Both the position numbers and the translations under genes were made by a program. A stretch of DNA of 64,000 bases, from the UHGV virus genome UHGV-0468246; one strand, 5' to 3'. Source of the DNA: a virus. Positions within the stretch are counted from its first letter, which is position 1; every line of letters begins with the position of its first letter. Shown here one piece after another: positions 1 through 64,000 of this stretch. The notes beneath the pieces were generated by a model that was not told the origin of the DNA, searched no databases, and saw only the letters and a program-made list of their open reading frames with translations.

Positions 1-2592
1 CGAGAGGGTCGTGGTTGACTTGACGACGATGGTTGCGGCATCGCCGTCAGCGCCCTTCGCGCCGGTAGCGCCCCTGTCGCCCTGCTCGCCCTTGTCGCCC
101 TTCGCGCCGGTCTGTCCGACGGGGATGCCGAAGTCGAACACCGCGTTCGACGACGTTCCCGCGTTCGTCACCGTGGGCGTGCTGCCCGGTGCGAGCTGCT
201 TCACCGTGCCGACGGCGACGGTCGCCGCCAAGCCCGTGTCGCCCTTCGCGCCTGTGTCGCCCTTGTCTCCCTTCGCGCCCGTAGCGCCCTGCGGTATCCC
301 GAAGTTGAACTGCGCGGCAGATGCCGTGCCTGCGTTCGTGACGGTGGCGCTGCTCCCCGGAGGCAGGGTGGTGACCGTGCCGACGGCGACGGTCGCGGCG
401 GTTCCCGGTATGCCTTGGTCGCCCTTTGCTCCCGTGTCGCCCTTCGGCCCCTTCTCGCCGGTGTCGCCCTTGTCTCCCTTCGCGCCAGTGCCCCCCTTCG
501 GGATGCCGAAGTCGAAGCGCGCTGCGGTCGCCGTGCCGACGTTGGACACCGTGGGCTGCGAGCCTGCGGGGAGGCTCGTCACGGTGCCGACCGTTATGGT
601 CGCGGCGGTGCCGGGAACGCCCTGCGCGCCCTGCGGTATGGCGAAGTCGAGGATTGCCGCGTTCTCGGTGCCCTTGTTCACGACGGATGCGGGAGACCCG
701 GCAGCGCCGGTCGTGACCGTGCCCACGTCTATCGTGGCCGCTTGGCCCTGCGCGCCCTGCGGGCCGCGCTCTCCCTGCGGGCCGGGGTCGCCCTTCTCGC
801 CTTGCACGCCCTGCCCCCCTTGCGGGCCGCGCTCTCCCTGCTTGCCCTCGACCAAGCCGAAGTCGAGCACCGCCGCGCTCGCCGTGCCCTTGTTCTCGAC
901 AGTCGGCGAGCTTCCCGGAGGCAGCGATGTGACCTTGCCCACCGACACCGTTGCAGCGTCTCCCTTGTCGCCCTTCGCCCCCGTGTCGCCCTTGGCACCG
1001 GTGTCGCCCTTGTCGCCCTTGGGGATGGTGAAGTCGAGCACGGCGGAAGAGGACGTTCCGGAGTTGACGATCTGGGCCTCGCTCCCGGCAGCGCCGGTGG
1101 TGACCGTGCCGACCGACACCGTTGCAGCCTGTCCAGGTATTCCTTGGTCGCCCTGCGGGCCTTGGTCGCCCTGCGGGCCTTGGATTGGGCCGACGTTCCG
1201 CCAGTCGTTCGTGCTCCCGGCGACCCACACCCACAAGTCGCCCTTGATCGTGTAAGCGTCGCCGACCTCGCCCGTGGGATGGGCCGCCTTCAGCTCCTCG
1301 TAGGAGCCGTACATTCCTTTGATGACGACGCTCGTGCCGTCGGCACCCTTGTCGCCGGGGTCTCCCTTGTCGCCCTTGGGGCCTTGGGGTATGCCGAAGT
1401 TCAGCAGCGCCGCGTTCTGCGTGCCCGCGTTGTCAACGGTCGCTTGGCTTCCGGCAGGGAGCGTCGTCGTGGTTCCAACGGTGATCGTGGCCGCTTGACC
1501 CTGCTGCCCTTGCGGCCCCGTGTCGCCCTTCGCGCCCGTGTCGCCCTTCTCGCCCTGAACCAAGCCGAAGTCGAGCACGGCGGAAAGCGACGAGCCGGAG
1601 TTCGTCACAGTGGGCGAGCTTCCCGGAGGCAGCGACGTGACCTTGCCGACCGTTACGGTCGCGGCCTGTCCGGGCGCGCCCGTGTCTCCCTTGTCGCCCT
1701 TCGCGCCGTCTTGGCCCGCAAGGCCCTGCAGCCCTCTCTCGCCCTGTATGCCCTGTATGCCCTGCGGGCCTTGGGGTATCGTGAAGTTGAACACCGCGTT
1801 CGTGGTGTCGCCGGAGTTCGTGACCTGCGCTGCCGTGCCGGGGTCTCCGGTCGTGACGGTGCCCACCGCGATGGTGGCGGCTATGCCGGGGTCGCCCTTG
1901 TCGCCTTGCACGCCCTGCAACCCCTGCGGGCCGCGCTCGCCGGTGTCGCCCTTGGGGCCTTGCTCGCCCCTCTCGCCTTGGTCGCCCTTCGGGCCTTGCT
2001 CTCCCTGCGGCCCCCTCTCGCCCTGTATGCCCTGCGGCCCCTGCTCGCCCTGCTCGCCCTTGTCGCCCTTCGCGCCCTTGGGCAGGAAGAAGTTCAGAAC
2101 GGGGTTCTGCACCGTGCCGGTGATCGTCACCTGCGGGGTGTCCGACGTTGCGACGGTTCCGATGGTGAAGTGCGGTATCAGCTCGCCGCTGTCGAGGCGG
2201 TCGTTTATCTCCTTGATCTGCGCGTATATCTGGGCGAGAATCTTGTTGAACTCGTCCTGCGTCTGGTTCACCTCGTAAAGGTGGGCGCGCATGATGCGGC
2301 GGGCGAACGCGATGTAGGCCACGCGGTAGAACTTCGTGTTGTAGTCGTAGGCGAGGAAGTCGCCCATGATGTCGGTTATGGTCTCGTCGGCTGGGTTGAC
2401 CACGTAGTGGTCGCTGATCTCGTTCGCCTTGATGTCAACCTGCTGCTTCTGGTCTGGGTCGAAAATCTCGTCGATCTTCGCGCACAGCGCCGCGAGGTCG
2501 GTCACTTCCAAGACCTCGTACAAAGCGCCCGTGAGGGTGTTCGTAATCCAGTCGCCGAGATTGACGGCTGTTCCGTTCTTGTCTACCAGCAT
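1..2592 (-). CDS. Tail fibre protein with collagen-like Gly-X-Y repeats and repeated ~40-aa beta modules. C-terminus lies outside the window.
   Basis: Minus-strand frame with ATG at 2592 preceded by AAGGAG. My translation starts [15 protein letters not shown] and continues into [22 protein letters not shown]... Gly-X-Y runs alternating with AATVxVGTVTxLPxGS modules. The ORF track lists no stop in this frame, so it runs off the window start. ORFs 11..1255(+), 47..1234(-) and 415..2631(+) are shadow frames of the repeat. Confidence 0.8.
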
Positions 2593-2667
2593 CTCGCGCT
2601 CCTTCAATCCGATGTTGCCTCCATTGTATGAAAAAGGCGGGGTTCGCGCTATGGAGCTGGCGCGCCC

Positions 2668-2699
2668 TTGACATACGTTGCCCCCCCCCCAGTTACGAT
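2668..2699 (+). promoter_or_regulatory. Promoter of paralog unit 1: TTGACA (2668-2673), C10 tract (2681-2690), TACGAT (2694-2699)
   Basis: A consensus -35 hexamer, then a 20-nt spacer containing a 10-C homopolymer, then a TANNNT -10-like hexamer. It sits 35 nt upstream of a GGAGG ribosome-binding site and the ATG at 2735. The same layout recurs upstream of all four paralogs. Confidence 0.55.
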
Positions 2700-2734
2700 A
2701 GTCCCGAAACGGAGGCTGATGCGGAGGAGCGGCA

Positions 2735-3175
2735 ATGGCGGTGTTGAAGTATCGAGGTTCGGGCGGAACTATCCAGACCCTCTTGGACGTGACCGGCACG
2801 CTGGCGCGCATCGGCGCGTTGGAGACGAAGACGAACAACCTCCAAACGACCGTCAACACCCTCAACGCCTCCTCCGGCTGGAAAAGGCTGTCGAAGAACT
2901 GCTGGTACAAGAAGGTCGGCCTGTGGTGCATAGTCCAATGCGACTACATAAGCCTGTCGGCGAGCACGTGGAAGACCCTCGGAACCCTCCCTGCCGGTTA
3001 CAGGCCGGTGATCACGGGGCTGACCGACGAGTTCAAAGTCGTGTCGGGCGCGGCGTTCCATCGCGGCGAGAACAACATAGGCCTAATCGAGATTAACGGC
3101 TCCGGCGTGGTGAGCATGTACGCGACCGTCGCGAGCGATTATTGGTCTGCGAACATCGTGTTCCCCTGCGCTTGA
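2735..3175 (+). CDS. Paralog 1 of a tandem small-protein family (146 aa). Conserved N-terminus MAxLKYRGxGG, variable C-terminal domain.
   Basis: ORF preceded by a GGAGG ribosome-binding site. The first ~35 aa resemble those of the ORFs at 3230, 3783 and 4288; the C-terminal ~110 aa are divergent. Confidence 0.65.
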   Translation: MAVLKYRGSGGTIQTLLDVTGTLARIGALETKTNNLQTTVNTLNASSGWKRLSKNCWYKKVGLWCIVQCDYISLSASTWKTLGTLPAGYRPVITGLTDEFKVVSGAAFHRGENNIGLIEINGSGVVSMYATVASDYWSANIVFPCA

Positions 3176-3202
3176 CATTCTTTGCCCCCCCCCAGTTACC
3201 AT
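3172..3202 (+). promoter_or_regulatory. Promoter of paralog unit 2: TTGACA (3172-3177), C9 tract (3185-3193), TACCAT (3197-3202)
   Basis: Same layout as unit 1 with a 19-nt spacer containing a 9-C tract. GGAGGG ribosome-binding site, then ATG at 3230. Confidence 0.55.
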
Positions 3203-3229
3203 TGTCTGGTAAACGGACGGAGGGCTGCA

Positions 3230-3730
3230 ATGGCGAAGTTGAAGTACCGCAAAGGCTCTGAAATATTCGAGATTTTCGACACGGACGACATCAAGGCGCT
3301 CCAAACGAAGGTGGACGAGGTGCCAAGGCTCCCGACGTTCGGCTCGACCTCCGGCAACTGGCCCTTCGGAGTGGTCTACTGGAACGTCAGCGCCGACAAG
3401 AAGCGCCTGTCGCTCCATGGGAACATCTACTTCGACAGCTGCGGCGACGCGTGGAGCGCCATGAAGGCGATACCGGGCGGAGCGTCGAACGAGTGGGGCT
3501 TGCAGGTCGCAACTCCGCTCGGAGCGCAATCCAAAGCCCTCTGGATACCTGCCGTCGGCTTCTCCACCACGAACTCCACCATATCGGCCCAGAACTTCGG
3601 TCGCCTTACCATGAAGATAGGCACCGACGGCTACTGCTACGTATTCCCGACGACGACAAAGCCGGAGGGCGACGGCCCGTTCTCGTGCTTCATAGATTGC
3701 TGGTACATGAGCATAGCGGACTACGCTTGA
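3230..3730 (+). CDS. Paralog 2 (166 aa). Starts MAKLKYRKG, with a Trp/Tyr/Cys-rich C-terminal domain.
   Basis: The track ORF 3182..3730 begins at a TTG inside the poly-C tract. The ATG at 3230, preceded by a GGAGGG ribosome-binding site, is the likely start. The N-terminus matches the paralog family. Confidence 0.65.
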   Translation: MAKLKYRKGSEIFEIFDTDDIKALQTKVDEVPRLPTFGSTSGNWPFGVVYWNVSADKKRLSLHGNIYFDSCGDAWSAMKAIPGGASNEWGLQVATPLGAQSKALWIPAVGFSTTNSTISAQNFGRLTMKIGTDGYCYVFPTTTKPEGDGPFSCFIDCWYMSIADYA

Positions 3731-3757
3731 CATTTTCTGCCCCCCCCCTGTTACGAT
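3727..3757 (+). promoter_or_regulatory. Promoter of paralog unit 3: TTGACA (3727-3732), C9 tract (3740-3748), TACGAT (3752-3757)
   Basis: Same layout, 19-nt spacer. Ribosome-binding site AAGGAAGGG, then ATG at 3783. Confidence 0.55.
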
Positions 3758-3782
3758 CTTCGCCGATGAAAGGAAGGGTCGA

Positions 3783-4226
3783 ATGGCTATCATCAAGTAC
3801 AGGGGCAGCGACGGCGTTGTCGAACTGCTCGACGTGGGTGCGCTGCTGGGGCGGGTGAGCGGCTTGGAGGCCAAGACGGCATCGTTCGAGCGGGCGACAT
3901 CGGGGATATGGAAATACGAGAAGCGCTCCGACGGCACCTGCGTCTGCGAGGGCCAGCAGACGCGCACGGTCAACATAGAGAACATATATTCGGGGAACAT
4001 CTACTACGGCGACTTCGCCGCCGTCTCGTTCCCCAGCGGGCTGTTCACCGCAGTGCCGGACGTTCGCGCGACGATTCAATCGGCACCAGTGACCGTGTGG
4101 GTCGCGACGGTCTCGAACTCGAAGCCGTCAACGTCGTCAACGCAGGCGGTGCGCCTGCTGTCGGGCGGCCCGGAGACGAGCATATCCGTCACGGTCTCCT
4201 ACCGCGCGGTCGGTCGCTGGAAGTAG
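3783..4226 (+). CDS. Paralog 3 (147 aa). Starts MAIIKYRGSDGVVELLDV.
   Basis: ORF with a ribosome-binding site. Conserved N-terminus and a distinct C-terminal domain. Confidence 0.65.
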   Translation: MAIIKYRGSDGVVELLDVGALLGRVSGLEAKTASFERATSGIWKYEKRSDGTCVCEGQQTRTVNIENIYSGNIYYGDFAAVSFPSGLFTAVPDVRATIQSAPVTVWVATVSNSKPSTSSTQAVRLLSGGPETSISVTVSYRAVGRWK

Positions 4227-4228
4227 CC

Positions 4229-4259
4229 TTGACTTTCCGTGCCCCCCCCCTGTTACGCT
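4229..4259 (+). promoter_or_regulatory. Promoter of paralog unit 4: TTGACT (4229-4234), C9 tract (4242-4250), TACGCT (4254-4259)
   Basis: Same layout. Ribosome-binding site GGAAGGGAGAGGG, then ATG at 4288. Confidence 0.5.
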
Positions 4260-4287
4260 TTCCCGAAACACTCGGAAGGGAGAGGGA

Positions 4288-4761
4288 ATGGCGAAGCTGA
4301 AGTACAGGGGCACGGGCGGCGTGGTCGAGCTTCTTGACATCTCGAACGTTCTCAACCGCCTGTCGTCGCTCGAAGCCAAGATGACGGCGGTCGAGACAAA
4401 GCTGACGGTCAAGTCCGACGGTTTATGGCGTTATCTCGTCCTCGGCTCCTTCGTCATCGGATGGCGCACCGACCGTTTCGTCGTGCCGCAATGGAACTCG
4501 TGGGGCAATCTCTGGGAAAGCTCCGCAAAGCTCTCTTCGGTCATCTATCCGGGCGGCTATCAGGGGAAGTTCTCGCAAGTCGCCCTGTTCTGCAACGCCA
4601 AGAACGTCGGAGAGGTCACATCGTGCGGCGTGGAGTTCGAGGACAGCTCGACCCCGGACGTTCTCAACAAGTTTCCCAGCGTGTACCTGCTGCGCCCGAA
4701 CAACGCGGGCACGAACGTGACGTACGACGTGTACCGCATGTTCATAGGTCAGCTCAAATGA
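4288..4761 (+). CDS. Paralog 4 (157 aa). Starts MAKLKYRGTGGVVELLDISNVLNRLSSLEAK.
   Basis: ORF with a ribosome-binding site. Its N-terminus is closest to paralogs 1 and 3. Confidence 0.65.
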   Translation: MAKLKYRGTGGVVELLDISNVLNRLSSLEAKMTAVETKLTVKSDGLWRYLVLGSFVIGWRTDRFVVPQWNSWGNLWESSAKLSSVIYPGGYQGKFSQVALFCNAKNVGEVTSCGVEFEDSSTPDVLNKFPSVYLLRPNNAGTNVTYDVYRMFIGQLK

Positions 4762-4845
4762 CGGCTTGACAACCTCCGCCCCAGCTGAACAGAACGTCGT
4801 ACGCGACCGAAGTGCCCGTCAACTTGATTGGCGGCGTAAAAAAAA

Positions 4846-4867
4846 GAACCCCTCTCGCGAGGGGTTC
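4846..4867 (-). terminator. Rho-independent terminator after the endolysin gene
   Basis: Hairpin GAACCCCTC-tcgc-GAGGGGTTC, followed on the minus strand by a T8 run (complement of the A8 at 4838-4845). Confidence 0.75.
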
Positions 4868-4883
4868 TTCATTCGCTGCGGCT

Positions 4884-6053
4884 TTACAGGTAGATGACCT
4901 GACCGGGGTAGATCACGTTCGGGTCGGAGATGCCGTTCTTCGCGGCGAGGCCCATGTAGTTGGAACCCCAGCCGTTGCTCGCGGCGATTGCGGAAAGGTT
5001 GTCGCCCTCCCGAACCGTGTAGGTTCCGCCTCCGCCGACCTCCGCCGCCGCGCCGCCGTTGGTCAGGGCGATGTTGCCGATGTCGATGGCTGCGGTCACC
5101 TGACCGTCTCGACCGATCACCGCGCGGCGACCGTCCAGCTCCATCACGACGTAGGTGCCGTGGACGGCGAGCGGGGTGCCGTTCTCGTCAACGGGCGTGA
5201 CGACCTTGACCAGCGAGCCGACCGAGATTGTCGGGGAGCCGCCGGAGCCGCCGCCGACCTTCGCGAGGTTGGAAGCGTCGATGGCCGCCGTGACCTGACC
5301 GCCGCGACCGATCACGATGCGGTTGCCGGACACCTCCATCACCTCGTAGGTGCCGGAGGTCGCGAGCGACGTGCCGTTCACATCGACGGGGTTGGTCACG
5401 GTCACGATGTCGCCGACGCTGAAGGAGGCCGACGGCGCTGGCTCCGGGGAAGGCTCCGGCGGCACGTAGCTGCCGCCGTGAATCTCCTGCGGGAAGTCCC
5501 TGTAGCACTCGTTCGCGTCCAGAGGGCCGATGCCGCCGATGTAGGCGGTCGAGGTGTACTGCCAGATGTCCGCCGTGCCGTTGTAGGACAGGTCGGCACC
5601 GTACTCGGCGACCCAAGCGGTGTAGGGCAGGATGCGCATGTCCTGCGCGTTCGCGTTGTAGCGCCCGGTGTACCAGCCGAACCAGTACCCGGCGGCCTCG
5701 ATCTGCGGGCCGACGACCTCGCACGCGCGACGGTAGAACCATTCCAGACCCGCCTCCTCAACGTCGAGGTAGGCGGGGAAGCCCATCTCGGACGGGTCGG
5801 GGAGCAGGCGCAGCATGTGGGCCGCCTCGCTGTTCGCCATGGAATCGTTCGACGCGTAAGAGTACAGGTACACGCCGAAGGGGATGCCGAGGCGCTTGCA
5901 CTCGGACATGTTGCGATGGTACTGCCGGTCGTCTTGGTTCGCGTAGTCGCTGCCGTAGCCGCAGGACAGGATTGCCCCGTCGATTCGGCCCACGAGGGCA
6001 TCCCAGTTGATGGTGCCCTGATGGTGCGATACGTCGATGAGCGTCATTGTCAT
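4884..6053 (-). CDS. Endolysin: GH25 muramidase, two ~50-aa internal repeats, C-terminal LysM
   Basis: N-terminus IDVSHHQG...GVYLYSYA matches the GH25 lysozyme signature. Two repeats of the form G(D/S)IVTVTNPVD..GT...GTY.VME. The C-terminus YTVREGDNLSAIAA...YPGQVIYL is a LysM domain. Confidence 0.85.
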   Translation of the reverse strand: MTMTLIDVSHHQGTINWDALVGRIDGAILSCGYGSDYANQDDRQYHRNMSECKRLGIPFGVYLYSYASNDSMANSEAAHMLRLLPDPSEMGFPAYLDVEEAGLEWFYRRACEVVGPQIEAAGYWFGWYTGRYNANAQDMRILPYTAWVAEYGADLSYNGTADIWQYTSTAYIGGIGPLDANECYRDFPQEIHGGSYVPPEPSPEPAPSASFSVGDIVTVTNPVDVNGTSLATSGTYEVMEVSGNRIVIGRGGQVTAAIDASNLAKVGGGSGGSPTISVGSLVKVVTPVDENGTPLAVHGTYVVMELDGRRAVIGRDGQVTAAIDIGNIALTNGGAAAEVGGGGTYTVREGDNLSAIAASNGWGSNYMGLAAKNGISDPNVIYPGQVIYL

Positions 6054-6117
6054 GGTGTTTCTCTCCTTTCGCTCGATGGGGACATTCTACCACCGAGAAG
6101 GGAGGAGGGACACGCGG

Positions 6118-6345
6118 TCACGAAACGGGCAGGTAGTCCTTCAGGACTTCCTTCGTGTTCGCGTCGCGCCTGACGATGACGGGCTGCGGGATGCCGTTGA
6201 CGATCTTCACGCCGAAGACGACCTCCTGCACGGGGTGCGCGATGTCGGCGGTCTTGTATCCGCTCGAAGCAACAACGTCGATGGGGTCTGCGGTCGCCAT
6301 CGCCCTACCAAACGTCGGCGTGGACTTCGACAGCCATGCCGTCAA
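6118..6345 (-). CDS. Hypothetical protein (75 aa), lysis-cassette neighbour
   Basis: ORF directly upstream of the endolysin in the direction of transcription. No recognisable motif. Confidence 0.4.
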   Translation of the reverse strand: MTAWLSKSTPTFGRAMATADPIDVVASSGYKTADIAHPVQEVVFGVKIVNGIPQPVIVRRDANTKEVLKDYLPVS

Positions 6346-6799
6346 CCGTCTTGATTCTAAGGCCGTCCACGGCCTCCCAGCCGCCCGAAGGAACCGTTAT
6401 GGGGGCGCAGGCCGCCTTGCGGTAAACCATGGCCTTGGAGACGTTCAGGGAGGCTCTGGCGTATATGCGCGTGCCCGCGTACTCGCCAAGGTAGCTCTCC
6501 TCGTCGTCGAGAGCGTCCACCGCCTCGGACATCGCCCTCTCGACATCGGTCTCCCCGAGCGGGTTGTCGCCAACCCCCTCCAAGCCGAGCATCTGGTACA
6601 TCTGCTCGCGCTCGATCACTTGGATGCGGTCGTCGTACTCGTCGCGACCGTGGTAGAGGACGCGGAAGTCGTCGTCTCCCTCTTCGAGGACTTCGAGCGA
6701 CCGGTACTTGCCTCCGGGAAGGTAGTAGGGGTTTGCGAAGTCGGAAGGCTCGAACACGGCCCCCGGCTTGATCTCGTCGTACGACACAGGGGTTGCCAT
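6305..6799 (-). CDS. Hypothetical acidic protein (164 aa)
   Basis: ORF with codon usage consistent with its neighbours. Confidence 0.45.
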   Translation of the reverse strand: MATPVSYDEIKPGAVFEPSDFANPYYLPGGKYRSLEVLEEGDDDFRVLYHGRDEYDDRIQVIEREQMYQMLGLEGVGDNPLGETDVERAMSEAVDALDDEESYLGEYAGTRIYARASLNVSKAMVYRKAACAPITVPSGGWEAVDGLRIKTVDGMAVEVHADVW

Positions 6800-7002
6800 C
6801 AGCGCTTCTCCCCTATCAGGAACACGATCACGACGAGGCAGGTGATCAGGAGCGTAAGGTAGGCCTCCATGATTCCCTGCGAGGCCACGGCCACCGCGAT
6901 CACGGCGAGCGCTATGTAGGACGGCAACCGCAGGTCTTTCGTCCGCTTGCCCTCGTTCCCGCGCATAAGCTCGTAACGCTCCTTGGTGGTCATCTCAAAC
7001 AC
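6799..7002 (-). CDS. Holin-like small membrane protein (67 aa)
   Basis: Charged N-terminus, then a hydrophobic stretch ALAVIAVAVASQGIMEAYLTLLITCLVVIVFLIG. Located upstream of the endolysin. Confidence 0.5.
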   Translation of the reverse strand: MFEMTTKERYELMRGNEGKRTKDLRLPSYIALAVIAVAVASQGIMEAYLTLLITCLVVIVFLIGEKR

Positions 7003-7060
7003 CCGCCTTTCTTGTCCCTTTCGCTAAGGATAGCAGGAAGTCGGCTCGCCGCGCAACGGG

Positions 7061-7384
7061 TTAGCCGCACAAGCGGTCGATGATGAGGGCCTTGTCAATC
7101 GCCACCATCTCCGAATCGACGACGTACGCCTTGAACTTGTCGAGCATCACGCGGGTGTTGCGGAAGTACAGGCTGAACGGCATGTCCTCCAAGCGCAGCG
7201 TGGCGCGCACGAAGCCGTTCTTCATGAACTCGACCGTCGCCGGGAACTCCATCCCGCTCTCGATCAGGGCCGCCTCGCCCTGCCCGACGGAGAAGAACGT
7301 GTCAACGCCCCGCCACATCAGCGTAAGCCCGTACTCGCCGTCGCCCACCGCGTACCTGCCGTTCGCCCCGGTGACATGCACCAT
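7061..7384 (-). CDS. Hypothetical protein (107 aa)
   Basis: ORF; no motif recognised. Confidence 0.4.
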   Translation of the reverse strand: MVHVTGANGRYAVGDGEYGLTLMWRGVDTFFSVGQGEAALIESGMEFPATVEFMKNGFVRATLRLEDMPFSLYFRNTRVMLDKFKAYVVDSEMVAIDKALIIDRLCG

Positions 7385-7396
7385 TGTCGGCCTCCT

Positions 7397-7594
7397 TTAG
7401 TCTCGAATCTCCAAGTTGGAGCTGATGCGCGCCGTCAGGTTGCGCTCGCTGAAGCAATGCTCCTGAACGGTGGCGACGTGGCGCTTGCCGAACTTGTCCC
7501 TGTAGCGGACGCGCCTGCCCTTCCGCGACACGACCGTTATCAGGTCGCCGTCGAGCGTCTTGTAGCTCTTGCCCGCCTCGAACTTGGTGCACAT
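7397..7594 (-). CDS. Hypothetical basic protein (65 aa)
   Basis: ORF; Lys/Arg-rich. Confidence 0.35.
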   Translation of the reverse strand: MCTKFEAGKSYKTLDGDLITVVSRKGRRVRYRDKFGKRHVATVQEHCFSERNLTARISSNLEIRD

Positions 7595-7618
7595 GCCGCC
7601 GTCCTTCCTCTCTGGCTC

Positions 7619-8125
7619 CTACTTCCTGCCATTCTCCTTGTCGGCGGCCTTCTCCGCAAGCCGCTTCTCCGCCTCGGCGCGGCGCGCTTCGTATGCCGCA
7701 GCCATCTCGTCGCGGAAGAGGGACAGCACATCCACGACGCTCAAATTCTCGGGCAGCATGCAGCCGTCAATCGCATCGCGGCACCACCTGTCGAACGGCT
7801 CGACCGCATCGACGCGCCCGCCGTGATCGAACTCCGTCATGGTCGCCGGTCTGCCGAAGTTCACGGCCCGGCGCGCCGTCTCGATGCCCAAGGCGCGCAG
7901 CTTGTCGGACAGGATGTCGGGCCGCTCCGCGCGGCCTCCCTCCATGGCCGCCGTCAAGCGGTCGGACAGACGGGCGTTCTCCGCCGTCAGCGCGTCGATG
8001 GTGCGGTACGCCCGCATGATCTCCGACACCACCGCCTCCCCGCTCATCGGCGCTGCCGCCTCGTGCGCCCGCGTCTTCTTGATGCTGCCGCCCAGCGTCG
8101 GCACGCTCTTGTGCTCCACAGCCAT
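7619..8125 (-). CDS. Hypothetical protein (168 aa)
   Basis: ATG at 8125 preceded by a GAAGGAG ribosome-binding site and the palindrome at 8140-8155. Confidence 0.5.
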   Translation of the reverse strand: MAVEHKSVPTLGGSIKKTRAHEAAAPMSGEAVVSEIMRAYRTIDALTAENARLSDRLTAAMEGGRAERPDILSDKLRALGIETARRAVNFGRPATMTEFDHGGRVDAVEPFDRWCRDAIDGCMLPENLSVVDVLSLFRDEMAAAYEARRAEAEKRLAEKAADKENGRK

Positions 8126-8139
8126 GTCTTTGCTCCTTC

Positions 8140-8155
8140 TCGATTATTTTATCGA
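8140..8155 (-). promoter_or_regulatory. 16-bp palindrome TCGATAAAATAATCGA immediately 5' of the ribosome-binding site (copy 1)
   Basis: Inverted repeat TCGATTA/TAATCGA. Read on the minus strand it is followed by GAAGGAGCAAAGAC and then ATG. Nearly identical to copy 7 at 31331. Confidence 0.6.
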
Positions 8156-8175
8156 GCGCGCCAAGGCGCTCGCCC

Positions 8176-8514
8176 TTACTGGTATCCGTCGTACGTCTTG
8201 CCCTTCGGCTCGTTGAGCGAAAGGCGGAGCGCGAGGCCGCTGCCGACGCATCCGTCGCGGTCGAACTCCGTTTCCGGCGAGTTGAAGAAGCCGTCCGCGT
8301 CGAAGCCGAAGCGGTAGTCGGTGCCGGTCACCTTGAACCCTCTCGACATCAGGTCGGCGGCGCGCTCGTTGAACCTTTGCAGCGCCTCCCCGAACTGGTG
8401 AAGCTCCTCCATCGTCTCCTCCTCGATGAACGAAGTCTCGACGAAGCAGCCGCCCTCGGCAGGCTCCCACGCGCTGCCGTAGTGCTCGACGTACAGATAG
8501 ATCGTGTTCAGCAT
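8176..8514 (-). CDS. Hypothetical protein (112 aa)
   Basis: ORF. Confidence 0.4.
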   Translation of the reverse strand: MLNTIYLYVEHYGSAWEPAEGGCFVETSFIEEETMEELHQFGEALQRFNERAADLMSRGFKVTGTDYRFGFDADGFFNSPETEFDRDGCVGSGLALRLSLNEPKGKTYDGYQ

Positions 8515-8527
8515 GGCCCTCTCCTCC

Positions 8528-8740
8528 CTACAGCTCCGGTGCCAGATAGCACTTGCCGCCCAGCGCCTTGTACGCGCCGTATCGCTCGTCGGACATGCCG
8601 ACGTAGGAGAAGCTGCAACCTTCCAGCTCCGAACGGAGGTACTGGCGCATCTCCTCCTCGGTGCCGTACACGGCCATGACGCTCTCGAAGCCGTTGGTCA
8701 TGAGCCTCACGAGCCAGTTCCCACGATAGCCGTCCAGCAT
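8528..8740 (-). CDS. Hypothetical protein (70 aa)
   Basis: ORF. Confidence 0.35.
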   Translation of the reverse strand: MLDGYRGNWLVRLMTNGFESVMAVYGTEEEMRQYLRSELEGCSFSYVGMSDERYGAYKALGGKCYLAPEL

Positions 8741-8797
8741 GGTGCTCCTCCTAAACGAAACGGGCGGTGCCTTTTGACATCGCCCATTCTACAGGAT

Positions 8798-8840
8798 GTA
8801 AAACAAGAAGTAAAGAGAAAAGTTAAGAAAAGAAATTAAG
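8798..8840 (+). repeat. AT-rich intergenic motif copy, plus orientation (GTAAAACAAGAAGTAAAGAGAAAAGTTAAGAAAAGAAATTAAG)
   Basis: Member of a ~14-copy AT-rich motif family standing out in a 65% GC background. Confidence 0.6.
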
Positions 8841-8842
8841 GC

Positions 8843-9076
8843 TTAACTTGCCAGATTGACGGTTGCATAGAAATGCTCGTCATAATATTCGAGGGTAAAA
8901 TGAAACCCATTCGGCTTGTCGTCGAAAATGAACTCGCAGGTGCCGACGATGTTCGGCTTTGGCTCTGCGAACGCACTAAGAAGCGCCTCGTCCGGGGTCT
9001 CCCCGGTCACGCTGAAGCGATCTAGCGTTTCTCTATTCTCCGTCTTGGTCTTTACTTCGACATTGTAAACGTTCAT
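8843..9076 (-). CDS. Low-GC moron-like small protein (77 aa)
   Basis: Gene and flanks are about 48% GC against ~65% around it. It has its own upstream TTGACC..., an AAGGGAGA ribosome-binding site and an ATG. Confidence 0.5.
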   Translation of the reverse strand: MNVYNVEVKTKTENRETLDRFSVTGETPDEALLSAFAEPKPNIVGTCEFIFDDKPNGFHFTLEYYDEHFYATVNLAS

Positions 9077-9137
9077 CGTTCCATCTCCCTTTGTCGTTGC
9101 TTGCCTAAAATCGGCCTTTCAAAAGGTCAATAGAAAT

Positions 9138-9791
9138 TTACAAATAGCCCTCGATAACGTCCTGTCCGAGCGCGTCGAACAACGCGTCCCAAGCGTCGGC
9201 CCATTCGCCGACCCACGCCGAAGGCTCGCCGCCGATCTTGGCGCAGCGCTCGCACGTCTGGCGCTCGCACTTGATGTCGCGGGCGATGACGTACCTCGCC
9301 CGGTCGTCGAGTGATTCCACGTGCCTCTCGATGAAGCGCGCGCAATCGACCGACACGTGGTTGCCGCGTCCGATGGCGTAGCGCTCGGCGTTGATGCACA
9401 TGTCGGAGAACTCGTTCGCTTTCAGCTCGACGGTCTTTGGGTCGTCCGCGCGCGCGGCCTGCGCCTCCTTCGTGTCAATCCAGACCAAGCACGGCTCGCC
9501 GCCGTCGTCGCTCTTCGGAGAATGGAACGCGCCCGTCATGTCGCAGTGCCCGAAGAAGCCCCAATCGGACACGACGTGCTCCGCATGGGAGCGGTACGCG
9601 TCCTTGACGCGCATGGGCTTCCCGTCGATCTTCACCCTGCGCTTGTCGTCGTCCGTGAGCGCCAGCAGCGCGCCCACCGTGATCTCGCATTCTCCGTCCC
9701 ATAGGTGCTGGTCTTTGATCTTCATGCCCATGCCCTGAACCTTGCCCTTTCCTCGCGCCGATACGCCAGCAGCTCCCTGTGCTGCCAGCAT
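9138..9791 (-). CDS. Hypothetical protein (217 aa or shorter; alternative start MGMKIKDQ at ~9731)
   Basis: ORF. The N-terminal ~20 aa of the track ORF are Gly/Ala-rich and may not be translated. Confidence 0.45.
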   Translation of the reverse strand: MLAAQGAAGVSARGKGKVQGMGMKIKDQHLWDGECEITVGALLALTDDDKRRVKIDGKPMRVKDAYRSHAEHVVSDWGFFGHCDMTGAFHSPKSDDGGEPCLVWIDTKEAQAARADDPKTVELKANEFSDMCINAERYAIGRGNHVSVDCARFIERHVESLDDRARYVIARDIKCERQTCERCAKIGGEPSAWVGEWADAWDALFDALGQDVIEGYL

Positions 9792-9928
9792 TCCTGATAC
9801 TCGACCCGCCTCCCGTAGGAGCGCAGAAGCCGCTCGTGCTCCTTCAGGTCGTCCGGACAGATGTGTCGCCGCTGCGGCCCTCCGGAATCATGACCTTGCA
9901 ATGGCCCTCGTACGCCATTTCCCCCTCC

Positions 9929-10129
9929 TTACGCCGACAGCAGCACGGCCATGACGAACCCGCCGAGCAGGAACGCGACGGCGCACGGCACGACGAACGG
10001 CTCGACCTCCCGCTGCCACGCCTCGCGCCACTCCTGCTCGGTCATGCGCCCCCTGCCGTCCCCGAACTTCCTTGGAACGCGCCTCTGGCGGCTTCTGACG
10101 GCCCTGTGGGCCGAGTTGTCGGTATACAT
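9929..10129 (-). CDS. Small membrane protein (66 aa)
   Basis: C-terminal hydrophobic stretch VVPCAVAFLLGGFVMAVLLSA. Confidence 0.4.
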   Translation of the reverse strand: MYTDNSAHRAVRSRQRRVPRKFGDGRGRMTEQEWREAWQREVEPFVVPCAVAFLLGGFVMAVLLSA

Positions 10130-10196
10130 GGTGTCTTCCTTCCTACGCCCGTCTATAGGGCGTTACGCGAAGCCCTGCGGCTTCATTCTACACGAT

Positions 10197-10240
10197 GTAA
10201 GATAAGAAGTAAAGAGAATAAATTAAGAAAAGAAATTAAG
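10197..10240 (+). repeat. AT-rich intergenic motif copy, plus orientation
   Basis: GTAAGATAAGAAGTAAAGAGAATAAATTAAGAAAAGAAATTAAG. Confidence 0.6.
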
Positions 10241-10357
10241 ATGGGCGCGGGCATGCTGCGTGTCCGAGGAGGGAAAGGCCAATGGATGCCCGTAGGCTGG
10301 GTTCGCCCGCGCCCGCACCGATTGTCTCACGTCCGGGCTGCGGGCGAAAGCCCCGTT

Positions 10358-11116
10358 TCACCGCTCGGACAAATCGAGGCGGGGAAGAATGTCGGCTGTC
10401 AGCTGGAACCCCTTCATGCATCCGAACCTGTCGGCTCCGAGCCGGTACGAGCCGAACGCGCACCCGGCGCACCCCTCGTCGCCCATGCCCCATTTGCGGA
10501 CGCATTCGCCGATGCTCGCGCATCCGCGCGCCATCCTGCACGCCGACACCACCTGCTCCGGGCTTATCGGCCTGTAGTCCCAGAGCATGCACCCGACGTT
10601 GACGATCTGCATGGCCGGTTTCTGGAAGATAGCCAAGTTGCGTATCATGTCGTGCTCCGGTGTCGCATGGACGTGGCCGTGCAGCATGAAGATCGTCTCG
10701 TTCTCGCGGTTCTTCGTGTGATGCCTGCCGTTGTAGCAGGGCATGGGGTAGTGGCTCATGAGGAACTTCATATGGTCGTGCCGCACCTCGCGGTAGTCCC
10801 GCGCGTCCTCGAACTTCACAGCGGCCTTGGCCGTGAGCCTTCCGTTGCGCATGGCGCGCCGAAGCCCGGAATCGTGGTTGCCGAACACGAGCCTGATCTT
10901 CCCGTTCAGGCGCTCGGCGATGGACGAAAGGTACTCCGGCTTGCCGCTCATGGCGAAGTCGCCGAGATGGTACACGATGTCGCCCTTGCGCACGGTTTCG
11001 TTCCACCGCCGCACAAGCTCCTCGTCCATCTCCTCGGCGGAGCCGAACGGCCTGCCGTCCATGGCGATCACGTTCTCGTGGCCGAAATGTGTGTCCGCTG
11101 TGAAGTGTATCGCCAT
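10358..11116 (-). CDS. Calcineurin-like metallophosphoesterase (Ser/Thr phosphatase family) with a Cys-rich C-terminus
   Basis: Probable start MAIHFTADTHFGHE (ATG at ~11116). Motifs DTHFGH, GDFAMSG and GNHD...GHVH match the metallophosphoesterase fold. The track ORF 10358..11245 carries an extra N-terminal extension. Confidence 0.7.
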   Translation of the reverse strand: MAIHFTADTHFGHENVIAMDGRPFGSAEEMDEELVRRWNETVRKGDIVYHLGDFAMSGKPEYLSSIAERLNGKIRLVFGNHDSGLRRAMRNGRLTAKAAVKFEDARDYREVRHDHMKFLMSHYPMPCYNGRHHTKNRENETIFMLHGHVHATPEHDMIRNLAIFQKPAMQIVNVGCMLWDYRPISPEQVVSACRMARGCASIGECVRKWGMGDEGCAGCAFGSYRLGADRFGCMKGFQLTADILPRLDLSER

Positions 11117-11149
11117 TGCCGCGTCCTCCGTCCGTCGTTCAAAAAAAAC

Positions 11150-11182
11150 GGGCGGCGGCAACCATCCATCAATCCGCCGCCC
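11150..11182 (-). terminator. Hairpin plus T8 terminator upstream of the phosphoesterase gene
   Basis: GGGCGGCGG...CCGCCGCCC stem, followed on the minus strand by TTTTTTTT (plus A8 at 11141-11148). Confidence 0.5.
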
Positions 11183-11774
11183 TTGGGAGCCGCATTGAGC
11201 GCGCGCTGGCTCCCTTCCACTTCCGGCAAAGGCTTCTAAGGTCAAGCAGCCCTACTCCCGTTCGGGAACCCAGCCGGTCGCGGCATCCGCGCTCATGATC
11301 GCCTCCGCCGCGTGCTTTGCGCCCAGCCGCACCTCGATTCAGTGGCGTAGGACTGTGCCTGTCCACCATGCACGAATAGTGCCGCCCGCCCCTATGCCGG
11401 GTCTTTCGCATAGGGTTCGATGGGCGCTCCGCCCCTCCGAACAGAGCGCGCATCGAACCTCATGCCGAAGGGAAGAGCGCGGGACGGCGGAGGAATCGAA
11501 CCGCCTGATCGCCGACCACCTCAATCAAGGCGAACCCGCCCGACGACGCTTCCCGCCCTCAACGTATCGCCCTGCCGTCGCAAGGGGTATCCAGTGGGCA
11601 TCCAACGCCGCATGCGAGCCGTCCCGCTCCCCGCAGGACGCGTTTTCGGGCTTAGGTGACTCACCCTACTTGCATCCCGCTGACAGTGCCGTTCCGGCTA
11701 TTCACAGCCTTGCAGTGAGTGGTCGGCCTGTATGCCGCATCTCAACCGACTTGACCGCAAGGCGACTGCTCGTC

Positions 11775-11849
11775 TGGCACCCCCGGTAGGAATCGAACCT
11801 ACGACCTGATTCTTAGGAGGAATCTGCCCTTCCGCTGGGCTACGGGGGT
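11775..11849 (-). tRNA. tRNA-Arg (anticodon CCT)
   Basis: Cloverleaf: acceptor ACCCCCG/CGGGGGT, U8 A9, D arm GCCC-AGCGGAAG-GGGC, anticodon arm GATTC-CTCCTAA-GAATC, T arm GTAGG-TTCGATT-CCTAC, discriminator G and an encoded CCA. Confidence 0.85.
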
Positions 11850-12086
11850 GCGTTTTCAATGTTTCGTCCGGGAGGGTGTACGGCCCTCCCGGCTCCGGGC
11901 ATCCCCGTCGCGCTTGCCCGCTCTCCTCCCTCCACGGGAGGCGCGTACATGGGCGCTCCGAACGCCGTTGGGCGGGCATTGCCCCGCCGCCGCAACGGTA
12001 CGCGTACCTCGCTCCGGCGCGTTCGTCCTTCGTGCGCGCCGCCGAGCGTCTTATCTCGCCGGTGCGTCGCCCATGTTACCACACTT

Positions 12087-12129
12087 CTTAACTCTTGTCT
12101 TAACTTTTTCTTTCTTTTTTTTATCTTAC
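12087..12129 (-). repeat. AT-rich intergenic motif copy, minus orientation, with a TGTGGTAACAT extended -10-like box at 12073-12083
   Basis: Minus-strand reading GTAAGATAAAAAAAAGAAAGAAAAAGTTAAGACAAGAGTTAAGAAGTGTGGTAACATGG. Same architecture as the copies at 19928, 25001 and 29121. Confidence 0.55.
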
Positions 12130-12138
12130 AAAAGAAAG

Positions 12139-12156
12139 GCCCGCGATTGCGGGCCG
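12139..12156 (-). terminator. Hairpin GGCCCGC-gatt-GCGGGCC with a T-rich tail, next to an AT-rich motif copy
   Basis: Stem-loop followed on the minus strand by TTTCTTTTGT. Confidence 0.5.
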
Positions 12157-12167
12157 TGGCTTCAGTC

Positions 12168-12245
12168 CGGGAGGGCGGGAATCGAACCCGCACATGCTGT
12201 ACCTGTTATGGCGCGCCCAGTGCTCTGCCGTTGAGCTACCTCCCG
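12168..12245 (-). ncRNA. tRNA-like element with acceptor stem, D arm and T arm but no canonical anticodon stem
   Basis: CGGGAGG/CCTCCCG acceptor pairing, TA at positions 8-9, D arm GCTC-AACGGCA-GAGC, T arm GCGGG-TTCGATT-CCCGC. The ~30 nt in between (containing the GGCGCGCC palindrome) cannot form a 5-7-5 anticodon arm by my reading. CCA is not encoded. Confidence 0.4.
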
Positions 12246-12426
12246 ATGCATGGGAAGCGCCGGAGGAAGGTGCAATGCGCACCGTTCGGGCGCTTCCCAA
12301 GTTCGCTGCGGGTGCCCTCGCCGTCCGCAGTCAGGATGCCCACCGATGATGACTTTCGGCATCCTCCCTCGCCCCTCTGCGCGGCCCGTTCGCAGCGGCC
12401 CGTGCTCGGAACCCGCGTTCGGGAAA

Positions 12427-12649
12427 CTACCGGATAACGGCGTCCTCCCACCGCGTACCCCGCTCGCCTCCCCTGCGAAAGTCGGCCACGGGGGTGCCTT
12501 CGTGGATGCGCGCGAGCGTCACGTCCGATTCGTCCATAGCCCTAGCCATCGAAGGCCTAGCGCCACATCCCAAGGCATCAGCTTCGTCGCTGACGGAAAG
12601 TCGAGGGCGGGGAGCTGCGGGCCGACGATGCGACGGCGCGCCCCTCATC
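12427..12649 (-). CDS. Possible small Arg-rich protein (74 aa), or part of a structured non-coding region
   Basis: AAAGGA ribosome-binding site plus ATG at 12649, immediately after palindrome copy 2. Low confidence: the surrounding 12250-12700 is GC-rich and may be non-coding RNA. Confidence 0.2.
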
Positions 12650-12672
12650 CTTTCGGGCAGAACGGCGCAACC

Positions 12673-12688
12673 TCGATTAAATAATCGA
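12673..12688 (-). promoter_or_regulatory. 16-bp palindrome TCGATTAAATAATCGA (copy 2) inside the tRNA / non-coding region
   Basis: Perfect inverted repeat, followed on the minus strand by GGTTGCGCC...AAAGGATG. Confidence 0.5.
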
Positions 12689-12756
12689 CATGTCGCATCA
12701 ACCGCCCTCGGCCTTCCGTCAGCGGGCACCTTTCGATGCCGCGCTGTTTGTCCGTA

Positions 12757-12831
12757 TGGTACGGGGTGCAGGTGTCGAACCTGCGGCCAAGGAATTATGA
12801 GTTCCCTGCTCTACCGTTGAGCTAACCCCGC
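12757..12831 (-). tRNA. tRNA-Met (anticodon CAT; initiator, elongator or Ile2 cannot be told apart by eye)
   Basis: Acceptor GCGGGGT/ACCCCGT with a G1-U72 wobble, U8 A9, D arm GCTC-AACGGTA-GAGC, anticodon arm GGGAA-CTCATAA-TTCCT, T arm GCAGG-TTCGACA-CCTGC, discriminator A, CCA encoded. Confidence 0.85.
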
Positions 12832-12995
12832 ATGGATGTCAAAGAGCGTTCAAACGACGCTTCGATGCGTTCTTCGTTGCCTTACCGCACCTATTGTGTC
12901 CAAGCATACGCCATATCGTTTGGAAAGCGCCGTATACGGTTCGGCACTTTCCCTTATATGCCGCACATCGTCGTTTGTCAGCTTGCGTCTTCCGC

Positions 12996-13409
12996 TCAAC
13001 TTTCTGCCAAGCACATCGCGAGCGTGCAAGATGTTCTCTCTCGACCGGTGCACCATTCAAGGTTCTCGACAGCGTTGTTGGCCTTGTCGCCGTCGATGTG
13101 GTTCACTTGCGGCTTGCCATCGTCGTTCGGTATGAACGCCTCTGCGACAAGCCTGTGGATGCACTTTGTTTCCGTTGCGCCCATGTTGCTCAACAGAACA
13201 AGATGGTATCCGTATGTGTTCACTCGGTCGGCAAGAATCTTTTCCGATTGCATGCGATGGAGGCTTCCATCCGCCCTGTAAATAGGGCGTTCGAGACTTT
13301 TGACGCGACCGCAACTGGATATTTGATAGCACCCTTCGCAGCCTGCTATGCCGCGCCATTCCTCCATCGCATGCACCTTCTCCACCTTGCGTTGCCTCGC
13401 AACGGGCAT
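12996..13409 (-). CDS. HNH homing endonuclease (NUMOD4 plus HNH_3 type)
   Basis: EWRGIAGCEGCYQISSCGRVKSL matches a NUMOD4 motif and VNHIDGDKANNAVENLEW matches an HNH motif. Gene GC is ~52%, below the genome, and it lies next to the tRNA genes. Confidence 0.8.
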   Translation of the reverse strand: MPVARQRKVEKVHAMEEWRGIAGCEGCYQISSCGRVKSLERPIYRADGSLHRMQSEKILADRVNTYGYHLVLLSNMGATETKCIHRLVAEAFIPNDDGKPQVNHIDGDKANNAVENLEWCTGRERTSCTLAMCLAES

Positions 13410-13420
13410 CCTATCACGTG

Positions 13421-13510
13421 TTAAGAAAAGAAGTCAAGTGAAAAGTGGGAAATATGAAGGGTATATGTAAAACAAGAATGTAAGAGAATAATTTAAGAAA
13501 AGAAGTTGAG
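13421..13510 (+). repeat. Cluster of AT-rich motif copies in the divergent intergenic region between the HNH gene and the plus-strand island
   Basis: GTTAAGAAAAGAAGTCAAGTG...GTAAAACAAGAATGTAAGAGAATAATTTAAGAAAAGAAGTTGAG, followed by a TGTAACATGG -10-like box near 13527. Confidence 0.55.
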
Positions 13511-13638
13511 ATTAAAACCGATAGCGTGTAACATGGACGGCATCGGAGCGAACGAAGCGAAGGAGCGACCATGAAGACGAACGAGACCGAGGCGCGCGAG
13601 ATGGCCGACGAGGGGATGCCGGTCGAGACGCGAAGATC

Positions 13639-13851
13639 GTGTCGAGCGACCTGCTGCCCGGCTGCTGGGACGTGGTGCTGAACGGCGAGAGGAAGGGCAC
13701 CATCGGCATCGACCGCCAAGGCGAGTTCAACGTGTCCATGAAGGACGGCATCGAAACCTACGGCGAGGGATACCGCCTCGATTCTCTGCGCAAGGCGAGC
13801 GAATGGGCGATAACCCATCTCGCGCACGAGGAGATAGGGAAGGGGTGGTAG
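13639..13851 (+). CDS. Hypothetical protein (70 aa, GTG start)
   Basis: First gene of a three-gene plus-strand island, downstream of the AT-rich promoter region. Confidence 0.35.
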   Translation: MSSDLLPGCWDVVLNGERKGTIGIDRQGEFNVSMKDGIETYGEGYRLDSLRKASEWAITHLAHEEIGKGW

Positions 13852-13853
13852 CC

Positions 13854-14315
13854 ATGGAGTGGTACGGAAGCGTCGAGAACCGCATGGACGAGGGCAAGCA
13901 GGTCGGCGCGCTGCGCGTGGGCATGGGCGCGACGGAGATGATGTACTCCGACCGCGAGCCGTACACGGTGCAGAAGGTCGTCAGCCCCTCCCGCGTGATC
14001 GTGACCAAGGACAAGTGGACGCGCGTCGATTCCAACGGGCGAAGCGAGTGCCAAGAGTACGCTTGCGAGAGCGTTCCGCTGACCGTCGGCGAGAAGAAGC
14101 GGCGCTGCACGCACATGCTCTTCATGCAGATCGGAACCGACAGATGCGACGACAGGGGCGAGACGGACGGCTGCGGCGGCTGCAAGTGGCTCAGGGAGAC
14201 CGCGCCAACCAACGGCGTGACGCTCGTCAAGACCAAGCGGGGGTGGAAGGCGCTCGGGCAAGACCGACGGTTCGCGCTGGGCATCCGCGAGAAGTGCGAA
14301 GACCCGACGTTCTAG
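13854..14315 (+). CDS. Hypothetical Cys-rich protein (153 aa, MEWYGSVENRMDEGK...)
   Basis: ATG at 13854. The track ORF 13803..14315 starts earlier in the same frame. Contains CQEYAC...C..C..C motifs. Confidence 0.45.
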   Translation: MEWYGSVENRMDEGKQVGALRVGMGATEMMYSDREPYTVQKVVSPSRVIVTKDKWTRVDSNGRSECQEYACESVPLTVGEKKRRCTHMLFMQIGTDRCDDRGETDGCGGCKWLRETAPTNGVTLVKTKRGWKALGQDRRFALGIREKCEDPTF

Positions 14316-14329
14316 GAAGGAGCAGGGAG

Positions 14330-14623
14330 ATGATCTACCAGTTGGAGGCCATGCACGACGCGAAGAAGTCGTTCTACGGGAAGGCGCTCGTGGAATCGGG
14401 GGGGGGCACCCTGACGCTGTACAGCTACGGCGCTAAGGTGGCCGAGACGCAGGGGCAGGGCCGCATCGCGCTCTACCCGGACGCGGACTACAGCCCGACC
14501 ACGCGCAGGCACGTGAAGGAGTTCGTCAAGCAGCAGGCCGGGAAGTCCATATCGACCGAGGAGCTGCGCGCCGTCGTCGATGGGCGCATGCGCTTCGAGG
14601 ACGCGGGCCAGCCGCTCGCGTAG
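14330..14623 (+). CDS. Hypothetical protein (97 aa) with an internal G9 tract
   Basis: AGGAGG ribosome-binding site plus ATG at 14330. The G9 at 14398-14406 encodes ESGGGT. In frame with the spurious long ORF 13859..14623. Confidence 0.5.
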   Translation: MIYQLEAMHDAKKSFYGKALVESGGGTLTLYSYGAKVAETQGQGRIALYPDADYSPTTRRHVKEFVKQQAGKSISTEELRAVVDGRMRFEDAGQPLA

Positions 14624-14624
14624 C

Positions 14625-14650
14625 GGGGGGGGGGCTTTCGGCCCTCCCCT
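14625..14650. terminator. Convergent terminator hairpin built from a G10 run (14625-14634) and CCCTCCCC
   Basis: GGGGGGGGGGCTTTCGGCCCTCCCC between the end of the plus-strand gene (14623) and the end of the minus-strand gene (14650). Confidence 0.45.
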
Positions 14651-15402
14651 TACGCGTCGAGGATGCCGTTCAGCTCCTCCTCGTCCGTCATAACGCCAGC
14701 GGCCACAAGCTCCTCGCGCGTCCGGGCGCGACCGAGCCTGTCGTAGTCGTCGGCGATAACGTCGTAGTCTATCTCCGTCACGGACTGCGCGGCCTGAACG
14801 GGGATGGCCGTGAAGTCCATCTTCATGCCGATGGCCTGCGAGCGGGCGATGATCGAGGCGAGCTGTTCGGGCGTTACCACGCTCTTGACCGCCTCGCCGA
14901 TTGCCGCCAAGGCCATGTAGAAGCCCTGACGGTCGCCGTCGGCCATGAAGTCCCTCTCCTCCTGCGCCTTCTGCAAGCGCTCCATCGCCTCCATGATCTG
15001 CAACATCTCGCCGACGTTGCGCGGCCTTATCTTGCCCTCCGCAACGTCGCGCGCGCCCTGTATGAACATCGTCTGAAGCATGGACTGCGCCGTGATTCGC
15101 GGGGTCTCGCCGTCCTCGTTCACGATGCCCTTCATGATGATGCCCGCCTCCAAGGCGGTCTCTTCGAGATGGTGGTTCGCCATGTGGTTCTGAAGCGTGC
15201 GGGCGCGGAAGTCGGTGCCGTACGCCTTGTTGACGACGGACGCAAGCTCCGTCCACGACAGCGCCGCGCCGGTGACGCACGTCATCTCGATTGCCGCGCG
15301 GTCTGGGTGCGAGCACACCTTGCACTTCGCGGGCCTTCCCTTGCGTATGTTCTTCTGTGCGGTCATGTCGGCAATTCTACGACAAACCACCCATGAAAGC
15401 AA
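14650..15402 (-). CDS. Hypothetical DNA-binding protein (250 aa). Possible terminase small subunit; weak.
   Basis: Basic N-terminus KGRPAKCKVCSH followed by a helical acidic C-terminus. No terminase large subunit is in the window to support the assignment. Confidence 0.3.
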   Translation of the reverse strand: MLSWVVCRRIADMTAQKNIRKGRPAKCKVCSHPDRAAIEMTCVTGAALSWTELASVVNKAYGTDFRARTLQNHMANHHLEETALEAGIIMKGIVNEDGETPRITAQSMLQTMFIQGARDVAEGKIRPRNVGEMLQIMEAMERLQKAQEERDFMADGDRQGFYMALAAIGEAVKSVVTPEQLASIIARSQAIGMKMDFTAIPVQAAQSVTEIDYDVIADDYDRLGRARTREELVAAGVMTDEEELNGILDA

Positions 15403-15448
15403 AAGACCCCGCCTTACGCGGGGTCTCCGTGGCTCCTATGGGCGTTCG

Positions 15449-15922
15449 CTAGGGTTGCAGCCTGCTCGCCATGACCGTCTCCACGAGGGAGCGCGCCGCG
15501 ATCTCGCAGTTGCCCTTGACGACCGACAGCGGGTCTTCCCCGTCGAGCGCGCCAGCGTCGAACGTGACGGAGGTCGTCAGCTCGAAGAGCTGGCCCCCGA
15601 ACGAGAGGCCGACGAGGATGCCCGACGCGAGGCGGTCGCCGTCGATTCCCTCGTTGGCCGGTACGGTGTACACGAGGTTTCCGTGCAGGTTGCGCGCGAC
15701 CAGAGCGCCGCTGACGGCCAGCGCCAGCTCGCGGCGCACTGCGCCCGTCCAGCGCTTGCAGCCGCTTCCAACGCCCTCGCCCGACGCGGCGGGCAGCTTG
15801 GCGACGGCGTTGCCGTTGTAGGCGCACACGATCTCGCGCCCGTCCACGCGCGCGGCGTACGGGCTTCCATCGCCGCCAAGAACGGCCTCCGTGACCTTCT
15901 CGGCCTTACCCTTGCTCGCCAT
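15449..15922 (-). CDS. Hypothetical protein (157 aa)
   Basis: ORF. Confidence 0.45.
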   Translation of the reverse strand: MASKGKAEKVTEAVLGGDGSPYAARVDGREIVCAYNGNAVAKLPAASGEGVGSGCKRWTGAVRRELALAVSGALVARNLHGNLVYTVPANEGIDGDRLASGILVGLSFGGQLFELTTSVTFDAGALDGEDPLSVVKGNCEIAARSLVETVMASRLQP

Positions 15923-16703
15923 CTCGCACCGCCCTCTCGCATACCTTGCGGTAGCCTTCCAGCTTCCACAGCTCGTCCTCTATGCGCTTCTTGCAAATCT
16001 CAACGCCAAGATCGTGGTCGTAGTTGTCCGGGTCGATGCACGCGCTCTGCTCGGTGATCGTCCAGCCGTTGGGCAGCTTGGCCGTGACCACCGTGGTGTT
16101 GCCGTACCTCTTCTCGTCGAAGAACTCGGCGGATGCCATGAGCGCGGCGATCTCCTCCGGCAGCACGCGGTTGGCAGGATGCTCGTCGGGCGCGGGCGCT
16201 CTGTCGCTTCCGACATAGCCCTTGTCGCCCTTCGGGCCGCACGGCACGCGCATCTCCTCGATGATGTCGCGGTTCTCCTCGTTCTCGCGCATCGCGTCGA
16301 GGAGGATGTTCGCGTCGCCCTCGAACCCGTAGTAGACCTTCGACAGGTAGAACTCGGCGCAGTCCTTGGCGATGCGGCGCGCCATCCACCGCACCTGCTT
16401 CCTTCCGGGCCAGCCTTCGAGCTGCATGCCCGTTTCCAGCTCGAACGTGCGGGAGTTCTGATGCGGCTCCCCGTCGGCCTCCTCCAAACGGCGCGCCAGC
16501 TCGACCGTCTTGGGGCCGAACACGTCGATGACGAACGAGTACACGACCTCGCCGCCGTCGAGGCCCTTGATGCGGAGGTCGCAGTCGGTGACCATCGCGC
16601 CGTCGCGCTCGATGTCGAGCTGCGGCATCTTCAGAATCTTCCGTCGGATGCGCTCCGAAAGCTCTCTCGGCAGCAGCTCGAACGGCAGCTTCGCTTTCTC
16701 CAT
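15906..16703 (-). CDS. Hypothetical protein (265 aa)
   Basis: ORF; contains GPKGDKGYVG. Confidence 0.45.
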   Translation of the reverse strand: MEKAKLPFELLPRELSERIRRKILKMPQLDIERDGAMVTDCDLRIKGLDGGEVVYSFVIDVFGPKTVELARRLEEADGEPHQNSRTFELETGMQLEGWPGRKQVRWMARRIAKDCAEFYLSKVYYGFEGDANILLDAMRENEENRDIIEEMRVPCGPKGDKGYVGSDRAPAPDEHPANRVLPEEIAALMASAEFFDEKRYGNTTVVTAKLPNGWTITEQSACIDPDNYDHDLGVEICKKRIEDELWKLEGYRKVCERAVRDGEQG

Positions 16704-16734
16704 GGCTCTTCCTTTCTCCTTTTATCGGCAACGG

Positions 16735-17442
16735 CTATTCTACCGTATGCTCCTTCAACATGCGCACGATTCTCGCCAACGACGGCACCGCGACGGCGCG
16801 CGCGTTCCATTTCGCAAGGGCGCGGTCGAGCATGTGCGCTCGCGCAACGCCCTCGCCTGCCTCGAACAGCTCGAACGGCATCCGCTCGCACACCTCGAAG
16901 CCGCATCCGCACCGCACCGACAAGAGCGCGAGCCTTCCTCCGACGGCAAGACCGGTCGTGCTCCGTTCGACGGTCGGCACCGAACCGCACAGCGGGCACC
17001 TCGCCGGAAGCCCGCGCAGCCTCAACTCGTCGGCGGCTGCGGAGTTGCCCATCATGGCGAGTTCAGACAGCTCGGCATCTCCGACGCACGATGCAGGACG
17101 GCGGAACGGGCACTCCTCGTCGGCCATCGCGCCCGCTACGACAAGCGGAGCGAGCCTTATGCCAGCGCGACCGCGCAGGAACGGGCAGAGCACGAGCGCC
17201 GACGGCGCACGTCCATACTGGCGCACGGCGCTCCACATGTTGACGCACTCGGCGCACCGTGCGAGCTGATAGCAGTCGCGCTCGAACAATGGCGCATCGA
17301 CATCGACCGTCGATGCGAAGAAGTCGGAGCCTCCGCATCTGGCGCACCTGCGCTCCCCATCAGCCGTCGGCACCGCCACGATGACCGCGCCGCATCGTGC
17401 GCATACATCGCATCCGACCGTCTCGCTCCTATTCCCGCCCAT
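16735..17442 (-). CDS. Tandem Lar-family (restriction alleviation) zinc-ribbon protein (235 aa)
   Basis: Two CxxCG...C.CG zinc-ribbon units. The second, CPLCGS...VRCGCGFEV...AKWNARA, matches the Lar pattern C.CGG...V.C..CG...A..WN.R. Confidence 0.5.
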   Translation of the reverse strand: MGGNRSETVGCDVCARCGAVIVAVPTADGERRCARCGGSDFFASTVDVDAPLFERDCYQLARCAECVNMWSAVRQYGRAPSALVLCPFLRGRAGIRLAPLVVAGAMADEECPFRRPASCVGDAELSELAMMGNSAAADELRLRGLPARCPLCGSVPTVERSTTGLAVGGRLALLSVRCGCGFEVCERMPFELFEAGEGVARAHMLDRALAKWNARAVAVPSLARIVRMLKEHTVE

Positions 17443-17454
17443 GCCCGTCTCCTC

Positions 17455-17823
17455 TCACAGAAGCGGCGGCTGTTCCCAAGAGAACGTCTCGCCGTTTCTA
17501 AGCCTCACAGATTCAATCCTAGTTGCAGGGGGGGGGTCGTCCGCCTTCCCCGCCTCCTGCGGCATCTGGGGCACCTTTGCGGGCGCTTTCCAGTCGTCTT
17601 TGGTGTGGTACTCCGACGGGTGCCGCTCGAACTTCTGCAAGTAGTCGAGAATCTTCCCGCACGAATCGTGCCCGTAGCGGTAGAGCTTGCGCACCACCAC
17701 GCACGTCAGAACCGGGTCTACCTCGTTCTCCAAGAAGCAGTCGAGGAGCGGCTTCGGGTCGTCCGGGCCGCACCTCTCCAACGCTTCGAGGAGTTCGCGG
17801 TAGCCCTTCCTCTCACCGGGCAC
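17455..17823 (-). CDS. Hypothetical protein (122 aa) with a C9 coding tract near its 3' end
   Basis: The minus-strand poly-C (plus G9 at 17528-17536) encodes DDPPPAT. Confidence 0.45.
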   Translation of the reverse strand: MPGERKGYRELLEALERCGPDDPKPLLDCFLENEVDPVLTCVVVRKLYRYGHDSCGKILDYLQKFERHPSEYHTKDDWKAPAKVPQMPQEAGKADDPPPATRIESVRLRNGETFSWEQPPLL

Positions 17824-17939
17824 CTTCGGCCTCCCGTTCGAGCGCGCGGGCCAGCGCCTCCTCCGCGCGCCTCCCTATGTCCTCGCGCCTGCCCTTCGGC
17901 ACGTTGCCCGCGCGCTCCTCGCACGCGTCGGGGCGGCGA

Positions 17940-18620
17940 TCAGACATCCTCTACCTCCTCGAAGCCGTGGTCGGAAAGCCCGCGAAGCCACACGTCGCGC
18001 CGTTCGCCGTTCTCGTCCGACAGAACCGCGCACGGGCCTCCCTCCGGGTTCACGACGGCCTCGACCCGGTACCGCTTCCCATCCTTCGCCAGCACTGCTC
18101 CGGGCACGAAGCCTAGGTGCCCGGCCATGTCCTGCGCCGCAGCCGCCTCCTCCGCGCGCGCCCTCTCGTCAACCGCGCCGAGCGGGCGGGCGGCCTCCTT
18201 GCCCTCCATCGCCTGCGCTTCGTAGGCGGCGCTTTCGCGTTCGAGCCGTTCGATCTCGGCCCGCCATGCGCCGTCGGCCCTCTCCTCGCGGTGCGCCCGA
18301 AGGAACTCCCAATGCCCGGCTCCTTCCAGCGCCTCGTGCCGCTCGATGCTCACCAGCCTTTCCGGGTTTGCCAGCATAAGGGTGTCGGCGGGATGCAGCC
18401 CGACCTTGTTGAACTGCTCGATCACGGCCACCGGCGCGGCTTGCGCCACGGCCCAGCCGACGACGGAGAACGGCACGTCCTGATCTTCCTCGAACGCGAC
18501 CTTGCTGCCGTAGAATATGGGCTTGCCGTCGGCACCTTGCGCCGAGAACAGGCCGAGCGCCCTTGCGTTCAGCGCCGCTTGGCTCCTTCCGAGCGCCCAT
18601 GACGATTCGCTTCCCACCAT
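17940..18620 (-). CDS. Hypothetical protein (226 aa)
   Basis: ORF. Confidence 0.4.
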   Translation of the reverse strand: MVGSESSWALGRSQAALNARALGLFSAQGADGKPIFYGSKVAFEEDQDVPFSVVGWAVAQAAPVAVIEQFNKVGLHPADTLMLANPERLVSIERHEALEGAGHWEFLRAHREERADGAWRAEIERLERESAAYEAQAMEGKEAARPLGAVDERARAEEAAAAQDMAGHLGFVPGAVLAKDGKRYRVEAVVNPEGGPCAVLSDENGERRDVWLRGLSDHGFEEVEDV

Positions 18621-19393
18621 CTGTAATTCTCCCTTCTCGGGTATCCTTCCCGTGAGTTAATCCAATCGCATGCGGTCTGGCAGTCCCGCTTGTCGCAGAA
18701 CAGGGTGTCGGAGTACAACGGGTAACAGTCGTCCTCGCCCTCGTGCTGCGTTTTGAACAGCGACGGCATGCCGCCTTCTTCCGGAAGCTCCGCGACGACG
18801 TTTTCGAGGTCGAACCGGCTTGCGCCGTCGATGTCGTCGTCCCCGCTGGGCGCGTAGTAAAGATCGCACGGCTCCGTCCCGTCTGCGCCGCTCTCGTATC
18901 TGAACCGCTTCCGCACGCTCGCCAGCACGTACTCTACCGGCTGGTACTCGACGATGCGAACGCCGCATGTCTGGCACGTCTCGGTGTACACGTTCCCCTG
19001 CGGCGAGGTGAACGCGATCTTGCGGTCTTCGTTGCAGTCGGGGCACTTCTCCGGCCAGTCGGTGCGAACCAAGCTGGGACGGTACGCGACGACGCGCTCC
19101 GCGAGCGCCGCAATCGCCTCTCCGAGCCATGCGTCGCGCAGCGGCTTGTCGATGCGCATGCGCGCGGAACTCAACTCGCTTTCGAGCGCCTTGCACCTTT
19201 CGCGCGTCTCATCGAGCATCCTGCGCTCCTCGTCGAGCTGGCGCTGCGTCTCTTGCAGCAGGGCCATCTCCTTCGGGTACAGCGCGCCGGTCACGAGGCG
19301 GCACACCTCCTCCGGCGTTATGTCGCGGGGAATCCCTTGCGCCTCGTCAGTCATCCTGCCCCTCCTTGCTCCAATCCTCGTAGCTGTCGGCAA
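18569..19393 (-). CDS. Hypothetical zinc-ribbon-containing protein (274 aa)
   Basis: CPDCNEDRK...CQTCG motif. Confidence 0.4.
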   Translation of the reverse strand: MPTATRIGARRGRMTDEAQGIPRDITPEEVCRLVTGALYPKEMALLQETQRQLDEERRMLDETRERCKALESELSSARMRIDKPLRDAWLGEAIAALAERVVAYRPSLVRTDWPEKCPDCNEDRKIAFTSPQGNVYTETCQTCGVRIVEYQPVEYVLASVRKRFRYESGADGTEPCDLYYAPSGDDDIDGASRFDLENVVAELPEEGGMPSLFKTQHEGEDDCYPLYSDTLFCDKRDCQTACDWINSREGYPRRENYRWWEANRHGRSEGAKRR

Positions 19394-19664
19394 GCGACCA
19401 CAGCTTGGGGCACCCCAGCTGCTCCATGCGGTCTGCGAGCGCGCGCACGGCGTATGCGTTCTCGACCTTCATGAGGTTTTCGAGGCGCGTGTGCGCGCAC
19501 GTGTCGCCCGTGCTGTACGCGACGAACGCCGTCATCCTCCCCTCGTCCACGCTCTTCACAACGCCGATCTCGCATTTGAACACGTTGCCGTCCTCGTTCA
19601 TCGGCGCGTACACCACGAGGTCGCCCTTCTTGAAGAACCCGCTCACGTACCTTTTCTCCGGCAT
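19347..19664 (-). CDS. Hypothetical protein (105 aa)
   Basis: ATG at 19664. Upstream lie a GAAAGGAG ribosome-binding site and a degenerate palindrome copy at 19679-19694. Confidence 0.5.
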   Translation of the reverse strand: MPEKRYVSGFFKKGDLVVYAPMNEDGNVFKCEIGVVKSVDEGRMTAFVAYSTGDTCAHTRLENLMKVENAYAVRALADRMEQLGCPKLWSLADSYEDWSKEGQDD

Positions 19665-19691
19665 GTCCGTCTCCTTTCTCGATTATTTAAT

Positions 19692-19883
19692 TCAGGCGAG
19701 CCGACGTATCTTGCCGGTTTCCCGGAAAATATGCCACGAGCTTACCGGCACCTTCGCCCCGCACCCTCCGCACACCAGAACGTGGTCGAACTCGAAGCGC
19801 TCGTCCCCGTCGCAGCGCAGATCGTGCTCGACAGTCCATTCCGTCGGCTTCTCGCAGCGCGGGCAGTAAAGCCAATCGTCCAC
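19692..19883 (-). CDS. Small zinc-ribbon protein (~63 aa, GTG start)
   Basis: AAAGGAGG ribosome-binding site plus GTG at 19883. My translation: VDDWLYCPRCEKPTEWTVEHDLRCDGDERFEFDHVLVCGGCGAKV... The upstream part of the track ORF 19692..20555 is a translation of the AT-rich promoter motif and an Arg-rich shadow frame. Confidence 0.5.
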   Translation of the reverse strand: MDDWLYCPRCEKPTEWTVEHDLRCDGDERFEFDHVLVCGGCGAKVPVSSWHIFRETGKIRRLA

Positions 19884-19927
19884 AACGGCCTCCTTTCGTC
19901 CTCGTGCGATCTTACCACATTCCTTCA

Positions 19928-19975
19928 CTGTTGTCTTAACTTTTTCTCTTAATTCTTTTTTTACTTTCGTCTTTC
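19928..19975 (-). repeat. AT-rich motif copy, minus orientation, with a TGTGGTAAGAT extended -10-like box (19909-19919) and a terminator hairpin (20008-20029)
   Basis: Minus-strand reading: hairpin GGGGCGGCC-atcg-GGCCGCCCC, then TTTGCTTTTCC, then GTAAAAAAAGAATTAAGAGAAAAAGTTAAGACAACAGTGAAGGAATGTGGTAAGAT. Confidence 0.55.
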
Positions 19976-20555
19976 CGCATCCTGTTGAAGAGCGGTGGAA
20001 AAGCAAAGGGGCGGCCCGATGGCCGCCCCTCTCAATCGCCCTGAAGCCCCCCCCCGGCGCTGCTCTTCCAGCGCCTCGTCCACGCGCCTCTCGATGCGGC
20101 CTTCCACGAGCCAGCACACGACCTCCGGCACCGTGAACGGATTGGAGGCGTGCCCTCCCGTAACCTCGTCGTAGACCTTGGGCACGATGTCGAGCAGCAC
20201 GCTGTAGTCGTGCAGCTCCGCAAGCACCTTCTCCTTCGAGAGCGCGCCGTCCTCGTCGGTCACGAGCCGCAGCCAGAACTCCTCGTCGAGCTCGCGCCTT
20301 TCGCCCCGCTTCTTCTCCGCGACCGCGCGCCCGGTCGTGTGCTCCGTTCCGGGGAACGGCTCGAACGTCACCGTCCCGTCGCCCGACCCGTGCAGCACCG
20401 TCGCGCCCTCGTAGCAGCCGTTGCACACGTCCATGTGCGCGCCGAGCGCGTACGGCTCCGTCTTCTGGCCCCATCCGTTGCGGTCGAGCCATACGGGCAC
20501 CACAACGCCGACGCGGATGTCTCCGTGGCCGAACTCGCCTCCGCACACCTCGCAC
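19961..20555 (-). CDS. Hypothetical protein (C-terminal part of track ORF 19961..20950; start uncertain) with a G9 coding tract
   Basis: CEVCGGEFGHGD...EVVCWLVEGRIERRVDEALEEQRRGGASG. The poly-G (plus C9 at 20047-20055) encodes RRGGAS near the 3' end. Confidence 0.4.
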
Positions 20556-20556
20556 C

Positions 20557-20979
20557 TCACGGCCTTCCTCCCTTCTTCTCGGCGAGCAGCATCTTGGCGC
20601 GCATCTCCGCGTAGCCGATCTTGTTGCCGCCGCCGTCGGTCACGCTCACGCACTTGCCGAGGTGCTGGGCGCACTCGACGGCGATTGACAGGTCGCCCTC
20701 CGCCCATTCGAGCAGCCTCTTCGCGCGCATGACACCGCAACGGCACGCCCCGTGCACGCGCAGCACCTTCTCCGTTGTAACGTCGCTCGTCTTGGGCGCA
20801 GCGTTTGGGCACACGTCGGACGGCTCGGCGCGGCTGCTCATGACGCGCTTGCGCGTCTCTATAGGAGCGCCGGGGTACTTCGCGCAGCGGCAACGGGCAA
20901 GCGACACGTCGCCCGCGTTCCACTCGCATCCGTCGCATAGGTACCAGCACGTCGTTCTCTCGTTATCCATCTTCTTCAA
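20557..20979 (-). CDS. Hypothetical Cys-rich protein (140 aa)
   Basis: ORF starting MKKMDNERTTCWYLCDGCEW. Confidence 0.45.
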   Translation of the reverse strand: MKKMDNERTTCWYLCDGCEWNAGDVSLARCRCAKYPGAPIETRKRVMSSRAEPSDVCPNAAPKTSDVTTEKVLRVHGACRCGVMRAKRLLEWAEGDLSIAVECAQHLGKCVSVTDGGGNKIGYAEMRAKMLLAEKKGGRP

Positions 20980-21206
20980 GCCTTTCTCCGCACCACGGGC
21001 AGAACGCCATGCCCTGCCCTTTGAGAACGTTCACCGAATCTAAGCACTCGCAATCATAGTCGAAGTCGATGTCCCGGAGGCCGAGTACCCATTGCCCGTC
21101 GGGAAAGGACGAACGCCCCTCATCGGGCCGGTATCTCCGGAGCGAGAAGCCCTTCGGCATCTTCCGGCACCGGTGCGTCTCGAAACCTGCATGTCGCGGG
21201 TCTCCG

Positions 21207-21415
21207 TCAGTCATAGCTCCACTCCCCCAACTCCACTTCCTCTCCGCAATGCGGGCACTCCACGCTCCCCCAGTCGTCCTGCCAGCATTCCGGCTCGTCA
21301 ACGTCCTCGAACGGCACGCCGGTCTGCCATCTGCAATGCGGGCACGTGAACGTGATGTCCACCGGCGCGCTGTTGATCGTGAAGTCGGCCTTCTCCTCGC
21401 GGCTCGTCATATCCT
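21207..21415 (-). CDS. Small zinc-ribbon protein (~69 aa, MTSREEKADF...)
   Basis: CPHCRW...CPHCGEE motif. C-terminal part of the track ORF 21207..21860. Confidence 0.4.
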
Positions 21416-21853
21416 TCCACCGTTCCTCTCCCTCGCGGCCTTTGCGCGAATCTCGGCGTACATGCGCTCCTCGTCCTCGCGCAGTATGCGGTAGGCGAGC
21501 CGCAGCTGTTCGAGGTCGAAGTAGCCGAAATGGCACTCCTCGACGGGTATGCCCATCCTGCCCGCCAGCCATTCGTACTGGCGCGTACGCTCCTTGCGCT
21601 TGTTCGGAGCGCCCAGCCACCGCCTGTCGAACAGCCGGTGGCAGAACTGCTTGCCGAGCCTCATGCGGTCGTCGGCCAGAAGCCCGAACGCCTCCTTCGG
21701 CCTCGGCACGTGCGTCCCGACGTACGCGCCGCACTCCGTGCAGCGGTAGCACCACCCGCTGCCGCGCTTGATGCCGTACACCTTCCTGTTGGGCACGTAC
21801 TCGACGCGCCCGCCGCACAGGTTGCACACGGTCGGCCTCTTCGGCGGAATCAT
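21407..21853 (-). CDS. Hypothetical zinc-finger protein (148 aa)
   Basis: CNLCGG...CYRCTECGAY motif. Confidence 0.45.
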   Translation of the reverse strand: MIPPKRPTVCNLCGGRVEYVPNRKVYGIKRGSGWCYRCTECGAYVGTHVPRPKEAFGLLADDRMRLGKQFCHRLFDRRWLGAPNKRKERTRQYEWLAGRMGIPVEECHFGYFDLEQLRLAYRILREDEERMYAEIRAKAARERNGGRI

Positions 21854-22650
21854 GCGCCAAGCTCCTTCCTGAACGCGCGGGATACCGCCTCGAACAGTAT
21901 GCCGTCGAGGAGCGCGTCCACGCTCTCGTCCGTTCTAAGGCCCCGTTCCTCGCAGAACGCGTCCGCCTTCGAGGAGATGCGCCTGCACGCCTCCTGCGCC
22001 GTCTCCGTGGCCTCTGCGGCGGTCATGCCGTCCCCGTCCCTCTTCACGCGAAGCAGCTCCGGGTGTCCCGACATGTCCAAGCACTCGCCGTAGGGCGCTC
22101 CCGCGACGTATCGGTCGATCATGATGTCGAGGCGCAGGATGTGGGAGAGCTGCTTCGGGTCGTAGCCGTAGCGCTCTATCCAAGGCATGCGGCTCGGGTA
22201 CTCGTGCGTGAGCGCGTTCAGCTTCTCGTGCGCCATGCCCTTCATGCACTTGACCGCCCGACCGGGGCAGTAGCGCGCGATCTCCTCGCGGCGGCGCAGC
22301 AGCTCCATCCACAGGTCGGCGTAGTCGTGGTTGAACAGGTGCCACTCCGTGAACAGAATCTCAACGAAGTTCACGTTCTGCTTGCGGAACGTCTTGAAGT
22401 ACTCGCGGATGTCCTTCACGTCGCAGTGCTCGCCGTTGCCCATCACGTGGGTGCGGCTCACCGCCTGACGGTTCAGCACGACATCCTCGAAGCATGGCAG
22501 CACCAGCAGCTTGCTGTCGATGTCGCTGCCCTCGTCGGAAAGCCCGTAGTTCTGCGAGCCTTGCAGGCAGATGGCGAACCAGTCGCCGCGCGCGTTTTTT
22601 TTAGATTCCTCCAAGTGCTCCGCGAGCCTCGCCGTCGGCAGGTCTTCCAT
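21850..22650 (-). CDS. Nucleotidyltransferase-fold protein (266 aa)
   Basis: GSQNYGLSDEGSDIDSKLLV fits the GS...D.D motif of DNA polymerase beta-type nucleotidyltransferases. Confidence 0.5.
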   Translation of the reverse strand: MEDLPTARLAEHLEESKKNARGDWFAICLQGSQNYGLSDEGSDIDSKLLVLPCFEDVVLNRQAVSRTHVMGNGEHCDVKDIREYFKTFRKQNVNFVEILFTEWHLFNHDYADLWMELLRRREEIARYCPGRAVKCMKGMAHEKLNALTHEYPSRMPWIERYGYDPKQLSHILRLDIMIDRYVAGAPYGECLDMSGHPELLRVKRDGDGMTAAEATETAQEACRRISSKADAFCEERGLRTDESVDALLDGILFEAVSRAFRKELGA

Positions 22651-22828
22651 ACTCTCTCCTCCTATCGTTCCAGAAGCGGACGGCGCGCTCGGGGTCGTTC
22701 AGGAAGCCCGTCTGGTTGCCGCACGCCTTGCAGCGCACGAACCACCTTGGCGGCTCCGTCCGGCCCGTCGCGTAGAGCGCCGCGCCGCCGCCGCATCCGC
22801 ATCGCTCTATTCTACTGGTAGATGTCAT
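22601..22828 (-). CDS. Lar-family restriction alleviation protein (75 aa)
   Basis: RCGCGGGAALY...WFVRCKACGNQTGF...AVRFWNDRR matches the Lar zinc-ribbon pattern. Confidence 0.6.
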   Translation of the reverse strand: MTSTSRIERCGCGGGAALYATGRTEPPRWFVRCKACGNQTGFLNDPERAVRFWNDRRREYGRPADGEARGALGGI

Positions 22829-23741
22829 AGTTCTCGCAGATTTCGCTCCAATTTTGGATAAGCCCCTGATAGCCGTCGCGCAGGTCGCGCAGCGTGCCCT
22901 TCTCCTCGTTCTCGCGCATCAGCACGTCGCGGTACAGCTCCTCGTCCCGGTACATCCGGACGTTCTCGTCTATGAGGCGGCTGATGACGCTGGGGTCGAG
23001 CGCGTCAAGCTCCCAGCATTCGTAGCCGAACCGCTCGATGTAGCCCTGCGCGCGGCTGTCCGACAGCTTCGTCGGGTTCGGCGGAGGCCCGAACTCCTCG
23101 ATCTGGTCGAGGTTCAGCGCGAGGCGGCGGAACTCAACGTCGTCGGCACTGAACAGCTCCAAGCGCGCCACGATGTCGCGGCTCATGTCCTTGCCGCTGG
23201 GGTCGTGGTCGCCGAGGTGCAGCAGCACCGCGTGCTGCCCAGCGTCGCAGCGCCGCTTCAGGCGCATGGCCGCTCCCCACAGCTCGCTCTGGCTGGTGTA
23301 GCCACGGCACGAGAAGCACGCAACGTCCAGCTTGTCGCTGATCTGCTCCACGATGCCTATGAGCGCGTCCTTCTCCACCCACACCTCGACGTAGTTCTCC
23401 TGCCCCTCCCAGTAGTCGATGTGGTACTGGCGGGCTATCGCGTCGATGATCTCCTGCGGCTCCTCCCAGTGCGGGCGGCGGCGCAGGTTGCGCGTGCGGT
23501 CTTCGATGGCGTGCCAATCGACGAGGCCCGCCAAGCGCGCGTCGTTGATGAGGTTGCCGAGGTTCTTGTAGCTGCGGATGTTGTTCGGGATGATGTCGCG
23601 CGACACCATCTGGTAGTAGAGCTGGCGCAGCGTCAGGCCGTACCCCTGCGCCTCGTACTCGGCCACTATGCCGTTGGCTATGCCGATGAGTTCCAGCTTG
23701 TCGTCGCGGAACGTCTTCTCGATGTACGCTATCTTAGGCAT
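22812..23741 (-). CDS. Spo11 / topoisomerase VI subunit A-like protein (mini-A, 309 aa): CAP tyrosine motif plus Toprim
   Basis: LRQLYYQMVS matches the R(D/Q)(I/L)YY catalytic-tyrosine motif. VEVWVEKDALIGIV carries the Toprim glutamate (vvEKd). HLGDHDPSG matches the Toprim DxDPxG motif. It overlaps the stop of the upstream GHKL gene by 8 nt. Confidence 0.6.
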   Translation of the reverse strand: MPKIAYIEKTFRDDKLELIGIANGIVAEYEAQGYGLTLRQLYYQMVSRDIIPNNIRSYKNLGNLINDARLAGLVDWHAIEDRTRNLRRRPHWEEPQEIIDAIARQYHIDYWEGQENYVEVWVEKDALIGIVEQISDKLDVACFSCRGYTSQSELWGAAMRLKRRCDAGQHAVLLHLGDHDPSGKDMSRDIVARLELFSADDVEFRRLALNLDQIEEFGPPPNPTKLSDSRAQGYIERFGYECWELDALDPSVISRLIDENVRMYRDEELYRDVLMRENEEKGTLRDLRDGYQGLIQNWSEICENYDIYQ

Positions 23742-24948
23742 CCTCGCCCTCCTTCTCCAAAAGCCCGTCTATCTCGTCGCGTATGAGGTGCATGCCGAAG
23801 AACCGCAGGTCGTCCGAGTTGTCGATGATCTCGCGAAGCTCGGCGCGCGCACGCTTCGACAGGCGCGGCTGCCCTTTGAGCCAGACGAGAATCTTCTTGT
23901 AGTCGCTCTTGCCGAAGGCGTTGACTGCGGCCTCCCTGCTGGCGTTCGACGACACCTTCGCCTCCAAGTCCTCGAACTCGTCGAGCGCGTCGTCGGCGAT
24001 GGCGATTATCTTGGAGACGATCTTGCTCTCCTCGTGGAACGCGCTCGCCTCGGCGCTGCCGCCGAGAACCTGCCACATGCCCTTCGTCCCGACGAACGTG
24101 CCCTCGTCAAGCCCGTTCTTCTCGAAGTAGTAGCGCTTGAAGCCCTCGCACTGGTCTTCGTCTATCTCGTCGAGGACGGCGCTTGCGTCGGACACGTCCA
24201 GATGCTTCTCGCCGAGCGAGTTGACGAGCAGGCTCACGTCCCCGCACGACGTGAGGGCGCGGGCCGTAAGCTCCTTCAGCTCGTAGTGGTTGATCGCCTT
24301 GCGGTCTCGGTCGAGGCTCACGTGCTCCGGCAGGAAGTCGTAGCCGTACGCGAAGCCGGTGTCCTCCTGCACGAACAGGCCGCCGACGTAGAACTTGCCC
24401 TTGTAGCGGCTCTCCAACATGATCGTCCCGTACTCGCTCTCGCGCTTCGCGCCGATGTCGCGGCCCATGAAGCGTTCGAGGGCTATGAACCTGTCCCCGA
24501 AGGAGCGCATCATGGCGGGCGAGATGCCGCCGATGCGGAACTCCGTGAACTCGCCGCCCGGAACGCCGGTCTCCTCCACGTCGATCTGCAACGATTCCTC
24601 GCCGAACGTCTCGGACAGGCGGAACTCCGGTGTCCAAGTCTCCGCGTCGGTGACGACCTTCACCGGCTTGCGCTCGCGCGTCAGCACCAGAAGCGCCAGC
24701 TTGTATCCCTCGCCGTACTTCCCGATGTAGCGCTCGTCGTCCTTGCCCGATTCGCCGAGCAGGAGCGTCGATGTCTTCAGTCGCGCGCCGTCGGTGAGGA
24801 TGGACAGCGTTTCGCGGTCGTACGACACGGACACCTCCGCCCCGTCCGCCTTCTGGTCGATGGCGTTCTGCAAAATCTCGCGGACTGCCTCCTCCACGCC
24901 CCAGCCGCTCACGTACTTGGGCGACAGGCTCAACTCGATGGTCTTCAT
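23734..24948 (-). CDS. GHKL (Bergerat-fold) ATPase, topoisomerase VI subunit B-like (404 aa)
   Basis: N-box EILQNAIDQ and G2 box IGKYGEGYKLAL. Lies immediately upstream of, and translationally overlapping, the Top6A-like gene. Preceded by ribosome-binding site, palindrome, -10-like box, AT-motif and terminator. Confidence 0.55.
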   Translation of the reverse strand: MKTIELSLSPKYVSGWGVEEAVREILQNAIDQKADGAEVSVSYDRETLSILTDGARLKTSTLLLGESGKDDERYIGKYGEGYKLALLVLTRERKPVKVVTDAETWTPEFRLSETFGEESLQIDVEETGVPGGEFTEFRIGGISPAMMRSFGDRFIALERFMGRDIGAKRESEYGTIMLESRYKGKFYVGGLFVQEDTGFAYGYDFLPEHVSLDRDRKAINHYELKELTARALTSCGDVSLLVNSLGEKHLDVSDASAVLDEIDEDQCEGFKRYYFEKNGLDEGTFVGTKGMWQVLGGSAEASAFHEESKIVSKIIAIADDALDEFEDLEAKVSSNASREAAVNAFGKSDYKKILVWLKGQPRLSKRARAELREIIDNSDDLRFFGMHLIRDEIDGLLEKEGEDA

Positions 24949-24962
24949 GGCCCTCCTTGCTC

Positions 24963-24978
24963 TCGATTAAATAATCGG
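24963..24978 (-). promoter_or_regulatory. 16-bp palindrome copy 4 (TCGATTAAATAATCGG) between the TGnTAAGAT -10-like box (24988-24998) and the ribosome-binding site of the GHKL gene
   Basis: Read on the minus strand: CCGATTATTTAATCGAGAGCAAGGAGGGCCATG. Confidence 0.6.
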
Positions 24979-25000
24979 CCTTGACCCATCTTACCACAAG

Positions 25001-25050
25001 CCTTAACTCTTGTCTTAACTTTTTCTTTCTTTTTTTATCTTACAAAAGAA
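25001..25050 (-). repeat. AT-rich motif copy, minus orientation, beside the terminator hairpin at 25053-25075
   Basis: Near-identical to the copy at 12087 (CTTAACTCTTGTCTTAACTTTTTCTTTCTTTTTTTATCTTACAAAAGAAA). Confidence 0.6.
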
Positions 25051-25052
25051 AA

Positions 25053-25075
25053 GGGGAGGGCTTGTGGCCCTCCCC
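25053..25075 (-). terminator. Hairpin GGGGAGGGC-ttgt-GGCCCTCCCC with a T-rich tail on the minus strand
   Basis: Stem-loop followed on the minus strand by TTTTCTTTTGT. Confidence 0.55.
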
Positions 25076-25076
25076 G

Positions 25077-25407
25077 TCACCACGCCGTCTGCCTGCGGAA
25101 CGGGCATCTCGTCCGAGAGCACGACTTCCTCGCCACCTCGACGGCGCAGCACGTGTTCGCCTGATCTCCGCACATAGGGGACGCCACGTGCCAGCCGGGG
25201 CCTAGAACCGTTTCGGCCAGCCGGTCGAGGGCGGCCTGCGCGTCGGTCGGCTGCGGCATGATGCCGTAGTCCCCGCCGTTGCCGGTCGCCCCGCTTTCGT
25301 CAACGAACGAGAGCGTGATCTGATACCCTCTGTTTATGTTGTCCATCTGCTGGTCGAAGTCCTTCTTCTCCATCTTGGTCGGGAACTTCGCCTCCATGCT
25401 CCCGCAT
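25077..25407 (-). CDS. Hypothetical protein (~110 aa, MEAKFPTKMEKK...)
   Basis: C-terminal part of the track ORF 25077..25616 from its first plausible ATG. Confidence 0.4.
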
Positions 25408-25414
25408 GCCGCCG

Positions 25415-26118
25415 TCACCCTTCGCATGCCCCTCCTATCTCCTCCAACGTCCTGCGCTTCATGTTGCCAAGCACCTCCTCCATGGCGACGAGCCGCCGCC
25501 AGCAGTCTGGCAGGTTCTCCTTGATCGCGCGCAGTTCCTTCTGGTTCTTGTTCTTGCAGCACCAGCACGACACCCTGTCCAAGATGTCGTACAGGCGCAC
25601 GCCGTCCTGCTCCCACTCATGGCCGTGGGCGTAGCACGCGGCGAGGCAGTCGGCCTCGCGCATGCCCCAGTCAGCGAGCGGGAAGCGCTTGTAGGGCTTG
25701 CGCTCCTTTTCGAGGCGCGCCGTCTCGTCTGCGGCTATGCCGACGTACACGGTCGCCCCCCCCAGCTCCCTCTCCGCATGGCGGTCTATCGCCCGCAGCT
25801 TCTCGGTCGTGCCCCAGCGGCACGGGCCGCCGCACCAGCCGTAGCCGTGCTTGTGGACTTCGCCGGTCTTCCGGCTTTTGACCGGGCGGCAGAACATGCT
25901 CCACCAGAACGGGTCTTTGGGGCGCAGCTCGACGTAGCGGATGCCGTTCTCGCGCAGCAGCGGCAGCATGCGGTCGCGCTCGGCGTAGATCGCGTCGAAC
26001 TCCATGCCCGTGTCGTAGAAGACAACCTCGTCGAGCGGCATGCCGCGCTCGATCAGGCCGTGCAGCATGGCGAGGCTGTCCTTGCCCCAGCTGACGCTTG
26101 CGATGCAGCGCTTCATGG
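25415..26118 (-). CDS. PAPS reductase / PP-loop ATP pyrophosphatase family protein (~234 aa)
   Basis: Probable start MKRCIASVSWGKDSLAM. The SWGKDS motif matches the PP-loop SGGKDS, followed by a CWCC cysteine cluster. An internal G8 tract (plus C8 at 25756-25763) encodes LGGAT. Confidence 0.65.
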
Positions 26119-26279
26119 CTACCCTTCCCTCTCGTCGGCGCGCCTGCGCCTCGCGGCCCTCTTGTCCTGCTCGGCCTTGCACTCCGGGCCGCAGTATTTC
26201 TGGTTGCGGGAGTTCTTCGCGAACGTCCTCCCGCACACCGGGCACGTCCCCGTGCCGCGCGCCTTCCAACCGGTCATCC
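26119..26279 (-). CDS. Small zinc-ribbon protein (~53 aa, MTGWKARGTGTCPVCGR...)
   Basis: C-terminal part of the track ORF 26119..26559. Confidence 0.35.
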
Positions 26280-26657
26280 CTCGCTCCTCTCCCTCGGCAT
26301 CCCTCCACGGTAAAGCCCCGCCTCCTTCAGTCGGCGCAGGGCGAGCCGCTGCCTCGCGTTGCACCGCCCTAGGGCGCAGTCGTTCCACACGGCCACGCAC
26401 CGGGTCATCTCGCACAGAGCGTCCATGCACCCGCAGGCGGGCAGCACGTCCCACGCCTGACCCTGCTCGACGAAGCCGCGCAGGCGCATCAGCTTGCGGA
26501 CGAGCCATTCCTGATGCGACGGGACGGCGTAGTGCGGCGTTCCTCCCTCGTCGATGCACACCTCCAAGTAGTTCACGAAGGTCGCCTTGTGCGTCTCGAT
26601 GTCGAAGGGGGAGCGCAGCACGCGCTGCTGCTCCGACGCTCCGGGGAGGCTACTCAT
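26274..26657 (-). CDS. Hypothetical protein (127 aa)
   Basis: ORF. Confidence 0.45.
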   Translation of the reverse strand: MSSLPGASEQQRVLRSPFDIETHKATFVNYLEVCIDEGGTPHYAVPSHQEWLVRKLMRLRGFVEQGQAWDVLPACGCMDALCEMTRCVAVWNDCALGRCNARQRLALRRLKEAGLYRGGMPRERSEG

Positions 26658-27075
26658 CGTCCGTCTCCGTGGTCATCCAGTCCTCGACGCTGCCAAGCTC
26701 GTCTGCGGCGCACAGGATGCGCGCGAAGGGGTACTCCGGCACCTCCATGTCGCCAGCCGCCTCCAAGCCGATCACGTCGTTCAGGAGGTCGTTCGCCTCC
26801 GTGACGGCGGCGCGCCAGTCCTTCTGCGCATCGACGCTCCCGTAGGTCGCCTCGAAGATGTCGGGCTTCACGGGGTACAGCTCCCCCTTGATGCCCTTCA
26901 CGATGTAGTCGCCCTTGCGCGCCGTCATGCTCCCTTCGAGCGTGCGCACCTTCGCCTCGCCGTCCGGGGTCAGGCGCAGAACGCCGCTCTCGAACGCGAC
27001 GTGCCCCCACTCCGGGGTCGCCTCCTCGCCGTAGCGCCACGCCTCGATCTCCAACGGCTTCTTCCTGTACCTCAT
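26650..27075 (-). CDS. Hypothetical protein (~141 aa, MRYRKKPLEIEAWRYG...)
   Basis: ORF. Confidence 0.4.
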   Translation of the reverse strand: MRYRKKPLEIEAWRYGEEATPEWGHVAFESGVLRLTPDGEAKVRTLEGSMTARKGDYIVKGIKGELYPVKPDIFEATYGSVDAQKDWRAAVTEANDLLNDVIGLEAAGDMEVPEYPFARILCAADELGSVEDWMTTETDDE

Positions 27076-27323
27076 CGCCCCTCCTCGTTTTCGCACTCGT
27101 CGCATCTGTCGCTCGTCGGCTCGTAGTCTCTTATCCCCAAGTCGAGCCAGTCGCGCAAGATGCGCAGCTTGCGCGTGTCGGGTTCCTCGGGGATGACGGC
27201 CTCGTAGCGGCCTCTCTCGTCTTCCAGCTCAATTCTCGGCATGTCGGCGCTCCTCTCAATCAGTCTCGTACCGCTTGATGTCCTCGCGCCAGCGCAGCTC
27301 GTCTCCGAACCCAACGCCTTCAA
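27072..27323 (-). CDS. Hypothetical protein (83 aa)
   Basis: ORF. Confidence 0.35.
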   Translation of the reverse strand: MKALGSETSCAGARTSSGTRLIERSADMPRIELEDERGRYEAVIPEEPDTRKLRILRDWLDLGIRDYEPTSDRCDECENEEGR

Positions 27324-27477
27324 GCTCGCCCGTGGAGACCACGCGCCCCTCGTCGTCCAGAGGGTACAGCGCCGTGTTGCCGTCGAACAGCGACACGACG
27401 GCTATGCGGTGCTTCAGCGTGAGGGCGGTCAGGTCTTCGAGGAACGCCGCAGCGTCCCTCGCGTCAGTCGTCCCCAT
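27256..27477 (-). CDS. Hypothetical protein (73 aa)
   Basis: ORF. Confidence 0.35.
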   Translation of the reverse strand: MGTTDARDAAAFLEDLTALTLKHRIAVVSLFDGNTALYPLDDEGRVVSTGELEGVGFGDELRWREDIKRYETD

Positions 27478-27757
27478 CGCAGCCGCCCTTCGGCTCGTCG
27501 AGCGCGGCCTGCGCGTCGCGCAGAGCGTCGGCGACCATGCGCCCCATGCGCCTAGCCCAGCAGAACAGCAGGAAGGCGCACAGCACGAGGAACGAGGCGT
27601 AGCACAGGAAGCCCCATGCCGCCCCGAACATCACGCCAGCGCCTATGGAGCCTACCAGCCCCGCAGCTCCGAACAGCAGGCCTCCCAGCAGCCACGAGCA
27701 GCCGATCAGCGCGTCCCCGTCCTTGTCGCTCTTGCTCACGTCGAACTCCATCCTCAT
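27464..27757 (-). CDS. Small membrane protein (97 aa, two predicted transmembrane segments)
   Basis: Two hydrophobic stretches: LIGCSWLLGGLLFGAAGLVGSIGAGVMFGAAWGFLCYASFLVLCAFLLF. Confidence 0.45.
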   Translation of the reverse strand: MRMEFDVSKSDKDGDALIGCSWLLGGLLFGAAGLVGSIGAGVMFGAAWGFLCYASFLVLCAFLLFCWARRMGRMVADALRDAQAALDEPKGGCDGDD

Positions 27758-28221
27758 CGCTCGCCCTCCGGCTCCGTCGGAAGCTCAATCCACCTCTTGC
27801 AGTTCTCCACGTTCTGGGAGAACGACAGCAGCACGTCGTCCCAGCCCTCCCCGTCGGGCGGAGGGCCGAAGCTGCAAGACACCCCGGTCTCGTGCCTCTC
27901 CCCCGTGATCGTCATGACGTAGGACAGGCGCGGCTCCTCCGCCCCGTCGCGCTTCAGCACGTCGAAGGCGTACTCGATGCCTATGGGCGTTCCAAGCCTC
28001 GCCTCCTCGCGCACCTTGGCGCGCATGCGCTCGACGACGGCCACGAACTCGTCCGGCACCCCCGCCTCGCGCATCTCCTTCTTCCACGCCCTCGGCCCCG
28101 GCTCAACGCCGGGGACGTACCGCTGCATGCTGACCGGCCCTTCCATCACAGCCCCTTCCTGTGCTCGTCGTCGAGGCGCGCGTACTCCCTGCGCTCCTTC
28201 TGCGTCGATGCGCGCAGGCAC
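27754..28221 (-). CDS. Hypothetical protein (155 aa or shorter)
   Basis: ORF. Confidence 0.4.
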   Translation of the reverse strand: MPARIDAEGAQGVRAPRRRAQEGAVMEGPVSMQRYVPGVEPGPRAWKKEMREAGVPDEFVAVVERMRAKVREEARLGTPIGIEYAFDVLKRDGAEEPRLSYVMTITGERHETGVSCSFGPPPDGEGWDDVLLSFSQNVENCKRWIELPTEPEGER

Positions 28222-28493
28222 GCCTCGGCCTCCTCGTCCGACACGTCGAGGCCGATGCCGTCGGGCGTGCGGAGCACGATGCGGCGCAGCCCGTTCTTCA
28301 ACGTGTACTTCATGTAGACCTTGACCGGCGTTCCCTCCGGCGTGACCACGGGCGCGCCGTCCTCCCCGTAGGTGGTCAGGTCGCAGTCGAGGGCGTAGAC
28401 GCTCCCCATGCGCTTAGTCATCGGCCCCTCCGATCTCCGCGTAGCAGCCGGGCCGCCAGCGCTCGCCCTCCACGTCCTCGGGCAGCGGCGCAA
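28146..28493 (-). CDS. Hypothetical protein (115 aa or shorter; likely starts MTKRMGSVYALD)
   Basis: ORF. Confidence 0.4.
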   Translation of the reverse strand: MRRCPRTWRASAGGPAATRRSEGPMTKRMGSVYALDCDLTTYGEDGAPVVTPEGTPVKVYMKYTLKNGLRRIVLRTPDGIGLDVSDEEAEACLRASTQKERREYARLDDEHRKGL

Positions 28494-28908
28494 CGGGGCG
28501 GATGTGCCCGTGCGAGACGTGCAACATGTCGCAGCGGTTGCCCAGCGGCTTCAGCTCCTCCATGGCGCGAAGGGCGCGCCGCACGGTCTCCGGCAGCTTG
28601 CGCGCGTCGTCGCGCACGCCGACCGAGATGCGCAGGGAGCGACCGTCGAACGGCACGCTTTCGTACGGGCAGACGGCCCTGCCGCATGACAGCTGCGCGC
28701 AGAACTCGACCGTCGTGCGCATCTCCTCGCCCTCGATCTCCCCGGACGTGTTGCCGTAAAGAAGGTAGCCGCCGATCTTGCCGTTGCCCTTCGCCTCGCG
28801 CAGCATGTTCGAGCAGCGGCGCACGGCATCGACGCTCTCGTCGTCGTCGATGCCGAACGCCTCCAAGAAGCGCTTGGCCTCCTTCAGCTCCTTGCCGTTG
28901 CCTCTCAC
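28414..28908 (-). CDS. Hypothetical protein (~164 aa, GTG start)
   Basis: AAAGGAG ribosome-binding site plus GTG at 28908, directly downstream of palindrome copy 5 (28924-28939). Confidence 0.45.
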   Translation of the reverse strand: MRGNGKELKEAKRFLEAFGIDDDESVDAVRRCSNMLREAKGNGKIGGYLLYGNTSGEIEGEEMRTTVEFCAQLSCGRAVCPYESVPFDGRSLRISVGVRDDARKLPETVRRALRAMEELKPLGNRCDMLHVSHGHIRPVAPLPEDVEGERWRPGCYAEIGGADD

Positions 28909-28923
28909 TCGCCGTCTCCTTTC

Positions 28924-28939
28924 TCGATTAAATAATCGG
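28924..28939 (-). promoter_or_regulatory. 16-bp palindrome copy 5 (TCGATTAAATAATCGG)
   Basis: Read on the minus strand: CCGATTATTTAATCGAGAAAGGAGACGGCGAGTG. Confidence 0.55.
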
Positions 28940-29120
28940 GCCGTCGTGCTCGCCTTCGTCGGCCACAAGGCACTTGTCGTCCCCCGTCGGCGACGTAGAC
29001 GAGGAACATGGCGCTCGCGCGCAATACCTCCTTCTCGTCCCCGTCGCCCATGCCCGTGATGCTGATCTCCAAAACGGTCTCCTTCCGCTCGGTTTCGCGA
29101 TACGGTCATCTTACCACAAG

Positions 29121-29155
29121 TCTTACACTTTTGTCTTAACTTTTTCTTTTACAAA
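29121..29155 (-). repeat. AT-rich motif copy, minus orientation, with a TGTGGTAAGAT -10-like box at 29108-29118
   Basis: Minus-strand reading GTAAAAGAAAAAGTTAAGACAAAAGTGTAAGACTTGTGGTAAGATGACCG. Confidence 0.55.
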
Positions 29156-29335
29156 CAGCGGAGGGCGCTCCCGTCCGACGGCTGAAGGGCTTCCGGCCTT
29201 TACGCGAGTTCGCCATCTGCGCTCCGATGTCGAGCGAGCCGTCACCGGCAAGGTAGCCATCGCTTTCCAGCGCCGCGTCTTGACCGCATGGGGATACGGG
29301 CGCGTGCGCGTCGCAGCCGTCGGAGAGGAGCGCCC

Positions 29336-29351
29336 TCGATTATTTAATCGG
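29336..29351 (-). promoter_or_regulatory. 16-bp palindrome copy 6 (TCGATTATTTAATCGG)
   Basis: Located downstream of the 29344..29751 gene's stop, so it overlaps that gene's 3' end. Confidence 0.45.
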
Positions 29352-29751
29352 CGTTCGGGCGCTTCGCCACGGCAAGCGACAGAGCGTCCTCCAACAGCCC
29401 CAGCGGCGACCTCCCCGGCCAGCGCTCCGCAACCTTGTCGAGGTTGACAAGGGCCTCCATCACGATGCCGTCGGTCGTGACTATCGCCTGCTGCTGCACG
29501 ACGGGCTGGCCGTCCTCGCCGACCTCGCCCGTCGGGTTCGCCCGCTGGATGCTCTGCACCGTCATGCGGTCGCCTCTGCCCGACAGCGCGCGCCACGCCC
29601 CGTCGAACGCCTCGGCGGGCGCGGTGAGCGACAGCCCGCAACCGACGCACGCGATGCGCGCGAGCGCGTCTCCCCGCACGGAGCGCCCCCAGTCCGTCGC
29701 GTCCGTCATGTCCAGCTTCCCGCCGCACAGCGGGCACCTGCTCTCCTCCAT
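29344..29751 (-). CDS. Lar-family-like zinc-ribbon protein (135 aa)
   Basis: MEESRCPLCGGKLD...IACVGCGLSL...AFDGAWRAL resembles the Lar pattern. Confidence 0.45.
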   Translation of the reverse strand: MEESRCPLCGGKLDMTDATDWGRSVRGDALARIACVGCGLSLTAPAEAFDGAWRALSGRGDRMTVQSIQRANPTGEVGEDGQPVVQQQAIVTTDGIVMEALVNLDKVAERWPGRSPLGLLEDALSLAVAKRPNAD

Positions 29752-29766
29752 CGTCGGTCTCCTCTC

Positions 29767-30165
29767 CTAGTAGTCGTCCCTTACCGCCGCGCAGGCCTTG
29801 CCGACCTTCAGCGCGACCTCCACGGCGCTTCCGCCCGCCTCCTTCTCCGCAGCCTCCGCGCGCATCGAGCGCGCCCACGCCAGCATGTCGGCGCAGAACT
29901 CCGCGCACCGCGCGTCGTCGAACGGCAGCGGCAGCTCGCGGCTGAAGCTGTGGCGGCGCGGCACCGGGTTGGGCAGCCTCACCGACGCTTCCTTCTCCGA
30001 CACCTCGACGAAGCCCTTGCGCAGGCCCGTCTCCCTCGCCGCCTCGCACGCCTTCATCGCCACGTGCGCCAGAGACGGGCTTCCCGCCTCCATCGCGGCC
30101 TCGTACGCGTCGAACGGCTTGTCCTTCGGCTCGAACTCCATCCTTATGGCCCGCGTCACCTTCAT
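29767..30165 (-). CDS. Hypothetical protein (132 aa)
   Basis: ORF. Confidence 0.45.
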   Translation of the reverse strand: MKVTRAIRMEFEPKDKPFDAYEAAMEAGSPSLAHVAMKACEAARETGLRKGFVEVSEKEASVRLPNPVPRRHSFSRELPLPFDDARCAEFCADMLAWARSMRAEAAEKEAGGSAVEVALKVGKACAAVRDDY

Positions 30166-30261
30166 GGCAGCGCCTCCCTTCCACCGGCCCCTGCCGGTAA
30201 GACTGTCTCCGAAACCCCGTTTTCAGGTCTCGACTGCTAATGTGTTTGCCTTAGCGTCCGA

Positions 30262-30660
30262 TCATGCTCCCGTTTCTGCCGATCTATCGACAGGACAGGG
30301 CACGTCGCGGTCGTCCGCGCGGCAGGGTGTCCAGTGCCCTGCGGCGCGCCTCCACTCGCAGTCGGCAAGCTCCTTCGGAACGTCGTCCCACTGCCGCCAG
30401 TCGTCCGGGTCGTGGCGCGCCCAGAACTCCGACAGGTCGTAGTCCGCGCCCTCCGGGAGGTAGGGGAGCATGGGCGCTGGCCCTAAGTACTCCCCTACCA
30501 GCCTCACGGCGCGCTGGCACATGTCCGCCGCTCCCTTGGCGTAGGCCGCCCGCACCTCGTCGCGCGTCTCGTGGTACTGCTCCCGCTGGCGCATGAGGTG
30601 GTACTGAACCGTCATCGCGTCGCGCACCGTCGCCGCCGTCTGCCTCTGCTTCTTTCCCAT
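30262..30660 (-). CDS. Hypothetical protein (132 aa)
   Basis: ORF. Confidence 0.45.
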   Translation of the reverse strand: MGKKQRQTAATVRDAMTVQYHLMRQREQYHETRDEVRAAYAKGAADMCQRAVRLVGEYLGPAPMLPYLPEGADYDLSEFWARHDPDDWRQWDDVPKELADCEWRRAAGHWTPCRADDRDVPCPVDRSAETGA

Positions 30661-30672
30661 CGTCGTTTCCCT

Positions 30673-31116
30673 TCACCATCGTATTCCGTGCGCCGCGCGG
30701 CGCTTCAGCTCGCCCTCGAACACCGCTTTCAACGCTTCATGCCATGTGCCGAACGACGCGTACCATCCTCCGATGTGCTCCGACGGCGGCTCCTTCGGCA
30801 GCTCCATGATCTCGCCCAGCAGCCAATCGGAGGACGGGAGCCTTTTGAGCAGGTCGAGTATCGTCGAGCGGCCCATCATGGTCACGGGCTGGTAGCCGCC
30901 CTTCCATACCTCCCATTCCGACACCCCTCCGTCGCGCCTGAAGAACCGGTCGAAGCGCTCCTTCGTTCCGGGGCTTCCGCGCCGTCGGCGGGCATGCGGC
31001 AGTCCGTGCGCCGGTCGATTGCCGGAGTTGGTGCGAACGCCGAGCGACGCTATGCGGTCGAGCACGCGTTCGTCGCGGTCGATCATGTCGTCGATGAAGT
31101 CGTCTGCCATGCTCAT
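30673..31116 (-). CDS. Hypothetical protein (147 aa) with a G9 Shine-Dalgarno-like tract directly upstream
   Basis: ATG at 31116. The G9 (plus C9 at 31122-31130) lies between the stop of the upstream gene (31130) and this ATG. Confidence 0.5.
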   Translation of the reverse strand: MSMADDFIDDMIDRDERVLDRIASLGVRTNSGNRPAHGLPHARRRRGSPGTKERFDRFFRRDGGVSEWEVWKGGYQPVTMMGRSTILDLLKRLPSSDWLLGEIMELPKEPPSEHIGGWYASFGTWHEALKAVFEGELKRRAAHGIRW

Positions 31117-31129
31117 GTCTGCCCCCCCC

Positions 31130-31315
31130 CTACTCGAACGCAGCGTCGCGGGCAGCGTCCACCATGTCGTCGTAGTACATGGCCTCGCGCTCCTCGAACC
31201 GCTCCCAGTACGCGCTCGCCTCGGCCTCGTACTCCTCGTAGGTGTCGAAGTCCTCCGGGTCTGGCTGGTTCTCCTCGGCCCTCATGCGGGCGTAGGCTGC
31301 TGTGAGGTTCGCCAT
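31130..31315 (-). CDS. Hypothetical acidic protein (61 aa)
   Basis: ATG at 31315, preceded by GAAGGAGCAAAGACC and palindrome copy 7. Confidence 0.45.
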   Translation of the reverse strand: MANLTAAYARMRAEENQPDPEDFDTYEEYEAEASAYWERFEEREAMYYDDMVDAARDAAFE

Positions 31316-31330
31316 GGTCTTTGCTCCTTC

Positions 31331-31346
31331 TCGATTATTTTATCGA
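31331..31346 (-). promoter_or_regulatory. 16-bp palindrome copy 7 (TCGATAAAATAATCGA on minus). The 35-nt cassette is near-identical to copy 1.
   Basis: Read on the minus strand: TTGTGATAGTCTGTTCCCAGTCGATAAAATAATCGAGAAGGAGCAAAGACCATG. Confidence 0.6.
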
Positions 31347-31375
31347 CTGGGAACAGACTATCACAAATATGCGAT

Positions 31376-31410
31376 TGTTAAAAGAAGAATTAAGAAAAAA
31401 ACTAAGGTTT
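31376..31410 (+). repeat. AT-rich motif copy, plus orientation
   Basis: GTTAAAAGAAGAATTAAGAAAAAAACTAAGG. Confidence 0.5.
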
Positions 31411-31771
31411 ATAGATTCTGCACGGCTTCGTGCATGGCCTGCTCCATGTCGGAATGCCCCCATACGACGAGCTGCCCCGCGCTGTCTAGGAACAAGATCG
31501 CCTCTTGGCAGCGGTCGGGAAGATGCTCCATGAGGCGCTGCACTGCCTGCCATCCTCCGCGTGCGAGCGCGTCGCGCACGGCCATGTCTATGTCTCGCTG
31601 CTCTAGCACGCCGTCTATCAGGTGGTCTAGCCCTTCGTGCTTCAGCGCCTCCCACATGCCGAACGCGTCGCCCTCCTCCTCGGCGATTCTCTCGACGGCG
31701 CGCACCGCCGCTCGGCGCTCCTCTGCGGCGAGCATGTTGTTCCTCTGCACGTGCGTCAGCCCCGCAGCCAT
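31409..31771 (-). CDS. Hypothetical protein (120 aa)
   Basis: ORF. Confidence 0.45.
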   Translation of the reverse strand: MAAGLTHVQRNNMLAAEERRAAVRAVERIAEEEGDAFGMWEALKHEGLDHLIDGVLEQRDIDMAVRDALARGGWQAVQRLMEHLPDRCQEAILFLDSAGQLVVWGHSDMEQAMHEAVQNL

Positions 31772-31814
31772 GCCGCGCCTCCTCGTTCGGAAGCGCCCAT
31801 GGCGCGGGGCTGCT

Positions 31815-31845
31815 TGTAAGACAAGAGTAAAGAAATGAAGTGCGT
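31815..31845 (+). repeat. AT-rich motif copy, plus orientation
   Basis: GTAAGACAAGAGTAAAGAAATGAAG. Confidence 0.45.
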
Positions 31846-31858
31846 CATTGTAAGAGCC

Positions 31859-32080
31859 TTACTTGTCGGGGTATCCCATGCCGTCGGGGTAGAACACCTT
31901 GCACATGTTGCCGGTGCCGGTCACCTCGACCGGGTGGTTCCTCTCCTCGACGATCTCGCGTGCGCGCTCGAAGGCCGCATCCCAGTCGTCGAACTCCCCT
32001 CCGTCGCCGAAAGGCGGAAAGCCGATCTCCTGCGCGATCTGGATGAAGCCCTTGGGGTAGTGGAACGATGCGAACACCAT
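31859..32080 (-). CDS. Hypothetical protein (73 aa)
   Basis: ORF. Confidence 0.4.
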   Translation of the reverse strand: MVFASFHYPKGFIQIAQEIGFPPFGDGGEFDDWDAAFERAREIVEERNHPVEVTGTGNMCKVFYPDGMGYPDK

Positions 32081-32093
32081 TGTCCGTTCGCGG

Positions 32094-32426
32094 CTAGGCC
32101 GTTGCCTTCGCCGCTTCCCCCTTCCCGGCCTTCGGAAGCGTCACCAGAGCCAGCGCCTCGTCCTGCCGGATGCTCACCTTCACGTCGATGCCCAGAGCCT
32201 CGGCGGCGGCGTTCAGGCGGTACCGGAAGGTGTGCCAGTTCTCGCGCTCCTTGTCGTCGGCCATGGGAATCTTCACGGCCTCCGCGCCCTGCTTCATCGC
32301 GATCTGGTAGGCCTCTATGATCTTCAGCACGCGCTCGCTGCGCTTCTTGCCGCGACCGTCCCCCTTGTTGACGCACTCCTCCTTGTCGAAGACAAGCTCA
32401 AAGTCAGCAGTCATCTTTTCCTCCAT
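32094..32426 (-). CDS. Hypothetical Lys-rich protein (110 aa)
   Basis: ORF. Confidence 0.4.
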   Translation of the reverse strand: MEEKMTADFELVFDKEECVNKGDGRGKKRSERVLKIIEAYQIAMKQGAEAVKIPMADDKERENWHTFRYRLNAAAEALGIDVKVSIRQDEALALVTLPKAGKGEAAKATA

Positions 32427-32494
32427 CGTTTTTCATAGTCCGTCGTTCTCGCAAGGTGGATTGCCTTTGACAGCATACCACTTCCCCGTGCTTT

Positions 32495-32527
32495 TGTAAA
32501 ATAAGAAATTAAGAGAACAGTTAAGAC
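32495..32527 (+). repeat. AT-rich motif copy, plus orientation
   Basis: GTAAAATAAGAAATTAAGAGAACAGTTAAGAC. Confidence 0.45.
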
Positions 32528-33169
32528 TTCCGTTCCGCCATCCGTTCCAGCTCGGCCATGCGCATGCGCCGGTCGTAGATGCGCTCGACGCGCCGCACCA
32601 TAGCGTCCATCCTGTCCACCAAGTCCTTGGCCTTCTTCCAGTAGTGCGAGCAGAACTGCGCGCGCCAGCGCTCACGCTGCGCCATGAGCGTGGCCGTGGC
32701 GGCCCTTGCGTCCACCGTGCCGGAAAGCGGCTCGTTGTACGCCTTGCTGTACACCTCGTTGTAGAACATGGTGGCGTAGGCGGCCTCGGCCTGCGCGTTG
32801 ATCGACTGCTGGCTGTCGAACACGATGTACTGCGTCGCCGCAAGCACGAACTCCTCCATGTCCTTCAGCGTGAGCTGCGTCCAGTCCTCGACGTAGCTGC
32901 CGTTCGCGTTGCGCGCGTACCCTCCGCCAGCCGCGACGGGGAGGCGCTGGCGCACCTTGGAGATGAACTGCGCCTCGATCTCGAACAGCTGGGCGTACTC
33001 GCTCGCCAGCCTCTCGTCAGCCGCCTTCAGCAGCATGTCCATCATGCGCCTGTCCTCCGGCTCGAACTTCAAGACGGAATCGAGCGGCATTGATGCCATC
33101 CCCGTCTCGTCGAGCCTCGGCTTCTCGTCCACTATCTCGTCGATGGGCGGCGCTTCCCTCTCCGTCATA
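32521..33169 (-). CDS. Hypothetical protein (~216 aa, MTEREAPPIDEIVD...)
   Basis: Track ORF 32521..33312 trimmed to the first plausible start. Confidence 0.4.
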
Positions 33170-33674
33170 GCATTGCCTCCTTCAGCCCGTCGGTGTCGTA
33201 CATCTGTCCTTTGATTCGCGGGCACTTTATCACGCTCGGCTCGTCGTCGAACGCCGCGTAGGGTATCGACTTGCGACCGAGCGCCGCCATGGTCTCCTCG
33301 AAGCGAACCCACGTCCCTATGGGGACGAGGAACGCCGTGTTGAAGCTGCGCTTGTCGTCCTTGTCGTAGAAGTTGACGGCGACGAAGCCGTGAGCGTCCT
33401 CGTGGAAGCCGTCGAAGTCCACCAGAGCGGCCCTCTGATGCTCCTGTAGGCGGTCTAAGGGCAAAGACCGTGCTGACACCGCCTTTGCCTCAACCAAGGC
33501 CGCAGAAAGGCTCTCCGCCGCTCCGAACACCCAGAAGTCCGCCTCGCTCTCCGAACTCATCGGTCGGTTGCCCGACCAGAACATCTTGTCGCTTATGCGG
33601 TGCGCCCTGAAGCCGCTGCGCTTGAAGCTCGCCAGCAGCTCGCGCTCGAACACCTTACCGTTGTCCCTCGGCAT
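33165..33674 (-). CDS. Hypothetical protein (169 aa)
   Basis: ORF. Confidence 0.45.
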   Translation of the reverse strand: MPRDNGKVFERELLASFKRSGFRAHRISDKMFWSGNRPMSSESEADFWVFGAAESLSAALVEAKAVSARSLPLDRLQEHQRAALVDFDGFHEDAHGFVAVNFYDKDDKRSFNTAFLVPIGTWVRFEETMAALGRKSIPYAAFDDEPSVIKCPRIKGQMYDTDGLKEAML

Positions 33675-33987
33675 CGTCGGTCACCTCCACGTTCAGCCGG
33701 ATGTCCGGGTTCAGCCCTAGATGCCCCATCATCGCCGCCGCGCCGGAGAACTCCGCAAGCGCCAGCCGCATGTTGATGGACGCTTGCAGCAGCGCGTCGG
33801 CATCGGCGCGCTCGAACGCCTGCTGCGCCTCGCGCTGGAACATCTCGGCGTTCGCGGATGCCTCGCCCACGGCGTTGGCGTACGCCTCGTAGACCTCGAC
33901 GACGGGTATGCTCGCGCCCTCGTCCTCCTCCACGATGAACTCGCCGTCACCGTCTATGATTATCACATCGTCGTCGGCGGTTGCCAT
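33655..33987 (-). CDS. Acidic hypothetical protein (~110 aa, MATADDDVIIIDGDGEF...)
   Basis: ORF. Confidence 0.4.
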   Translation of the reverse strand: MATADDDVIIIDGDGEFIVEEDEGASIPVVEVYEAYANAVGEASANAEMFQREAQQAFERADADALLQASINMRLALAEFSGAAAMMGHLGLNPDIRLNVEVTDDAEGQR

Positions 33988-34784
33988 ATCGGTATCCCTC
34001 CTCCTCGTATCACGCCCTCGCGGCGGCAGAAGCCACGGCACGGGCAGCTCTTGAACTTCGACGTGTCGCACTCGCATTCGTAGGGAAGGAGGCTCGGGCT
34101 TCCCGCGTCAAGCGCGTCCTTGACCTGCTGCCAACGGCGCAGCGTAGGCCCCATGTCCATCTGCTCCACCACGAACTCCTTGAAGCTGTGGGGCCTGTCC
34201 TTGCTTATGTAGAGCAGGATGCCGTACGGCAGGCCGGTCAGCATGAGGTACATGCCGAGTTGGAGGCGGTGGGCAGCGTCGGGGGCGGACAGCGACTTGA
34301 ACAGGTCGGCGGTCTTGGTCTTGATCTCGATGGGCACCGGCTCCTCCACGTCGGGGAATTTCAGGATGCTGTCGATTGAACCGGCGACGCGCAGGGCCTC
34401 GTCCGTCACCTTGGCCTCGTTCTCCACGAGGTCGGGAAGCCCCTCTATGTCGGTCATGTTCTCGAACCAGTGCTGAATCATGCCGTGCAGCGCGTGCCCG
34501 ATCTTGAACGTCACCTGAAGCTCCGTGTCGATCTTCTCCACCATCTGGTCGGCGTACTTCGGGTTCTTCTCGAAGTACAGGCGGCGCATGCACATAAGGC
34601 ACTCGCTCGACGGGTGGAGGTTATCGTAGTCCTTCGGCTTGTACAGGTCGTCAACCGTGTAGCTGCCGGAGTTCGGCACGAGCGCCAAGTACCGCTCGAC
34701 GTACGGCACGAGGCGGGCGAACCCGTCGGATGCCTTCGGCGGCGCTGACAGCGCGAACAGCTTTGAGCCTTCCCTAATCCTCAT
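33963..34784 (-). CDS. PD-(D/E)xK exonuclease with a C-terminal Cys cluster (Cas4 / RecB-like; possible 4Fe-4S)
   Basis: PIEIKTKT matches an E.K nuclease motif. C-terminal CECDTSKFKSCPCRGFC is a cysteine cluster. Adjacent to RecA. Confidence 0.45.
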   Translation of the reverse strand: MRIREGSKLFALSAPPKASDGFARLVPYVERYLALVPNSGSYTVDDLYKPKDYDNLHPSSECLMCMRRLYFEKNPKYADQMVEKIDTELQVTFKIGHALHGMIQHWFENMTDIEGLPDLVENEAKVTDEALRVAGSIDSILKFPDVEEPVPIEIKTKTADLFKSLSAPDAAHRLQLGMYLMLTGLPYGILLYISKDRPHSFKEFVVEQMDMGPTLRRWQQVKDALDAGSPSLLPYECECDTSKFKSCPCRGFCRREGVIRGGGIPIWQPPTTM

Positions 34785-35256
34785 GCACGCCCACCAGCTT
34801 CAGCATTCGCCCCAGCTCCATCGCCAAGACCTCCTCGCTCCAAGCGCCGTCGGCCATCGAGGCGACGAGCGGCAGCGCGGTCTTCTCCGATATTCCCAGC
34901 GACATCCGCACGCCCTTCTCGCACACGGCGTAGCTGTCCCAGTTCGCCTCGTTCGCCTCCCACATCTCGCGGAAGTCGCGATGCCGCATGATTCCCACCT
35001 CGCGCCCGCTCGACAGCTTGACCGCGACCATGGGCACGCGCATCTCGTTCATGGCCCACTCCGAGACGCTGCGCCACATCTTCGACGAGAGCGTGTACCG
35101 CTGCGTCTCGGTGTACTTGCAGTCCACGAGGAGGCGGGAGGTCTTCACGTCGCCTTTGTACCCCGTGAGGCGGCCAGACGCTTTAACGAGGTCGCCGCCT
35201 ATGCGCCCGGCCATCTCCTCTTCCCAGAGCTGCCAGCCCGGTTTGCCGTAAGACAT
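34774..35256 (-). CDS. PD-(D/E)xK-like nuclease-fold protein (~160 aa, MSYGKPGWQ...)
   Basis: ATG at 35256, immediately after a G9 tract (plus C9 at 35260-35268) that follows the RecA stop. LLVDCKYTE matches a D...(D/E)xK-like motif. Confidence 0.4.
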   Translation of the reverse strand: MSYGKPGWQLWEEEMAGRIGGDLVKASGRLTGYKGDVKTSRLLVDCKYTETQRYTLSSKMWRSVSEWAMNEMRVPMVAVKLSSGREVGIMRHRDFREMWEANEANWDSYAVCEKGVRMSLGISEKTALPLVASMADGAWSEEVLAMELGRMLKLVGVHED

Positions 35257-35267
35257 TTGCCCCCCCC

Positions 35268-36431
35268 CTATTCCTTGAACTCGCCAGCGCCAGCGTCGGC
35301 GGTCTTCAGGTAGCTTTCCGATTCTCCGATGACGACGGCCATGGTGTCGTCGTGCACGGCCTTGGCGAACTCCGGGTTGTCGCGCAGAAGGCCAACCATC
35401 TTCGCCTTGCCCTGCGCCTTCACGAAGCCCTTCTCGCCCTCGGTGCCGTAGGACATCCACGAGCCGGACGTTTTCAGAACGCCGTAGGATACCGCCAAGT
35501 CCACGAGGCTGTCGGCGCTGTCAACGCCGAACGGATGGTCTGGCGTTTCGGTGTAGTAGAACATGTACCCGGCCTCGCGGTACGGCGTTGCCAGCTTGTT
35601 CTTCCGGTTGCGCGTGATGATGCGCGTGCCGATCTTGACGCGCTCGCCGTGGATGTCGGCCCACTTGATGTCGTCGGCCTTGCCGGATGCCCTGATCTCC
35701 GTGATGGTCTTGCACATGTGCTTCAGGCCCTCTCCGCCGGAGATGATGAGGCCTCCGTGGGGCGACTTCAGGTTGATGCGGGCTTGGCCTATGTAGATGA
35801 TGACGGGCAGCACAACGTCCGCACCGGCGCGCTTGGCGTTGCTTATGCGGGTAAGCTCCGCGTTCACGCGGTTCACCATGCGCGTGATGACCCCGGCGCT
35901 ACCGGCGACCTGCATGGCGTTAGCGTCGCCGCCGTCGCCCTTCTTGCCATCGACCTCAACGCCGCGCGCGACCGCGCCCAAGCTGTCAACCACGATCACG
36001 TCGAAGATGCCCTCGCGGATGATCGCGCAGAGGCTGTTGGCGGCGTTCTCAACGGTGTCGGGGGTCGAGACCCACACGCGGTTCTTGCGCGGGTTGTCGT
36101 AGTCGAACTCTATCCCGTCGAACTTCTCCAACCATTGCGGGGTTACGCTTCCCTCGATGTCCACGATACACGCAAGCGCCTTCGGGTCGAACGACAGGAG
36201 ACGGCCTATGGCGCAGTTGATGAGCGACGACTTGCCAGCCGAGTACTCGCCCATCACCATGTGCTGGTGCCCTCGCATCCACCCTCCGCCCAGCGCCGCA
36301 TCGAGCGTGTCCGCGCCGGTCGATATTACGCCGACCGAGTAGTCTATCTGCTGGGTCGGCACGAAGAACGAGCCGGGAGCCTCGTTCTTCAGAAGGTTGT
36401 CCAAACCTTTCTCCCTGTTCAGTCCCATCAC
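35268..36431 (-). CDS. recA: RecA-family recombinase
   Basis: ISTGADTLDAALGGG, Walker A GEYSAGKSSL and IVVDSLGA align with the RecA core. Confidence 0.85.
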   Translation of the reverse strand: MMGLNREKGLDNLLKNEAPGSFFVPTQQIDYSVGVISTGADTLDAALGGGWMRGHQHMVMGEYSAGKSSLINCAIGRLLSFDPKALACIVDIEGSVTPQWLEKFDGIEFDYDNPRKNRVWVSTPDTVENAANSLCAIIREGIFDVIVVDSLGAVARGVEVDGKKGDGGDANAMQVAGSAGVITRMVNRVNAELTRISNAKRAGADVVLPVIIYIGQARINLKSPHGGLIISGGEGLKHMCKTITEIRASGKADDIKWADIHGERVKIGTRIITRNRKNKLATPYREAGYMFYYTETPDHPFGVDSADSLVDLAVSYGVLKTSGSWMSYGTEGEKGFVKAQGKAKMVGLLRDNPEFAKAVHDDTMAVVIGESESYLKTADAGAGEFKE

Positions 36432-39400
36432 ATTGCCTCTCTTTCTCTTTGCGGGACAACCGGCATGAAGTGCTCTAGCACGTAGTTGTCCTCGTCGTTT
36501 CTAAGCTGCTTCTTCACCTGCATCAGGAAGTAGCAGTCCTGATCGCCGCGTATGTGGCGCTCGATCATCTCCCACATGTCCGTGAAGCACGTCACGTCGA
36601 TCTGCGTGCCGTCCATGTCGCATTTGAGGAACGCCATCGGCCTGCCCTTCTTGGTGACGATTCGCTTCACGTCCTCCAACAGCACGAGCACGTTTGCGCA
36701 CGCCTCGTACGCAACGTCGTCAAGCTCGTCGGCGGAGCAGATCGAGGCCGCGTAAGGCTCGACGGCCCGCAGAACGTCCTCGTACGGGTCGAAGGTCAAG
36801 GGCATGCCTATGGCGCTCTTCTCCATCTCTATGATCTCGTCCTTGGTGAAGTCCGGCTGCTCCTGCGTGAACCGCACGGTCGAAGCGTCGCCGAACAGGT
36901 TGGCGCTCATGTCGTTGTTCTCGAACCTGTGCAGCAGGTCTTTCGCGTTGGGATGCCACTCGCGGAAGAACCTGTTCTTGACGAGGATGCGGACGACACC
37001 GTTGTTCGCGCCGCTGCGCGACTTGAAGTCCTCGAAGTCGGCGTAGGGCGCTCCCGCGAAGATGCTGCGCACGGCCTTCTCCCCTATGCCCTTCAGCGAG
37101 CCGATGCCGATGGCGATGGTGCGGTCGTCGAGGATGGCCCAGTCGTCCGATATGTTCGTCACCGACGGCATCGTGATCTGGAAGCCCTTCTTGCGGGCCT
37201 CGCGCATGTACTTCGGAAGCGCCTTCGGGTCAACCGTCTGGAAGCAGGCGCAGTAGAACTCGACGGGGTACATGAACTTCATCCACGCCGTCCAGAAGGT
37301 GATCTTCGCGTAGCTGTAGCTGTGGGCCTTGTTGAAGGAGTAGAGGCCCGATGCCTTGATCTGGTTGAAGATCACGGTCGCGTCCTCCGCCGATATGCCG
37401 CTGTGCCGCACGCACCCCTCAACGAACTTCGGCTCCTCCGCCTCCATCTCGCGCAGCTTCTTCTTGCCGATGATCGAGCGCATGTGGTCTGCCTCCAAAG
37501 GCGTGTAGCCCGCCACCTGCTGGCATATCGCCATGGACTGCTCTTGGTAGACGATGACCCCGTACGTGTCCTTCAGGATAGGCTCTAGCTGCGGCACGAC
37601 GTACGACACCTGCTCCCGCCCCAGCTTGCGGTTGATGAACACCTGCAACATCCCCGCGAGGATAACGCCGGGGCGGTAAAGCGCCACGATTGTTGACAAG
37701 TCCATGACGGAGCGCGGGGCGAGCTGCTGCGCGCAGGCCGTGATGTCCTTGCCGCCCATCTGGAAGATGCCCAGCGTGTCGCCCTCGTCGAACAGCCTCC
37801 ACACCCCTTCGGGGGCCTGTGCGTCTTCGAGGGCGCGGAAGTCGATGCGCACGCCGTGGCGCTGCTCGACCATCGTCCGCGCGTTCGCGAGGGTGGACAG
37901 GTTGCGAAGCCCCAGAAGGTCGGCCTTCAGGAAGCCCAGCGCCTCGATTGCCACCTTGTCGAACTGCGCCACGATGTCGCCCGTCTTCAGGGACAGGCGC
38001 GTGGGCATCGCGCTCGAAAGCGGTATGGGGGAGACGACGTAGCCAGCCGCGTGCTGCCCCCACTGGCGCGGCACGCCGATGAGGCGCGAGACGTACTTGA
38101 AGACGTTGGGGAAGCGCTGCATCATCGTGTCCAGCTCGCGGCGCTCCTTGTCGGACAGTATGTCGAGATGGTCGAGCCATTCCTTCGGGTTCTTCAGGGC
38201 CTTGTCGAACCGTTCCAAGGTCGCCTTGCAGCGCAGGGCCTCTTGGTGCGGGAGGCGGTAGTAGCGCGCCAAGTCCTCGAAGGCGTTCTTTATGCCGAAC
38301 GTCCCGACGGTGCCCACCGCGCACACGTGGTCTTTGCCGTACTTCTCGTTCAGGTAATCGACGACGCTGTGGCGACCGGCCACGTCGAAGTCGAGGTCGA
38401 TGTCGGGAAGGCTGTCCAGCCGCCCTTCGTTGAGGAAGCGCGAGAAGATCAGGCCGCGCCCCATCGGGTCAACTTCGGTAATGCCGGTTGCCCAGCAGAG
38501 TATGGAGGCGGCGCACGACCCGCGCCCCGGCCCGACCTCCACGCCGTGCTCCTTCGCCCAGCGCGTGTAGTCCGAGACGATCAGGAAGTAGTCCGCCAGA
38601 CCGTTGTCAACGATGATCGGGAACTCGTTCTCCGCCACGTCCTTCAGGTACGGCACGAGCCGCGCCTTGTCGCCGCCCCTGTACTTGATCTTGTGGGGGT
38701 CGTCGTCGGGCAGCACCTCGCACCCACCGGCCTTCTCGAACAGCCCCTTCGCCGTGAGGTACTTCAGGTACTCCCCGCTGTCGTCCCATCCCTCCGGCAG
38801 GGGGAACTTCGGAACCTTGTGGGAGCGGTCGAGGTCGTATTCCTCGATCATCGAGAGAAGGTGGTCTACGCCGTCGAAGCAGCGCTCCAAGTCCTCGTCG
38901 CCGATGTAGGCGAGGCGCTGGCGCACCTCGGCCTCGTCCATCATGTAGTAGTCCTGCTTCATGTGCATGTGCGTCTCGTCGTAGTGCTTGCCCATGTTGC
39001 AGCCGAGCATGACGTTCTGCAAGTCGCAGTCCTGCGGGGTGACGTAATGGCTGTCGATTGCGTAGATCGTGCGGATGCCGTGCCGCTTCGCGAAGTCGAG
39101 CAGCCACATGTTGACGCTGCGCTGCTCCGGCTCGCTGTTCGTGTGAATCTCGATGAAGAACTCGTCGAAGATGGCCCGGAACCGCTCGGTGAACTCCAAC
39201 GCCATCTTCTCGTCGTCGGCCTTCGCGGCCCTCGACAGGGCACCGGCGAGGCATGCGGAGCCGCATATAACGCCCTCGCGGCGCTCTCCCAAGTCCTCCC
39301 ACAGCGCGTTGGTGTACGCGTCCTTCCCTTCCTCGTGCAGCCAAGCCTTCGACGAGATGTCCCAGAGGTTGTGAAGCCCCTCCAAGTTGCGCGCCCAAAG

Positions 39401-39661
39401 GGTCAGGTGGAAGCCCTTCTTGTTCGTGTTGTGGTACACGCCGTCCTTCAGGTACAGCTCGCTTCCGAGTATGGGCACGATGCCGTTGCGCTTCGCCGCC
39501 TCGAACATGGCGTAATGGCCCACGCAATGGCCGTGGTCGGTTATCGCCTGATAACGGCTCCCGACCTCGACCGCGCGCCTGCACATGTCCTCCGGGTCGG
39601 CGAGGCCGTCTAGGAAGCTGTAGTAGCTGTGCGCGTGAAGGTTCGCGAACTGATGAGGCAT
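36428..39661 (-). CDS. dnaE: DNA polymerase III alpha subunit-like replicative polymerase (PHP domain plus polymerase core, 1077 aa)
   Basis: PHP motif HAHSYYSFLDG...ITDHG. Size and architecture match DnaE. A G9 tract (plus C9 at 39668-39676) acts as a Shine-Dalgarno-like element 6 nt before the ATG. Confidence 0.85.
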   Translation of the reverse strand: MPHQFANLHAHSYYSFLDGLADPEDMCRRAVEVGSRYQAITDHGHCVGHYAMFEAAKRNGIVPILGSELYLKDGVYHNTNKKGFHLTLWARNLEGLHNLWDISSKAWLHEEGKDAYTNALWEDLGERREGVICGSACLAGALSRAAKADDEKMALEFTERFRAIFDEFFIEIHTNSEPEQRSVNMWLLDFAKRHGIRTIYAIDSHYVTPQDCDLQNVMLGCNMGKHYDETHMHMKQDYYMMDEAEVRQRLAYIGDEDLERCFDGVDHLLSMIEEYDLDRSHKVPKFPLPEGWDDSGEYLKYLTAKGLFEKAGGCEVLPDDDPHKIKYRGGDKARLVPYLKDVAENEFPIIVDNGLADYFLIVSDYTRWAKEHGVEVGPGRGSCAASILCWATGITEVDPMGRGLIFSRFLNEGRLDSLPDIDLDFDVAGRHSVVDYLNEKYGKDHVCAVGTVGTFGIKNAFEDLARYYRLPHQEALRCKATLERFDKALKNPKEWLDHLDILSDKERRELDTMMQRFPNVFKYVSRLIGVPRQWGQHAAGYVVSPIPLSSAMPTRLSLKTGDIVAQFDKVAIEALGFLKADLLGLRNLSTLANARTMVEQRHGVRIDFRALEDAQAPEGVWRLFDEGDTLGIFQMGGKDITACAQQLAPRSVMDLSTIVALYRPGVILAGMLQVFINRKLGREQVSYVVPQLEPILKDTYGVIVYQEQSMAICQQVAGYTPLEADHMRSIIGKKKLREMEAEEPKFVEGCVRHSGISAEDATVIFNQIKASGLYSFNKAHSYSYAKITFWTAWMKFMYPVEFYCACFQTVDPKALPKYMREARKKGFQITMPSVTNISDDWAILDDRTIAIGIGSLKGIGEKAVRSIFAGAPYADFEDFKSRSGANNGVVRILVKNRFFREWHPNAKDLLHRFENNDMSANLFGDASTVRFTQEQPDFTKDEIIEMEKSAIGMPLTFDPYEDVLRAVEPYAASICSADELDDVAYEACANVLVLLEDVKRIVTKKGRPMAFLKCDMDGTQIDVTCFTDMWEMIERHIRGDQDCYFLMQVKKQLRNDEDNYVLEHFMPVVPQREREAM

Positions 39662-39688
39662 TCCGTGCCCCCCCCCTATCCATGTCTC

Positions 39689-39704
39689 TCGATTAAATAA
39701 TCGG
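39689..39704 (-). promoter_or_regulatory. 16-bp palindrome copy 8 upstream of the G9 tract and the dnaE start
   Basis: Read on the minus strand: CCGATTATTTAATCGAGAGACATGGATAGGGGGGGGGCACGGAATG. Confidence 0.55.
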
Positions 39705-39739
39705 GAGGGACTTCGCAGCCCCTCCCTAGAACGCGTCTG

Positions 39740-41092
39740 CTAAAAAGGGATATCCTCGTCGTAGACGGAAGCGCCGACGCTACCGGCAGCGTCAGTCCAC
39801 GGCACCGTAGCAGCCGGTTGCTGCGGCGCGGCCTGCGCGGGCTGCGGCGCGGGCTGGACTGGCTGCGGCTGCATGGGCTGCGAGCCGACCGGCTGCGGCA
39901 TGTACGCGCTTTGCACGGGTGCCGCTGCGGGCTGCTGTGGAGCCGTCTGCGGGGCGTACTGCTGCTGGGAGGGCATCGGTGCGGGCTGGGACGCAACCGG
40001 AGCCGCAGGGGCGCTCTGAACGCCTTGCGGGGCCATCGGGGGCTGCATGGGCACGGAAGCCGGAGCCTGCGCGAACTGCTGCGGCGCGGCCTGCGCGGGC
40101 TGCGAGAACTGCTGCGTCGGAGCGGCGTACCCCGGCTGCACGGGCGCTCCGTAGGCGGCTGCGGGCTGGGCGGCTGCTGCGAGCGTGCTCTGGGCGGCAC
40201 CGGCGAGCGTCGAGGGCGCATAGCCCGGAACCGCACCGTCTTCCGGCGTGAAGCCGGGGACGTAGATTCCCTTGCTCGTGTAGTACTGCGGCGTGCCCTT
40301 GAAGGAAACGTGCTCCGCGAGGGTGCGCGTCATGTACGGACGGTAGCGCTCGATGTCCACCACTTCGGCGGGGCGCTGAATCTTGGTCACGACGTAGGTG
40401 CGCATGTCGCTGCGGTACACCTCGTAGTCGTAGTACGTGATCGGGTCGCAGAAGTCGTCGTCCTTGCTGGTGAGCTGCGCCCAGAAGTTGGAGTACGCCT
40501 GATCGACGATCACGACGTTCGGCACCATCGCGCCGTTGCGCTCCACCATCTCGTCCTCGATGCTCACGATCTGCTCGACCGGCATGCCGCGCCCGTCGGT
40601 TCCGCGCTCGCGGTTCACCTTGCGGATGACGGCGTAGGCGCACATGCGGTCTTGCGGGACGTTGGCCCCCATGTACTTCGTGCCGTCGCGCTTCGTCTTC
40701 TCGACCTGCGTCTGGCACAGGGGGCACGCGTAGGGCTGGTTGTTGTCGATGTCGTCGAGGCACAGGACGTAGCCCCCGTTCGGGATGTAATGGAAGCCGC
40801 CGCCGCGCACGCCCTCCTTCACCGTGATAACGTCGGTGTCCGCGAAGGGGCGCTGGCAGATGGGGCACACGGGGTTCTGCCCCGTCTGCTCCTTCGTGCG
40901 GTTCCACATGTCCTGCGGAATCTCGATGTTGCACGAGCATCCGACCGACGCGTGGTTGACCACCACGTTGTCCACCATCGGGGACAGGAAGCGCAGCACC
41001 GCGCTCGAACCTATGTCCAGCTTGAAATAGCCGTAGCCCGAAGAACCCTTGTTCTCCGCGTTCTGCGCAAGGCGCTCTACCAATGAACTCAT
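39740..41092 (-). CDS. Atypical single-stranded DNA-binding protein: Cys-rich zinc-ribbon N-domain, long Pro/Gln/Ala-rich linker, C-terminal DEDIPF tail
   Basis: The C-terminal ...SVYDEDIPF matches the SSB acidic tip (DDDIPF). The ~170-aa low-complexity PQA-rich linker is SSB-like. The N-domain carries CPICQ and CPLCQ motifs rather than an obvious canonical OB signature. Confidence 0.55.
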   Translation of the reverse strand: MSSLVERLAQNAENKGSSGYGYFKLDIGSSAVLRFLSPMVDNVVVNHASVGCSCNIEIPQDMWNRTKEQTGQNPVCPICQRPFADTDVITVKEGVRGGGFHYIPNGGYVLCLDDIDNNQPYACPLCQTQVEKTKRDGTKYMGANVPQDRMCAYAVIRKVNRERGTDGRGMPVEQIVSIEDEMVERNGAMVPNVVIVDQAYSNFWAQLTSKDDDFCDPITYYDYEVYRSDMRTYVVTKIQRPAEVVDIERYRPYMTRTLAEHVSFKGTPQYYTSKGIYVPGFTPEDGAVPGYAPSTLAGAAQSTLAAAAQPAAAYGAPVQPGYAAPTQQFSQPAQAAPQQFAQAPASVPMQPPMAPQGVQSAPAAPVASQPAPMPSQQQYAPQTAPQQPAAAPVQSAYMPQPVGSQPMQPQPVQPAPQPAQAAPQQPAATVPWTDAAGSVGASVYDEDIPF

Positions 41093-41808
41093 ATCGTTCC
41101 TCTTTCTCGTTGTTGTTTCTCGAACAATGCCATCAGGACGTGCGCCATGTACTTTTGGGCTTTTCGACCACTTTCGATCATGAAGATTCTTTCGGTCTCT
41201 ATCGCATATTGACGTTCGACGCGCTTCCTGATGCCCACCTCTACCTGCATTCGTATCCTGCGCACCTGCGCAGCTTCAAGAACGTACTGTGCCCAAGCAT
41301 CGACCTCCGTCTCGTCCTCGTCGGACATCACCATGTCCGGCTCCTTGTAATATGCCGTCCTCGCGCCGCGAGGCGGCGCGACAGGCCCTATCTCGACCCG
41401 CTCCGGCACCAGCGCCACTTCCACGCTGAACGCCGTCGCAGGCGGTCTCGCATCGTACTCCGCCCTAGCCGACGGGTCGGTGAGCGTCCGGTAGGCCCTG
41501 TACACCTCCACGAACTCGTCTTCCGAGCCTCCGTGGTCGGGGTGGGCCTCCATGAGGCGCTTCTTCGCCGCCTCCTTCAGCTCGGCATCGTCGGCATCGG
41601 GCGGCACGCCTATGAGGCGGTAGTAGCCCTCCGAATCGTGGCGCGCCCTCGGCACGTGCACCATCTCGGTGCCCGACCAGAAGAACGCGTCGCCGCCCGT
41701 CGCCGAGAGAACCAGCCCCCTAGGGACGGTCTTCGCCCTCTGGGGCTGCTTCGGGCGCGGCGCTTTCGTCAAGATCGACGACCTGTTCGGAACCCTCACC
41801 CTCACCAT
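41089..41808 (-). CDS. J-domain (DnaJ-like) protein
   Basis: YYRLIGVPPDADDAELKEAAKKRLMEAHPDHGG...YRAYRTLTDPSARAEYD, with an HPD motif. Confidence 0.75.
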   Translation of the reverse strand: MVRVRVPNRSSILTKAPRPKQPQRAKTVPRGLVLSATGGDAFFWSGTEMVHVPRARHDSEGYYRLIGVPPDADDAELKEAAKKRLMEAHPDHGGSEDEFVEVYRAYRTLTDPSARAEYDARPPATAFSVEVALVPERVEIGPVAPPRGARTAYYKEPDMVMSDEDETEVDAWAQYVLEAAQVRRIRMQVEVGIRKRVERQYAIETERIFMIESGRKAQKYMAHVLMALFEKQQRERGTI

Positions 41809-41911
41809 CGGCTCCCGCCTTCCGCTCCTCCTCGGCGACCTTCACCGCCGACGGCTTCTCCGCACTGTACTTCCTGAACGCCATTTCCGTCTCCTTTCGT
41901 CGGGGCGGCAA
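41720..41911 (-). CDS. Small acidic protein (63 aa). Overlaps the J-domain gene in another frame; doubtful.
   Basis: ORF with an upstream AGGAGA. Overlaps 41089..41808. Confidence 0.2.
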   Translation of the reverse strand: MPPRRKETEMAFRKYSAEKPSAVKVAEEERKAGADGEGEGSEQVVDLDESAAPEAAPEGEDRP

Positions 41912-41923
41912 TCATACCATGGC

Positions 41924-41957
41924 TGTAAGCCAAAAGTTAAAACAAAAAGTTAAGAAT
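41924..41957 (+). repeat. AT-rich motif copy, plus orientation
   Basis: GTAAGCCAAAAGTTAAAACAAAAAGTTAAGAATACG. Confidence 0.45.
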
Positions 41958-42858
41958 ACGCCCATGACGGCACGACTTCCCTTCCGTACACCGCCTCCCA
42001 GCATTCGCGCTTCGTCATCGCCGCCGGGTCGTCCCGCGTCGGAAGGACGGAGAAGACCTTGCAGAACGGCTCCAACATGCGCATGGCACGCAGCGTACCG
42101 GCGTGGCCCGCCTCGTCCGGGTCGTAGAAGACCAGCACGCTGTCGAACTTCTGGCGTATCAGGCGGGCCTGACCGTCGGACAGCTGGCACCCGAACGATG
42201 CCACCGGGTTGGGGAAACCGTACTGATCGAGCATGATTGCCGAAAGCGGTGCCTCCACCAAGATGCAGCTGTCGCCCTGCGAAGCGTTGTCGTATCCGAA
42301 CAGGATGATCTCGCGAGCCATGTCCTTGCTGTGGAGCCACTTCGGGAACACGTCGTTCGTGAGGGCGCGGGCCGTCCACGCGACCAGCTTGCCGCCGAAG
42401 AAGACGGGCACGACGGCCCTGTTCATCGAAGGGTCGTAGCCGAGCCTCCACTTCGCCACCGTCTGGTCGTTGAAGCCGCGCTCGCGCCAGTACGGGCAAT
42501 CGTGCCTAGTCCACTCCTCAACGTCGCGCTCCAACGGCGTGAGCGTCACGGACTTGTATGAGCTTCCCGCCATGAGCTGCTGAATCTCCGAGAACGACAG
42601 GTCGCCGTACAGGAGCCGGAGCGCCTGCGAGCGCGAGCATGAACGCTGCCTCATCACCAAGCCCGCAGCGTCCCCGCTGAAGCCGCAGCTGAAGCAGTGG
42701 TGGCGCAGCGTGTTCAGGTTGATCGACCACGACGGCTTCTTGTCGCCGTGCCGATGGTTCTCCGGGCACGGGCACGATGCCCACAGCTCGTCCCCGCTGA
42801 TATATGAGTTCTTCAGCTCCAAAAGGTCTATCAGCTTAGACGAATGAACCGGTCGCAC
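41950..42858 (-). CDS. dnaG: DNA primase (DnaG-like: CHC2 zinc finger plus Toprim)
   Basis: CPCPENHRHGDKKPSWS...HCFSCGFSGD is a CHC2 zinc finger. LVEAPLSAIML...VLVFYDPDEAGH is a Toprim domain. Likely GTG start at 42858 behind AAGAGGAGG; the track ORF starts at the ATG at 42882. Confidence 0.8.
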   Translation of the reverse strand: MRPVHSSKLIDLLELKNSYISGDELWASCPCPENHRHGDKKPSWSINLNTLRHHCFSCGFSGDAAGLVMRQRSCSRSQALRLLYGDLSFSEIQQLMAGSSYKSVTLTPLERDVEEWTRHDCPYWRERGFNDQTVAKWRLGYDPSMNRAVVPVFFGGKLVAWTARALTNDVFPKWLHSKDMAREIILFGYDNASQGDSCILVEAPLSAIMLDQYGFPNPVASFGCQLSDGQARLIRQKFDSVLVFYDPDEAGHAGTLRAMRMLEPFCKVFSVLPTRDDPAAMTKRECWEAVYGREVVPSWAYS

Positions 42859-42884
42859 ATCGCACCTCCTCTTATGCCGCATCG

Positions 42885-42900
42885 TCGATTATTTTATCGG
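42885..42900 (-). promoter_or_regulatory. 16-bp palindrome copy 9 (TCGATTATTTTATCGG) upstream of the primase
   Basis: Read on the minus strand: CCGATAAAATAATCGACGATGCGGCATAAGAGGAGG. Confidence 0.55.
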
Positions 42901-42902
42901 AT

Positions 42903-42945
42903 GTTAAAGAAAAAGTAAAGCAAGAATTAAGACAATAATGAAGAT
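42903..42945 (+). repeat. AT-rich motif copy, plus orientation
   Basis: GTTAAAGAAAAAGTAAAGCAAGAATTAAGACAATAATGAAG. Confidence 0.5.
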
Positions 42946-45296
42946 TATCGGATGGTGCGCGGGTTGCCGTTGTCGTCCCTCATGAGGTCGATGAGGGCTT
43001 GGTACTTCAGCTCCCATCGCAGCTTGTAGCCCATCCTCCCGTAACGTCGGGTCTTCAGCGTGACGAGCTTCATCACGCTTATGTTCTCCTCCTCCTCGGT
43101 GCACCCCAGCGCCCAGATAACGTCCGCAAGCTGCTCGACAACCGACGAGTGCGCGATGTCCTGCGCGGTGCCTATGCCGTCCTTCGCGTTCTTAACGCCC
43201 TCTCGCGTCATCTGGTGGAGCAGCAGCACCGGCATCTTCTGGTTGTCCGAAGGCGACGCTATGAGGTTCTTCAGCGTGTAGATGCAGTCAGCCGTCTGCT
43301 CGTAAAGCGACTGAATCTTCGGGTTCTTCTTCACGAACTGAAGCTGGTCGATCACGACGAAGTTGCATCCGCACATCTTGGCGTTCTGGATGAGGGCGCT
43401 CGGCGTGCGCTCCGGCATGGGAGGCTGGTCGATGACGAGCTTTCCGGGCAGGCCGCCTATCTCGTCGCGCGCCCTGTCGAGGGCCTGAACGTAGCGCGGC
43501 ATCTCGATGCCCTTCAGGAACTTATCGACGGGAACCACGATCTGATCGCGGTTGACGTGCAGAAGCTCCGTGCGCCGCCCGATGTCGTAGGGGTCTAGCT
43601 CCAAGCTGGCGAAGTAGACGTTCCACCCTTGCCGCGCCGCCTCCAAGGCGGTCTTGGCGGCGAACCACGTGTTGTGCGTCACGATGTAATCGTCCGTCAG
43701 GTAAAGATGCTCCGGGTCGTCAACCATGATGCATTGCATCTCCGTGTCGAAGCCCAAGTCCTCGACATCGACTATCGAGACGTAGCGGTGAAGGAACTTG
43801 CGATTCGCAACGGCATCGTGCGCGCGCTCGCGACATTCGTGCTTGCCGGATGACGTGATGCTTTCGGCGGTCATCACCGACACAACCCATTCGTCCGACT
43901 TACCGGCACGGCGTTTCATTCGCGCCCGCGCGCACATTCCCAGCGAGCGGCACAACGACACGACATCATCAGCAAGCCTCTTTGAAGCCGTCGAGTAGGT
44001 CTTGCCTCCGTTGCCCATCATGCACCCGTCCGTGTCCATAAGGCCGCGAAGCAGGTCAAAACGCTGCTCTGCCGATGCTCCAAGGTAGTCGGCTGGAATG
44101 AACTTCTCATAAGATTTCACGTTCAGCCCAAGATCGACGACCGCGCTTGAAAGCGGGTTCATGTTCCACTTCGGCAGGTACGATATTCCATAAGAGCAGT
44201 TATCGGCGTTGACCTTCTTGACAGCGTAGTCTTCGCCCAGTCTCTCGCAAAGACTGTTCACCACATCGTCCTCGACGCTCGAAAACGCAAGCGAGCCTCC
44301 GGGAACCTGTGATAGGCATCCGTCGCCGATGAGCACGCCGAGCACGTAGGGGTCGATTGGAAGCTCCTTGCGCGACATCTCAACGGCATCATTGACCGGC
44401 ACCCTCCAACGATACGCCTTGCCGCTCATCAGGCCACGCGCGATCATCTCGCCGAGCGTCATGGTGCGCTCCGAAACGCAAGGAATGCCGTTCGCCTTCG
44501 TCTTGTACGCCGTCGTCCACAAATGGTCGATGCAGCAATCGGCATGTCGCCCGTCGGCAAGATGCACCCGGTACGCACGCTTTTTGCCCTGCGGGTACAC
44601 TCCTATAACCCGTGCAAGCGTGCCTCGGCGCGTTCGCACCTTGTCGCCTACGCGAATCTCGCCCATCGGCTTGAACCCATGCTCCGTGAGAACCTTCGAG
44701 TAAAGCGGCTGGGCCTTGCCCTTGCCCGTCGGGGCGACGAGAACCGCAAGCTCGCCGGGCTTGATGCCGCCCGTCTCCACGTTCAGCTCCTCGAAGGGGT
44801 ACGGCGCGCCGACCTCGGCCAGCTTCGCGTTCGCCATCTTCTTGTACAGCTCCATGCTCTCGCCGTCGCCGTACACGATCTTCTGCTGCCTCGGCGTTAC
44901 GTTGTCAACGATCACGGACAGGGTGTCGCGCAGCATCTTCACCTTCTGCTCCGCGTCAAGCCCCATGTTCTCAACGCCCATGCGCAGCGCGTCGGTAAGC
45001 TGGAACTCGCAGTACTGGTCTTTGAGCTTCTTCGACAGGTACGACGGCGCGGCACCTGCCGCCCCCTGCGTCAGCGCGTCGTAGTCGGGGAACCGCTCGC
45101 GCAGCACGTCGAGCGTGGGCGCTCCCCTCATGGCCGCGAAGTTCAGGAAGTAGTCGCTGGCGAAGCTGTACATCTCCGCCATCTTCGGGTCGGCGAACTG
45201 CGACGCGTCGATGCCCGACTGGTAGTAGACCATGAGGGCGTTCGGGTCGGTCAAGGTCGCGGCGATCTCCGTCTCTACGTCGAGGGCCATTACCAT
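42945..45296 (-). CDS. dnaB: DnaB-family replicative helicase interrupted by an intein
   Basis: Start MVMALDVE (ATG at 45296). The first ~210 aa of the track ORF 42945..45926 are an Arg-rich shadow of the upstream gene. Joining VLVAPTGKGK to TWFAAKTALE restores a Walker A GKGKT. Confidence 0.8.
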   Translation of the reverse strand: MVMALDVETEIAATLTDPNALMVYYQSGIDASQFADPKMAEMYSFASDYFLNFAAMRGAPTLDVLRERFPDYDALTQGAAGAAPSYLSKKLKDQYCEFQLTDALRMGVENMGLDAEQKVKMLRDTLSVIVDNVTPRQQKIVYGDGESMELYKKMANAKLAEVGAPYPFEELNVETGGIKPGELAVLVAPTGKGKAQPLYSKVLTEHGFKPMGEIRVGDKVRTRRGTLARVIGVYPQGKKRAYRVHLADGRHADCCIDHLWTTAYKTKANGIPCVSERTMTLGEMIARGLMSGKAYRWRVPVNDAVEMSRKELPIDPYVLGVLIGDGCLSQVPGGSLAFSSVEDDVVNSLCERLGEDYAVKKVNADNCSYGISYLPKWNMNPLSSAVVDLGLNVKSYEKFIPADYLGASAEQRFDLLRGLMDTDGCMMGNGGKTYSTASKRLADDVVSLCRSLGMCARARMKRRAGKSDEWVVSVMTAESITSSGKHECRERAHDAVANRKFLHRYVSIVDVEDLGFDTEMQCIMVDDPEHLYLTDDYIVTHNTWFAAKTALEAARQGWNVYFASLELDPYDIGRRTELLHVNRDQIVVPVDKFLKGIEMPRYVQALDRARDEIGGLPGKLVIDQPPMPERTPSALIQNAKMCGCNFVVIDQLQFVKKNPKIQSLYEQTADCIYTLKNLIASPSDNQKMPVLLLHQMTREGVKNAKDGIGTAQDIAHSSVVEQLADVIWALGCTEEEENISVMKLVTLKTRRYGRMGYKLRWELKYQALIDLMRDDNGNPRTIR
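43659..44714 (-). mobile_element. Intein (~352 aa) in the DnaB P-loop with a LAGLIDADG homing-endonuclease domain
   Basis: Begins with Ala (AQPLYSKVLTEHG...) right after GKGK. Contains LGVLIGDGC and LLRGLMDTDGC LAGLIDADG-like motifs. Ends ...YIVTHN followed by Thr. Confidence 0.7.
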
Positions 45297-46231
45297 ATCC
45301 TCCCGCCGCGTCGGCGCTCGCGCGCTTTCTCGCGCATGTCCTCGCCGTCCACGCGCACGAGGTCGAAGCTCTCCGTGAACAACGATAGGACGTACTTGTT
45401 GTAGGCGGTCTCCAACCCCGAAGGGCACGACAGGTTCGTCGTGACGATGGTGGGCCGCGACTGCTGCGTGCGCACGCGCAGAAGGTTCTCGATCTGCCCT
45501 ATGGCGTAGTCGGTGCCCTTCGCGCCGAAGCCTCCCTCTATCTCCTTGCCGAGGTCGTCTAGGACGAGGACGCGGGCAGCGTCTATCTTGCGCTTGTACC
45601 ACTTCGCGTACTTCGCGTTGTTCCACCCCCGCTTCGTGTTCTCGATGTAGTCCTTGGCCGTGGTCATGTAGCACTCGATGCCGCGCCGCACGGCCTCCTT
45701 CAGGGCGAAGGAGGCGAGCATCGTCTTCCCCGTGCCAGCCTTGCCGAACATGACGAACCCGCGCCCTTCGAGCATGTTCACGTCGAGCGCGTCGATGTAT
45801 CCCTTCACGAACGCCTGCGCGTTCCGGTCTCCGAAATAGTCGTTCCAGTTCAAGCGCTGGTAGGTGAGGCCGATGCCCGCGTTCAGGTAGTGCTTGTAAC
45901 GCTGTAGCTGGTCGGCGCAGTTGCACCGCATCAGCGCGCCGTCAACGACCACCGTGCCGTCCACCCCCTCGCCGCAGTTCTTCATGCAGGTGGGGCAGAA
46001 GTACAGGTGGCTCGCTCCGAGGTCGGGGTAAACCTCGTACAGCTCGTCAGCGTCGTCCTGCGACAGCGCCATGTCCACGAGGGCCGAATCTTCGAGCCTC
46101 CCCGTCACATCCATAGGTTCTCCTTGCCCTCGTCCGCCTTCAGCTCCGTCAGCGCAAGATCGGTGAGCCACCGGAATCGCTTCGAGAACATTTCCTTGCC
46201 AACGGGGTTCCCGCGGTTGCGCCCCTTCCAC
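45290..46231 (-). CDS. DnaC / IstB-like AAA+ helicase loader
   Basis: Walker A FGKAGTGKT, Walker B VLVLDDLG, TTNL motif. Its stop overlaps the dnaB start within ATGGTAATGG. Confidence 0.7.
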   Translation of the reverse strand: MEGAQPREPRWQGNVLEAIPVAHRSCADGAEGGRGQGEPMDVTGRLEDSALVDMALSQDDADELYEVYPDLGASHLYFCPTCMKNCGEGVDGTVVVDGALMRCNCADQLQRYKHYLNAGIGLTYQRLNWNDYFGDRNAQAFVKGYIDALDVNMLEGRGFVMFGKAGTGKTMLASFALKEAVRRGIECYMTTAKDYIENTKRGWNNAKYAKWYKRKIDAARVLVLDDLGKEIEGGFGAKGTDYAIGQIENLLRVRTQQSRPTIVTTNLSCPSGLETAYNKYVLSLFTESFDLVRVDGEDMREKARERRRGGRIW

Positions 46232-46467
46232 TTCGAGAAGACGAACCGAGTTATCCTCGCCGCGTCCTCCGCGCCGTAGTCGCGGACGAACTGCTGCACG
46301 CTGCGCATCACCGGCGCGGTGAACATGGTGCGCTGCTGCATGGGGTCTACGTTGAAGAACTCGATGTAGCCCTTGCGGAAGATGTCGAACACCTTCCTCG
46401 CGTCGTCGTCCGTCGCGTATATGTTATGCGGTGTACCCGCTATCGCCGCCAAGTCCACTGGCATCAC
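46105..46467 (-). CDS. Hypothetical protein (120 aa)
   Basis: ORF. Confidence 0.4.
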   Translation of the reverse strand: MMPVDLAAIAGTPHNIYATDDDARKVFDIFRKGYIEFFNVDPMQQRTMFTAPVMRSVQQFVRDYGAEDAARITRFVFSKWKGRNRGNPVGKEMFSKRFRWLTDLALTELKADEGKENLWM

Positions 46468-46915
46468 ACACCTTGCCTATAACGTCTGCGGCCTCCTCCG
46501 GCCCCAGCTCCAACACAACCCCTCCGAAAGGCCCCCACAGGCTCTCTCCGACCTTGAAAACGAAGTCCAGAGGGAAGGCACCGTAAACCGCCTCATGCTC
46601 CTCTAGCAGCGTCCTGTACGGCTCGCCGCCGTCCGTGAGGTCTGCAACGTCGAACGGCGTGTCCCGGTGCACGACCAGCTGCAACGGGCGGTACAGATGG
46701 GCGAGGCCGCGCACGGCCTCGTTGACCATCATCGCGTCGCATAGGAGCTGGTTCACCGAGAAGGCCGCTGCGGCCACGTCGCCCATGGCGAACGGGGTCT
46801 TCCTGCGGTACACCTCGAACACGCTGTTCGCATGCCTCACGCAGGGGACGAACCGGCGGGCGAACGCCGCGCGCTCCAACGCGTCCCCTCCCGTCACGGC
46901 CACGTTGAGAATCAT
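46424..46915 (-). CDS. Hypothetical protein (163 aa)
   Basis: ORF. Confidence 0.4.
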   Translation of the reverse strand: MILNVAVTGGDALERAAFARRFVPCVRHANSVFEVYRRKTPFAMGDVAAAAFSVNQLLCDAMMVNEAVRGLAHLYRPLQLVVHRDTPFDVADLTDGGEPYRTLLEEHEAVYGAFPLDFVFKVGESLWGPFGGVVLELGPEEAADVIGKVCDASGLGGDSGYTA

Positions 46916-47223
46916 CGCCGCGCCGCCGCCTGCTGCTGCGCGAGCATCGCCTTGTTGGCGATCTTCTGCGCGATGCTGTCTATCTCCTCCTCGCAGATGG
47001 CCTCGCAGTCATGGTTCATCTGGTGCATGACGGCGGCGAGGTATTCCGTTGGCGGGTAGCCGGGGCCGATCTTGGCCGTCAGGGCCGCGCCCTTCTTTAT
47101 CCAGTCGCCGTTGGGGGACTGGATGGAGAAGTTCACGCTTATCTCCGCCTCGACATGGTACACGCCGAGCTGCGCCGTGGTCTGCGGCTGGCCCTGCTGC
47201 GGCGCGGTCTGCTGCCCCTCCAT
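46912..47223 (-). CDS. Hypothetical protein (103 aa)
   Basis: ORF. Confidence 0.4.
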   Translation of the reverse strand: MEGQQTAPQQGQPQTTAQLGVYHVEAEISVNFSIQSPNGDWIKKGAALTAKIGPGYPPTEYLAAVMHQMNHDCEAICEEEIDSIAQKIANKAMLAQQQAAARR

Positions 47224-47224
47224 G

Positions 47225-47845
47225 CTACTTCACCACCAGAGACGATGCGATCTTGCCTTGCGCGGCGGCCTTCTCGTCGGCCTTGGAGAACTGGCGCAGC
47301 ATGGTCTTGAAGGTGGCGGGGACGCTCACGGAGACCTCCGGGTCGTCGAACAGCTCCTTCGGCACCTTCAGGTTCTGGCCGAGCATCGCCTGCTCCAACT
47401 TCGCCTCGTCGATCTCGCGGGGCATCGAGACGGGGCGCGTGACCGACTTGAAAGCGTCCCAAGCCCTGCCGCTGCGGTCGTTGATGTCCTCTTCGTAGAG
47501 GCGGCACAGACCGGCGAGAAGCCCCTGCTCGGTGATGTCAACGGCCTCCTTGCGCGCGAACTCGCGGCACACCTTCTTCTGCTCCTCCATGCCGTACACG
47601 GACACGGGGGTTCCGTTGTCGGTGTACTCCTCCGTGAGGCGCGCCGCCTCTTCCTTCATGGCCTCGTATTCGAGTTCGGCGATCTCCGCCGCCTTCTTCT
47701 TCTCGGCGTACAGCTTCACGAAGGCGTTTGCCTTCGCCGGGTCTGACAGGTCTTTGGGCTGGTAGTCTTGGATTGCGAGGACTTCCTTGCCGACCTTGAT
47801 GATCTCTGCCATCGTTCCATCTCCTTTTGTTGGTTGCAATGACAA
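47225..47845 (-). CDS. Hypothetical protein (206 aa)
   Basis: ORF behind AAGGAGATGG. Confidence 0.45.
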   Translation of the reverse strand: MSLQPTKGDGTMAEIIKVGKEVLAIQDYQPKDLSDPAKANAFVKLYAEKKKAAEIAELEYEAMKEEAARLTEEYTDNGTPVSVYGMEEQKKVCREFARKEAVDITEQGLLAGLCRLYEEDINDRSGRAWDAFKSVTRPVSMPREIDEAKLEQAMLGQNLKVPKELFDDPEVSVSVPATFKTMLRQFSKADEKAAAQGKIASSLVVK

Positions 47846-47873
47846 GTCATATGTTAAACGGTCTCGCGACCGT

Positions 47874-47909
47874 TGTAAAGATAAAAGTTAAGAATAAAAG
47901 TTAAGACTT
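47874..47909 (+). repeat. AT-rich motif copy, plus orientation
   Basis: GTAAAGATAAAAGTTAAGAATAAAAGTTAAGAC. Confidence 0.5.
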
Positions 47910-48249
47910 ACTGCACGACATCCCATGTCTCGCCGCCGTCTGCGGACTGCGTGATGAAGGTGCTCGGCGGGAAGTTCGCGACGGCGTAGTCAACCATCGC
48001 CTTCAGCTTGGACGGGTCTCGGTCGAATATCTCGAAGCCGATCTGCGGGGCGCTCCCCGACTGCGCCATCACGGCCAGAAGCTCCAAGCCGGTGCAGGTG
48101 ATGCAGTCCCACGAGAAGGCCAGCCAGCCGATGCCGTGGTTAAGCTCTACGGCGCGGGGGTCGTCCGTCCACACGTAGTTCGTCCTCATGTTCTCCGGCG
48201 TGCGCGCCAGCCACACGTTGATGCGCGCCGCTACGAATCTGCGTCCCAT
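47908..48249 (-). CDS. Hypothetical protein (113 aa)
   Basis: ORF. Confidence 0.4.
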   Translation of the reverse strand: MGRRFVAARINVWLARTPENMRTNYVWTDDPRAVELNHGIGWLAFSWDCITCTGLELLAVMAQSGSAPQIGFEIFDRDPSKLKAMVDYAVANFPPSTFITQSADGGETWDVVQ

Positions 48250-48258
48250 TCCCGCTCC

Positions 48259-50019
48259 TTAAAAGCCGAGTAAGTATTCCATGTCGTTCATCATATCATT
48301 CTCGCCAGCCGCTTCATACTCGCCTATGCCCATCTCCTGCGCCAGCGCCTTGCGGCCCGCCATGGTCTCCTCTATGCGCTCCTCGATTGTGTCGCGCGTC
48401 ACGAAGCGGTATATGGTCACGCAGTCGTGCTTGGAGCTGATGCGGTGGATGCGGTCGCTGCGCTGCTGGTAGCGCGAATGCAGCGGCGGCGTGTCGTAGT
48501 GGAGCAGGTAGCGCCCCTCCGGAAGGTCTATGCCCTCGCGCCCAGCGTCGGACATGAGCATGAGGTTGTAGGTGCTCCCCTCTCGGAAAGACCGCTCGAT
48601 CACGCCGCGCTGCGCGTCCGTCTGCCCTCCCATGTACATGAGCGGGCGGTAGCGCTCCAAGTGCTTCGACAGCGGTATGAGGCAGTTGTGCGTGTGCTGG
48701 GCGAACACCACCATCTTCTCGCCGCCTCCCATGATCTGGTCTACCAGCTCCTCGGTCGCCTTCAGCTTCTCGCTGTTCTTAGACCCCGCAAGCTCCGGCG
48801 CGTGGCGCTGCACTATCCGGCGAATCTCGCGCAGCTGCTCGTCCCAGAACGGGTTGTCGCCTTCGTAGCGCCACACGTCCTCCATCAGAAGAACCTCCGG
48901 CATCCTGCACACGCGCTGAAGCATGAGCATGAACAGCGAGCGCTGCTTCTCGTCCCGGTCTACGCTGCCGCCGTACGCGGCGATCTCGTCGTACAGGGCG
49001 CGCTCCGGCGGCGACAGCTCCAAGTCAAGCACGATCTCCTGACGCTTGGGGAACTCCGCCGCTATCTCCGGGTTGGTCTTCTCCGCCATGAACACGCGGG
49101 GAGCCGAAAGCAGCCCCATAACGTCGAGGTTCTGGAAGCCGAGGTAGCGGTTCCACATGTCGCGCTCGCCGTTGCCGTACGTGAAGTAGTGCTCGAAGTC
49201 CTTCACGGTGCCGTAGATCGAGGCATCGAGGATGCGCCATTCGTTGTAGTAGTCCTCCGGGCTTTTCTCCAACGGCGTGGCGGTCAGGCCGCACTTGAAC
49301 CTGATGTCGAGCGTCTTTTCCAGCTTCTTGAACTTCTGGTGGCGGGGCCGCGCTCGGCTCTTCAACCGCTGAACCTCGTCGTACACGAAGAAAAGGTGCT
49401 TCCCGCGCAGGGCGCGCTCTATGAAGTTCCAGTCCTTCGTGTTGGTTCGGTCGTAGTTGACGACCCATATGTCGGAATCGTCGGTGTTGTACCACGCTTG
49501 GCGCTTCGCGGGCTTCGCGTTGCGGTTGACCGTGCCGACCGTCAGGCTCGTCGCCTTCTCCAACCACGGCACCCACTGCTTGACGAGCGGGGCCGGGCAG
49601 AACACCACGATCTTATCGACGGTGCCACGGTCGAACTCGCGCACGGCGAGCATCGTCCCCATGGCCGTCTTCCCCGTCCCGCACGAGCATATGAGCATGG
49701 TGTTGGGAACTCCGTCGAGCGCGTGGCCGCATCTGTTCTGAAACCTCTTCAGCTCGAACGGGAGCGTGAGGGACGGAGATTCGATGGGCGATTCGTCGCG
49801 CACCTGCCGCAAGCGCTCCGCCGCCCGCTCCGTGAACATGACCTCCATCGTCCTCGCCATGGTCTGGCACAGCTCGACGATGCGGTCGGAGTTCTTCAGC
49901 AGATGGTCGCGGGCGAGTATCCCGCTGTGGACGAACGGCATCAGCGCCGCCTCGTCGCCGTTGATCTTGAACTGCCCTCGGAACTCCTCGGACAGGTCAA
50001 CGCAGACCGTCTCTTTCAA
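48259..50019 (-). CDS. SNF2 / DEAD-like superfamily 2 helicase
   Basis: Walker A CSCGTGKT, DEAH-like YDEVQ, motif III LTATP, and C-terminal helicase motifs (...RIHRI...). Confidence 0.75.
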   Translation of the reverse strand: MKETVCVDLSEEFRGQFKINGDEAALMPFVHSGILARDHLLKNSDRIVELCQTMARTMEVMFTERAAERLRQVRDESPIESPSLTLPFELKRFQNRCGHALDGVPNTMLICSCGTGKTAMGTMLAVREFDRGTVDKIVVFCPAPLVKQWVPWLEKATSLTVGTVNRNAKPAKRQAWYNTDDSDIWVVNYDRTNTKDWNFIERALRGKHLFFVYDEVQRLKSRARPRHQKFKKLEKTLDIRFKCGLTATPLEKSPEDYYNEWRILDASIYGTVKDFEHYFTYGNGERDMWNRYLGFQNLDVMGLLSAPRVFMAEKTNPEIAAEFPKRQEIVLDLELSPPERALYDEIAAYGGSVDRDEKQRSLFMLMLQRVCRMPEVLLMEDVWRYEGDNPFWDEQLREIRRIVQRHAPELAGSKNSEKLKATEELVDQIMGGGEKMVVFAQHTHNCLIPLSKHLERYRPLMYMGGQTDAQRGVIERSFREGSTYNLMLMSDAGREGIDLPEGRYLLHYDTPPLHSRYQQRSDRIHRISSKHDCVTIYRFVTRDTIEERIEETMAGRKALAQEMGIGEYEAAGENDMMNDMEYLLGF

Positions 50020-50050
50020 CGCGCCTCCATCTCCCTTGGTTTTCCTCTAG

Positions 50051-50086
50051 TGTAAGACAAGAAGTTAAGAAAATCAAGTAAAAGAA
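50051..50086 (+). repeat. AT-rich motif copy beside the terminator hairpin at 50087-50115
   Basis: GTAAGACAAGAAGTTAAGAAAATCAAGTAAAAGAA, then GAACCCCCTCGG-attg-CCGTAGGGGGTTC. Confidence 0.55.
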
Positions 50087-50115
50087 GAACCCCCTCGGAT
50101 TGCCGTAGGGGGTTC
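50087..50115 (-). terminator. Rho-independent terminator after the tail gene
   Basis: 11-bp stem hairpin, followed on the minus strand by the T-rich TTCTTTTACTTGATTTTC. Confidence 0.6.
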
Positions 50116-50168
50116 TCGGCGCTCATTCAAGCAAGGAGATGGAATCACGCCTCGCTCATTATACCTCA

Positions 50169-52030
50169 TCAGAAGAAGGAATACATGTAGTTTATCGTGT
50201 GCGTCGTGCTTCCCCCGACCGCGCTCTTGTACGTCACGACTATCTCGCCGTGCGAAAGGTCGATGGATGCCGGGAATGTCAGCGCTATGTCCTTCCCGAC
50301 CGTGGCCGTTATGCCCGTCTGGGCCGTCTCGGAGCCGGGGTAGAAGCCGTTCACCTTGACCGACGATATGAAGGCCGTCGGCAGGACGGAGGGGTCGTAG
50401 CTCGCCTCCCCTTCGTATATGACGTACGCGCTGACGTGTATGGTGCGCGCCTGCACGCCGATCATGTTGAGCTGGTCGGTGACGCGCAGCCCGTCGGGGC
50501 CGACGTAGTACACGTCCGCGTAGCTGGCGATGGCGTTGAACCTCGCGGTCTTCGCCGCCACTCCGGGGAAGGTGATTCCGAGCGTGTTGTTCGAGGTCGT
50601 CGCCGTCCCCTTCCAATGCACGAGGTAGTCGTTCCCCGCCACCGTCTCGAAGTCGGTGAGCGTCTTGGAGAACGTCGGCTTGTAGGCGCTCATGTACTTG
50701 TCGTGGACGCTCTTCACGTCCCCCGTTGACAGGCTCAAATGCGGGTTCAGCAGCACGTAGGAAGACGTGCTCCATATCGCCGCGCCGAAGCTGGCGCTCG
50801 GAAGGTAGAACTCGGCTCCGTCCATACTGCCCTGCGCGTCAGAATAGTAGAAGTAGCCGGGGTCGAACGCCGTGATGGCGGCCAGAGAGCTTGTTATGGC
50901 GAGCGTCGCCGTGCTCTGGTTCACCTTGACCGTGAGCGTCGCCGTGCCAGCGGCCACGTAATCGACGGAGCAGGTCTTGCCGACGGTCATGCGGAACGCC
51001 GTCGTGTTGCTTATCGTCCACGTCGCCGCCGACGAGCCGTTGCGCGTGTCGTACCGGATGTCGCCGATGACGTAGGTCGCGTAGAACTCGTTCGTATAGC
51101 TCACGTAGTCCGTCGCGCCGAGACGGTTGATCTTCAGCTCCTTTATGTGGGGGTCGAGCGCAACGCCGGAGCTGTCGATGGCGGAGACCGTGTACGTCTT
51201 GGAAGGGTCGTAGTTCTCCAACTGGTAGGAGGTGAGGCGCGTCTTGCCCACCAGCTCGTCGTCCGCGTAGATGTAGTAGACGAACACGCCGTTGCCGCCC
51301 TTCGCCTCCGTCCACGTCGCATAGCCGACAATCGACACGGCGAAGTCGCTCTCGCCGTCTGCGGTGTTCCACGTGAGCGCGTCAGGCGTTCCGAGCTGGT
51401 AGTCGGGCTGCGGTATGAGGGCGAACGCCTGAAGCCATTCCTCCGGGTTGTTGCTCATGACGCGCGCCTTCAGCGTGTTCGTCGGGCGCGGGAGCGTCAT
51501 CCGGGAGTAGGCCTTGTTCGGAAGGTCGTACCACTGGTACCACTTGTTGCCGCCGTCCGGGCTGAACTCCCACAGGAGGTTCGAGTAGAGGAACATCGAG
51601 TTGTCGAACCACGCGGTTCCCGCGCCGGTCGTGTACAGATCGAACGAGAGGCCCACGCTCTCCGTGGTGTCGTCGTTCTTGCCCCAGCTGCGCCCCTTCT
51701 CCATCTCCTGCGGGTAGTAGCCGAACGTCTGGCGCGTATGGTACTCCGGGCCTTCGCCCTGCGGGCCGATCTCGTCGAGGACGGCGAACATGTTAGCGCC
51801 CGTCGTCGCGCGCGGGTCGGTGGGCGGCTCGAACGTGGGTGTCCACGCCGACTTGGTGCGGGCGAAGAAGCGGGCGGCCTCGTCCACCGTCTTGCGCTCG
51901 CCGATGCCGGTCTCCACCGACGGGTCGAACACGTTGTAGGAGTATTCGCCGAGCCGCCTCTGCCCGTAGCGCACCATGCGCACGAAGCCCTTGGCGGGCT
52001 TCCCGTCCTCGAAGCAGTTTCCTATCCTCA
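50169..52030 (-). CDS. Tail fibre / receptor-binding-like structural protein (~620 aa)
   Basis: Likely start MRIGNCFEDG just after the stop of the upstream gene (52040). The N-terminal 100 aa of the track ORF 50169..52352 are an overlap shadow. Ser/Thr/Gly/Tyr-rich, beta-rich composition. Confidence 0.45.
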
Positions 52031-52039
52031 TCGTAGGGT

Positions 52040-53422
52040 TCACAGCGTCCTCCATTTGCCGCGAGCGAAGACGTAGACCGCCTCCGATTCTCTCCACTTG
52101 CCGTTGACGTACACGCTCGCGAGGCCCTGATGCCATCTCGCGCCGTTCGGAACGTCGTAGCGCCATATCAGGCCGCCGTAGTAATCGACGACCGCCTGAA
52201 CGTCCGCGCCGTTGCGCATATGAACCGCGCGCCCCTTCGCGTCGTAGGAGCGCAGCGTGAACGTCTGGGAGGTGCGCGGCCTCTGCCGCTTCAAAGCCAC
52301 CTCGACCGACTTGATTCCGGCCTGCTCGCTTCGGGCATCGGATGCCTTCCACGAGCGCACGAGGCCGTCAACGCTCCCCACAAGCTCGTAGCGCGCCACG
52401 GGGTAGGAGCCGTCTTCCCAGCCGGAGTAGTAGAACCTCACGGTCTCCCCGGCGCACAGAACCTCGTTCCGCGTTCCCCTGCGACCGATGCACCAGAGCT
52501 GCGTCGGGCCGTAGCTGGGTATCTCGAAGTAGGACACCGCGTCAGACCAAGCGACCTGCTTGCTCCACGCCTGACCGTCGTAGGTGCGGATGCCGAAGAA
52601 CAGCTTGTCGCCCGTCTTGATGTCGAAGAACGACGACGGCTGCACGCTGGCCGACGTGCTGCCGATGCCCTCGACCGCCCGCACGAACTTCGCGTGCTGC
52701 GCAACGGTGTCGGGGTTGCGAGCGCCCGACGGCACCGAATCGCCACGGTAGACGAACAGGTCGTACCCCTTCGCGCCGTTGCAGCGGTTCCACGACACCG
52801 CCACGGGCTGCGTGGCGGCTTGGATTATCTCGATCTTCGGAGGCTCGGCCTTGACCTGCGACGGGGTTGCGGGGCGCGGGTACGCGCCCTCGTGCCACGT
52901 GACGGTGTACATGCCGTCCTTGTTGTTCATGAACGCGCCGTCCTGCGGGCACGGCCTGCTGGCGTAGTAGCCTTGGCCGTAGCGCCCTTCCCAGTTCGTG
53001 ATCTCGTTGTCCTCGAAGCTGCCCGTCCACGGGCGCACGATCATGGGGCATATCGTCAGGTTCTCGTCGTCGGTTCCTATGGGAACGTCCGCGTCGAAGA
53101 CGGTGTAGGGGCCGTGCCACATGGTGCCGTCCCGGTCTCCGGCCCACGAGCCGTTAAGCCCCCAGTCGGCGTACTGCCCCCAGAACTTCCGCCCGCTCTT
53201 GATGGTCGCGCTCTGGTACACGCCGTTCACCGTGCACTGGTGACCGATGGCGTAGCTGAAGAACGAGTTGTAGTACCTCATGCGAACCCAGCACTTTATG
53301 CGCACATGGGTGGAGCGCGCGGTGCGGCCCCACGTCTCCACGGTGTAGCTGTACATGGTGTTGGGCTGTCCGTTGCTCTGCGTCCAGCCCTCTAGCGGCA
53401 TACCTCCTGCGAACCATCCCAT
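52040..53422 (-). CDS. Tail structural protein (460 aa)
   Basis: Trp/Gly/Tyr-rich composition. Confidence 0.45.
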   Translation of the reverse strand: MGWFAGGMPLEGWTQSNGQPNTMYSYTVETWGRTARSTHVRIKCWVRMRYYNSFFSYAIGHQCTVNGVYQSATIKSGRKFWGQYADWGLNGSWAGDRDGTMWHGPYTVFDADVPIGTDDENLTICPMIVRPWTGSFEDNEITNWEGRYGQGYYASRPCPQDGAFMNNKDGMYTVTWHEGAYPRPATPSQVKAEPPKIEIIQAATQPVAVSWNRCNGAKGYDLFVYRGDSVPSGARNPDTVAQHAKFVRAVEGIGSTSASVQPSSFFDIKTGDKLFFGIRTYDGQAWSKQVAWSDAVSYFEIPSYGPTQLWCIGRRGTRNEVLCAGETVRFYYSGWEDGSYPVARYELVGSVDGLVRSWKASDARSEQAGIKSVEVALKRQRPRTSQTFTLRSYDAKGRAVHMRNGADVQAVVDYYGGLIWRYDVPNGARWHQGLASVYVNGKWRESEAVYVFARGKWRTL

Positions 53423-53431
53423 GGCGCTCTC

Positions 53432-54028
53432 CTAGTCGATGTACTTGACGTACAAGTCGCCGTCGCGCAGGTCTTTCGGCAGCGATGCCCTGTCCGGGTC
53501 TGCGGTGCCGTAGAAGATGCGGTAGAGGTCGGTGATCTGGCTCATGGTGTGGGTGTGAACCTTGGCGGCGGCGGGAAGCGTAACGTCTTCAGCGCCGTCG
53601 ATGAACGTGTCGGCAGCGCCGTCTATCTTGATCGTGAAGCCGGGGTCGAGCTTCCCCGACGCGCTGGCGCTGTCGGCGTTGGGGACGTACTCCGGCGTTG
53701 GATGGTAGTGCTGGGTCGTGACCCATCGCGTCATGCCTCCGGGCTTGCCGTCGTCCGCGCGCTTCTGAAGGTAGGCATCGACCATGAAGGTGCCGTCGGC
53801 GGGAACGGTCGCCACCACGATGGGGTCGCCGTTCTCGTCCTTGCCGACGGTTATGTTCGCGCTGCCCCCGTTCGAGACGAGCTTGGCCTTCTCGATCTTG
53901 TCGAAGATCGCGCCGCCCACCTGTTTGCGGAACAGCGCCACGTCCTGCGCGGTGTCGGCCTCCCCCTGCTGCGGGGCCGGGAAGTCCCAATCTCGGTCGG
54001 CTGCGTCGATTTCGAGGGTGTAGGCCAT
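53432..54028 (-). CDS. Tail-associated protein (~199 aa, MAYTLEIDAAD...)
   Basis: Track ORF 53432..54091 trimmed to the first plausible ATG. Confidence 0.4.
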   Translation of the reverse strand: MAYTLEIDAADRDWDFPAPQQGEADTAQDVALFRKQVGGAIFDKIEKAKLVSNGGSANITVGKDENGDPIVVATVPADGTFMVDAYLQKRADDGKPGGMTRWVTTQHYHPTPEYVPNADSASASGKLDPGFTIKIDGAADTFIDGAEDVTLPAAAKVHTHTMSQITDLYRIFYGTADPDRASLPKDLRDGDLYVKYID

Positions 54029-54039
54029 CTTACCTCTCC

Positions 54040-57000
54040 TTAGTACACGCCGTTGTCGTAGACGGCTTCGTTGTACACGTTGTTTATGCACTCGCGCTGC
54101 ACGCCGTCAATCCACACGTCCATGCTGCGCCTGTTCTTGTCGTTCGGGTCGATGCGCCCCGGCGCGGAATGCACCGGCTCGCTGCCCTGCTCGCCCCATT
54201 GTATCAGCACGTAGGACTTCACGCCCGCCTTGAACGGCGCGGGGCTTTTGTCCGCGAAGGTGTTCACGAAGCCGTCAGGCTCGACTATGCGCACCATGAG
54301 CTGCTGTTCGTAGGTGTAGACGCTGAAGCGCCTGCTCTCGTCCATGTAGTCGATGATGTAGCGCTCCTCGGCGGTGCCGCGCTGCCCCGACGGCACGCGG
54401 GCCAATGCCTCGTCCGGGATGTACTCGAACGTCAGGAAGCCCGCGCCAGCGTCGATGCGGAACGCCTCCTCGATCTGAAGCGACGCTTCCGCGTCGTCGA
54501 TGTGAGCGCCCTTCTTCGCCTCGTAGGATATGGTTCCCCTCGGGTCGTTCACGGCCATCTCGTAGCACGGCTGCTCCAAGGGCTTGAACACCTTGTGGTA
54601 GTCCCTCATCGGCGCGCGCGTCTCGTTCGGGTTCCCGAAGTACACGTAGTACGCCCCCACGAACTGGTTGAGGTCGTAGTCGTAGTAGCCCTCCGCTTTT
54701 GTGCCTGCGGGAATCTCGTCCTGCACCCTGAACCACAGCTCCATGTTGTCCGTGATGTCGCAGTCGATCTCTTGGCACTCCACGCCGTTGTAGTAGATCA
54801 CGCGGAAGTCCTTCAGGTCTTGGCGCACCATGGGCGTTGTCTGCGCCCGCAGGATGGAGAAGTCGATGTTCGGCACGAACACCGTGGTTCCGGTCGGCAC
54901 GAAGCCCGACAGCGGTATGCGCAGGCGGTAGTCGTACGCGTTGCTCCACCACATGCCGCCGGTCTGGGGCGTGAACACCGTGCCGATGGTCGTCCACTTG
55001 CCGCCCTCGACTTCGTAGCGCATGTTGAACACTTCCTCGTCGGAGAGGTCTTTGCAGCGCAGGTTCCACGTCCGCGCCTCGACGCTGAACACGTCAACCT
55101 GAACCGACGCTATGGCCTGCGAGCGGACGAGCTTGCTCTGCGACTGTATGCCGATCTCGTCGCCGTCGTCGGGTGCCGGGGTGTACGGTGTCGCCTTGCT
55201 CCCCGATTCCAGCTTCAGGGTGCCCTTCCTCACCTCGACCCATTTGGTAGCGTCGTACGAAGCGAGCGAGTAGAACAGCAAGGCTTGGTAGTTCGTCCTG
55301 ACGTTCGCGTTCGCCATGCTGAACGTCCATTCGTACCTGTTCCACTCGGTCTCCGACATGGCGGACGGGTTCTTCGACGCTATCGACACGTTCGGTGCCG
55401 TCTTCTGCAAGAAGTAGAACAAGCCGAACGAATCTATGTTCCCACGGTACTCGAAGGACAGCGTTACCGTCTCGCCGTCCTGCACGCAGCCGGGGAACGC
55501 GAGCGGCACCGACATGCTCACGTTCGAGTTTCCGCCGAACGTCAGGCGCAGGGCCTCCCCCACGTCGGTCAGCTTGCCAACACTTGCGTTGTACAGGCTT
55601 ATCCCGTCCTGCCCGTTCGCCGTCGCCGTTATGGGCATCTCCTTGGTGAACTTCAGCAGGTTCGCCCCCGGCCCGCTGGCGGGAGCGTCCATCTTCAGCA
55701 CGGTTCCGGAAACGCCGAACTCGGTGCTCTCGACCTCGGCGTTCAGGCCGCTCCACTCCTCGATCATGTCGGAAGGGTGGTCGAACACCTCGCGCGGCGG
55801 GTTCTGGTTCACGGCGAAGTCGAAGCTCTTGAACGCCACCGCGCTGTTCACGTTGACGAACTCCAAGCTGTTCATCTCCTCGGTGGAGGGAACCATGCGC
55901 TCGTCGCGCGTCAGCTCGAAGCCCACGTTCTTGTCGATCACCGAAGCGTCGTTGGCGAACGCTAGGAACTCGCTGTCAGGCTCGACCGCCGCGCGGAGGC
56001 CCGACAGGCCGAACGACACCTCGCGTATGGCCGCGACGAACGCAAGCTCGTCGGAGCGCTCGCGGCGCACGGTCTTGTAGGCGTGCCGCCCGTCTTCGTA
56101 GAAGCGCATCTTCACCGTCTTGCCCTCGACCGGCTCGCGCGGCGACTGCGGAAGCTGCCGCTCGTAGCGCATGTTCTCCGCGAGGACGGAGCTGATCGCC
56201 CCGTTGTCCGTGAAGCGCCAGCTCGCCGGTGTCACCAGCGAGGGGAGGTACAGGGGATTGTAGCTCTGCGATATGATGTCCTCGATGCCGCGCTGGCGCT
56301 CGGCCTCTTGGTAGATGTTCGACGTTCCGATGGCATCGTACACCCCGAGCCGGTCTTCGTAGATCGGGCTGTCCTGCGTGGTGAGGAGCTGGCGGTACAG
56401 CTCGGTCGCGTAGGTGCTGGCGGGCTGCTGCTCGAAGTAGTGCTTCACCTCGTAGGGGTATTCCAGCTCCTCGACCTCGATGCCGTCCGACACAACCGTG
56501 TAGGGGATGGCCGACAGGCCGGTGAACTCCAACTTGACGAACGTGCACTTGCGCAGCGGCAGCGAGTAGTCGGCGCTCTGCAAGGAGTACACGGCGGGGT
56601 ACGGCTTCCACGATGCCGTCTCCCAGTCGCCGTCCTCCGTCGAGTAGACGTTCATCTGGCACCCGCCGTACACCGCGTCGATTCTCATGGAGTTCACGCG
56701 CGAGGCGTTGCCGCTCGCGTCCCTCAAATCGAACACGAGCCATTCTAAGGCGCTCTGCGTGACGTTCGGCTTGCTGCACCAGAACGTGGACGGCATGCCG
56801 TCGTGCAGCCTCTCCGGGCCGCTCACGGCCATCTCCGTCTCCACCTTGTTGCCGAACGGGTCGGAGAACACGGCGGGCGCGAAGTCCTCTGCGTCCATCA
56901 CGTCGTAATGGAGCGACAGACCGGCCATGTCTATGGAGAACGGGAAGTCGTCGGCCTTCAGAGCGCCGTCCGGCAGCGTCTTGTAGTAGGGCGCTTCGAG

Positions 57001-58434
57001 GCGCGTGAAGACGAGGCGGAAGCCGTAGGCCGTCGCGAGGTTGAAGCGGAACGTAACCGTCGCCATGTCGCCCGTCACCGAAGCGCCGCCCCACGAGCGC
57101 GAGGTGTAGGACAGCGGCGTGCCAAGCTCGTTGGTGAGCTGAAGCCACGTTCCGGCCTCCTCGTCCACGAGGACGTACGGGACGATCTCCACGGGCTTCT
57201 TCGACACCTCGAACTCCAAGCGGTTCACCGGCACGCCCTTCTGAAGGCGAACCTCGAACCACTCGTGCGGCCTGTCCGCCGGATAGGCCTCGTCGCTCGA
57301 CCAGATGCGCGAGCTGCGCGCGTCCTCGCTGAACTGGCACTGCACGACGGGGATGTACTCGACGGGGTACGACCAGTCCACCATGCCGTCGGAGCCGTAG
57401 TACGAAGCGCTGTAAAGGCGGCTCGCAACGTCGGACACGGCGTTCGCCGCCTTCTGCAAGTCCGTCCGCTCCGACGTGCCGAGCGACCTGAACGCCGCCG
57501 CATGGCGCACGTCGTACGCCCCTATGTGCTCCGTCGATGCCGTCGCGTCCTCGATGGTGTAGGTGAAGTCGAACGTCTCCTCCTGATGGTTCACGAGGGC
57601 CTGCGTGGGGGCCTCGCGCCGCTCGTTGGGGGAGACCCACAGGTTCAGGTCGTCGTCAACGTCGTACTCCCAGTCGGGCCGCCCCGTGACGTAGCGCTTG
57701 ATCTGCCACAGGGAGCTTGACGCGAAGACATCTGCCACGGGCACGTCGGAATCGGGCCTCGTCTCCAAGATGAGGCTGTTGAAGAACTCGTCGCGCTGCA
57801 CGACGGTTATGACCGCATCCTGCGGCCTTATCCTCTTCGTTACCTTGTTGATGTTGTAGCGCTCCGCCTCGGTCACCTCGTCGGCATCGACGACCACAAC
57901 GTACTCGTTGTAGTCGGCCTGCGGGTACACGCCGGGCCGAAGGCTCGCCTGATCGCCGTCGTCCACGTTGACGCTCTCGTAGAACTTCCACGCTTCGAGA
58001 ACCTTGCACGGCTTTCCGCACGCCGCCTCCGATGCGAGGCGTATGCCGAAGGCGGTGCCGCCGTACTGGAAGGCCGTCACGTACTTGTGGATGCGCGCGC
58101 GGTACTTGGCATCCTTCGCGTCGGCCTCGTCCTCCTGCTCCTTCGTGACGAGGCGCGTGCGCGGGTCGAACGCGTACGATTCGCTTTCGAGCCGCCTGAA
58201 GCCGAGCACGCGACCGTAGAACTCGTCGAGGTCGTTGTAGTGCGTCTCGTCGAGGCTCGTCTGCAAGCGCTTCAGCATGAGGTGGTTGCGCGCGGCCTCG
58301 ACACCAGCGCCGCCGCAGAGAGCGTCGAGCAGGCGCACCATGTGCGACGAGCGCTTCTTGCTGTAGACCTCCTCCGGGAGGCCGGAAAGGTACTCCGCCC
58401 TGTTCGTCGGGCGCAGCTTGTTCACGCCGCCCAT
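54040..58434 (-). CDS. Giant tail / baseplate structural protein (1464 aa)
   Basis: Uninterrupted 4.4-kb ORF in the structural module. No enzymatic motif recognised. Confidence 0.5.
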   Translation of the reverse strand: MGGVNKLRPTNRAEYLSGLPEEVYSKKRSSHMVRLLDALCGGAGVEAARNHLMLKRLQTSLDETHYNDLDEFYGRVLGFRRLESESYAFDPRTRLVTKEQEDEADAKDAKYRARIHKYVTAFQYGGTAFGIRLASEAACGKPCKVLEAWKFYESVNVDDGDQASLRPGVYPQADYNEYVVVVDADEVTEAERYNINKVTKRIRPQDAVITVVQRDEFFNSLILETRPDSDVPVADVFASSSLWQIKRYVTGRPDWEYDVDDDLNLWVSPNERREAPTQALVNHQEETFDFTYTIEDATASTEHIGAYDVRHAAAFRSLGTSERTDLQKAANAVSDVASRLYSASYYGSDGMVDWSYPVEYIPVVQCQFSEDARSSRIWSSDEAYPADRPHEWFEVRLQKGVPVNRLEFEVSKKPVEIVPYVLVDEEAGTWLQLTNELGTPLSYTSRSWGGASVTGDMATVTFRFNLATAYGFRLVFTRLEAPYYKTLPDGALKADDFPFSIDMAGLSLHYDVMDAEDFAPAVFSDPFGNKVETEMAVSGPERLHDGMPSTFWCSKPNVTQSALEWLVFDLRDASGNASRVNSMRIDAVYGGCQMNVYSTEDGDWETASWKPYPAVYSLQSADYSLPLRKCTFVKLEFTGLSAIPYTVVSDGIEVEELEYPYEVKHYFEQQPASTYATELYRQLLTTQDSPIYEDRLGVYDAIGTSNIYQEAERQRGIEDIISQSYNPLYLPSLVTPASWRFTDNGAISSVLAENMRYERQLPQSPREPVEGKTVKMRFYEDGRHAYKTVRRERSDELAFVAAIREVSFGLSGLRAAVEPDSEFLAFANDASVIDKNVGFELTRDERMVPSTEEMNSLEFVNVNSAVAFKSFDFAVNQNPPREVFDHPSDMIEEWSGLNAEVESTEFGVSGTVLKMDAPASGPGANLLKFTKEMPITATANGQDGISLYNASVGKLTDVGEALRLTFGGNSNVSMSVPLAFPGCVQDGETVTLSFEYRGNIDSFGLFYFLQKTAPNVSIASKNPSAMSETEWNRYEWTFSMANANVRTNYQALLFYSLASYDATKWVEVRKGTLKLESGSKATPYTPAPDDGDEIGIQSQSKLVRSQAIASVQVDVFSVEARTWNLRCKDLSDEEVFNMRYEVEGGKWTTIGTVFTPQTGGMWWSNAYDYRLRIPLSGFVPTGTTVFVPNIDFSILRAQTTPMVRQDLKDFRVIYYNGVECQEIDCDITDNMELWFRVQDEIPAGTKAEGYYDYDLNQFVGAYYVYFGNPNETRAPMRDYHKVFKPLEQPCYEMAVNDPRGTISYEAKKGAHIDDAEASLQIEEAFRIDAGAGFLTFEYIPDEALARVPSGQRGTAEERYIIDYMDESRRFSVYTYEQQLMVRIVEPDGFVNTFADKSPAPFKAGVKSYVLIQWGEQGSEPVHSAPGRIDPNDKNRRSMDVWIDGVQRECINNVYNEAVYDNGVY

Positions 58435-58435
58435 G

Positions 58436-60430
58436 CTACATCCACCCCTGCTGCGTGCGGCTGTAGAAATGGACGTACTGGACGTAGAAGCATTCGTTGC
58501 CCTTCTGCCTGAAGTCGGTCGTGTACTGCGCCTTCTGCGTCTTCCCGTCGCGCTCGTACTCCACGATGCCGTACGCGCCGAAGGTGCCGGAGCCGTCGGC
58601 CACCTTACCGGCAGCGTCGGCCTGCGTCGAAACCCTCACGTTATCGACACCGGCGACGTTGGCCGCCACCGTCTCGATGTCGGAGAACTGGATTGTCTGG
58701 CCGAACGGGAGCGAGTTGGCCCAGTCTATCACGGCCTTCTCCACCGCCGCCTTTATCGCGTCCCGCGTGTACACGCTGAACATGAGCGTGAGGTGAACGC
58801 CGTACCTGCGTCGGCGCACCTCGTGAACCAGCGTGTTGGCCGTGACCACGCTCTGCTTCCCCACGAGCTTCTGCACCTCGGAGGGCACCGTGTTGTAGAC
58901 GAACGGGATGTTCAGCGGTGTCTCGTTGGTCAAGCTGATGTTCGTGCCAGCCGGAACGAAACTGTTCTTATCGCCGCTGTAGGTGCCCATAAGCTCCACA
59001 GCGTCCATGGCGCGCGAGCTGCCGTCTCGGTTCGCGTAGCCGGAATCGTACAGCATGCGGAACTGCTTGCCTTCTTGCAGGATGATGTCCGCGCCGACGT
59101 TTATCATGCCGTTGTAAGAGCGCATGACGGGCTGGTAGGACAGGGGTATGTACAGGTTGTTCTCGGTCGGCATCGTCCCGTCGTCGTGCCGCCAGTTCCC
59201 ACGGTTCTGCGCCGTGACGAGCTTGTTGAAGTCGATGAACTGAAGGTCGGCGACCGTCTGCCCGCTCTCGCCGTCCACGAACACCTCGACCGTCTTGATG
59301 CCGCCACGGTTCAGGTTGGACAGGTAGTCGTACTCGATGGTGATGAAGTCGCCGATGCTCGCCGCCTTGTAGACGTAGGACACCAGAACGGTCTGGCCCA
59401 CGTAGTCGGCGGGGAACGAGGACGTTATCGTGATCTGGTTCCCGGACACCGTGAAGCCCGTCGTGATCGGCGTAACGCCGTCGTTCGACGTGATGCCGGA
59501 CACGCGCAGGACGTTGGGCTGCGAAAGCGAGTAGGAGTTGCCCCGCATGACGGGGCCGATAAGCTCGGTCGTCGCCACGTCGTGGAAGGTTATCACGGCG
59601 TTCTCCGCGTCAACGTCGTACTCGCCGCGAGAGTACAGCTTGTCGGTGTCCGCGTTGCGCACCCAGAAGCGGTTCTGCACGTCGAGCATTTCGGCAACCT
59701 CGTCGATTGAGTACGTCGCCGTGTAGTTGCTCTGGACTGCCACCGTCTCCGTCCACGTGCTCTCCTGCCCGATGACCGATGCGCGGCTGTCGGCGGCATG
59801 CGCGAGCGCGAGGCCCAAGTACTGGTCTACGGTGCCGAACTCGCCACGGAATATCGTGTTCACGATTCGGGTGCGGAACTCCGCGTCCGTCTCCAAGTCG
59901 CGCCCGCCGGTCATGGGGAGGTCGTTCGTCACGCCGAAGTAGCCGGTGTAGCTCACGGAGTACGTGACGGTGTTGGCCGCGACGTTCGCCGCGCTGCCAG
60001 CGACGGTGGCGACCACCGGTATCTCCGCCTTGGTGACACCCTTCGCCATCTCCTGATAGCTCGTCGTCTGGAAGTACACGGCGGCCTGCGTCGCGGTCGC
60101 GGGCTTGTAGAACTGCGCGCCGTAGGCTATCGCCTGCACGCTGTCGGCGTTGTCGCGCGTGATGGAGATTGTGCCGCTCGCCGCCTGCGCCTGCTGGCGC
60201 GCGAAGCCGAACATCGCGCCGAAAGCGTCAAGCTCGGAGCCGCTGTAGGAATCGACCGACCACAGGGTGGTCGTTGTGTTCTCGTCAACCACGAGGCTCG
60301 CGAGCTGCGATGCCACGGCGGTGATGATCTTGCGCGTCGGGGTGCCGAGCGTCGTGCTCAACGTGGGGTCTACCGTCGCGAGCTGGTTTATGATGCTGGC
60401 CTCGAATTGCGCCTGCGTTTGTGCTGCCAT
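58436..60430 (-). CDS. Baseplate J-like protein (664 aa)
   Basis: Position in the cluster, size and composition are consistent with a baseplate J/gp6-type wedge protein. Assignment by context only. Confidence 0.35.
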   Translation of the reverse strand: MAAQTQAQFEASIINQLATVDPTLSTTLGTPTRKIITAVASQLASLVVDENTTTTLWSVDSYSGSELDAFGAMFGFARQQAQAASGTISITRDNADSVQAIAYGAQFYKPATATQAAVYFQTTSYQEMAKGVTKAEIPVVATVAGSAANVAANTVTYSVSYTGYFGVTNDLPMTGGRDLETDAEFRTRIVNTIFRGEFGTVDQYLGLALAHAADSRASVIGQESTWTETVAVQSNYTATYSIDEVAEMLDVQNRFWVRNADTDKLYSRGEYDVDAENAVITFHDVATTELIGPVMRGNSYSLSQPNVLRVSGITSNDGVTPITTGFTVSGNQITITSSFPADYVGQTVLVSYVYKAASIGDFITIEYDYLSNLNRGGIKTVEVFVDGESGQTVADLQFIDFNKLVTAQNRGNWRHDDGTMPTENNLYIPLSYQPVMRSYNGMINVGADIILQEGKQFRMLYDSGYANRDGSSRAMDAVELMGTYSGDKNSFVPAGTNISLTNETPLNIPFVYNTVPSEVQKLVGKQSVVTANTLVHEVRRRRYGVHLTLMFSVYTRDAIKAAVEKAVIDWANSLPFGQTIQFSDIETVAANVAGVDNVRVSTQADAAGKVADGSGTFGAYGIVEYERDGKTQKAQYTTDFRQKGNECFYVQYVHFYSRTQQGWM

Positions 60431-60439
60431 GCCTTCTCC

Positions 60440-60877
60440 TTAGAGCGTCTGCGCGACGGAGACCTGCGTGGCCGCCGCCGTGCTCACGATGACGAGGACG
60501 TTCACGTTCGTGCCGGTCGCGCTGACCGTTATGCTGTTGAGGGTGGAAACTATGTCGTCGTCCGTCCAGACCTGTAGGAACTCGTTGTCCGAGAGGCGCT
60601 GCTTGTCCCTTGCGATCTGCTCGTTCTGGGCCGCTATGTAGTTCGTCACGACGCGGTTGACCTCCGAGCGGATGGCCGTCAGGTTGTCGTCGAACGCGGG
60701 TGCCCCTATGTAGTTCCAGAGGTCGGAGCCGAACTTGGGGTAGACGGCATCCGTGCCGATAGGTTCGAGCAGCCAAAGCGCCATCTCCTGCTGGATGCGC
60801 GCGGCCCCCTCGACCATCACGGGCTTGCCGTCCCCTCCTATGACTATATCGCCATCCGCGACCTTGATGCACTTCAT
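60440..60877 (-). CDS. Baseplate wedge gp25/W-like protein (145 aa)
   Basis: Small protein immediately upstream of the J-like gene. Size is typical of gp25-like proteins. Confidence 0.3.
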   Translation of the reverse strand: MKCIKVADGDIVIGGDGKPVMVEGAARIQQEMALWLLEPIGTDAVYPKFGSDLWNYIGAPAFDDNLTAIRSEVNRVVTNYIAAQNEQIARDKQRLSDNEFLQVWTDDDIVSTLNSITVSATGTNVNVLVIVSTAAATQVSVAQTL

Positions 60878-60945
60878 GCGGTCGTCTCCTTACCCTAGTC
60901 GTCTTACGGACATTCTAGCAGCAAGGGCGGTCGGCGGCGACGGCC

Positions 60946-62829
60946 TTACGCGTCGCGGGAAACGGAGAACACGAACAGCTCGCTCGCAAGCTCGGTGAGC
61001 ATGCTTTCCGCGAGAACGTCTATCCCCATGTACACGTGCCTGTCGCGGACGAGGACGGGTGCGTTCACGACCACATTGACGATGTTTTCAGCGCTCTGCA
61101 CCTGATCGTAGCCCGTCGCCCTCCCCTTTCCCATGACGGTGAGCAGCCCGGTTGCCCCAAGCCCTATGTAGAACGAGCGGTCGTAGTCCGAAACCAAGCC
61201 GCCGTCGAGCGTGACCGAGTAGATGTACTCGCGGATGTTCGCTGCGCTCTCGCCGAACAGGCCGACGAACGGGTACGGTCGCATCTCCACGGTGTCGTCC
61301 ACGTAGTATCCGCACCGACCGACGAGGCAGACGTACTTCCCGCCGCTCTCGATTATTTTATCGACAACCGCAATCGCGTCGGCCTCCATGTTCGACACCA
61401 TGAACAGGCATGTGGCGGCGTTCCGGCTGTACTTGTCCTCATGCTTCAGATCGTCATCGAAGAGAACCCTCATGCGGTTGCTCGTCTTGTCGATCATGAG
61501 CGATGCCATGGAGTACCACGCCTCCATGTACGACACGTTGGCCTCGGTCTGCCAGTTCGCCGCCTGAAGCGAGCGCATGGACAGCGCCATGCCGTTGTAA
61601 TCGGAGGCGTTGCGCTCCGATATGCGGTACTTGTCCATCGCGGCCCACAGCTCGATCACCTTCTCGTCCGATAGAAGGCGGTAGTCGGAGTAGTCGCCCA
61701 CGACGACCTGCGAGGCGTTGTACTTCGCGAGCACGGAGAACATTCCGTCGGGCTGCGTTATGTCGGGCACGTCGAGCACGAATACCGGCTTGCACGCCTC
61801 CCCGATGCGGCAGCACACGGCGGTCAACGCCTCGAAGCTGCGAAGCTCGCTCTGCTCGTCGGTGCTCTTCTGGTACTTCATGGGCATGCCCGCATAGGCC
61901 CAGCCGTACGTGCCGAAGTCGGACGCTATGCCGCTCCTCGCATACCCGGCACCGTCGGAATCGACTAGGCAGTAGGCGTAGTCGGGAACTATTGCCGTGA
62001 GGGCCGTCTGCCCTATCTTGGACTTGATCGAGACGCACAGCGCGCGCTGCTCCTCCGCGAGGAACGAGCGCCACAGCAGGTAGTCGTCGTCCACCCCGTT
62101 GATGACGTAGCGGTCGCTGGGCATGACGCGGTTCCGCTCGTAGAAGTTCCTGTCAGCCGTCGCGTTGCGGTCGTATCGCAGACCGGCAAGCCCGATGCCG
62201 TCGAGGCAGTACCCGTACACGTCGGTTCCGTGCATCGTGCGCAGCTCGTCGATGAGGGCGGTGAGCGCGTCCTTCGCCCCGGACGGCGAAAACATGCGCG
62301 AGTACTCGCCCGTGCTCGACCTCTGCTGGTACGGATGGAAGTCGGGGTTCGTCGTGTCGCTCCACAACTCTGACGACACGGCGCACGTCACGGCCACGTT
62401 GCGGTGCCTGAAACGGTCGAGCAGCTGCTTCAGAACCGGGTTCTTGCCCAGCCCGTAATCGGCGGCGACCTCGCTGTCCCAGTAAACCATGCCGTCCTTT
62501 GCGACGGTCAGAAGCACCTCGTCGAAGCCTGCGGACGCTATGTCCTCGACCACGACCCGCTCCTTGCCCACGCAGTCCGCCGCGTTCAGGCGGATGGCGT
62601 ACCGCATCACGTTCGTCTCGCCGTTGGTGACGCGGTTCCACAGCTTCCACTTGTTCGAGGCGATGCGCTGGATGAGCCACACTTCGTTGACCTTCGGCGG
62701 CTGGTCGAAGCCCGACAGGTCGAACGATATGGTGAGCTTGCCGGTCTGCGTCATGCATGTTATTCCGTCGCTGCCAACGTTGGTTATCATCGCGGGCAGC
62801 ATCTCGTTCTTGTTCATGTTCCTCTGCAT
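60946..62829 (-). CDS. Hypothetical structural protein (627 aa). Contains an in-frame copy of the 16-bp palindrome at 61349-61364.
   Basis: The embedded TCGATAAAATAATCGA encodes VVDKIIESG. Confidence 0.45.
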   Translation of the reverse strand: MQRNMNKNEMLPAMITNVGSDGITCMTQTGKLTISFDLSGFDQPPKVNEVWLIQRIASNKWKLWNRVTNGETNVMRYAIRLNAADCVGKERVVVEDIASAGFDEVLLTVAKDGMVYWDSEVAADYGLGKNPVLKQLLDRFRHRNVAVTCAVSSELWSDTTNPDFHPYQQRSSTGEYSRMFSPSGAKDALTALIDELRTMHGTDVYGYCLDGIGLAGLRYDRNATADRNFYERNRVMPSDRYVINGVDDDYLLWRSFLAEEQRALCVSIKSKIGQTALTAIVPDYAYCLVDSDGAGYARSGIASDFGTYGWAYAGMPMKYQKSTDEQSELRSFEALTAVCCRIGEACKPVFVLDVPDITQPDGMFSVLAKYNASQVVVGDYSDYRLLSDEKVIELWAAMDKYRISERNASDYNGMALSMRSLQAANWQTEANVSYMEAWYSMASLMIDKTSNRMRVLFDDDLKHEDKYSRNAATCLFMVSNMEADAIAVVDKIIESGGKYVCLVGRCGYYVDDTVEMRPYPFVGLFGESAANIREYIYSVTLDGGLVSDYDRSFYIGLGATGLLTVMGKGRATGYDQVQSAENIVNVVVNAPVLVRDRHVYMGIDVLAESMLTELASELFVFSVSRDA

Positions 62830-62830
62830 G

Positions 62831-64000
62831 TCACTTCTCCCACGAGACCATGCCGGGGAACCGAGTGTCGCCCTTCTCGCACTGCGGGCACACGAGCGTC
62901 ACGCTCGTGCTGTACTGGCCCGCGTTCGGGCCTCCGCTGTGCTGCACGTTGGTGACGTACCCGGAAAGCCCCAAGCTCTTCACCTTCACGCGCATGCCGG
63001 GCCAGATGTTCGGCATCCACGTTATCTGCAAGCTCATCTGGTACTGGTTGGCCCAGTTTCGCATGAACTCGTACAGCGCGTAAAGGAACGGGAGGATGTA
63101 CTGCGGGTTCGCGTCCGTCCCTCCGCTCGTCCCGCTGTCGTTCGGCTTCTCGATGACGTGCTGAAGCTGCTTCTTGGCGGGCCTCGCCCCGTAGCGGCGG
63201 TACAGCTCGCGCGGCGTGAACCGCCACTCCTCGCCCTCCGGTATGTTGATGAGCTTCTTCAGCAGCTCGCTCGGCTCGTTCGATATGGCGTTCTCCCCGA
63301 CATCGTTCAAAACGCCCGACGACAAGGCGGCTGTGTTGCTCTCGATGGACACCACGCCCTGCGTGAGCGCCCATTGCATGTCGGAGGTCTGGCCGCTGCT
63401 TGTGAGGTACTGCCCGCCGGTGTTCACGCCTGCGCAGAACTGATGGCTCACGAACGTGTCGTCGGACTGGGTTATCTTCAGGTCGATCAGCTCGATGTCG
63501 TCGAGCAGAAGGCACGGCGTGTTGCCAGAAACGCCCCAGTAGTCGGGATACCACGCCATGAAGGTACCGTCCGGCCCGGCCATCACCGTGCGCATGGACG
63601 AGTTGAATATGTCCTTGACCGTGTTCCACACCGGCTCGTCGTTCGCCAGCGCGCGCTCGCCGACGAGCAGCTGGGATGCCGCCGCGTTCATCGTGTCGCC
63701 GAAGCTCGATGCGAAGAACCACGCCGTCGAGGCGAGGGAGCCTGACGAGGAGTTCGCCCCTCCGCCCTGCGCCTCGGCCTCCTCGGTGCTGTCAGCATCG
63801 CCGCCGTACTCGCTCGCCGTTATTCCGTCCTTGCTCTGAACGTACCTCGGCGTAACAAACAAGAAGCCGCCGCTGTCGTACACGTTCACCGACAAGTTGT
63901 ACTTCAGGGCATAGGACGATATTGCGTTGACGGCGTTCAACTTGGTTCGCTCGCCAACGTCGATAAGGGAGAACTCCCATGCAAGCCCGTAGCCGAAATA
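62831..64000 (-). CDS. Hypothetical structural protein. N-terminus may lie beyond the window end.
   Basis: Track ORF 62831..63940. The frame is open up to the window edge. Confidence 0.4.
   Translation of the reverse strand, partial: YFGYGLAWEFSLIDVGERTKLNAVNAISSYALKYNLSVNVYDSGGFLFVTPRYVQSKDGITASEYGGDADSTEEAEAQGGGANSSSGSLASTAWFFASSFGDTMNAAASQLLVGERALANDEPVWNTVKDIFNSSMRTVMAGPDGTFMAWYPDYWGVSGNTPCLLLDDIELIDLKITQSDDTFVSHQFCAGVNTGGQYLTSSGQTSDMQWALTQGVVSIESNTAALSSGVLNDVGENAISNEPSELLKKLINIPEGEEWRFTPRELYRRYGARPAKKQLQHVIEKPNDSGTSGGTDANPQYILPFLYALYEFMRNWANQYQMSLQITWMPNIWPGMRVKVKSLGLSGYVTNVQHSGGPNAGQYSTSVTLVCPQCEKGDTRFPGMVSWEK

Follow-up and report, generated by a model that had tools for sequence, protein, structure and literature searches.

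AT-rich intergenic repeats in a relative of Eggerthella phage LE2-3 as probable upstream halves of promoters read by the host RNA polymerase

Locus and distribution of the repeat copies

The window analyzed was a 64,000-nt stretch of the virus genome UHGV-0468246, a 98 to 99.9% relative of Eggerthella phage LE2-3 with most genes on the minus strand. The phage (112 kb), which infects the gut bacterium Eggerthella lenta, carries approximately 15 copies of an A-rich repeat of 30 to 45 bp each. Within the window, the purine-rich element (TGTAAGA...AAAGTTAAGA...TTAAG) was found in 15 copies. The sequence-only reading had listed about 14, and the motif was found at every coordinate given there; the count is 15 because two copies sit at 13419-13512. 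The copies are listed below with their associated signals.

8797..8840, plus (A-rich strand): serves a putative minus-strand promoter with -35 TTTACT (8809-8814), a 17-nt spacer, and -10 TAGAAT (8786-8791) followed by GGG; downstream gene, LE23_27 homolog (start 8740)
10196..10241, plus: putative minus-strand promoter, -35 TTTACT (10208-10213), 17-nt spacer, -10 TAGAAT (10185-10190); downstream gene, LE23_23 homolog (start 10129)
12073..12155, minus: putative terminator-promoter cassette between an odd tRNA and tRNA-Arg, the latter ~220 nt downstream; hairpin 12138-12155 followed by TTTCTTTTGT, element 12086-12131, AAGACA (12096-12101), 17-nt spacer with TGTGG at its end, -10 TAACAT (12073-12078), then GGG
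13408..13450, plus: divergent control region; putative minus-strand promoter for an HNH gene, TTGACT (13432-13437), 18-nt spacer, TGA-TAGGAT (13408-13413)
13466..13534, plus: A-rich sense, putatively serving plus-strand genes; TTGAGA (13506-13511), 17-nt spacer, -10 TAACAT (13529-13534), ribosome-binding site and ATG at 13571
19909..20029, minus: putative terminator-promoter cassette; hairpin 20008-20029 followed by TTTGCTTTT, element 19934-19968, AAGACA (19932-19937), 17-nt spacer, TGTGG-TAAGAT (hexamer 19909-19914), gene start 19883
24988..25075, minus: putative terminator-promoter cassette in a strain-specific segment of 7.5 kb; hairpin 25053-25075 followed by TTTTCTTTTG, element 25002-25045, AAGACA (25011-25016), 17-nt spacer, TGTGG-TAAGAT (hexamer 24988-24993), gene start 24948
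29108..29153, minus: short copy; AAGACA (29132-29137), 18-nt spacer, TGTGG-TAAGAT (hexamer 29108-29113); no convincing upstream terminator
31337..31406, plus: element 31376-31406; candidate minus-strand -10 boxes TGA-TAGTCT (31355-31360) and TAAAAT (31337-31342, inside a CGAT...ATCG motif); downstream gene start 31315
31815..31836, plus: degenerate, short copy with a -10 box on neither side; function doubtful
32472..32526, plus: putative minus-strand promoter, terminal TTTACA (32495-32500) as -35, 17-nt spacer, TGG-TATGCT (32472-32477)
41911..41955, plus: putative minus-strand promoter, TTAACT (41935-41940), 18-nt spacer, TGG-TATGAT (41911-41916); gene start 41884
42891..42945, plus: putative minus-strand promoter, TTTACT (42914-42919), 17-nt spacer, -10 TAAAAT (42891-42896); primase gene start 42858
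47851..47907, plus: putative minus-strand promoter, terminal TTTACA (47874-47879), 17-nt spacer, -10 TAACAT (47851-47856); gene start 47812
50049..50117, plus: element 50051-50086, directly after minus-strand terminator hairpin 50085-50117; weak promoter match, TTGATT (50072-50077), 17-nt spacer, TACACT (50049-50054); SNF2 gene start 50019

The G+C content of the window was 63%, and only 14 islands of ≥73% A+T over 30 nt were present, 13 of which were the repeat motif. The full LE2-3 genome contained 17 AT-rich islands, 14 of them with the motif. Thirteen of these 14 lay in the nonstructural arc (record positions 90.4 kb to 22.8 kb, across the origin); the remaining one was located at record position 50809, within the 23- to 90-kb structural block. 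Upstream of structural and lysis genes, the repeat element was missing and only -10 boxes, for example, TGG-TAGAAT-GTC, were present.

Sequence relationships among copies

A search with TTAAGAAAAGAA (≤2 mismatches) produced 19 matches, compared to 0.69 expected from shuffled sequences. Across both strands of the 64 kb, 19 of 20 occurrences of TTAAGA and 12 of 13 occurrences of GTTAAGA were inside elements. When each of the 15 elements (558 nt in total) was shuffled separately, 0.78 occurrences of TTAAGA were expected and 19 were observed, a number reached in none of 2,000 shuffles; the copies are thus a sequence family and do not reflect AT-richness alone. Copies in both orientations were aligned using MAFFT and yielded one consensus (TGTAAAAnAAGAAnnTAAGAnAAAAGTTAAGAnAAnAAnnTAAGA). 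The proposal of the sequence-only reading that the motifs form a true family in both orientations is borne out by the alignment and the shuffles. The repeated unit has the form (G/T)TAA(G/A)A and a length of 12 to 13 bp, and spacing between units peaked at 12 to 13 nt (17 of 32 intervals).

The element set is specific to the LE2-3 phage lineage. Neither E. lenta phage PMBT5, which is unrelated, nor the other GC-rich viral contigs examined contained the element, and a search of bacterial genomes for the composite pattern returned only six chance matches in AT-rich metagenome-assembled genomes and none in a Coriobacteriia genome.

Some copies are near-identical. Copies 12087 and 25001 match over ~51 nt save for a 1-nt indel in an A run, with unrelated hairpins and flanks, and copy 25001 lies in the 7.5-kb strain-specific segment that stands where LE2-3 has 581 bp; copies 8797 and 10196 are ~90% identical, including the -10 region. 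These similarities are what would be expected of mobile or recombinogenic regulatory cassettes that chiefly shuffle accessory genes. The promoter-early stem-loop (PeSL) cassettes of T4-type phages, reportedly described by Arbiol and coworkers in 2010, resemble the copies in combining a stem-loop with a sigma-70-like early promoter repeated between small accessory ORFs and in being near-identical, with one copy here in a strain-specific segment. Unlike PeSL, however, only 4 of the 15 copies here have a hairpin, the sequences are unrelated, and none of the breakpoints that separate the window from LE2-3 (21009/21010, 28584/28585, and 30744-31072) falls at a copy, the nearest copies being 0.3 to 1 kb away. 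Neither terminal inverted repeats nor target duplications were found, and mobility would in any case be compatible with promoter function. A primarily mobile role is considered very unlikely.

Predicted promoter signals adjacent to the copies

Each copy was examined for a -10 hexamer (TAnnnT, ≥4 of 6 matches, with TGn counted) within 32 nt of the element. Gene-proximal hexamers of this kind were present in 13 of 15 copies, and 1 of 15 had one on the opposite side; among random 38-nt windows, 5% contained one. Copies 31815 and 50051 did not have a good -10. The boxes were often preceded by TGn or TGTGn and followed by GG, and start codons lay about 20 to 55 nt downstream of the -10, with Shine-Dalgarno sites between. 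An independent scan of the whole 64 kb with the sigma-70 consensus produced 13 matches, 10 of which were at copies. The promoter consensus of E. lenta itself is not established, so the agreement is with the general sigma-70 and actinobacterial pattern; AT-rich DNA is biased toward matching AT-rich consensus hexamers, although the -10 boxes are outside the AT-rich part. All 10 matches at copies had the orientation of the gene that follows and spacers of 17 to 18 nt.

Because the repeat, in either orientation, is located just upstream of a gene-facing -10, the copies most likely represent upstream promoter halves. The copies are probably the upstream halves of phage promoters read by host sigma-A (sigma-70-type) RNA polymerase. 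In the best reading of these sequences, they would be upstream modules, consisting of an UP-like tract and a -35 surrogate, of the promoters of nonstructural genes, with each copy forming an AT-rich island whose -10 side faces the next gene. The genes served by this promoter set would be the nonstructural ones, which comprise small ORFs of early type, tRNAs, and genes for replication. We infer that RNA polymerase starts at the copies, that the AT-rich tract either works via the C-terminal domain of the alpha subunit or stands in for a -35, and that the promoters are early or middle. LE2-3 has no annotated phage RNA polymerase, and no sigma or RNA polymerase domain was detected in 40 early or accessory ORFs (Pfam scan). 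No transcript 5'-end data for the phage or close relatives were found in the literature.

Two arrangements would contribute to this promoter set. In the A-rich sense (5 copies), an UP-like A tract at approximately -40 to -60 would be followed by AAGACA at -35, 17 to 18 nt before TGTGG-TAAGAT/TAACAT, and then by the gene. The four minus-strand copies have in common AAAAAGTTAAGACA-N17/18-TGTGG-TAAGAT/TAACAT and precede a start codon by 20 to 45 nt or, in one case, tRNA-Arg by ~220 nt; the plus-strand copy (13466-13534) is similar, with TTGAGA, a 17-nt spacer, and TAACAT, without TGTGG. Only 8 of 12 hexamer positions were matched in A-sense copies, so the extended -10 would be relied on. In the T-rich sense (9 to 10 copies), the reverse complement reads TTTACT, TTAACT, TTGACT, or TTTACA, and one such hexamer, 17 to 18 nt upstream of the minus-strand -10, would act as the -35, with the other units forming a T-rich upstream tract. 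The scan predicted a minus-strand (sense) promoter at 8 of 10 T-rich-sense copies, with the -35 within the T-rich element and the -10 in the GC-rich flank.

The two arrangements differ in register, with TTAA cores at about -24 and -36 relative to the -10 in one orientation and about -46 and -59 in the other. An asymmetric element active in both orientations with its cores at differing distances departs from what would be predicted for a simple -35 or UP element, and the conserved G positions are more than an UP element needs. Alternatively, the 12- to 13-bp TTAAGA units could form a binding-site array for a dedicated protein, either phage encoded or a host nucleoid protein, that switches the promoter set on or off by activation, shut-off repression, or anti-silencing. 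In that case, the -10 boxes would be real and the element an operator or enhancer and not an UP/-35 surrogate. The use of the element in either orientation and at varying register to the -10 would be easier to reconcile with a protein bound upstream than with an RNA polymerase contact at a fixed position, and the conservation of G, T, and A positions well past AT-richness, the regular 12- to 13-nt period, and the restriction of the element to this lineage also favor such an array. This explanation nevertheless appears unlikely. Most T-sense copies are already complete sigma-70 promoters by the scan and would not need a factor, and the direct-repeat period of 12 to 13 bp does not match the helical repeat. 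The scan of the 40 early or accessory ORFs detected no helix-turn-helix, sigma, or other DNA-binding domain, although this argues only weakly against the array because most of these ORFs are ORFans.

The stoperators of cluster A mycobacteriophages are asymmetric 13-bp sites for a repressor that recur between genes; they are single 13-mers in one orientation to transcription, bound by the immunity repressor of the temperate phage. The copies here likewise represent a short asymmetric motif that occurs many times in the short gaps between genes of an actinobacterial phage. Unlike stoperators, they are of mixed orientation, have their sites in arrays, and are each associated with a -10 box. Among the 40 ORFs scanned against Pfam, no repressor for them was found.

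Terminators and candidate antisense transcripts

Canonical terminators were found directly upstream of copies 12087, 19928, and 25001 and also 50051. Hairpins with TTTCTTTTGT were present at 12087 and 25001; that at 19928 was 40 nt upstream, with the tail TTTGCTTTT. Minus-oriented copies had been described as a fixed order of terminator, A-rich motif, TGTGG-TAAGAT or TAACAT, and gene. This order holds for all four, except that the canonical hairpin and U tract was present in three and was weak or absent at 29121. The three A-sense copies fused to an intrinsic terminator would be insulated from upstream transcription.

Plus-oriented copies had been read as U-rich tails of terminators or as antisense promoters, for example, of a small RNA from ~10241. 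Copy 50051 directly follows hairpin 50085-50117 and so supplies its U tail, and the LE2-3 copy at record position 22757 also directly follows a strong hairpin. The end of copy 10197, TAAGAT-GGGCG, resembles the -10 and discriminator of A-sense promoters. Both roles are nonetheless highly improbable for the plus-oriented copies as a set. A hairpin precedes only 1 of 10 T-rich-sense copies (50051), the other 9 having none adjoining the T run, and most begin where the upstream gene ends, at its stop codon; a plus-side -10-like hexamer was found at only 1 of the 15 copies and was absent from 10 of the 11 plus-oriented copies. The small RNA was likewise unsupported, as the TAAGAT at the end of 10197 had neither TGn nor a -35 at 16 to 19 nt. 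Neither a plus-strand terminator nor an Rfam match was found downstream, and the adjacent 112-nt GC-rich stretch folded only ~2 standard deviations better than shuffled sequences on either strand (z of about -2). A 3' untranslated region of the minus-strand phosphoesterase gene is the simpler reading.

Comparison with known promoters and strain variation

Actinobacterial sigma-A promoters have an extended -10 of the Corynebacterium type (tgngnTAnnnTgg), and Gram-positive promoters have a TRTGn -16 region. TGTGG-TAAGAT-GG, TGTGG-TAACAT-GGG, and TAGAAT-GGG fit the actinobacterial extended -10 position by position; to our knowledge, host promoters of this type do not carry a TTAAGA repeat array. 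The early promoters of T4 are the textbook case of extended-consensus early promoters in large lytic phages. The putative promoters described here share with T4-type early promoters the scattering of many near-identical host sigma-70 promoters in the early region, an A/T-rich UP-like tract above the -35, an extended -10 (TGn), short 5' untranslated regions, and a structural gene block without them. They differ in having a specific 12- to 13-bp repeat, (G/T)TAA(G/A)A, as the upstream module, in the use of this asymmetric module both ways relative to the -10, in weaker hexamers (AAGACA and TAAGAT), and in a high-G+C Coriobacteriia host. As promoter parts, the copies would be useful yet of an ordinary kind.

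The one intergenic gap that was diverged between the window and LE2-3 (32411-32520) had 15 differences in 111 nt. Five were in the promoter spacer, which is 17 nt long in both, 10 were in the 5' untranslated region, and none was in the element, -35, or extended -10, an evolutionary pattern in favor of the promoter reading. Counting against that reading, the -10 of the plus-strand copy (13529-13534) reads TAACAT in the window and TGACAT in LE2-3.

A family of A-rich repeats

Against a genome of 63% G+C, 14 islands with at least 73% A+T over 30 nt were present in the window, and 13 of these were copies of an A-rich element built of TTAAGA-type units; the copy at 31815 was degenerate. Allowing up to 2 mismatches, TTAAGAAAAGAA matched the window 19 times, compared to 0.69 matches expected. 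Of the 20 TTAAGA occurrences in the window, 19 lay within elements; shuffling each element separately gave 0.78 occurrences, and none of 2,000 shuffles reached 19. The commonest distance between successive (G/T)TAA(G/A)A units was 12 to 13 nt. MAFFT aligned whole elements of both orientations, in the order TGTAAGA, A-rich stretch, AAAGTTAAGA, and TTAAG. The island, mismatch-search, shuffle, and alignment results thus identify 15 copies of a genuine repeat family, each 22 to 47 bp long with 2 to 4 units, and the family status proposed in an earlier sequence-only reading was borne out by the TTAAGA excess over shuffles, the unit spacing, and the alignment. This promoter-associated repeat family is real and previously undescribed. 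Selection against TTAAGA outside the elements was rejected (3 observed versus 3.4 to 4.5 expected under Markov models).

Relationship to Eggerthella phage LE2-3

The window was 98 to 99.9% identical, in reverse orientation, to Eggerthella phage LE2-3 (MW679026.1; 111,961 bp; host E. lenta DSM 2243), and human-gut metagenome assemblies contained near-identical contigs of this lineage. LE2-3 annotations mapped onto the window placed nearly all genes on the minus strand.

Correspondence of the window with the LE2-3 record, and plus-strand gene blocks
1-21009: LE2-3 record 21583-582
21010-28584: strain-specific segment of 7.5 kb, with 581 bp of LE2-3 in its place
28585-30744: LE2-3 record 111961-109799
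31072-64000: LE2-3 record 109480-76556
2735-4761, plus strand: gene block
~13571-14623, plus strand: gene block

ORFs of the strain-specific segment had weak Pfam matches to HATPase_c_3, Tad8 (Thoeris inhibitor), PAPS_reduct, and TerY_C, and the segment probably has an accessory or counter-defence role. The element copy at 25001 is a putative promoter for part of it.

Proposed promoter architecture

Every copy was read along the direction of the flanking genes. In five copies the A-rich strand read toward the downstream gene (A-sense).

A-sense copies
12087, minus strand
19928, minus strand
25001, minus strand
29121, minus strand
13466-13534, plus strand

The other ten were T-sense, with units that read, reverse-complemented, as TCTTAAC, TCTTTAC, or TCTTACA. 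A scan of the whole 64 kb with a general sigma-70 consensus, blind to the motif, returned 13 matches, 10 of which lay at element copies on the strand of the downstream gene, with spacers of 17 to 18 nt. Minus-strand sigma-70-like promoters were predicted at eight of the ten T-sense copies.

Predicted sigma-70-like promoters at T-sense copies (-35, spacer length, -10)
8814 and 10213, minus strand: TTTACT-17-TAGAAT
13437, minus strand: TTGACT-18-TAGGAT
31366, minus strand: two overlapping scan matches
32500, minus strand: TTTACA-17-TATGCT
41940, minus strand: TTAACT-18-TATGAT
42919, minus strand: TTTACT-17-TAAAAT
47879, minus strand: TTTACA-17-TAACAT

A -10 hexamer (TAnnnT, at least 4 matches, no more than 32 nt from the element) was found on the gene-proximal (sense) side of 13 of the 15 copies, compared to 5% of random windows. 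These boxes sit in the GC-rich flank outside the AT-rich element, which rules out an artefact of composition. Antisense firing had been suggested for copies whose A-rich strand is the plus strand, but the opposite side carried a -10 hexamer in a single copy of the 15. Two marks of a sigma-70/sigma-A promoter were present: a sense-strand TAnnnT upstream of the gene and a -35-like hexamer spaced 16 to 18 nt from it.

The four minus-strand A-sense copies shared the layout AAAAAGTTAAGACA-N17/18-TGTGG-TAAGAT or TAACAT, usually followed by GG. Their -35 hexamer, AAGACA, matched the consensus at 4 of 6 positions and lay 17 to 18 nt from the -10, with reliance on TGTGn. The plus-strand copy had TTGAGA, a 17-nt spacer, and TAACAT, without TGTGG. 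A-sense copies were followed 20 to 45 nt further on by a Shine-Dalgarno site and start codon; at copy 12087, tRNA-Arg lay ~220 nt downstream. UP elements are A/T-rich tracts at approximately -40 to -60 that are contacted by the C-terminal domain of the alpha subunit, with the proximal-subsite consensus AAAAAARNR. Positions -46 to -38 of copy 12087 (AAGAAAAAG) matched this consensus at 8 of 9 positions. The A-rich tract of the A-sense copies was UP-compatible in composition and position, and conservation of the TTAAGA unit went beyond what an UP element needs.

With reasonable probability, the elements act as upstream modules of promoters used by the host sigma-A RNA polymerase. An A-sense element would supply an UP-like A-tract at ~-40 to -60 plus AAGACA at -35, with the extended -10, which fits the actinobacterial tgngnTAnnnTgg pattern, carrying most of the recognition. 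In T-sense copies, one unit would serve as a respectable -35 hexamer and the remaining units as a T-rich upstream tract. Such a module poorly explains the conserved specific G, T, and A positions with their 12- to 13-bp period, or the use of one asymmetric module in both orientations and in differing registers. For these reasons some weight, albeit small, is given to an orientation-independent recognition array for a dedicated, so far unrecognised DNA-binding protein (an ORFan early gene product or a host protein) that coordinately activates or shuts off ~15 promoters. This explanation is unlikely; Pfam searches of 40 early/accessory ORFs returned no DNA-binding or sigma domains, and no phage transcription factor or sigma factor was recognisable among the early ORFs, although this negative is weak because the ORFs scanned were mostly ORFans. 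If true, the array would work much as an enhancer or operator does, a type of system not so far described for Coriobacteriia phages.

The repeat family serves above all as a map of predicted transcription units and as a supply of genetic parts. Few such parts exist for Eggerthella lenta, a gut actinobacterium of medical relevance whose metabolism acts on drugs and bile acids; the ~15 compact predicted phage promoters, some with matched terminators, are candidates for strong expression cassettes in this host. They also provide a first, sequence-based transcription-unit map of the LE2-3 lineage, the only known ~112-kb E. lenta myovirus lineage. The use of an asymmetric AT-rich module both ways is unusual and could inform how upstream promoter DNA functions in high-G+C bacteria.

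Terminators

Intrinsic terminators (GC hairpin plus U-run) were found at four copies, with folding energies of -17 to -29 kcal/mol and z scores of -3 to -4; the other 11 copies had none.

Intrinsic terminators at element copies
12138-12155: directly upstream of copy 12087
20008-20029: 40 nt upstream of copy 19928
25053-25075: directly upstream of copy 25001
50085-50117: at copy 50051

No convincing terminator was found upstream of copy 29121. At three A-sense copies and at 50051, the adjoining terminators would insulate transcription units. The sequence-only reading had described the minus-oriented copies as terminator-promoter cassettes, and the AAAAAGTTAAGACA-TGTGG-TAAGAT/TAACAT layout and the terminators at 12087, 19928, and 25001 support this description. 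Its proposal that plus-oriented copies supply the U-rich tails of hairpins held for 50051 and failed for the rest. An antisense small RNA had also been proposed after copy 10197, where the terminal TAAGAT lacked both TGn and a properly spaced -35; no plus-strand terminator or Rfam match was found downstream. The 112-nt GC-rich stretch there had a folding z score of approximately -2 on both strands and is more simply the 3' untranslated region (UTR) of the phosphoesterase gene.

Comparison with known systems and relatives

The element bears a functional likeness to extended early promoters of large lytic phages, as do its hairpin-bearing copies to the PeSL cassettes of T4-type phages. Mosaic junctions, which in PeSL-type recombination fall at the cassettes, did not do so here: the breakpoints (21009/21010, 28584/28585, and 30744-31072) lay 0.3 to 1 kb from the nearest copy. 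Even so, copies 25001, in the strain-specific segment, and 12087 matched over ~51 nt save for a 1-nt indel in an A-run. Stoperator-type repressor sites, which have a single orientation, were rejected with 5 A-sense and 9 to 10 T-sense copies, and a T4 MotA-box-type activator, which acts at a fixed distance, with TTAA cores at ~-24/-36 in one orientation and ~-46/-59 in the other. In the T-sense group, the last unit lay 3 to 7 nt or 17 nt from the -10.

No relatives of intermediate divergence suitable for a conservation test were found in IMG/VR, GenBank phages, or metagenomes. The IMG/VR matches to the primase were only 25 to 29% identical, on contigs without the motif; the closest GenBank phage DnaE after that of LE2-3 was no more than 32% identical; and the helicase matched only strains 99 to 100% identical in metagenomes. 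The exact 14-mer AAAAGTTAAGACAA had only chance matches in IMG/VR. Among GC-rich contigs, the composites AAGTTAAGAC-N14-17-TGGTAASAT and AAAGTTAAGA-N4-5-AGTTAAGA were confined to the LE2-3 lineage; in bacterial genomes they gave 6 chance matches, all in AT-rich MAGs, and the A-sense composite was absent from Coriobacteriia genomes. The element is lineage specific, with carriers in IMG/VR and metagenomes limited to strains 99 to 100% identical. A host-wide motif was rejected: the unrelated E. lenta phage PMBT5 had ordinary AT-rich sigma-70-like regions without TTAAGA arrays. No transcriptome of an LE2-3-lineage phage was found in the literature; a 2026 E. lenta phage preprint concerned a different, 44-kb phage.

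Strain differences and genomic distribution

The window and LE2-3 were too similar for general conservation analysis. The gap at 32411-32520 held 15 differences in 111 nt, 5 in the 17-nt promoter spacer, whose length was constant, and 10 in the 5' UTR, with none in the element, TTTACA, TGG-TATGCT, or the first 25 predicted transcribed bases. As a counter-example, the plus-strand copy's -10, TAACAT, was TGACAT in LE2-3.

In the complete LE2-3 genome, the motif occupied 14 of 17 AT-rich islands. All but one of these 14 fell within an arc from record position 90.4 kb through the origin to 22.8 kb, containing SNF2, helicase, primase, the DnaE upstream region, small ORFans, and tRNAs; the remaining island, at 50809, lay inside the structural block of 23 to 90 kb. 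This A-sense copy (record 50809-50848, beyond the window) lay within the "antirestriction protein" coding sequence LE23_73, where it would encode a Lys-rich linker if translated; this points either to a promoter internal to the gene or to mis-annotation of the coding sequence. Upstream of structural and lysis genes, including tail genes, were -10-only boxes, TG(G/C)-TAGAAT-GTC(C), without an AT-rich element or a -35.

Boxes with a -10 only
Window 6075-6095 (6080), minus strand: upstream of endolysin
Window 60900-60915 (60905), minus strand
LE2-3 record 15495, 75156, and 79639

These boxes may represent a middle or late promoter class, and we infer that their separation from the element fits different temporal promoter classes.

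Other sequence features

A second motif, CGAT-WAWW-TAATCG(AG), with the palindromic core CGAT-N6-ATCG, occurred 9 times in the window (0 expected) and 15 times in LE2-3.

CGAT-WAWW-TAATCG(AG) 14-mers
8141, 12674, 24964, 28925, 29337, 31332, 39690, 42886, and 61350

It usually lay 15 to 30 nt before a start codon, immediately ahead of the Shine-Dalgarno site, and sometimes within coding sequence; it was downstream of the -10 at 25001 and 31376 and enclosed the -10 at 42903. Possible roles are those of an operator bound by a dimeric regulator, an RNA hairpin, or a further type of promoter.

Three tRNAs were the only Rfam families in or beside elements. For the tRNA gene at 12165-12246 (minus strand; Rfam tRNA, 48.8 bits), ARAGORN gave an 8-nt anticodon loop, anticodon "cgcc," and type unknown; it is annotated as tRNA-Cys in LE2-3. 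Outside the window, the phage also has a gene for an RtcB RNA ligase (LE23_42). GC-rich stretches around the tRNAs had no annotated minus-strand genes.

GC-rich gene-free stretches, minus strand
11117-11773: 657 nt
11851-12162: 312 nt, containing the ~220-nt leader from the 12073 promoter to tRNA-Arg
12247-12426: 180 nt
12550-12755: 206 nt

These stretches matched no Rfam family and could be structured non-coding RNAs or processed spacers.

Four paralogous genes at 2655-4290 (plus strand), listed as structural or tail-fibre genes in the LE2-3 annotation, encode proteins beginning MAxLKY, and each is preceded by CTTGACAT-N-C9/10-(A/T)GTTACGAT.

Poly-C tracts before MAxLKY genes, plus strand
2681-2690, 3185-3193, 3740-3748, and 4242-4250

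In this upstream sequence a TTGACA -35 and a TGT-TACGAT extended -10 can be read, with a 19- to 20-nt spacer that includes the poly-C run. G/C homopolymers of 8 to 10 nt numbered 12 in the window, and at least five shared tracts differed in length from LE2-3 (C10 versus 9, C9 versus 8, G9 versus 8, G10 versus 9, and C9 versus 5). The MAxLKY tracts look like slipped-strand, phase-variable promoters or ribosome-binding sites, and the length differences may reflect homopolymer sequencing error.

At 50120-50168 (minus strand), a TATAAT box immediately after the upstream gene's stop codon was followed by CCATCTCCTTG and a terminator hairpin. CCATCTCCTTG complements the SNF2 ribosome-binding site further downstream, CAAGGGAGATGG, and the region could be a small leader RNA or attenuator.

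Follow-up and report, generated by a model that had tools for sequence, protein, structure and literature searches.

Two large RNAs, here called RNA-A and RNA-B, are probably encoded in a stretch of about 1.7 kb beside two ordinary tRNA genes, and both match no catalogued family. The region is best explained as a locus for non-coding RNAs in a virulent Eggerthella myophage, organized as two minus-strand transcription units from which RNA-A and RNA-B would be released by tRNA processing to act in trans; we give this reading a probability of roughly 0.6, with transcript ends, processing, and stability being its predicted parts. Neither RNA codes for protein; both fold on the minus strand and are conserved as much as, or more than, the neighboring protein gene. 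Between them lies an RNA that is conserved and tRNA-shaped but has a non-canonical arm in place of the anticodon arm. The Eggerthella phage LE2-3 is 98.7% identical to the window (the whole 64-kb stretch of DNA analyzed).

Coding content and gene complement

Here the minus strand carries an HNH gene, tRNA-Met(CAT), the odd tRNA-like gene, and tRNA-Arg(CCT). These and the other features, with those nested in RNA-B given after it, are as follows.

12996..13409, minus strand: HNH homing-endonuclease ORF, 137 aa (NUMOD4 and HNH_3 in Pfam; HNH families in PHROGs)
12757..12831, minus strand: canonical tRNA-Met(CAT) (ARAGORN; Rfam 66.1 bits; CCA encoded at 12759..12757)
12247..12756, minus strand: RNA-A, large structured non-coding RNA, ~450-510 nt (conservation, covariation, no coding periodicity)
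12167..12245, minus strand: odd tRNA-like gene (Rfam tRNA 48.8 bits; labelled tRNA-Cys in LE2-3)
12128..12155, minus strand: intrinsic terminator, GGCCCGCAAUCGCGGGCC then a U-rich tail (terminator scan; kept in L042 and L047)
12080..12130, minus strand: AT-rich promoter-like cassette, GTTAAGA-N5-GTTAAGAAG then TGnTAACAT (strict match, repeats)
11850..12079, minus strand: leader, spC, with a conserved 9-bp hairpin, CCGGGAGGG-N7-CCCUCCCGG, at ~11870-11894
11775..11849, minus strand: canonical tRNA-Arg(CCT) (ARAGORN; Rfam 64.7 bits; CCA encoded)
11141..11774, minus strand: RNA-B, large structured non-coding RNA, ~630 nt (conservation, covariation)
11479..11627, minus strand: internal tRNA-like domain of RNA-B (helix plus T-arm-like hairpin)
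11413..11461, minus strand: 16-bp hairpin of RNA-B, strands GGGTTCGATGG and GAGGTTCGATG (helix 13; 16 pairs, 3 with compensatory changes)
11225..11275, minus strand: three-way-junction module of RNA-B, GGCUGGGUUCCCGAACGGGAGUAGGG-hairpin-UUAGAAGCCUUUGCC (covariance model R1)
10358..11116, minus strand: calcineurin-like phosphoesterase gene (Pfam Metallophos_2, phrog_547; context only)

GC3 in the window's coding regions is about 0.9; from 11160 to 12870 it is flat, at 0.55-0.77 in all three phases, and this is the sole low-periodicity stretch longer than 600 nt within the 64 kb. The flat profile agrees with the claim of an earlier note on this DNA that ~11250-12840 has no credible ORF. In the GenBank record of LE2-3 the odd element is labelled tRNA-Cys and hypothetical proteins overlie the RNA; both annotations look wrong.

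ARAGORN and Rfam found exactly three tRNA-type genes in the window, all on the minus strand, with tRNA-Met, tRNA-Arg, and the odd element all above the gathering score of the Rfam tRNA model (RF00005, 29). The two tRNAs that the earlier note had called canonical are indeed so, each having a 5-bp anticodon stem and a 7-nt loop; tRNA-Arg(CCT) is 100% identical in lineage L041, and all eight of the canonical tRNAs examined in the window and L042 encode CCA. As had also been noted, an HNH gene adjoins the island (NUMOD4, 9.6e-10, 39 bits; HNH_3, 1.8e-9, 37.5 bits; HNH endonuclease families in PHROGs). The window ORF stops at 12996 and its C-terminal part resumes in another frame, 13056..12850; in LE2-3 a 2-bp difference at 13035-13036 joins both pieces in one frame. 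The functional version could be either the window's or that of LE2-3, or one of them could be a sequencing error. HNH genes sit at differing positions among lineages with the RNAs undisturbed; in L041, for example, tRNA-Arg and RNA-B are separated by the insertion of a different HNH_3 gene. The gene abutting the island resembles the free-standing HNH homing endonucleases found near phage tRNA genes, but here such genes are passengers, and they leave the conserved RNA structures unexplained.

Two conserved, folded RNAs

RNA-A lies directly 3′ of tRNA-Met. Its conserved core spans ~12746..12304 and is followed by a lineage-specific 3′ hairpin reaching ~12250; a variable insert carries a palindrome at 12674-12687. 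Identity is 75-78% in L042 and L047 and 91% in L065. The fold obtained with RNAalifold has 129 pairs, with 97.1% of cells paired, and shows 26 compensatory pairs compared with 15.8±2.4 in shuffles (0/500) and 2-6 when slid, in a comparison of three lineages of Eggerthella-type phage contigs in which the structure was derived from the same sequences that were tested.

RNA-B begins immediately after tRNA-Arg and ends in a conserved hairpin (11182..11150), followed in the window lineage by a run of eight U residues at 11148..11141 that is absent from the other lineages. Its identity in four other lineages is 75-79%, compared with 70-73% DNA identity for the adjacent phosphoesterase gene, whose protein identity among these lineages is 55-59%. 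Its fold has 141 pairs in roughly 24 helices, with 98.1% of cells paired (RNAalifold). RNA-B shows 27 compensatory pairs, as against 12.5±2.3 in shuffles (0/500) and 0-4 when slid, here across about five lineages, all Eggerthella-type phage contigs and again the source of the structure itself; because the lineages are few, the covariation statistics for the two RNAs reflect few independent events. Both RNAs contain many invariant G-U pairs that would be A-C mismatches if read on the other strand, so that the fold is a minus-strand RNA fold. The earlier reading overlooked that the two spacers, of ~0.5-0.65 kb, are themselves large, conserved, structured RNAs.

Within RNA-B, a helix of 10-11 bp, GCGGGACGGC/GCCGUCCCGC, lies against a T-arm-like hairpin at 11505..11489 (GGCGG-UUCGAUU-CCUCC). 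This helix stays perfectly paired and covaries in four lineages that differ in sequence, and the tRNA-like domain to which it belongs is 149-150 nt long in three lineages and, by eye, 77 nt in L041. The domain gives a weak match to the tRNA-Sec model (19.9 bits). Of three T-arm-like segments reported earlier, the minus-strand one at ~11497-11506 corresponds to this conserved hairpin, which closes the internal domain; the other two, at 11405-11425 (plus) and 11447-11460 (minus), do not stand as separate T arms, being two strands of the one 16-bp hairpin at ~11413-11461.

Nearer its 3′ end, RNA-B carries a three-way junction that it shares with a family of small RNAs. Model R1, built on 25 stand-alone copies, matches RNA-B at 11275..11225 (35.3 bits, E=1.3e-7) and the equivalent site in L041, L042, L047, and L048. 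As a stand-alone small RNA, the 50-nt junction occurs in genome and prophage-like contigs of Corynebacterium and Rothia and in AT-rich phage contigs; its core is GGUUCCCGAAUGGGAGUAGGG, and the family is absent from Rfam. The core comprises a GGG/UCC helix, a UUCCC-GAAY-GGGAG hairpin, a variable hairpin, and an AGAA strand, all of which RNA-B has. The R1 seeds were collected with a 21-mer from RNA-B, so that the core match is partly by construction, but the agreement in the flanking GGC...AGAA...CCUUUGCC is independent of that seed. The stand-alone copies have their own promoter and a closing stem of 11 bp that also serves as an intrinsic terminator; the RNA-B module lacks this stem, being closed by a different, covarying 5-bp helix (CCGGC/GCCGG) and embedded in a larger RNA. 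The island exposes an uncatalogued small RNA module common to phage and prophage-like sequences that differ widely in base composition.

The region also contains repeated DNA elements. The promoter-like cassette at 12080..12130 is a unique strict match (0 expected), with four more copies in the window (~25002-25051, 19916-19962, 29115-29149, and 10196-10241) and others in L042 and L043. The palindrome CGATTAWWTAATCG, of which the insert of RNA-A holds one copy, occurs nine times in the window where none is expected. Both the palindrome copy and the AT-motif cassette that the earlier note placed inside the island are therefore real repeated elements, and its suggestion of phage promoter motifs there is upheld. 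Over 173 nt the leader spC shares 76% identity with L042, and its hairpin is 93% identical in L041.

Several other explanations of the conserved spacers have to be weighed. RNA-B, perhaps with the leader spC, might be a long cis-acting 5′ leader or attenuator of the phosphoesterase operon, as that gene lies directly downstream in the same orientation, the window lineage has U8 after RNA-B's last hairpin, as in an attenuator or terminator, and in the stand-alone relatives of its 3′ module the closing stem serves as a terminator. We consider this unlikely. RNA-B is intact in four variants (L059, L077, L054, and L075) in which phosphoesterase codons 3-191 are gone, so the gene is dispensable for RNA-B retention; the U-run is missing in other lineages; at ~630 nt and roughly 24 helices, RNA-B is far larger than known bacterial leaders; and it is better conserved than the gene it would regulate. 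Conservation could instead reflect a function of the DNA, such as an origin, a packaging site, or an operator array, to which the CGATTAWWTAATCG copy within RNA-A and the promoter cassettes inside the island might point. This seems very unlikely for the region in general, given that the insert holding the palindrome is variable and, in L042, replaced, that compensatory changes preserve pairing, and that the conserved G-U pairs work only in the minus-strand transcript; the palindrome copy in RNA-A could nevertheless mean that part of the region also acts at the DNA level.

Decay of tRNA genes, or scars left by homing endonucleases, would account for the T-loop-like strings, the weak tRNA-Sec match, and the HNH genes within or beside the island. 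Such an origin is highly improbable and, as far as sequence comparison goes, already contradicted: conservation is at least that of the adjacent gene, each RNA has 26-27 compensatory pairs, domain length is constant (149-150 nt) despite sequence change, and the presumed tRNA fragments lie in helices that are conserved and covarying across lineages. HNH genes, moreover, differ in position by lineage and leave the RNAs undisturbed. The earlier note had reasoned that covariance models returning only tRNAs would leave decayed pseudogenes; tRNAs were indeed all that the models returned, but that conclusion is wrong. A permuted or degenerate tmRNA, another of its candidates, can hardly be right, and neither can a different classical large RNA such as RNase P RNA or an intron of group I or II. 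The T-arm-like hairpin stacked on a long helix does recall the tmRNA tRNA-like domain, in which a T arm sits on an acceptor-like helix inside a much larger structured RNA. In RNA-B, on the other hand, this domain is internal, its 10-11 pairs are all Watson-Crick, with no G-U alanine identity pair at the third position, no CCA follows, and no tag-like reading frame stood out. ARAGORN, run to cover both tmRNA and tRNA, found no tmRNA, nor did Rfam list a family for tmRNA, RNase P, or introns at E≤10, also when each RNA was searched alone.

The tRNA-like element

The body of the odd element is that of a tRNA. The acceptor, D, and T arms are normal: the acceptor stem has 7 bp, the D stem has 4 bp and a loop containing GG, and the T stem has 5 bp and a UUCGAUU loop, with 5 nt in the variable loop. 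With the Rfam tRNA model its orthologues reach 55.2 bits in L042 and 50.3 bits in L047, the cloverleaf is 100% paired, and the acceptor and D stems show compensatory changes in those two orthologues (G4-C69 to A-U and C13-G22 to U-A). The anticodon arm is replaced by a 24-nt segment, CUGGGCGCGCC-RY-AACAGGUACAG, in which a 3-bp CUG/CAG stem encloses 18 nt, including GGCGCGCC, compared with 11 nt in a tRNA. The earlier description of a tRNA-like gene with a non-canonical anticodon region was accordingly accurate. Among 13 copies compared, every lineage has the same base at 22 of the 24 arm positions; variation is limited to the RY dinucleotide and one A-to-G change in the L049 copy, which keeps the pair as a wobble. 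The arm folds no better than shuffled sequences, the canonical 5-bp stem and 7-nt loop with U33 are absent, and no encoded CCA is present in any of three lineages.

Described non-canonical tRNAs have anticodon stems of 5-6 bp and loops of 7 nt (PMC7609411). The odd element resembles canonical tRNAs and non-canonical ones (tRNA-Pyl, tRNA-Sec-like, allo-tRNAs, and mitochondrial types) in its cloverleaf arms and its score above the gathering threshold, but differs from them in its 3-bp stem, its 18-nt loop with little self-structure, and the lack of an encoded CCA. It could still be a working decoder, either a four-base or frameshift suppressor with an expanded loop or an intron-bearing tRNA matured via cleavage and RtcB ligation. 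ARAGORN labels it ‘tRNA-???’ with a 4-base ‘anticodon’, LE2-3 is annotated with a tRNA-Cys at this site and has a gene for an RtcB RNA ligase, the window allele (...C-CAU-AA...) looks like a Met anticodon loop, and the arm is initiator-like (GGGC..CAUAAC; compare the initiator-type tRNA of L019). Decoding is nonetheless quite improbable. The 18-nt loop has no parallel in the 7-nt loops and 5-6 bp stems of even the non-canonical tRNAs just cited; brute-force excision of single segments of 3-12 nt from five alleles gave no canonical arm, the best having four of five pairs and no U33, so that no contiguous deletion yields a 5-bp stem and 7-nt loop; the candidate anticodon bases are AU, GU, GC, or AC among near-identical phages, which would change the amino acid; and CCA is never encoded, unlike in all neighboring canonical tRNAs. 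Judged from its sequence, the most likely origin of the element is exaptation of a Met or initiator-type tRNA, with decoding lost.

Because the L-shaped body is retained, such an exapted RNA could be handled by tRNA enzymes. The 18-nt loop, largely unpaired and conserved in sequence, may be displayed as a binding surface for a putative partner; a search for a partner within the window found none. The locus supplies a natural tRNA scaffold bearing a foreign 18-nt loop.

Proposed organization and relation to known RNAs

Under the two-unit reading, the first unit would contain, in order, the HNH gene, tRNA-Met, RNA-A, the odd tRNA-like RNA, and the intrinsic terminator that follows it and closes the unit. 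The cassette at 12080..12130 would start the second, made up of this phage promoter, the short structured leader, tRNA-Arg, RNA-B, and the terminal hairpin. The flanking tRNAs and the tRNA-like RNA may serve as built-in processing signals: RNase P would cut at each tRNA 5′ end and, with trimming of 3′ ends, yield large RNAs with defined ends. In L042 other tRNAs stand between RNA-A and the odd element, so the latter is not specifically needed for the RNA-A 3′ end. At this locus L041 has RNA-B and lacks RNA-A and the odd tRNA.

The mascRNA at the MALAT1 3′ end and the tRNA punctuation of mitochondrial transcripts are familiar tRNA-like processing modules. Here, too, tRNA-shaped elements flank long non-coding RNAs, so that by analogy RNase P and RNase Z could define the ends of the long RNAs. 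Those systems are eukaryotic or organellar, whereas processing at the phage locus is a prediction, and the 18-nt loop of the odd element is too conserved for a mere cleavage handle.

To our knowledge, large structured RNAs of bacteria and phages are few (GOLLD, ROOL, OLE, HEARO, and raiA), and none has a settled function. GOLLD and ROOL are phage and prophage RNAs that often lie near tRNA islands; GOLLD env-38 is downstream of a Met-tRNA, and tRNAs sometimes occur in the GOLLD linker (PMC12286853; PMC5737381). Like these RNAs, which are large (>400-800 nt) and have many helices, RNA-A and RNA-B are large multi-helix phage RNAs beside tRNA genes (129 and 141 predicted pairs, each RNA 3′ of a tRNA), RNA-A following tRNA-Met as in env-38 and RNA-B following tRNA-Arg. 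RNA-A and RNA-B, also when searched alone, match no family of Rfam 15, and neither the GOLLD nor the ROOL model, run without a positive control, matched the window, L044, L047, or either RNA alone at E≤10; the analogy is thus one of context and size. The host phylum also differs (here Coriobacteriia, Actinomycetota), and RNA-B has an internal tRNA-like domain and a junction module in common with small RNAs.

It is probable that RNA-A and RNA-B represent new structured RNA classes. On the GOLLD/ROOL analogy, the freed large RNAs would act in trans during infection. A more tentative extension, possible but doubtful, is that the locus founds two tRNA-punctuated ornate RNA classes acting in trans, perhaps as RNA-only assemblies like the homo-oligomeric nanocages of GOLLD and ROOL or as scaffolds for the host translation or tRNA machinery, within a tRNA-centered counter-defense that includes RtcB; the odd tRNA would then be an exapted initiator-like body presenting its 18-nt single-stranded loop as a decoy or adaptor. 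The island adds two candidate large RNAs in a cultivable system, LE2-3 on Eggerthella lenta DSM 2243, so that the long-standing question of why large RNAs adjoin phage tRNA genes becomes directly testable.

Source phage and organization of the island

Window positions 10300-13600 matched, over the full length and at 98.7% identity, the Eggerthella phage LE2-3 (MW679026.1), a 112-kb phage whose isolation host is Eggerthella lenta DSM 2243. The remaining phage-collection records shared at most a tRNA- or HNH-sized piece with this region, and no paper on LE2-3 was found in the literature. Features annotated in the LE2-3 record are an HNH nuclease, tRNA-Met, a 40-amino-acid hypothetical protein, 'tRNA-Cys', tRNA-Arg, a second small hypothetical protein, and a phosphoesterase. 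The earlier note's observation of a non-coding RNA island here was sound overall. The identities it proposed were mostly wrong, and it missed what is of most interest, a pair of large, structured, uncatalogued RNAs, here called RNA-A and RNA-B. All real island features lie on the minus strand.

Features of the island and its borders
12996-13409 and 12850-13056, minus: HNH open reading frames
12831-12757, minus: tRNA-Met(CAT), from ARAGORN; Rfam 66.1 bits
12756-12247, minus: RNA-A
12246-12165, minus: the odd tRNA, 'tRNA-???' in ARAGORN; Rfam 48.8 bits
11894-11870, minus: 9-bp hairpin CCGGGAGGG-N7-CCCUCCCGG (also L042 8918-8945 and L041 6046-6070)
11849-11775, minus: tRNA-Arg(CCT), from ARAGORN; Rfam 64.7 bits
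11774-11141, minus: RNA-B
11116-10358, minus: phosphoesterase gene

The ARAGORN check that the note had proposed gave three tRNA-type genes in the whole window and no tmRNA. Rfam at gathering thresholds (gathering score 29) gave the same three genes and nothing further, so that both programs bear out the two canonical tRNAs. The lack of a credible open reading frame was likewise confirmed: 11160-12870 is flat in the three codon phases, phage genes having a third-position GC of ~0.9, and is the sole such non-periodic stretch above 600 nt in the 64 kb. Its long open frames and the two small GenBank coding sequences are of the kind that GC-rich non-coding DNA usually contains. The LE2-3 coding sequences LE23_20 and LE23_21 (window 12427-12549 and 11078-11239) lie over RNA-A and RNA-B, respectively; public annotations and gene callers, also in contigs L047 and L050, place hypothetical proteins of up to 202 residues over the two RNAs, and such spurious proteins already sit in protein databases. 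The HNH gene is real and has NUMOD4 and HNH_3 domains. Its frame, which in LE2-3 runs on to 12850, is split by a 2-bp difference from that phage at 13035-13036; a pseudogene, a sequencing error, and a programmed frameshift could each account for this.

The island comprises two units delimited by promoter-like cassettes and a terminator, and in each of them a large, conserved, structured RNA comes directly after a canonical tRNA; the conserved, tRNA-shaped odd tRNA ends one of the two. Directly 3' of the odd tRNA is a G+C-rich hairpin with a U-rich tail, after which comes an AT-rich cassette, GTTAAGA-N5-GTTAAGAAG and then TGnTAACAT, with four further copies in the window and others in related contigs. 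The 9-bp hairpin shortly upstream of tRNA-Arg is conserved in three lineages with a variable loop, and may help to process or stabilise the second transcription unit. The repeated palindrome reported in the note is also genuine: CGATTAWWTAATCG occurs nine times in the window (8141, 12674, 24964, 28925, 29337, 31332, 39690, 42886, and 61350) versus none expected, once within the island. It often lies no more than about 200 nt from the AT-rich promoter cassette and is probably an operator of a phage regulator. The island copy, 12674-12687, falls in a variable insert of RNA-A.

IMG/VR held no close relative, its phosphoesterase homologues all being distant, and exact-motif scans of it with RNA-A, the 5' part of RNA-B, and the odd-tRNA loop gave only chance matches in coding DNA. 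Through homologues of the adjoining phosphoesterase, four more lineages were identified in ENA and Logan assemblies; this route and a metagenome motif scan also yielded many near-identical variants, and the spurious reading frame over RNA-B, used as bait for more lineages, yielded near-identical variants only. The island lies upstream of the phosphoesterase gene in every relative found.

Further lineages, with phosphoesterase protein identity to the window and island content
L041, 59%: leader hairpin, tRNA-Arg, a different HNH_3 gene, RNA-B only
L042/L043/L044, 55%: (L042) tRNA-Met, RNA-A, tRNA-Met2, tRNA-Tyr, odd tRNA, tRNA-Asn, terminator, promoter, leader, tRNA-Arg, RNA-B
L047, 56%: order identical to the window
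L048, 56% (partial)

In the L042 lineage the odd tRNA is surrounded by three additional tRNAs, a second Met, Tyr, and Asn, and the leader ahead of tRNA-Arg contains a 64-residue reading frame (together L042 8326-8655 and 9061-9255). Island content is thus fluid, yet RNA-A, RNA-B, and the odd tRNA persist. The tRNA-Arg(CCT) gene (window 11775-11849) exists as two alleles that differ at 16 of 75 positions in phages otherwise 96-99% identical (L078, L060, L065, L075, and L109-L111 were compared), which looks like cassette replacement of a single tRNA gene.

RNA-A and RNA-B as structured RNAs

With the other lineages, RNA-B of the window shares 75-79% identity over about 640 nt and RNA-A 75-78%, whereas the adjoining phosphoesterase coding sequence shares only 70-73%. 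RNAalifold applied to seven RNA-B sequences predicted 141 pairs, with standard pairing in 98.1% of cells; 27 pairs were changed on both sides, compared with 12.5±2.3 in column shuffles (0/500 reached 27) and 0-4 when partners were slid by 1-3 columns. For RNA-A, four sequences from three lineages gave 129 pairs, with pairing in 97.1% of cells; 26 of the pairs were compensatory, versus 15.8±2.4 in shuffles (0/500) and 2-6 when slid; both sets of figures come from few lineages and from structures tested on the alignments from which they were derived. Many G-U pairs are invariant in the two folds; on the opposite strand they would become A-C mismatches, so the fold belongs to the minus-strand transcript, the strand of the tRNAs. 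Rfam searches, in which each RNA was also submitted singly in the most permissive mode, matched tRNAs only, with no tmRNA, RNase P, intron, GOLLD, ROOL, YrlA, or riboswitch. We put the probability that RNA-A and RNA-B exist as functional structured RNAs at about 0.85.

The three T-arm-like strings in the note fared differently. That at about 11497-11506 is real and forms the loop of a hairpin, GGCGG-UUCGAUU-CCUCC, which reads GAUGG-UUCGAUU-CCAUC in other lineages. The other two pair with each other as the two sides of one 16-bp hairpin (helix 13 of the RNAalifold structure), in which three pairs covary. The 3' side of the T-arm-like hairpin continues directly into a helix of 10-11 bp, which is perfect in four of four lineages despite differing sequence and whose partner strand, in the three long versions, is 110-112 nt upstream.

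Strands of the 10-11 bp helix
window: GCGGGACGGC/GCCGUCCCGC
L042: GCGGGAGCCGC/GCGGCUCCCGC
L047: GCGAGGGCGGC/GCCGCCCUCGC
L041: GCGGGAGCCG/CGGCUCCCGC (read by eye)

RNA-B therefore holds an internal tRNA-like domain, a T-arm stacked on an acceptor-like helix, 149-150 nt long in three lineages and 77 nt (read by eye) in L041; this explains weak matches to the tRNA-Sec model. Helix 11 of the RNAalifold structure (columns 320-329 with 413-422) is probably wrong, since its 3' strand makes the perfect covarying 10-11 bp helix with the upstream strand.

A tRNA-like domain within a longer RNA recalls the note's guess of a tmRNA. That identity can be dismissed: ARAGORN and the Rfam searches found no tmRNA, the domain is not terminal, it has neither a G-U identity pair nor CCA, and no tag frame was noted. 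RNA-B might be the leader of the phosphoesterase gene downstream of it, a position it holds in every relative. Codons 3-191 of that gene are deleted in L059, L077, L054, and L075, and RNA-B is intact in all four, which argues against its being a mere leader. The deletion, also seen in L112, removes most of the gene in these natural variants and is equivalent to window positions of about 10545-11110.

A conserved tRNA-like RNA with an expanded anticodon arm

The acceptor, D, and T arms of the odd tRNA align cleanly to the Rfam model, which skips 18 nt between the strands of a 3-bp CUG/CAG stem. Across thirteen copies the cloverleaf was 100% paired; distant lineages had G4-C69 replaced by A-U in the acceptor stem and C13-G22 by U-A in the D stem, both compensatory, and the short stem showed one U-A to U-G change. 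Identity between the window and L042 was 86% for the odd tRNA and 81% for tRNA-Met; being as conserved as tRNA-Met, it is not a pseudogene.

The 24-nt arm, CUGGGCGCGCC-RY-AACAGGUACAG, differs between lineages in two respects only: the RY dinucleotide, present in all four combinations (AU, GU, GC, and AC), and one A-to-G change in L049 that retains the pair as a wobble. Hypervariability or diversifying selection at RY was considered and rejected: in 11 close relatives three of the gene's 79 nt segregate, a level not above that of the neighbouring DNA, where 1-10 sites per 100 nt vary if the replaced tRNA-Arg cassette is left aside, and RY is therefore read as two unconstrained positions. In folding, the arm does not outperform shuffled sequences (z = -0.1 to +2.1) and is thus a largely unpaired, sequence-conserved loop. 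An intron does not account for it, as no contiguous excision gives a 5-bp stem with a 7-nt loop. Dimerisation via the GGCGCGCC palindrome was likewise set aside, because, given domain-swap artefacts, a gain of -13.7 kcal/mol on cofolding does not stand out clearly from the canonical-tRNA controls (-7.5 to -10.7). Neither the island nor the window as a whole contains a conserved partner with which the 18-nt loop could pair.

CCA is encoded in all eight canonical tRNAs read in the window and L042, whereas the odd tRNA is followed by ACU, UCU, or AAA. A review of non-canonical tRNAs gives anticodon loops of 7 nt and stems of 5-6 bp for them, with no arm of this size (PMC7609411). The odd tRNA is probably not a decoder. 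Apart from two insertions, bracketed in GGGC[U]CAUAAC[CC], its arm is similar to that of an initiator or Met tRNA such as the initiator-type one in L019, a likeness that hints at an origin from such a tRNA. The same D arm with oversized anticodon arms was seen in a few other viral contigs: L006 (349-434; 8-bp stem, 15-nt loop), L005 (3987-4067, minus), L004 (2225-2302), and L007 (1555-1632), the last two having a 'tRNA-???' 486 nt upstream of tRNA-Gly. Expanded-arm tRNA look-alikes may thus be a wider phage phenomenon.

A shared small RNA module and a possible mode of action

The most conserved block of RNA-B, the 21-mer GGUUCCCGAAYGGGAGUAGGG, was searched as an exact pattern. It gave 28 matches in the metagenome collection (10 variants of the window phage and 18 from other contigs), 10 in IMG/VR, and 14 in GTDB genomes, where by estimate about one would arise by chance; 11 of the 14 were in Corynebacterium, the rest in Rothia and others. 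Most outside copies lie in a unit of roughly 95 nt with its own promoter-like -10 box and a heavily covarying 11-bp closing stem, then a U-run, the two forming a terminator. A covariance model of 25 stand-alone copies matched RNA-B at 11275-11225 (minus) with 35.3 bits (E about 1e-7), and the same site in L041, L042, L047, and L048; this agreement is partly by construction because the 21-mer was taken from RNA-B, while the shared flanks and three-way-junction layout are independent. The helix that closes the module within RNA-B is a different one, of 5 bp and likewise covarying (CCGGC/GCCGG, UCCGG/CCGGA, CGGCG/CGCCG, and others).

The stand-alone copies, with invariant core CUGGGUUCCCGAAUGGGAGUAGGG, are spread among loci L051-L102, some in genome and prophage-like contigs of Corynebacterium and Rothia, others in phage contigs rich in AT. 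Examples are those in L090 (about 3855-3950, minus), L085 (about 8608-8702, minus), and L088 (3906-3961). One copy lies in a lysogeny region near a serine recombinase, another at the edge of a prophage, and that in L088 is 5 nt after tRNA-Trp, inside another non-coding stretch. They had no Rfam match, and the motif sequence was not found in the literature. The unit may represent an undescribed, widely spread family of phage small RNAs.

Neighbouring proteins were also considered. An RNA-repair role for the phosphoesterase was rejected, its matches (phrog_547 and Aquifex aq_1665) being generic. Just outside the window, LE2-3 encodes an RtcB RNA ligase (23222-24445 of its record; 210 bits to Pfam RtcB), which fits a tRNA-centred infection strategy but does not alone explain the island RNAs. 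The LE2-3 'tRNA synthetase' (45222-48335) had only sub-threshold Pfam intein and Hint matches, so that annotation looks unreliable.

The closest precedents for RNA-A and RNA-B are GOLLD and ROOL, phage and prophage RNAs often found near tRNA islands; GOLLD env-38 is downstream of a Met-tRNA, and tRNAs sometimes lie in the GOLLD linker (PMC12286853; PMC5737381). As neither RNA matched a covariance model of these families in any Rfam search, the analogy would be one of working in the same setting, not of family membership. Tentatively, the island tRNAs would have a double role, marking sites of processing in addition to serving as tRNAs: RNA-A and RNA-B would be released by RNase P and 3' trimming and would then act in trans during infection.
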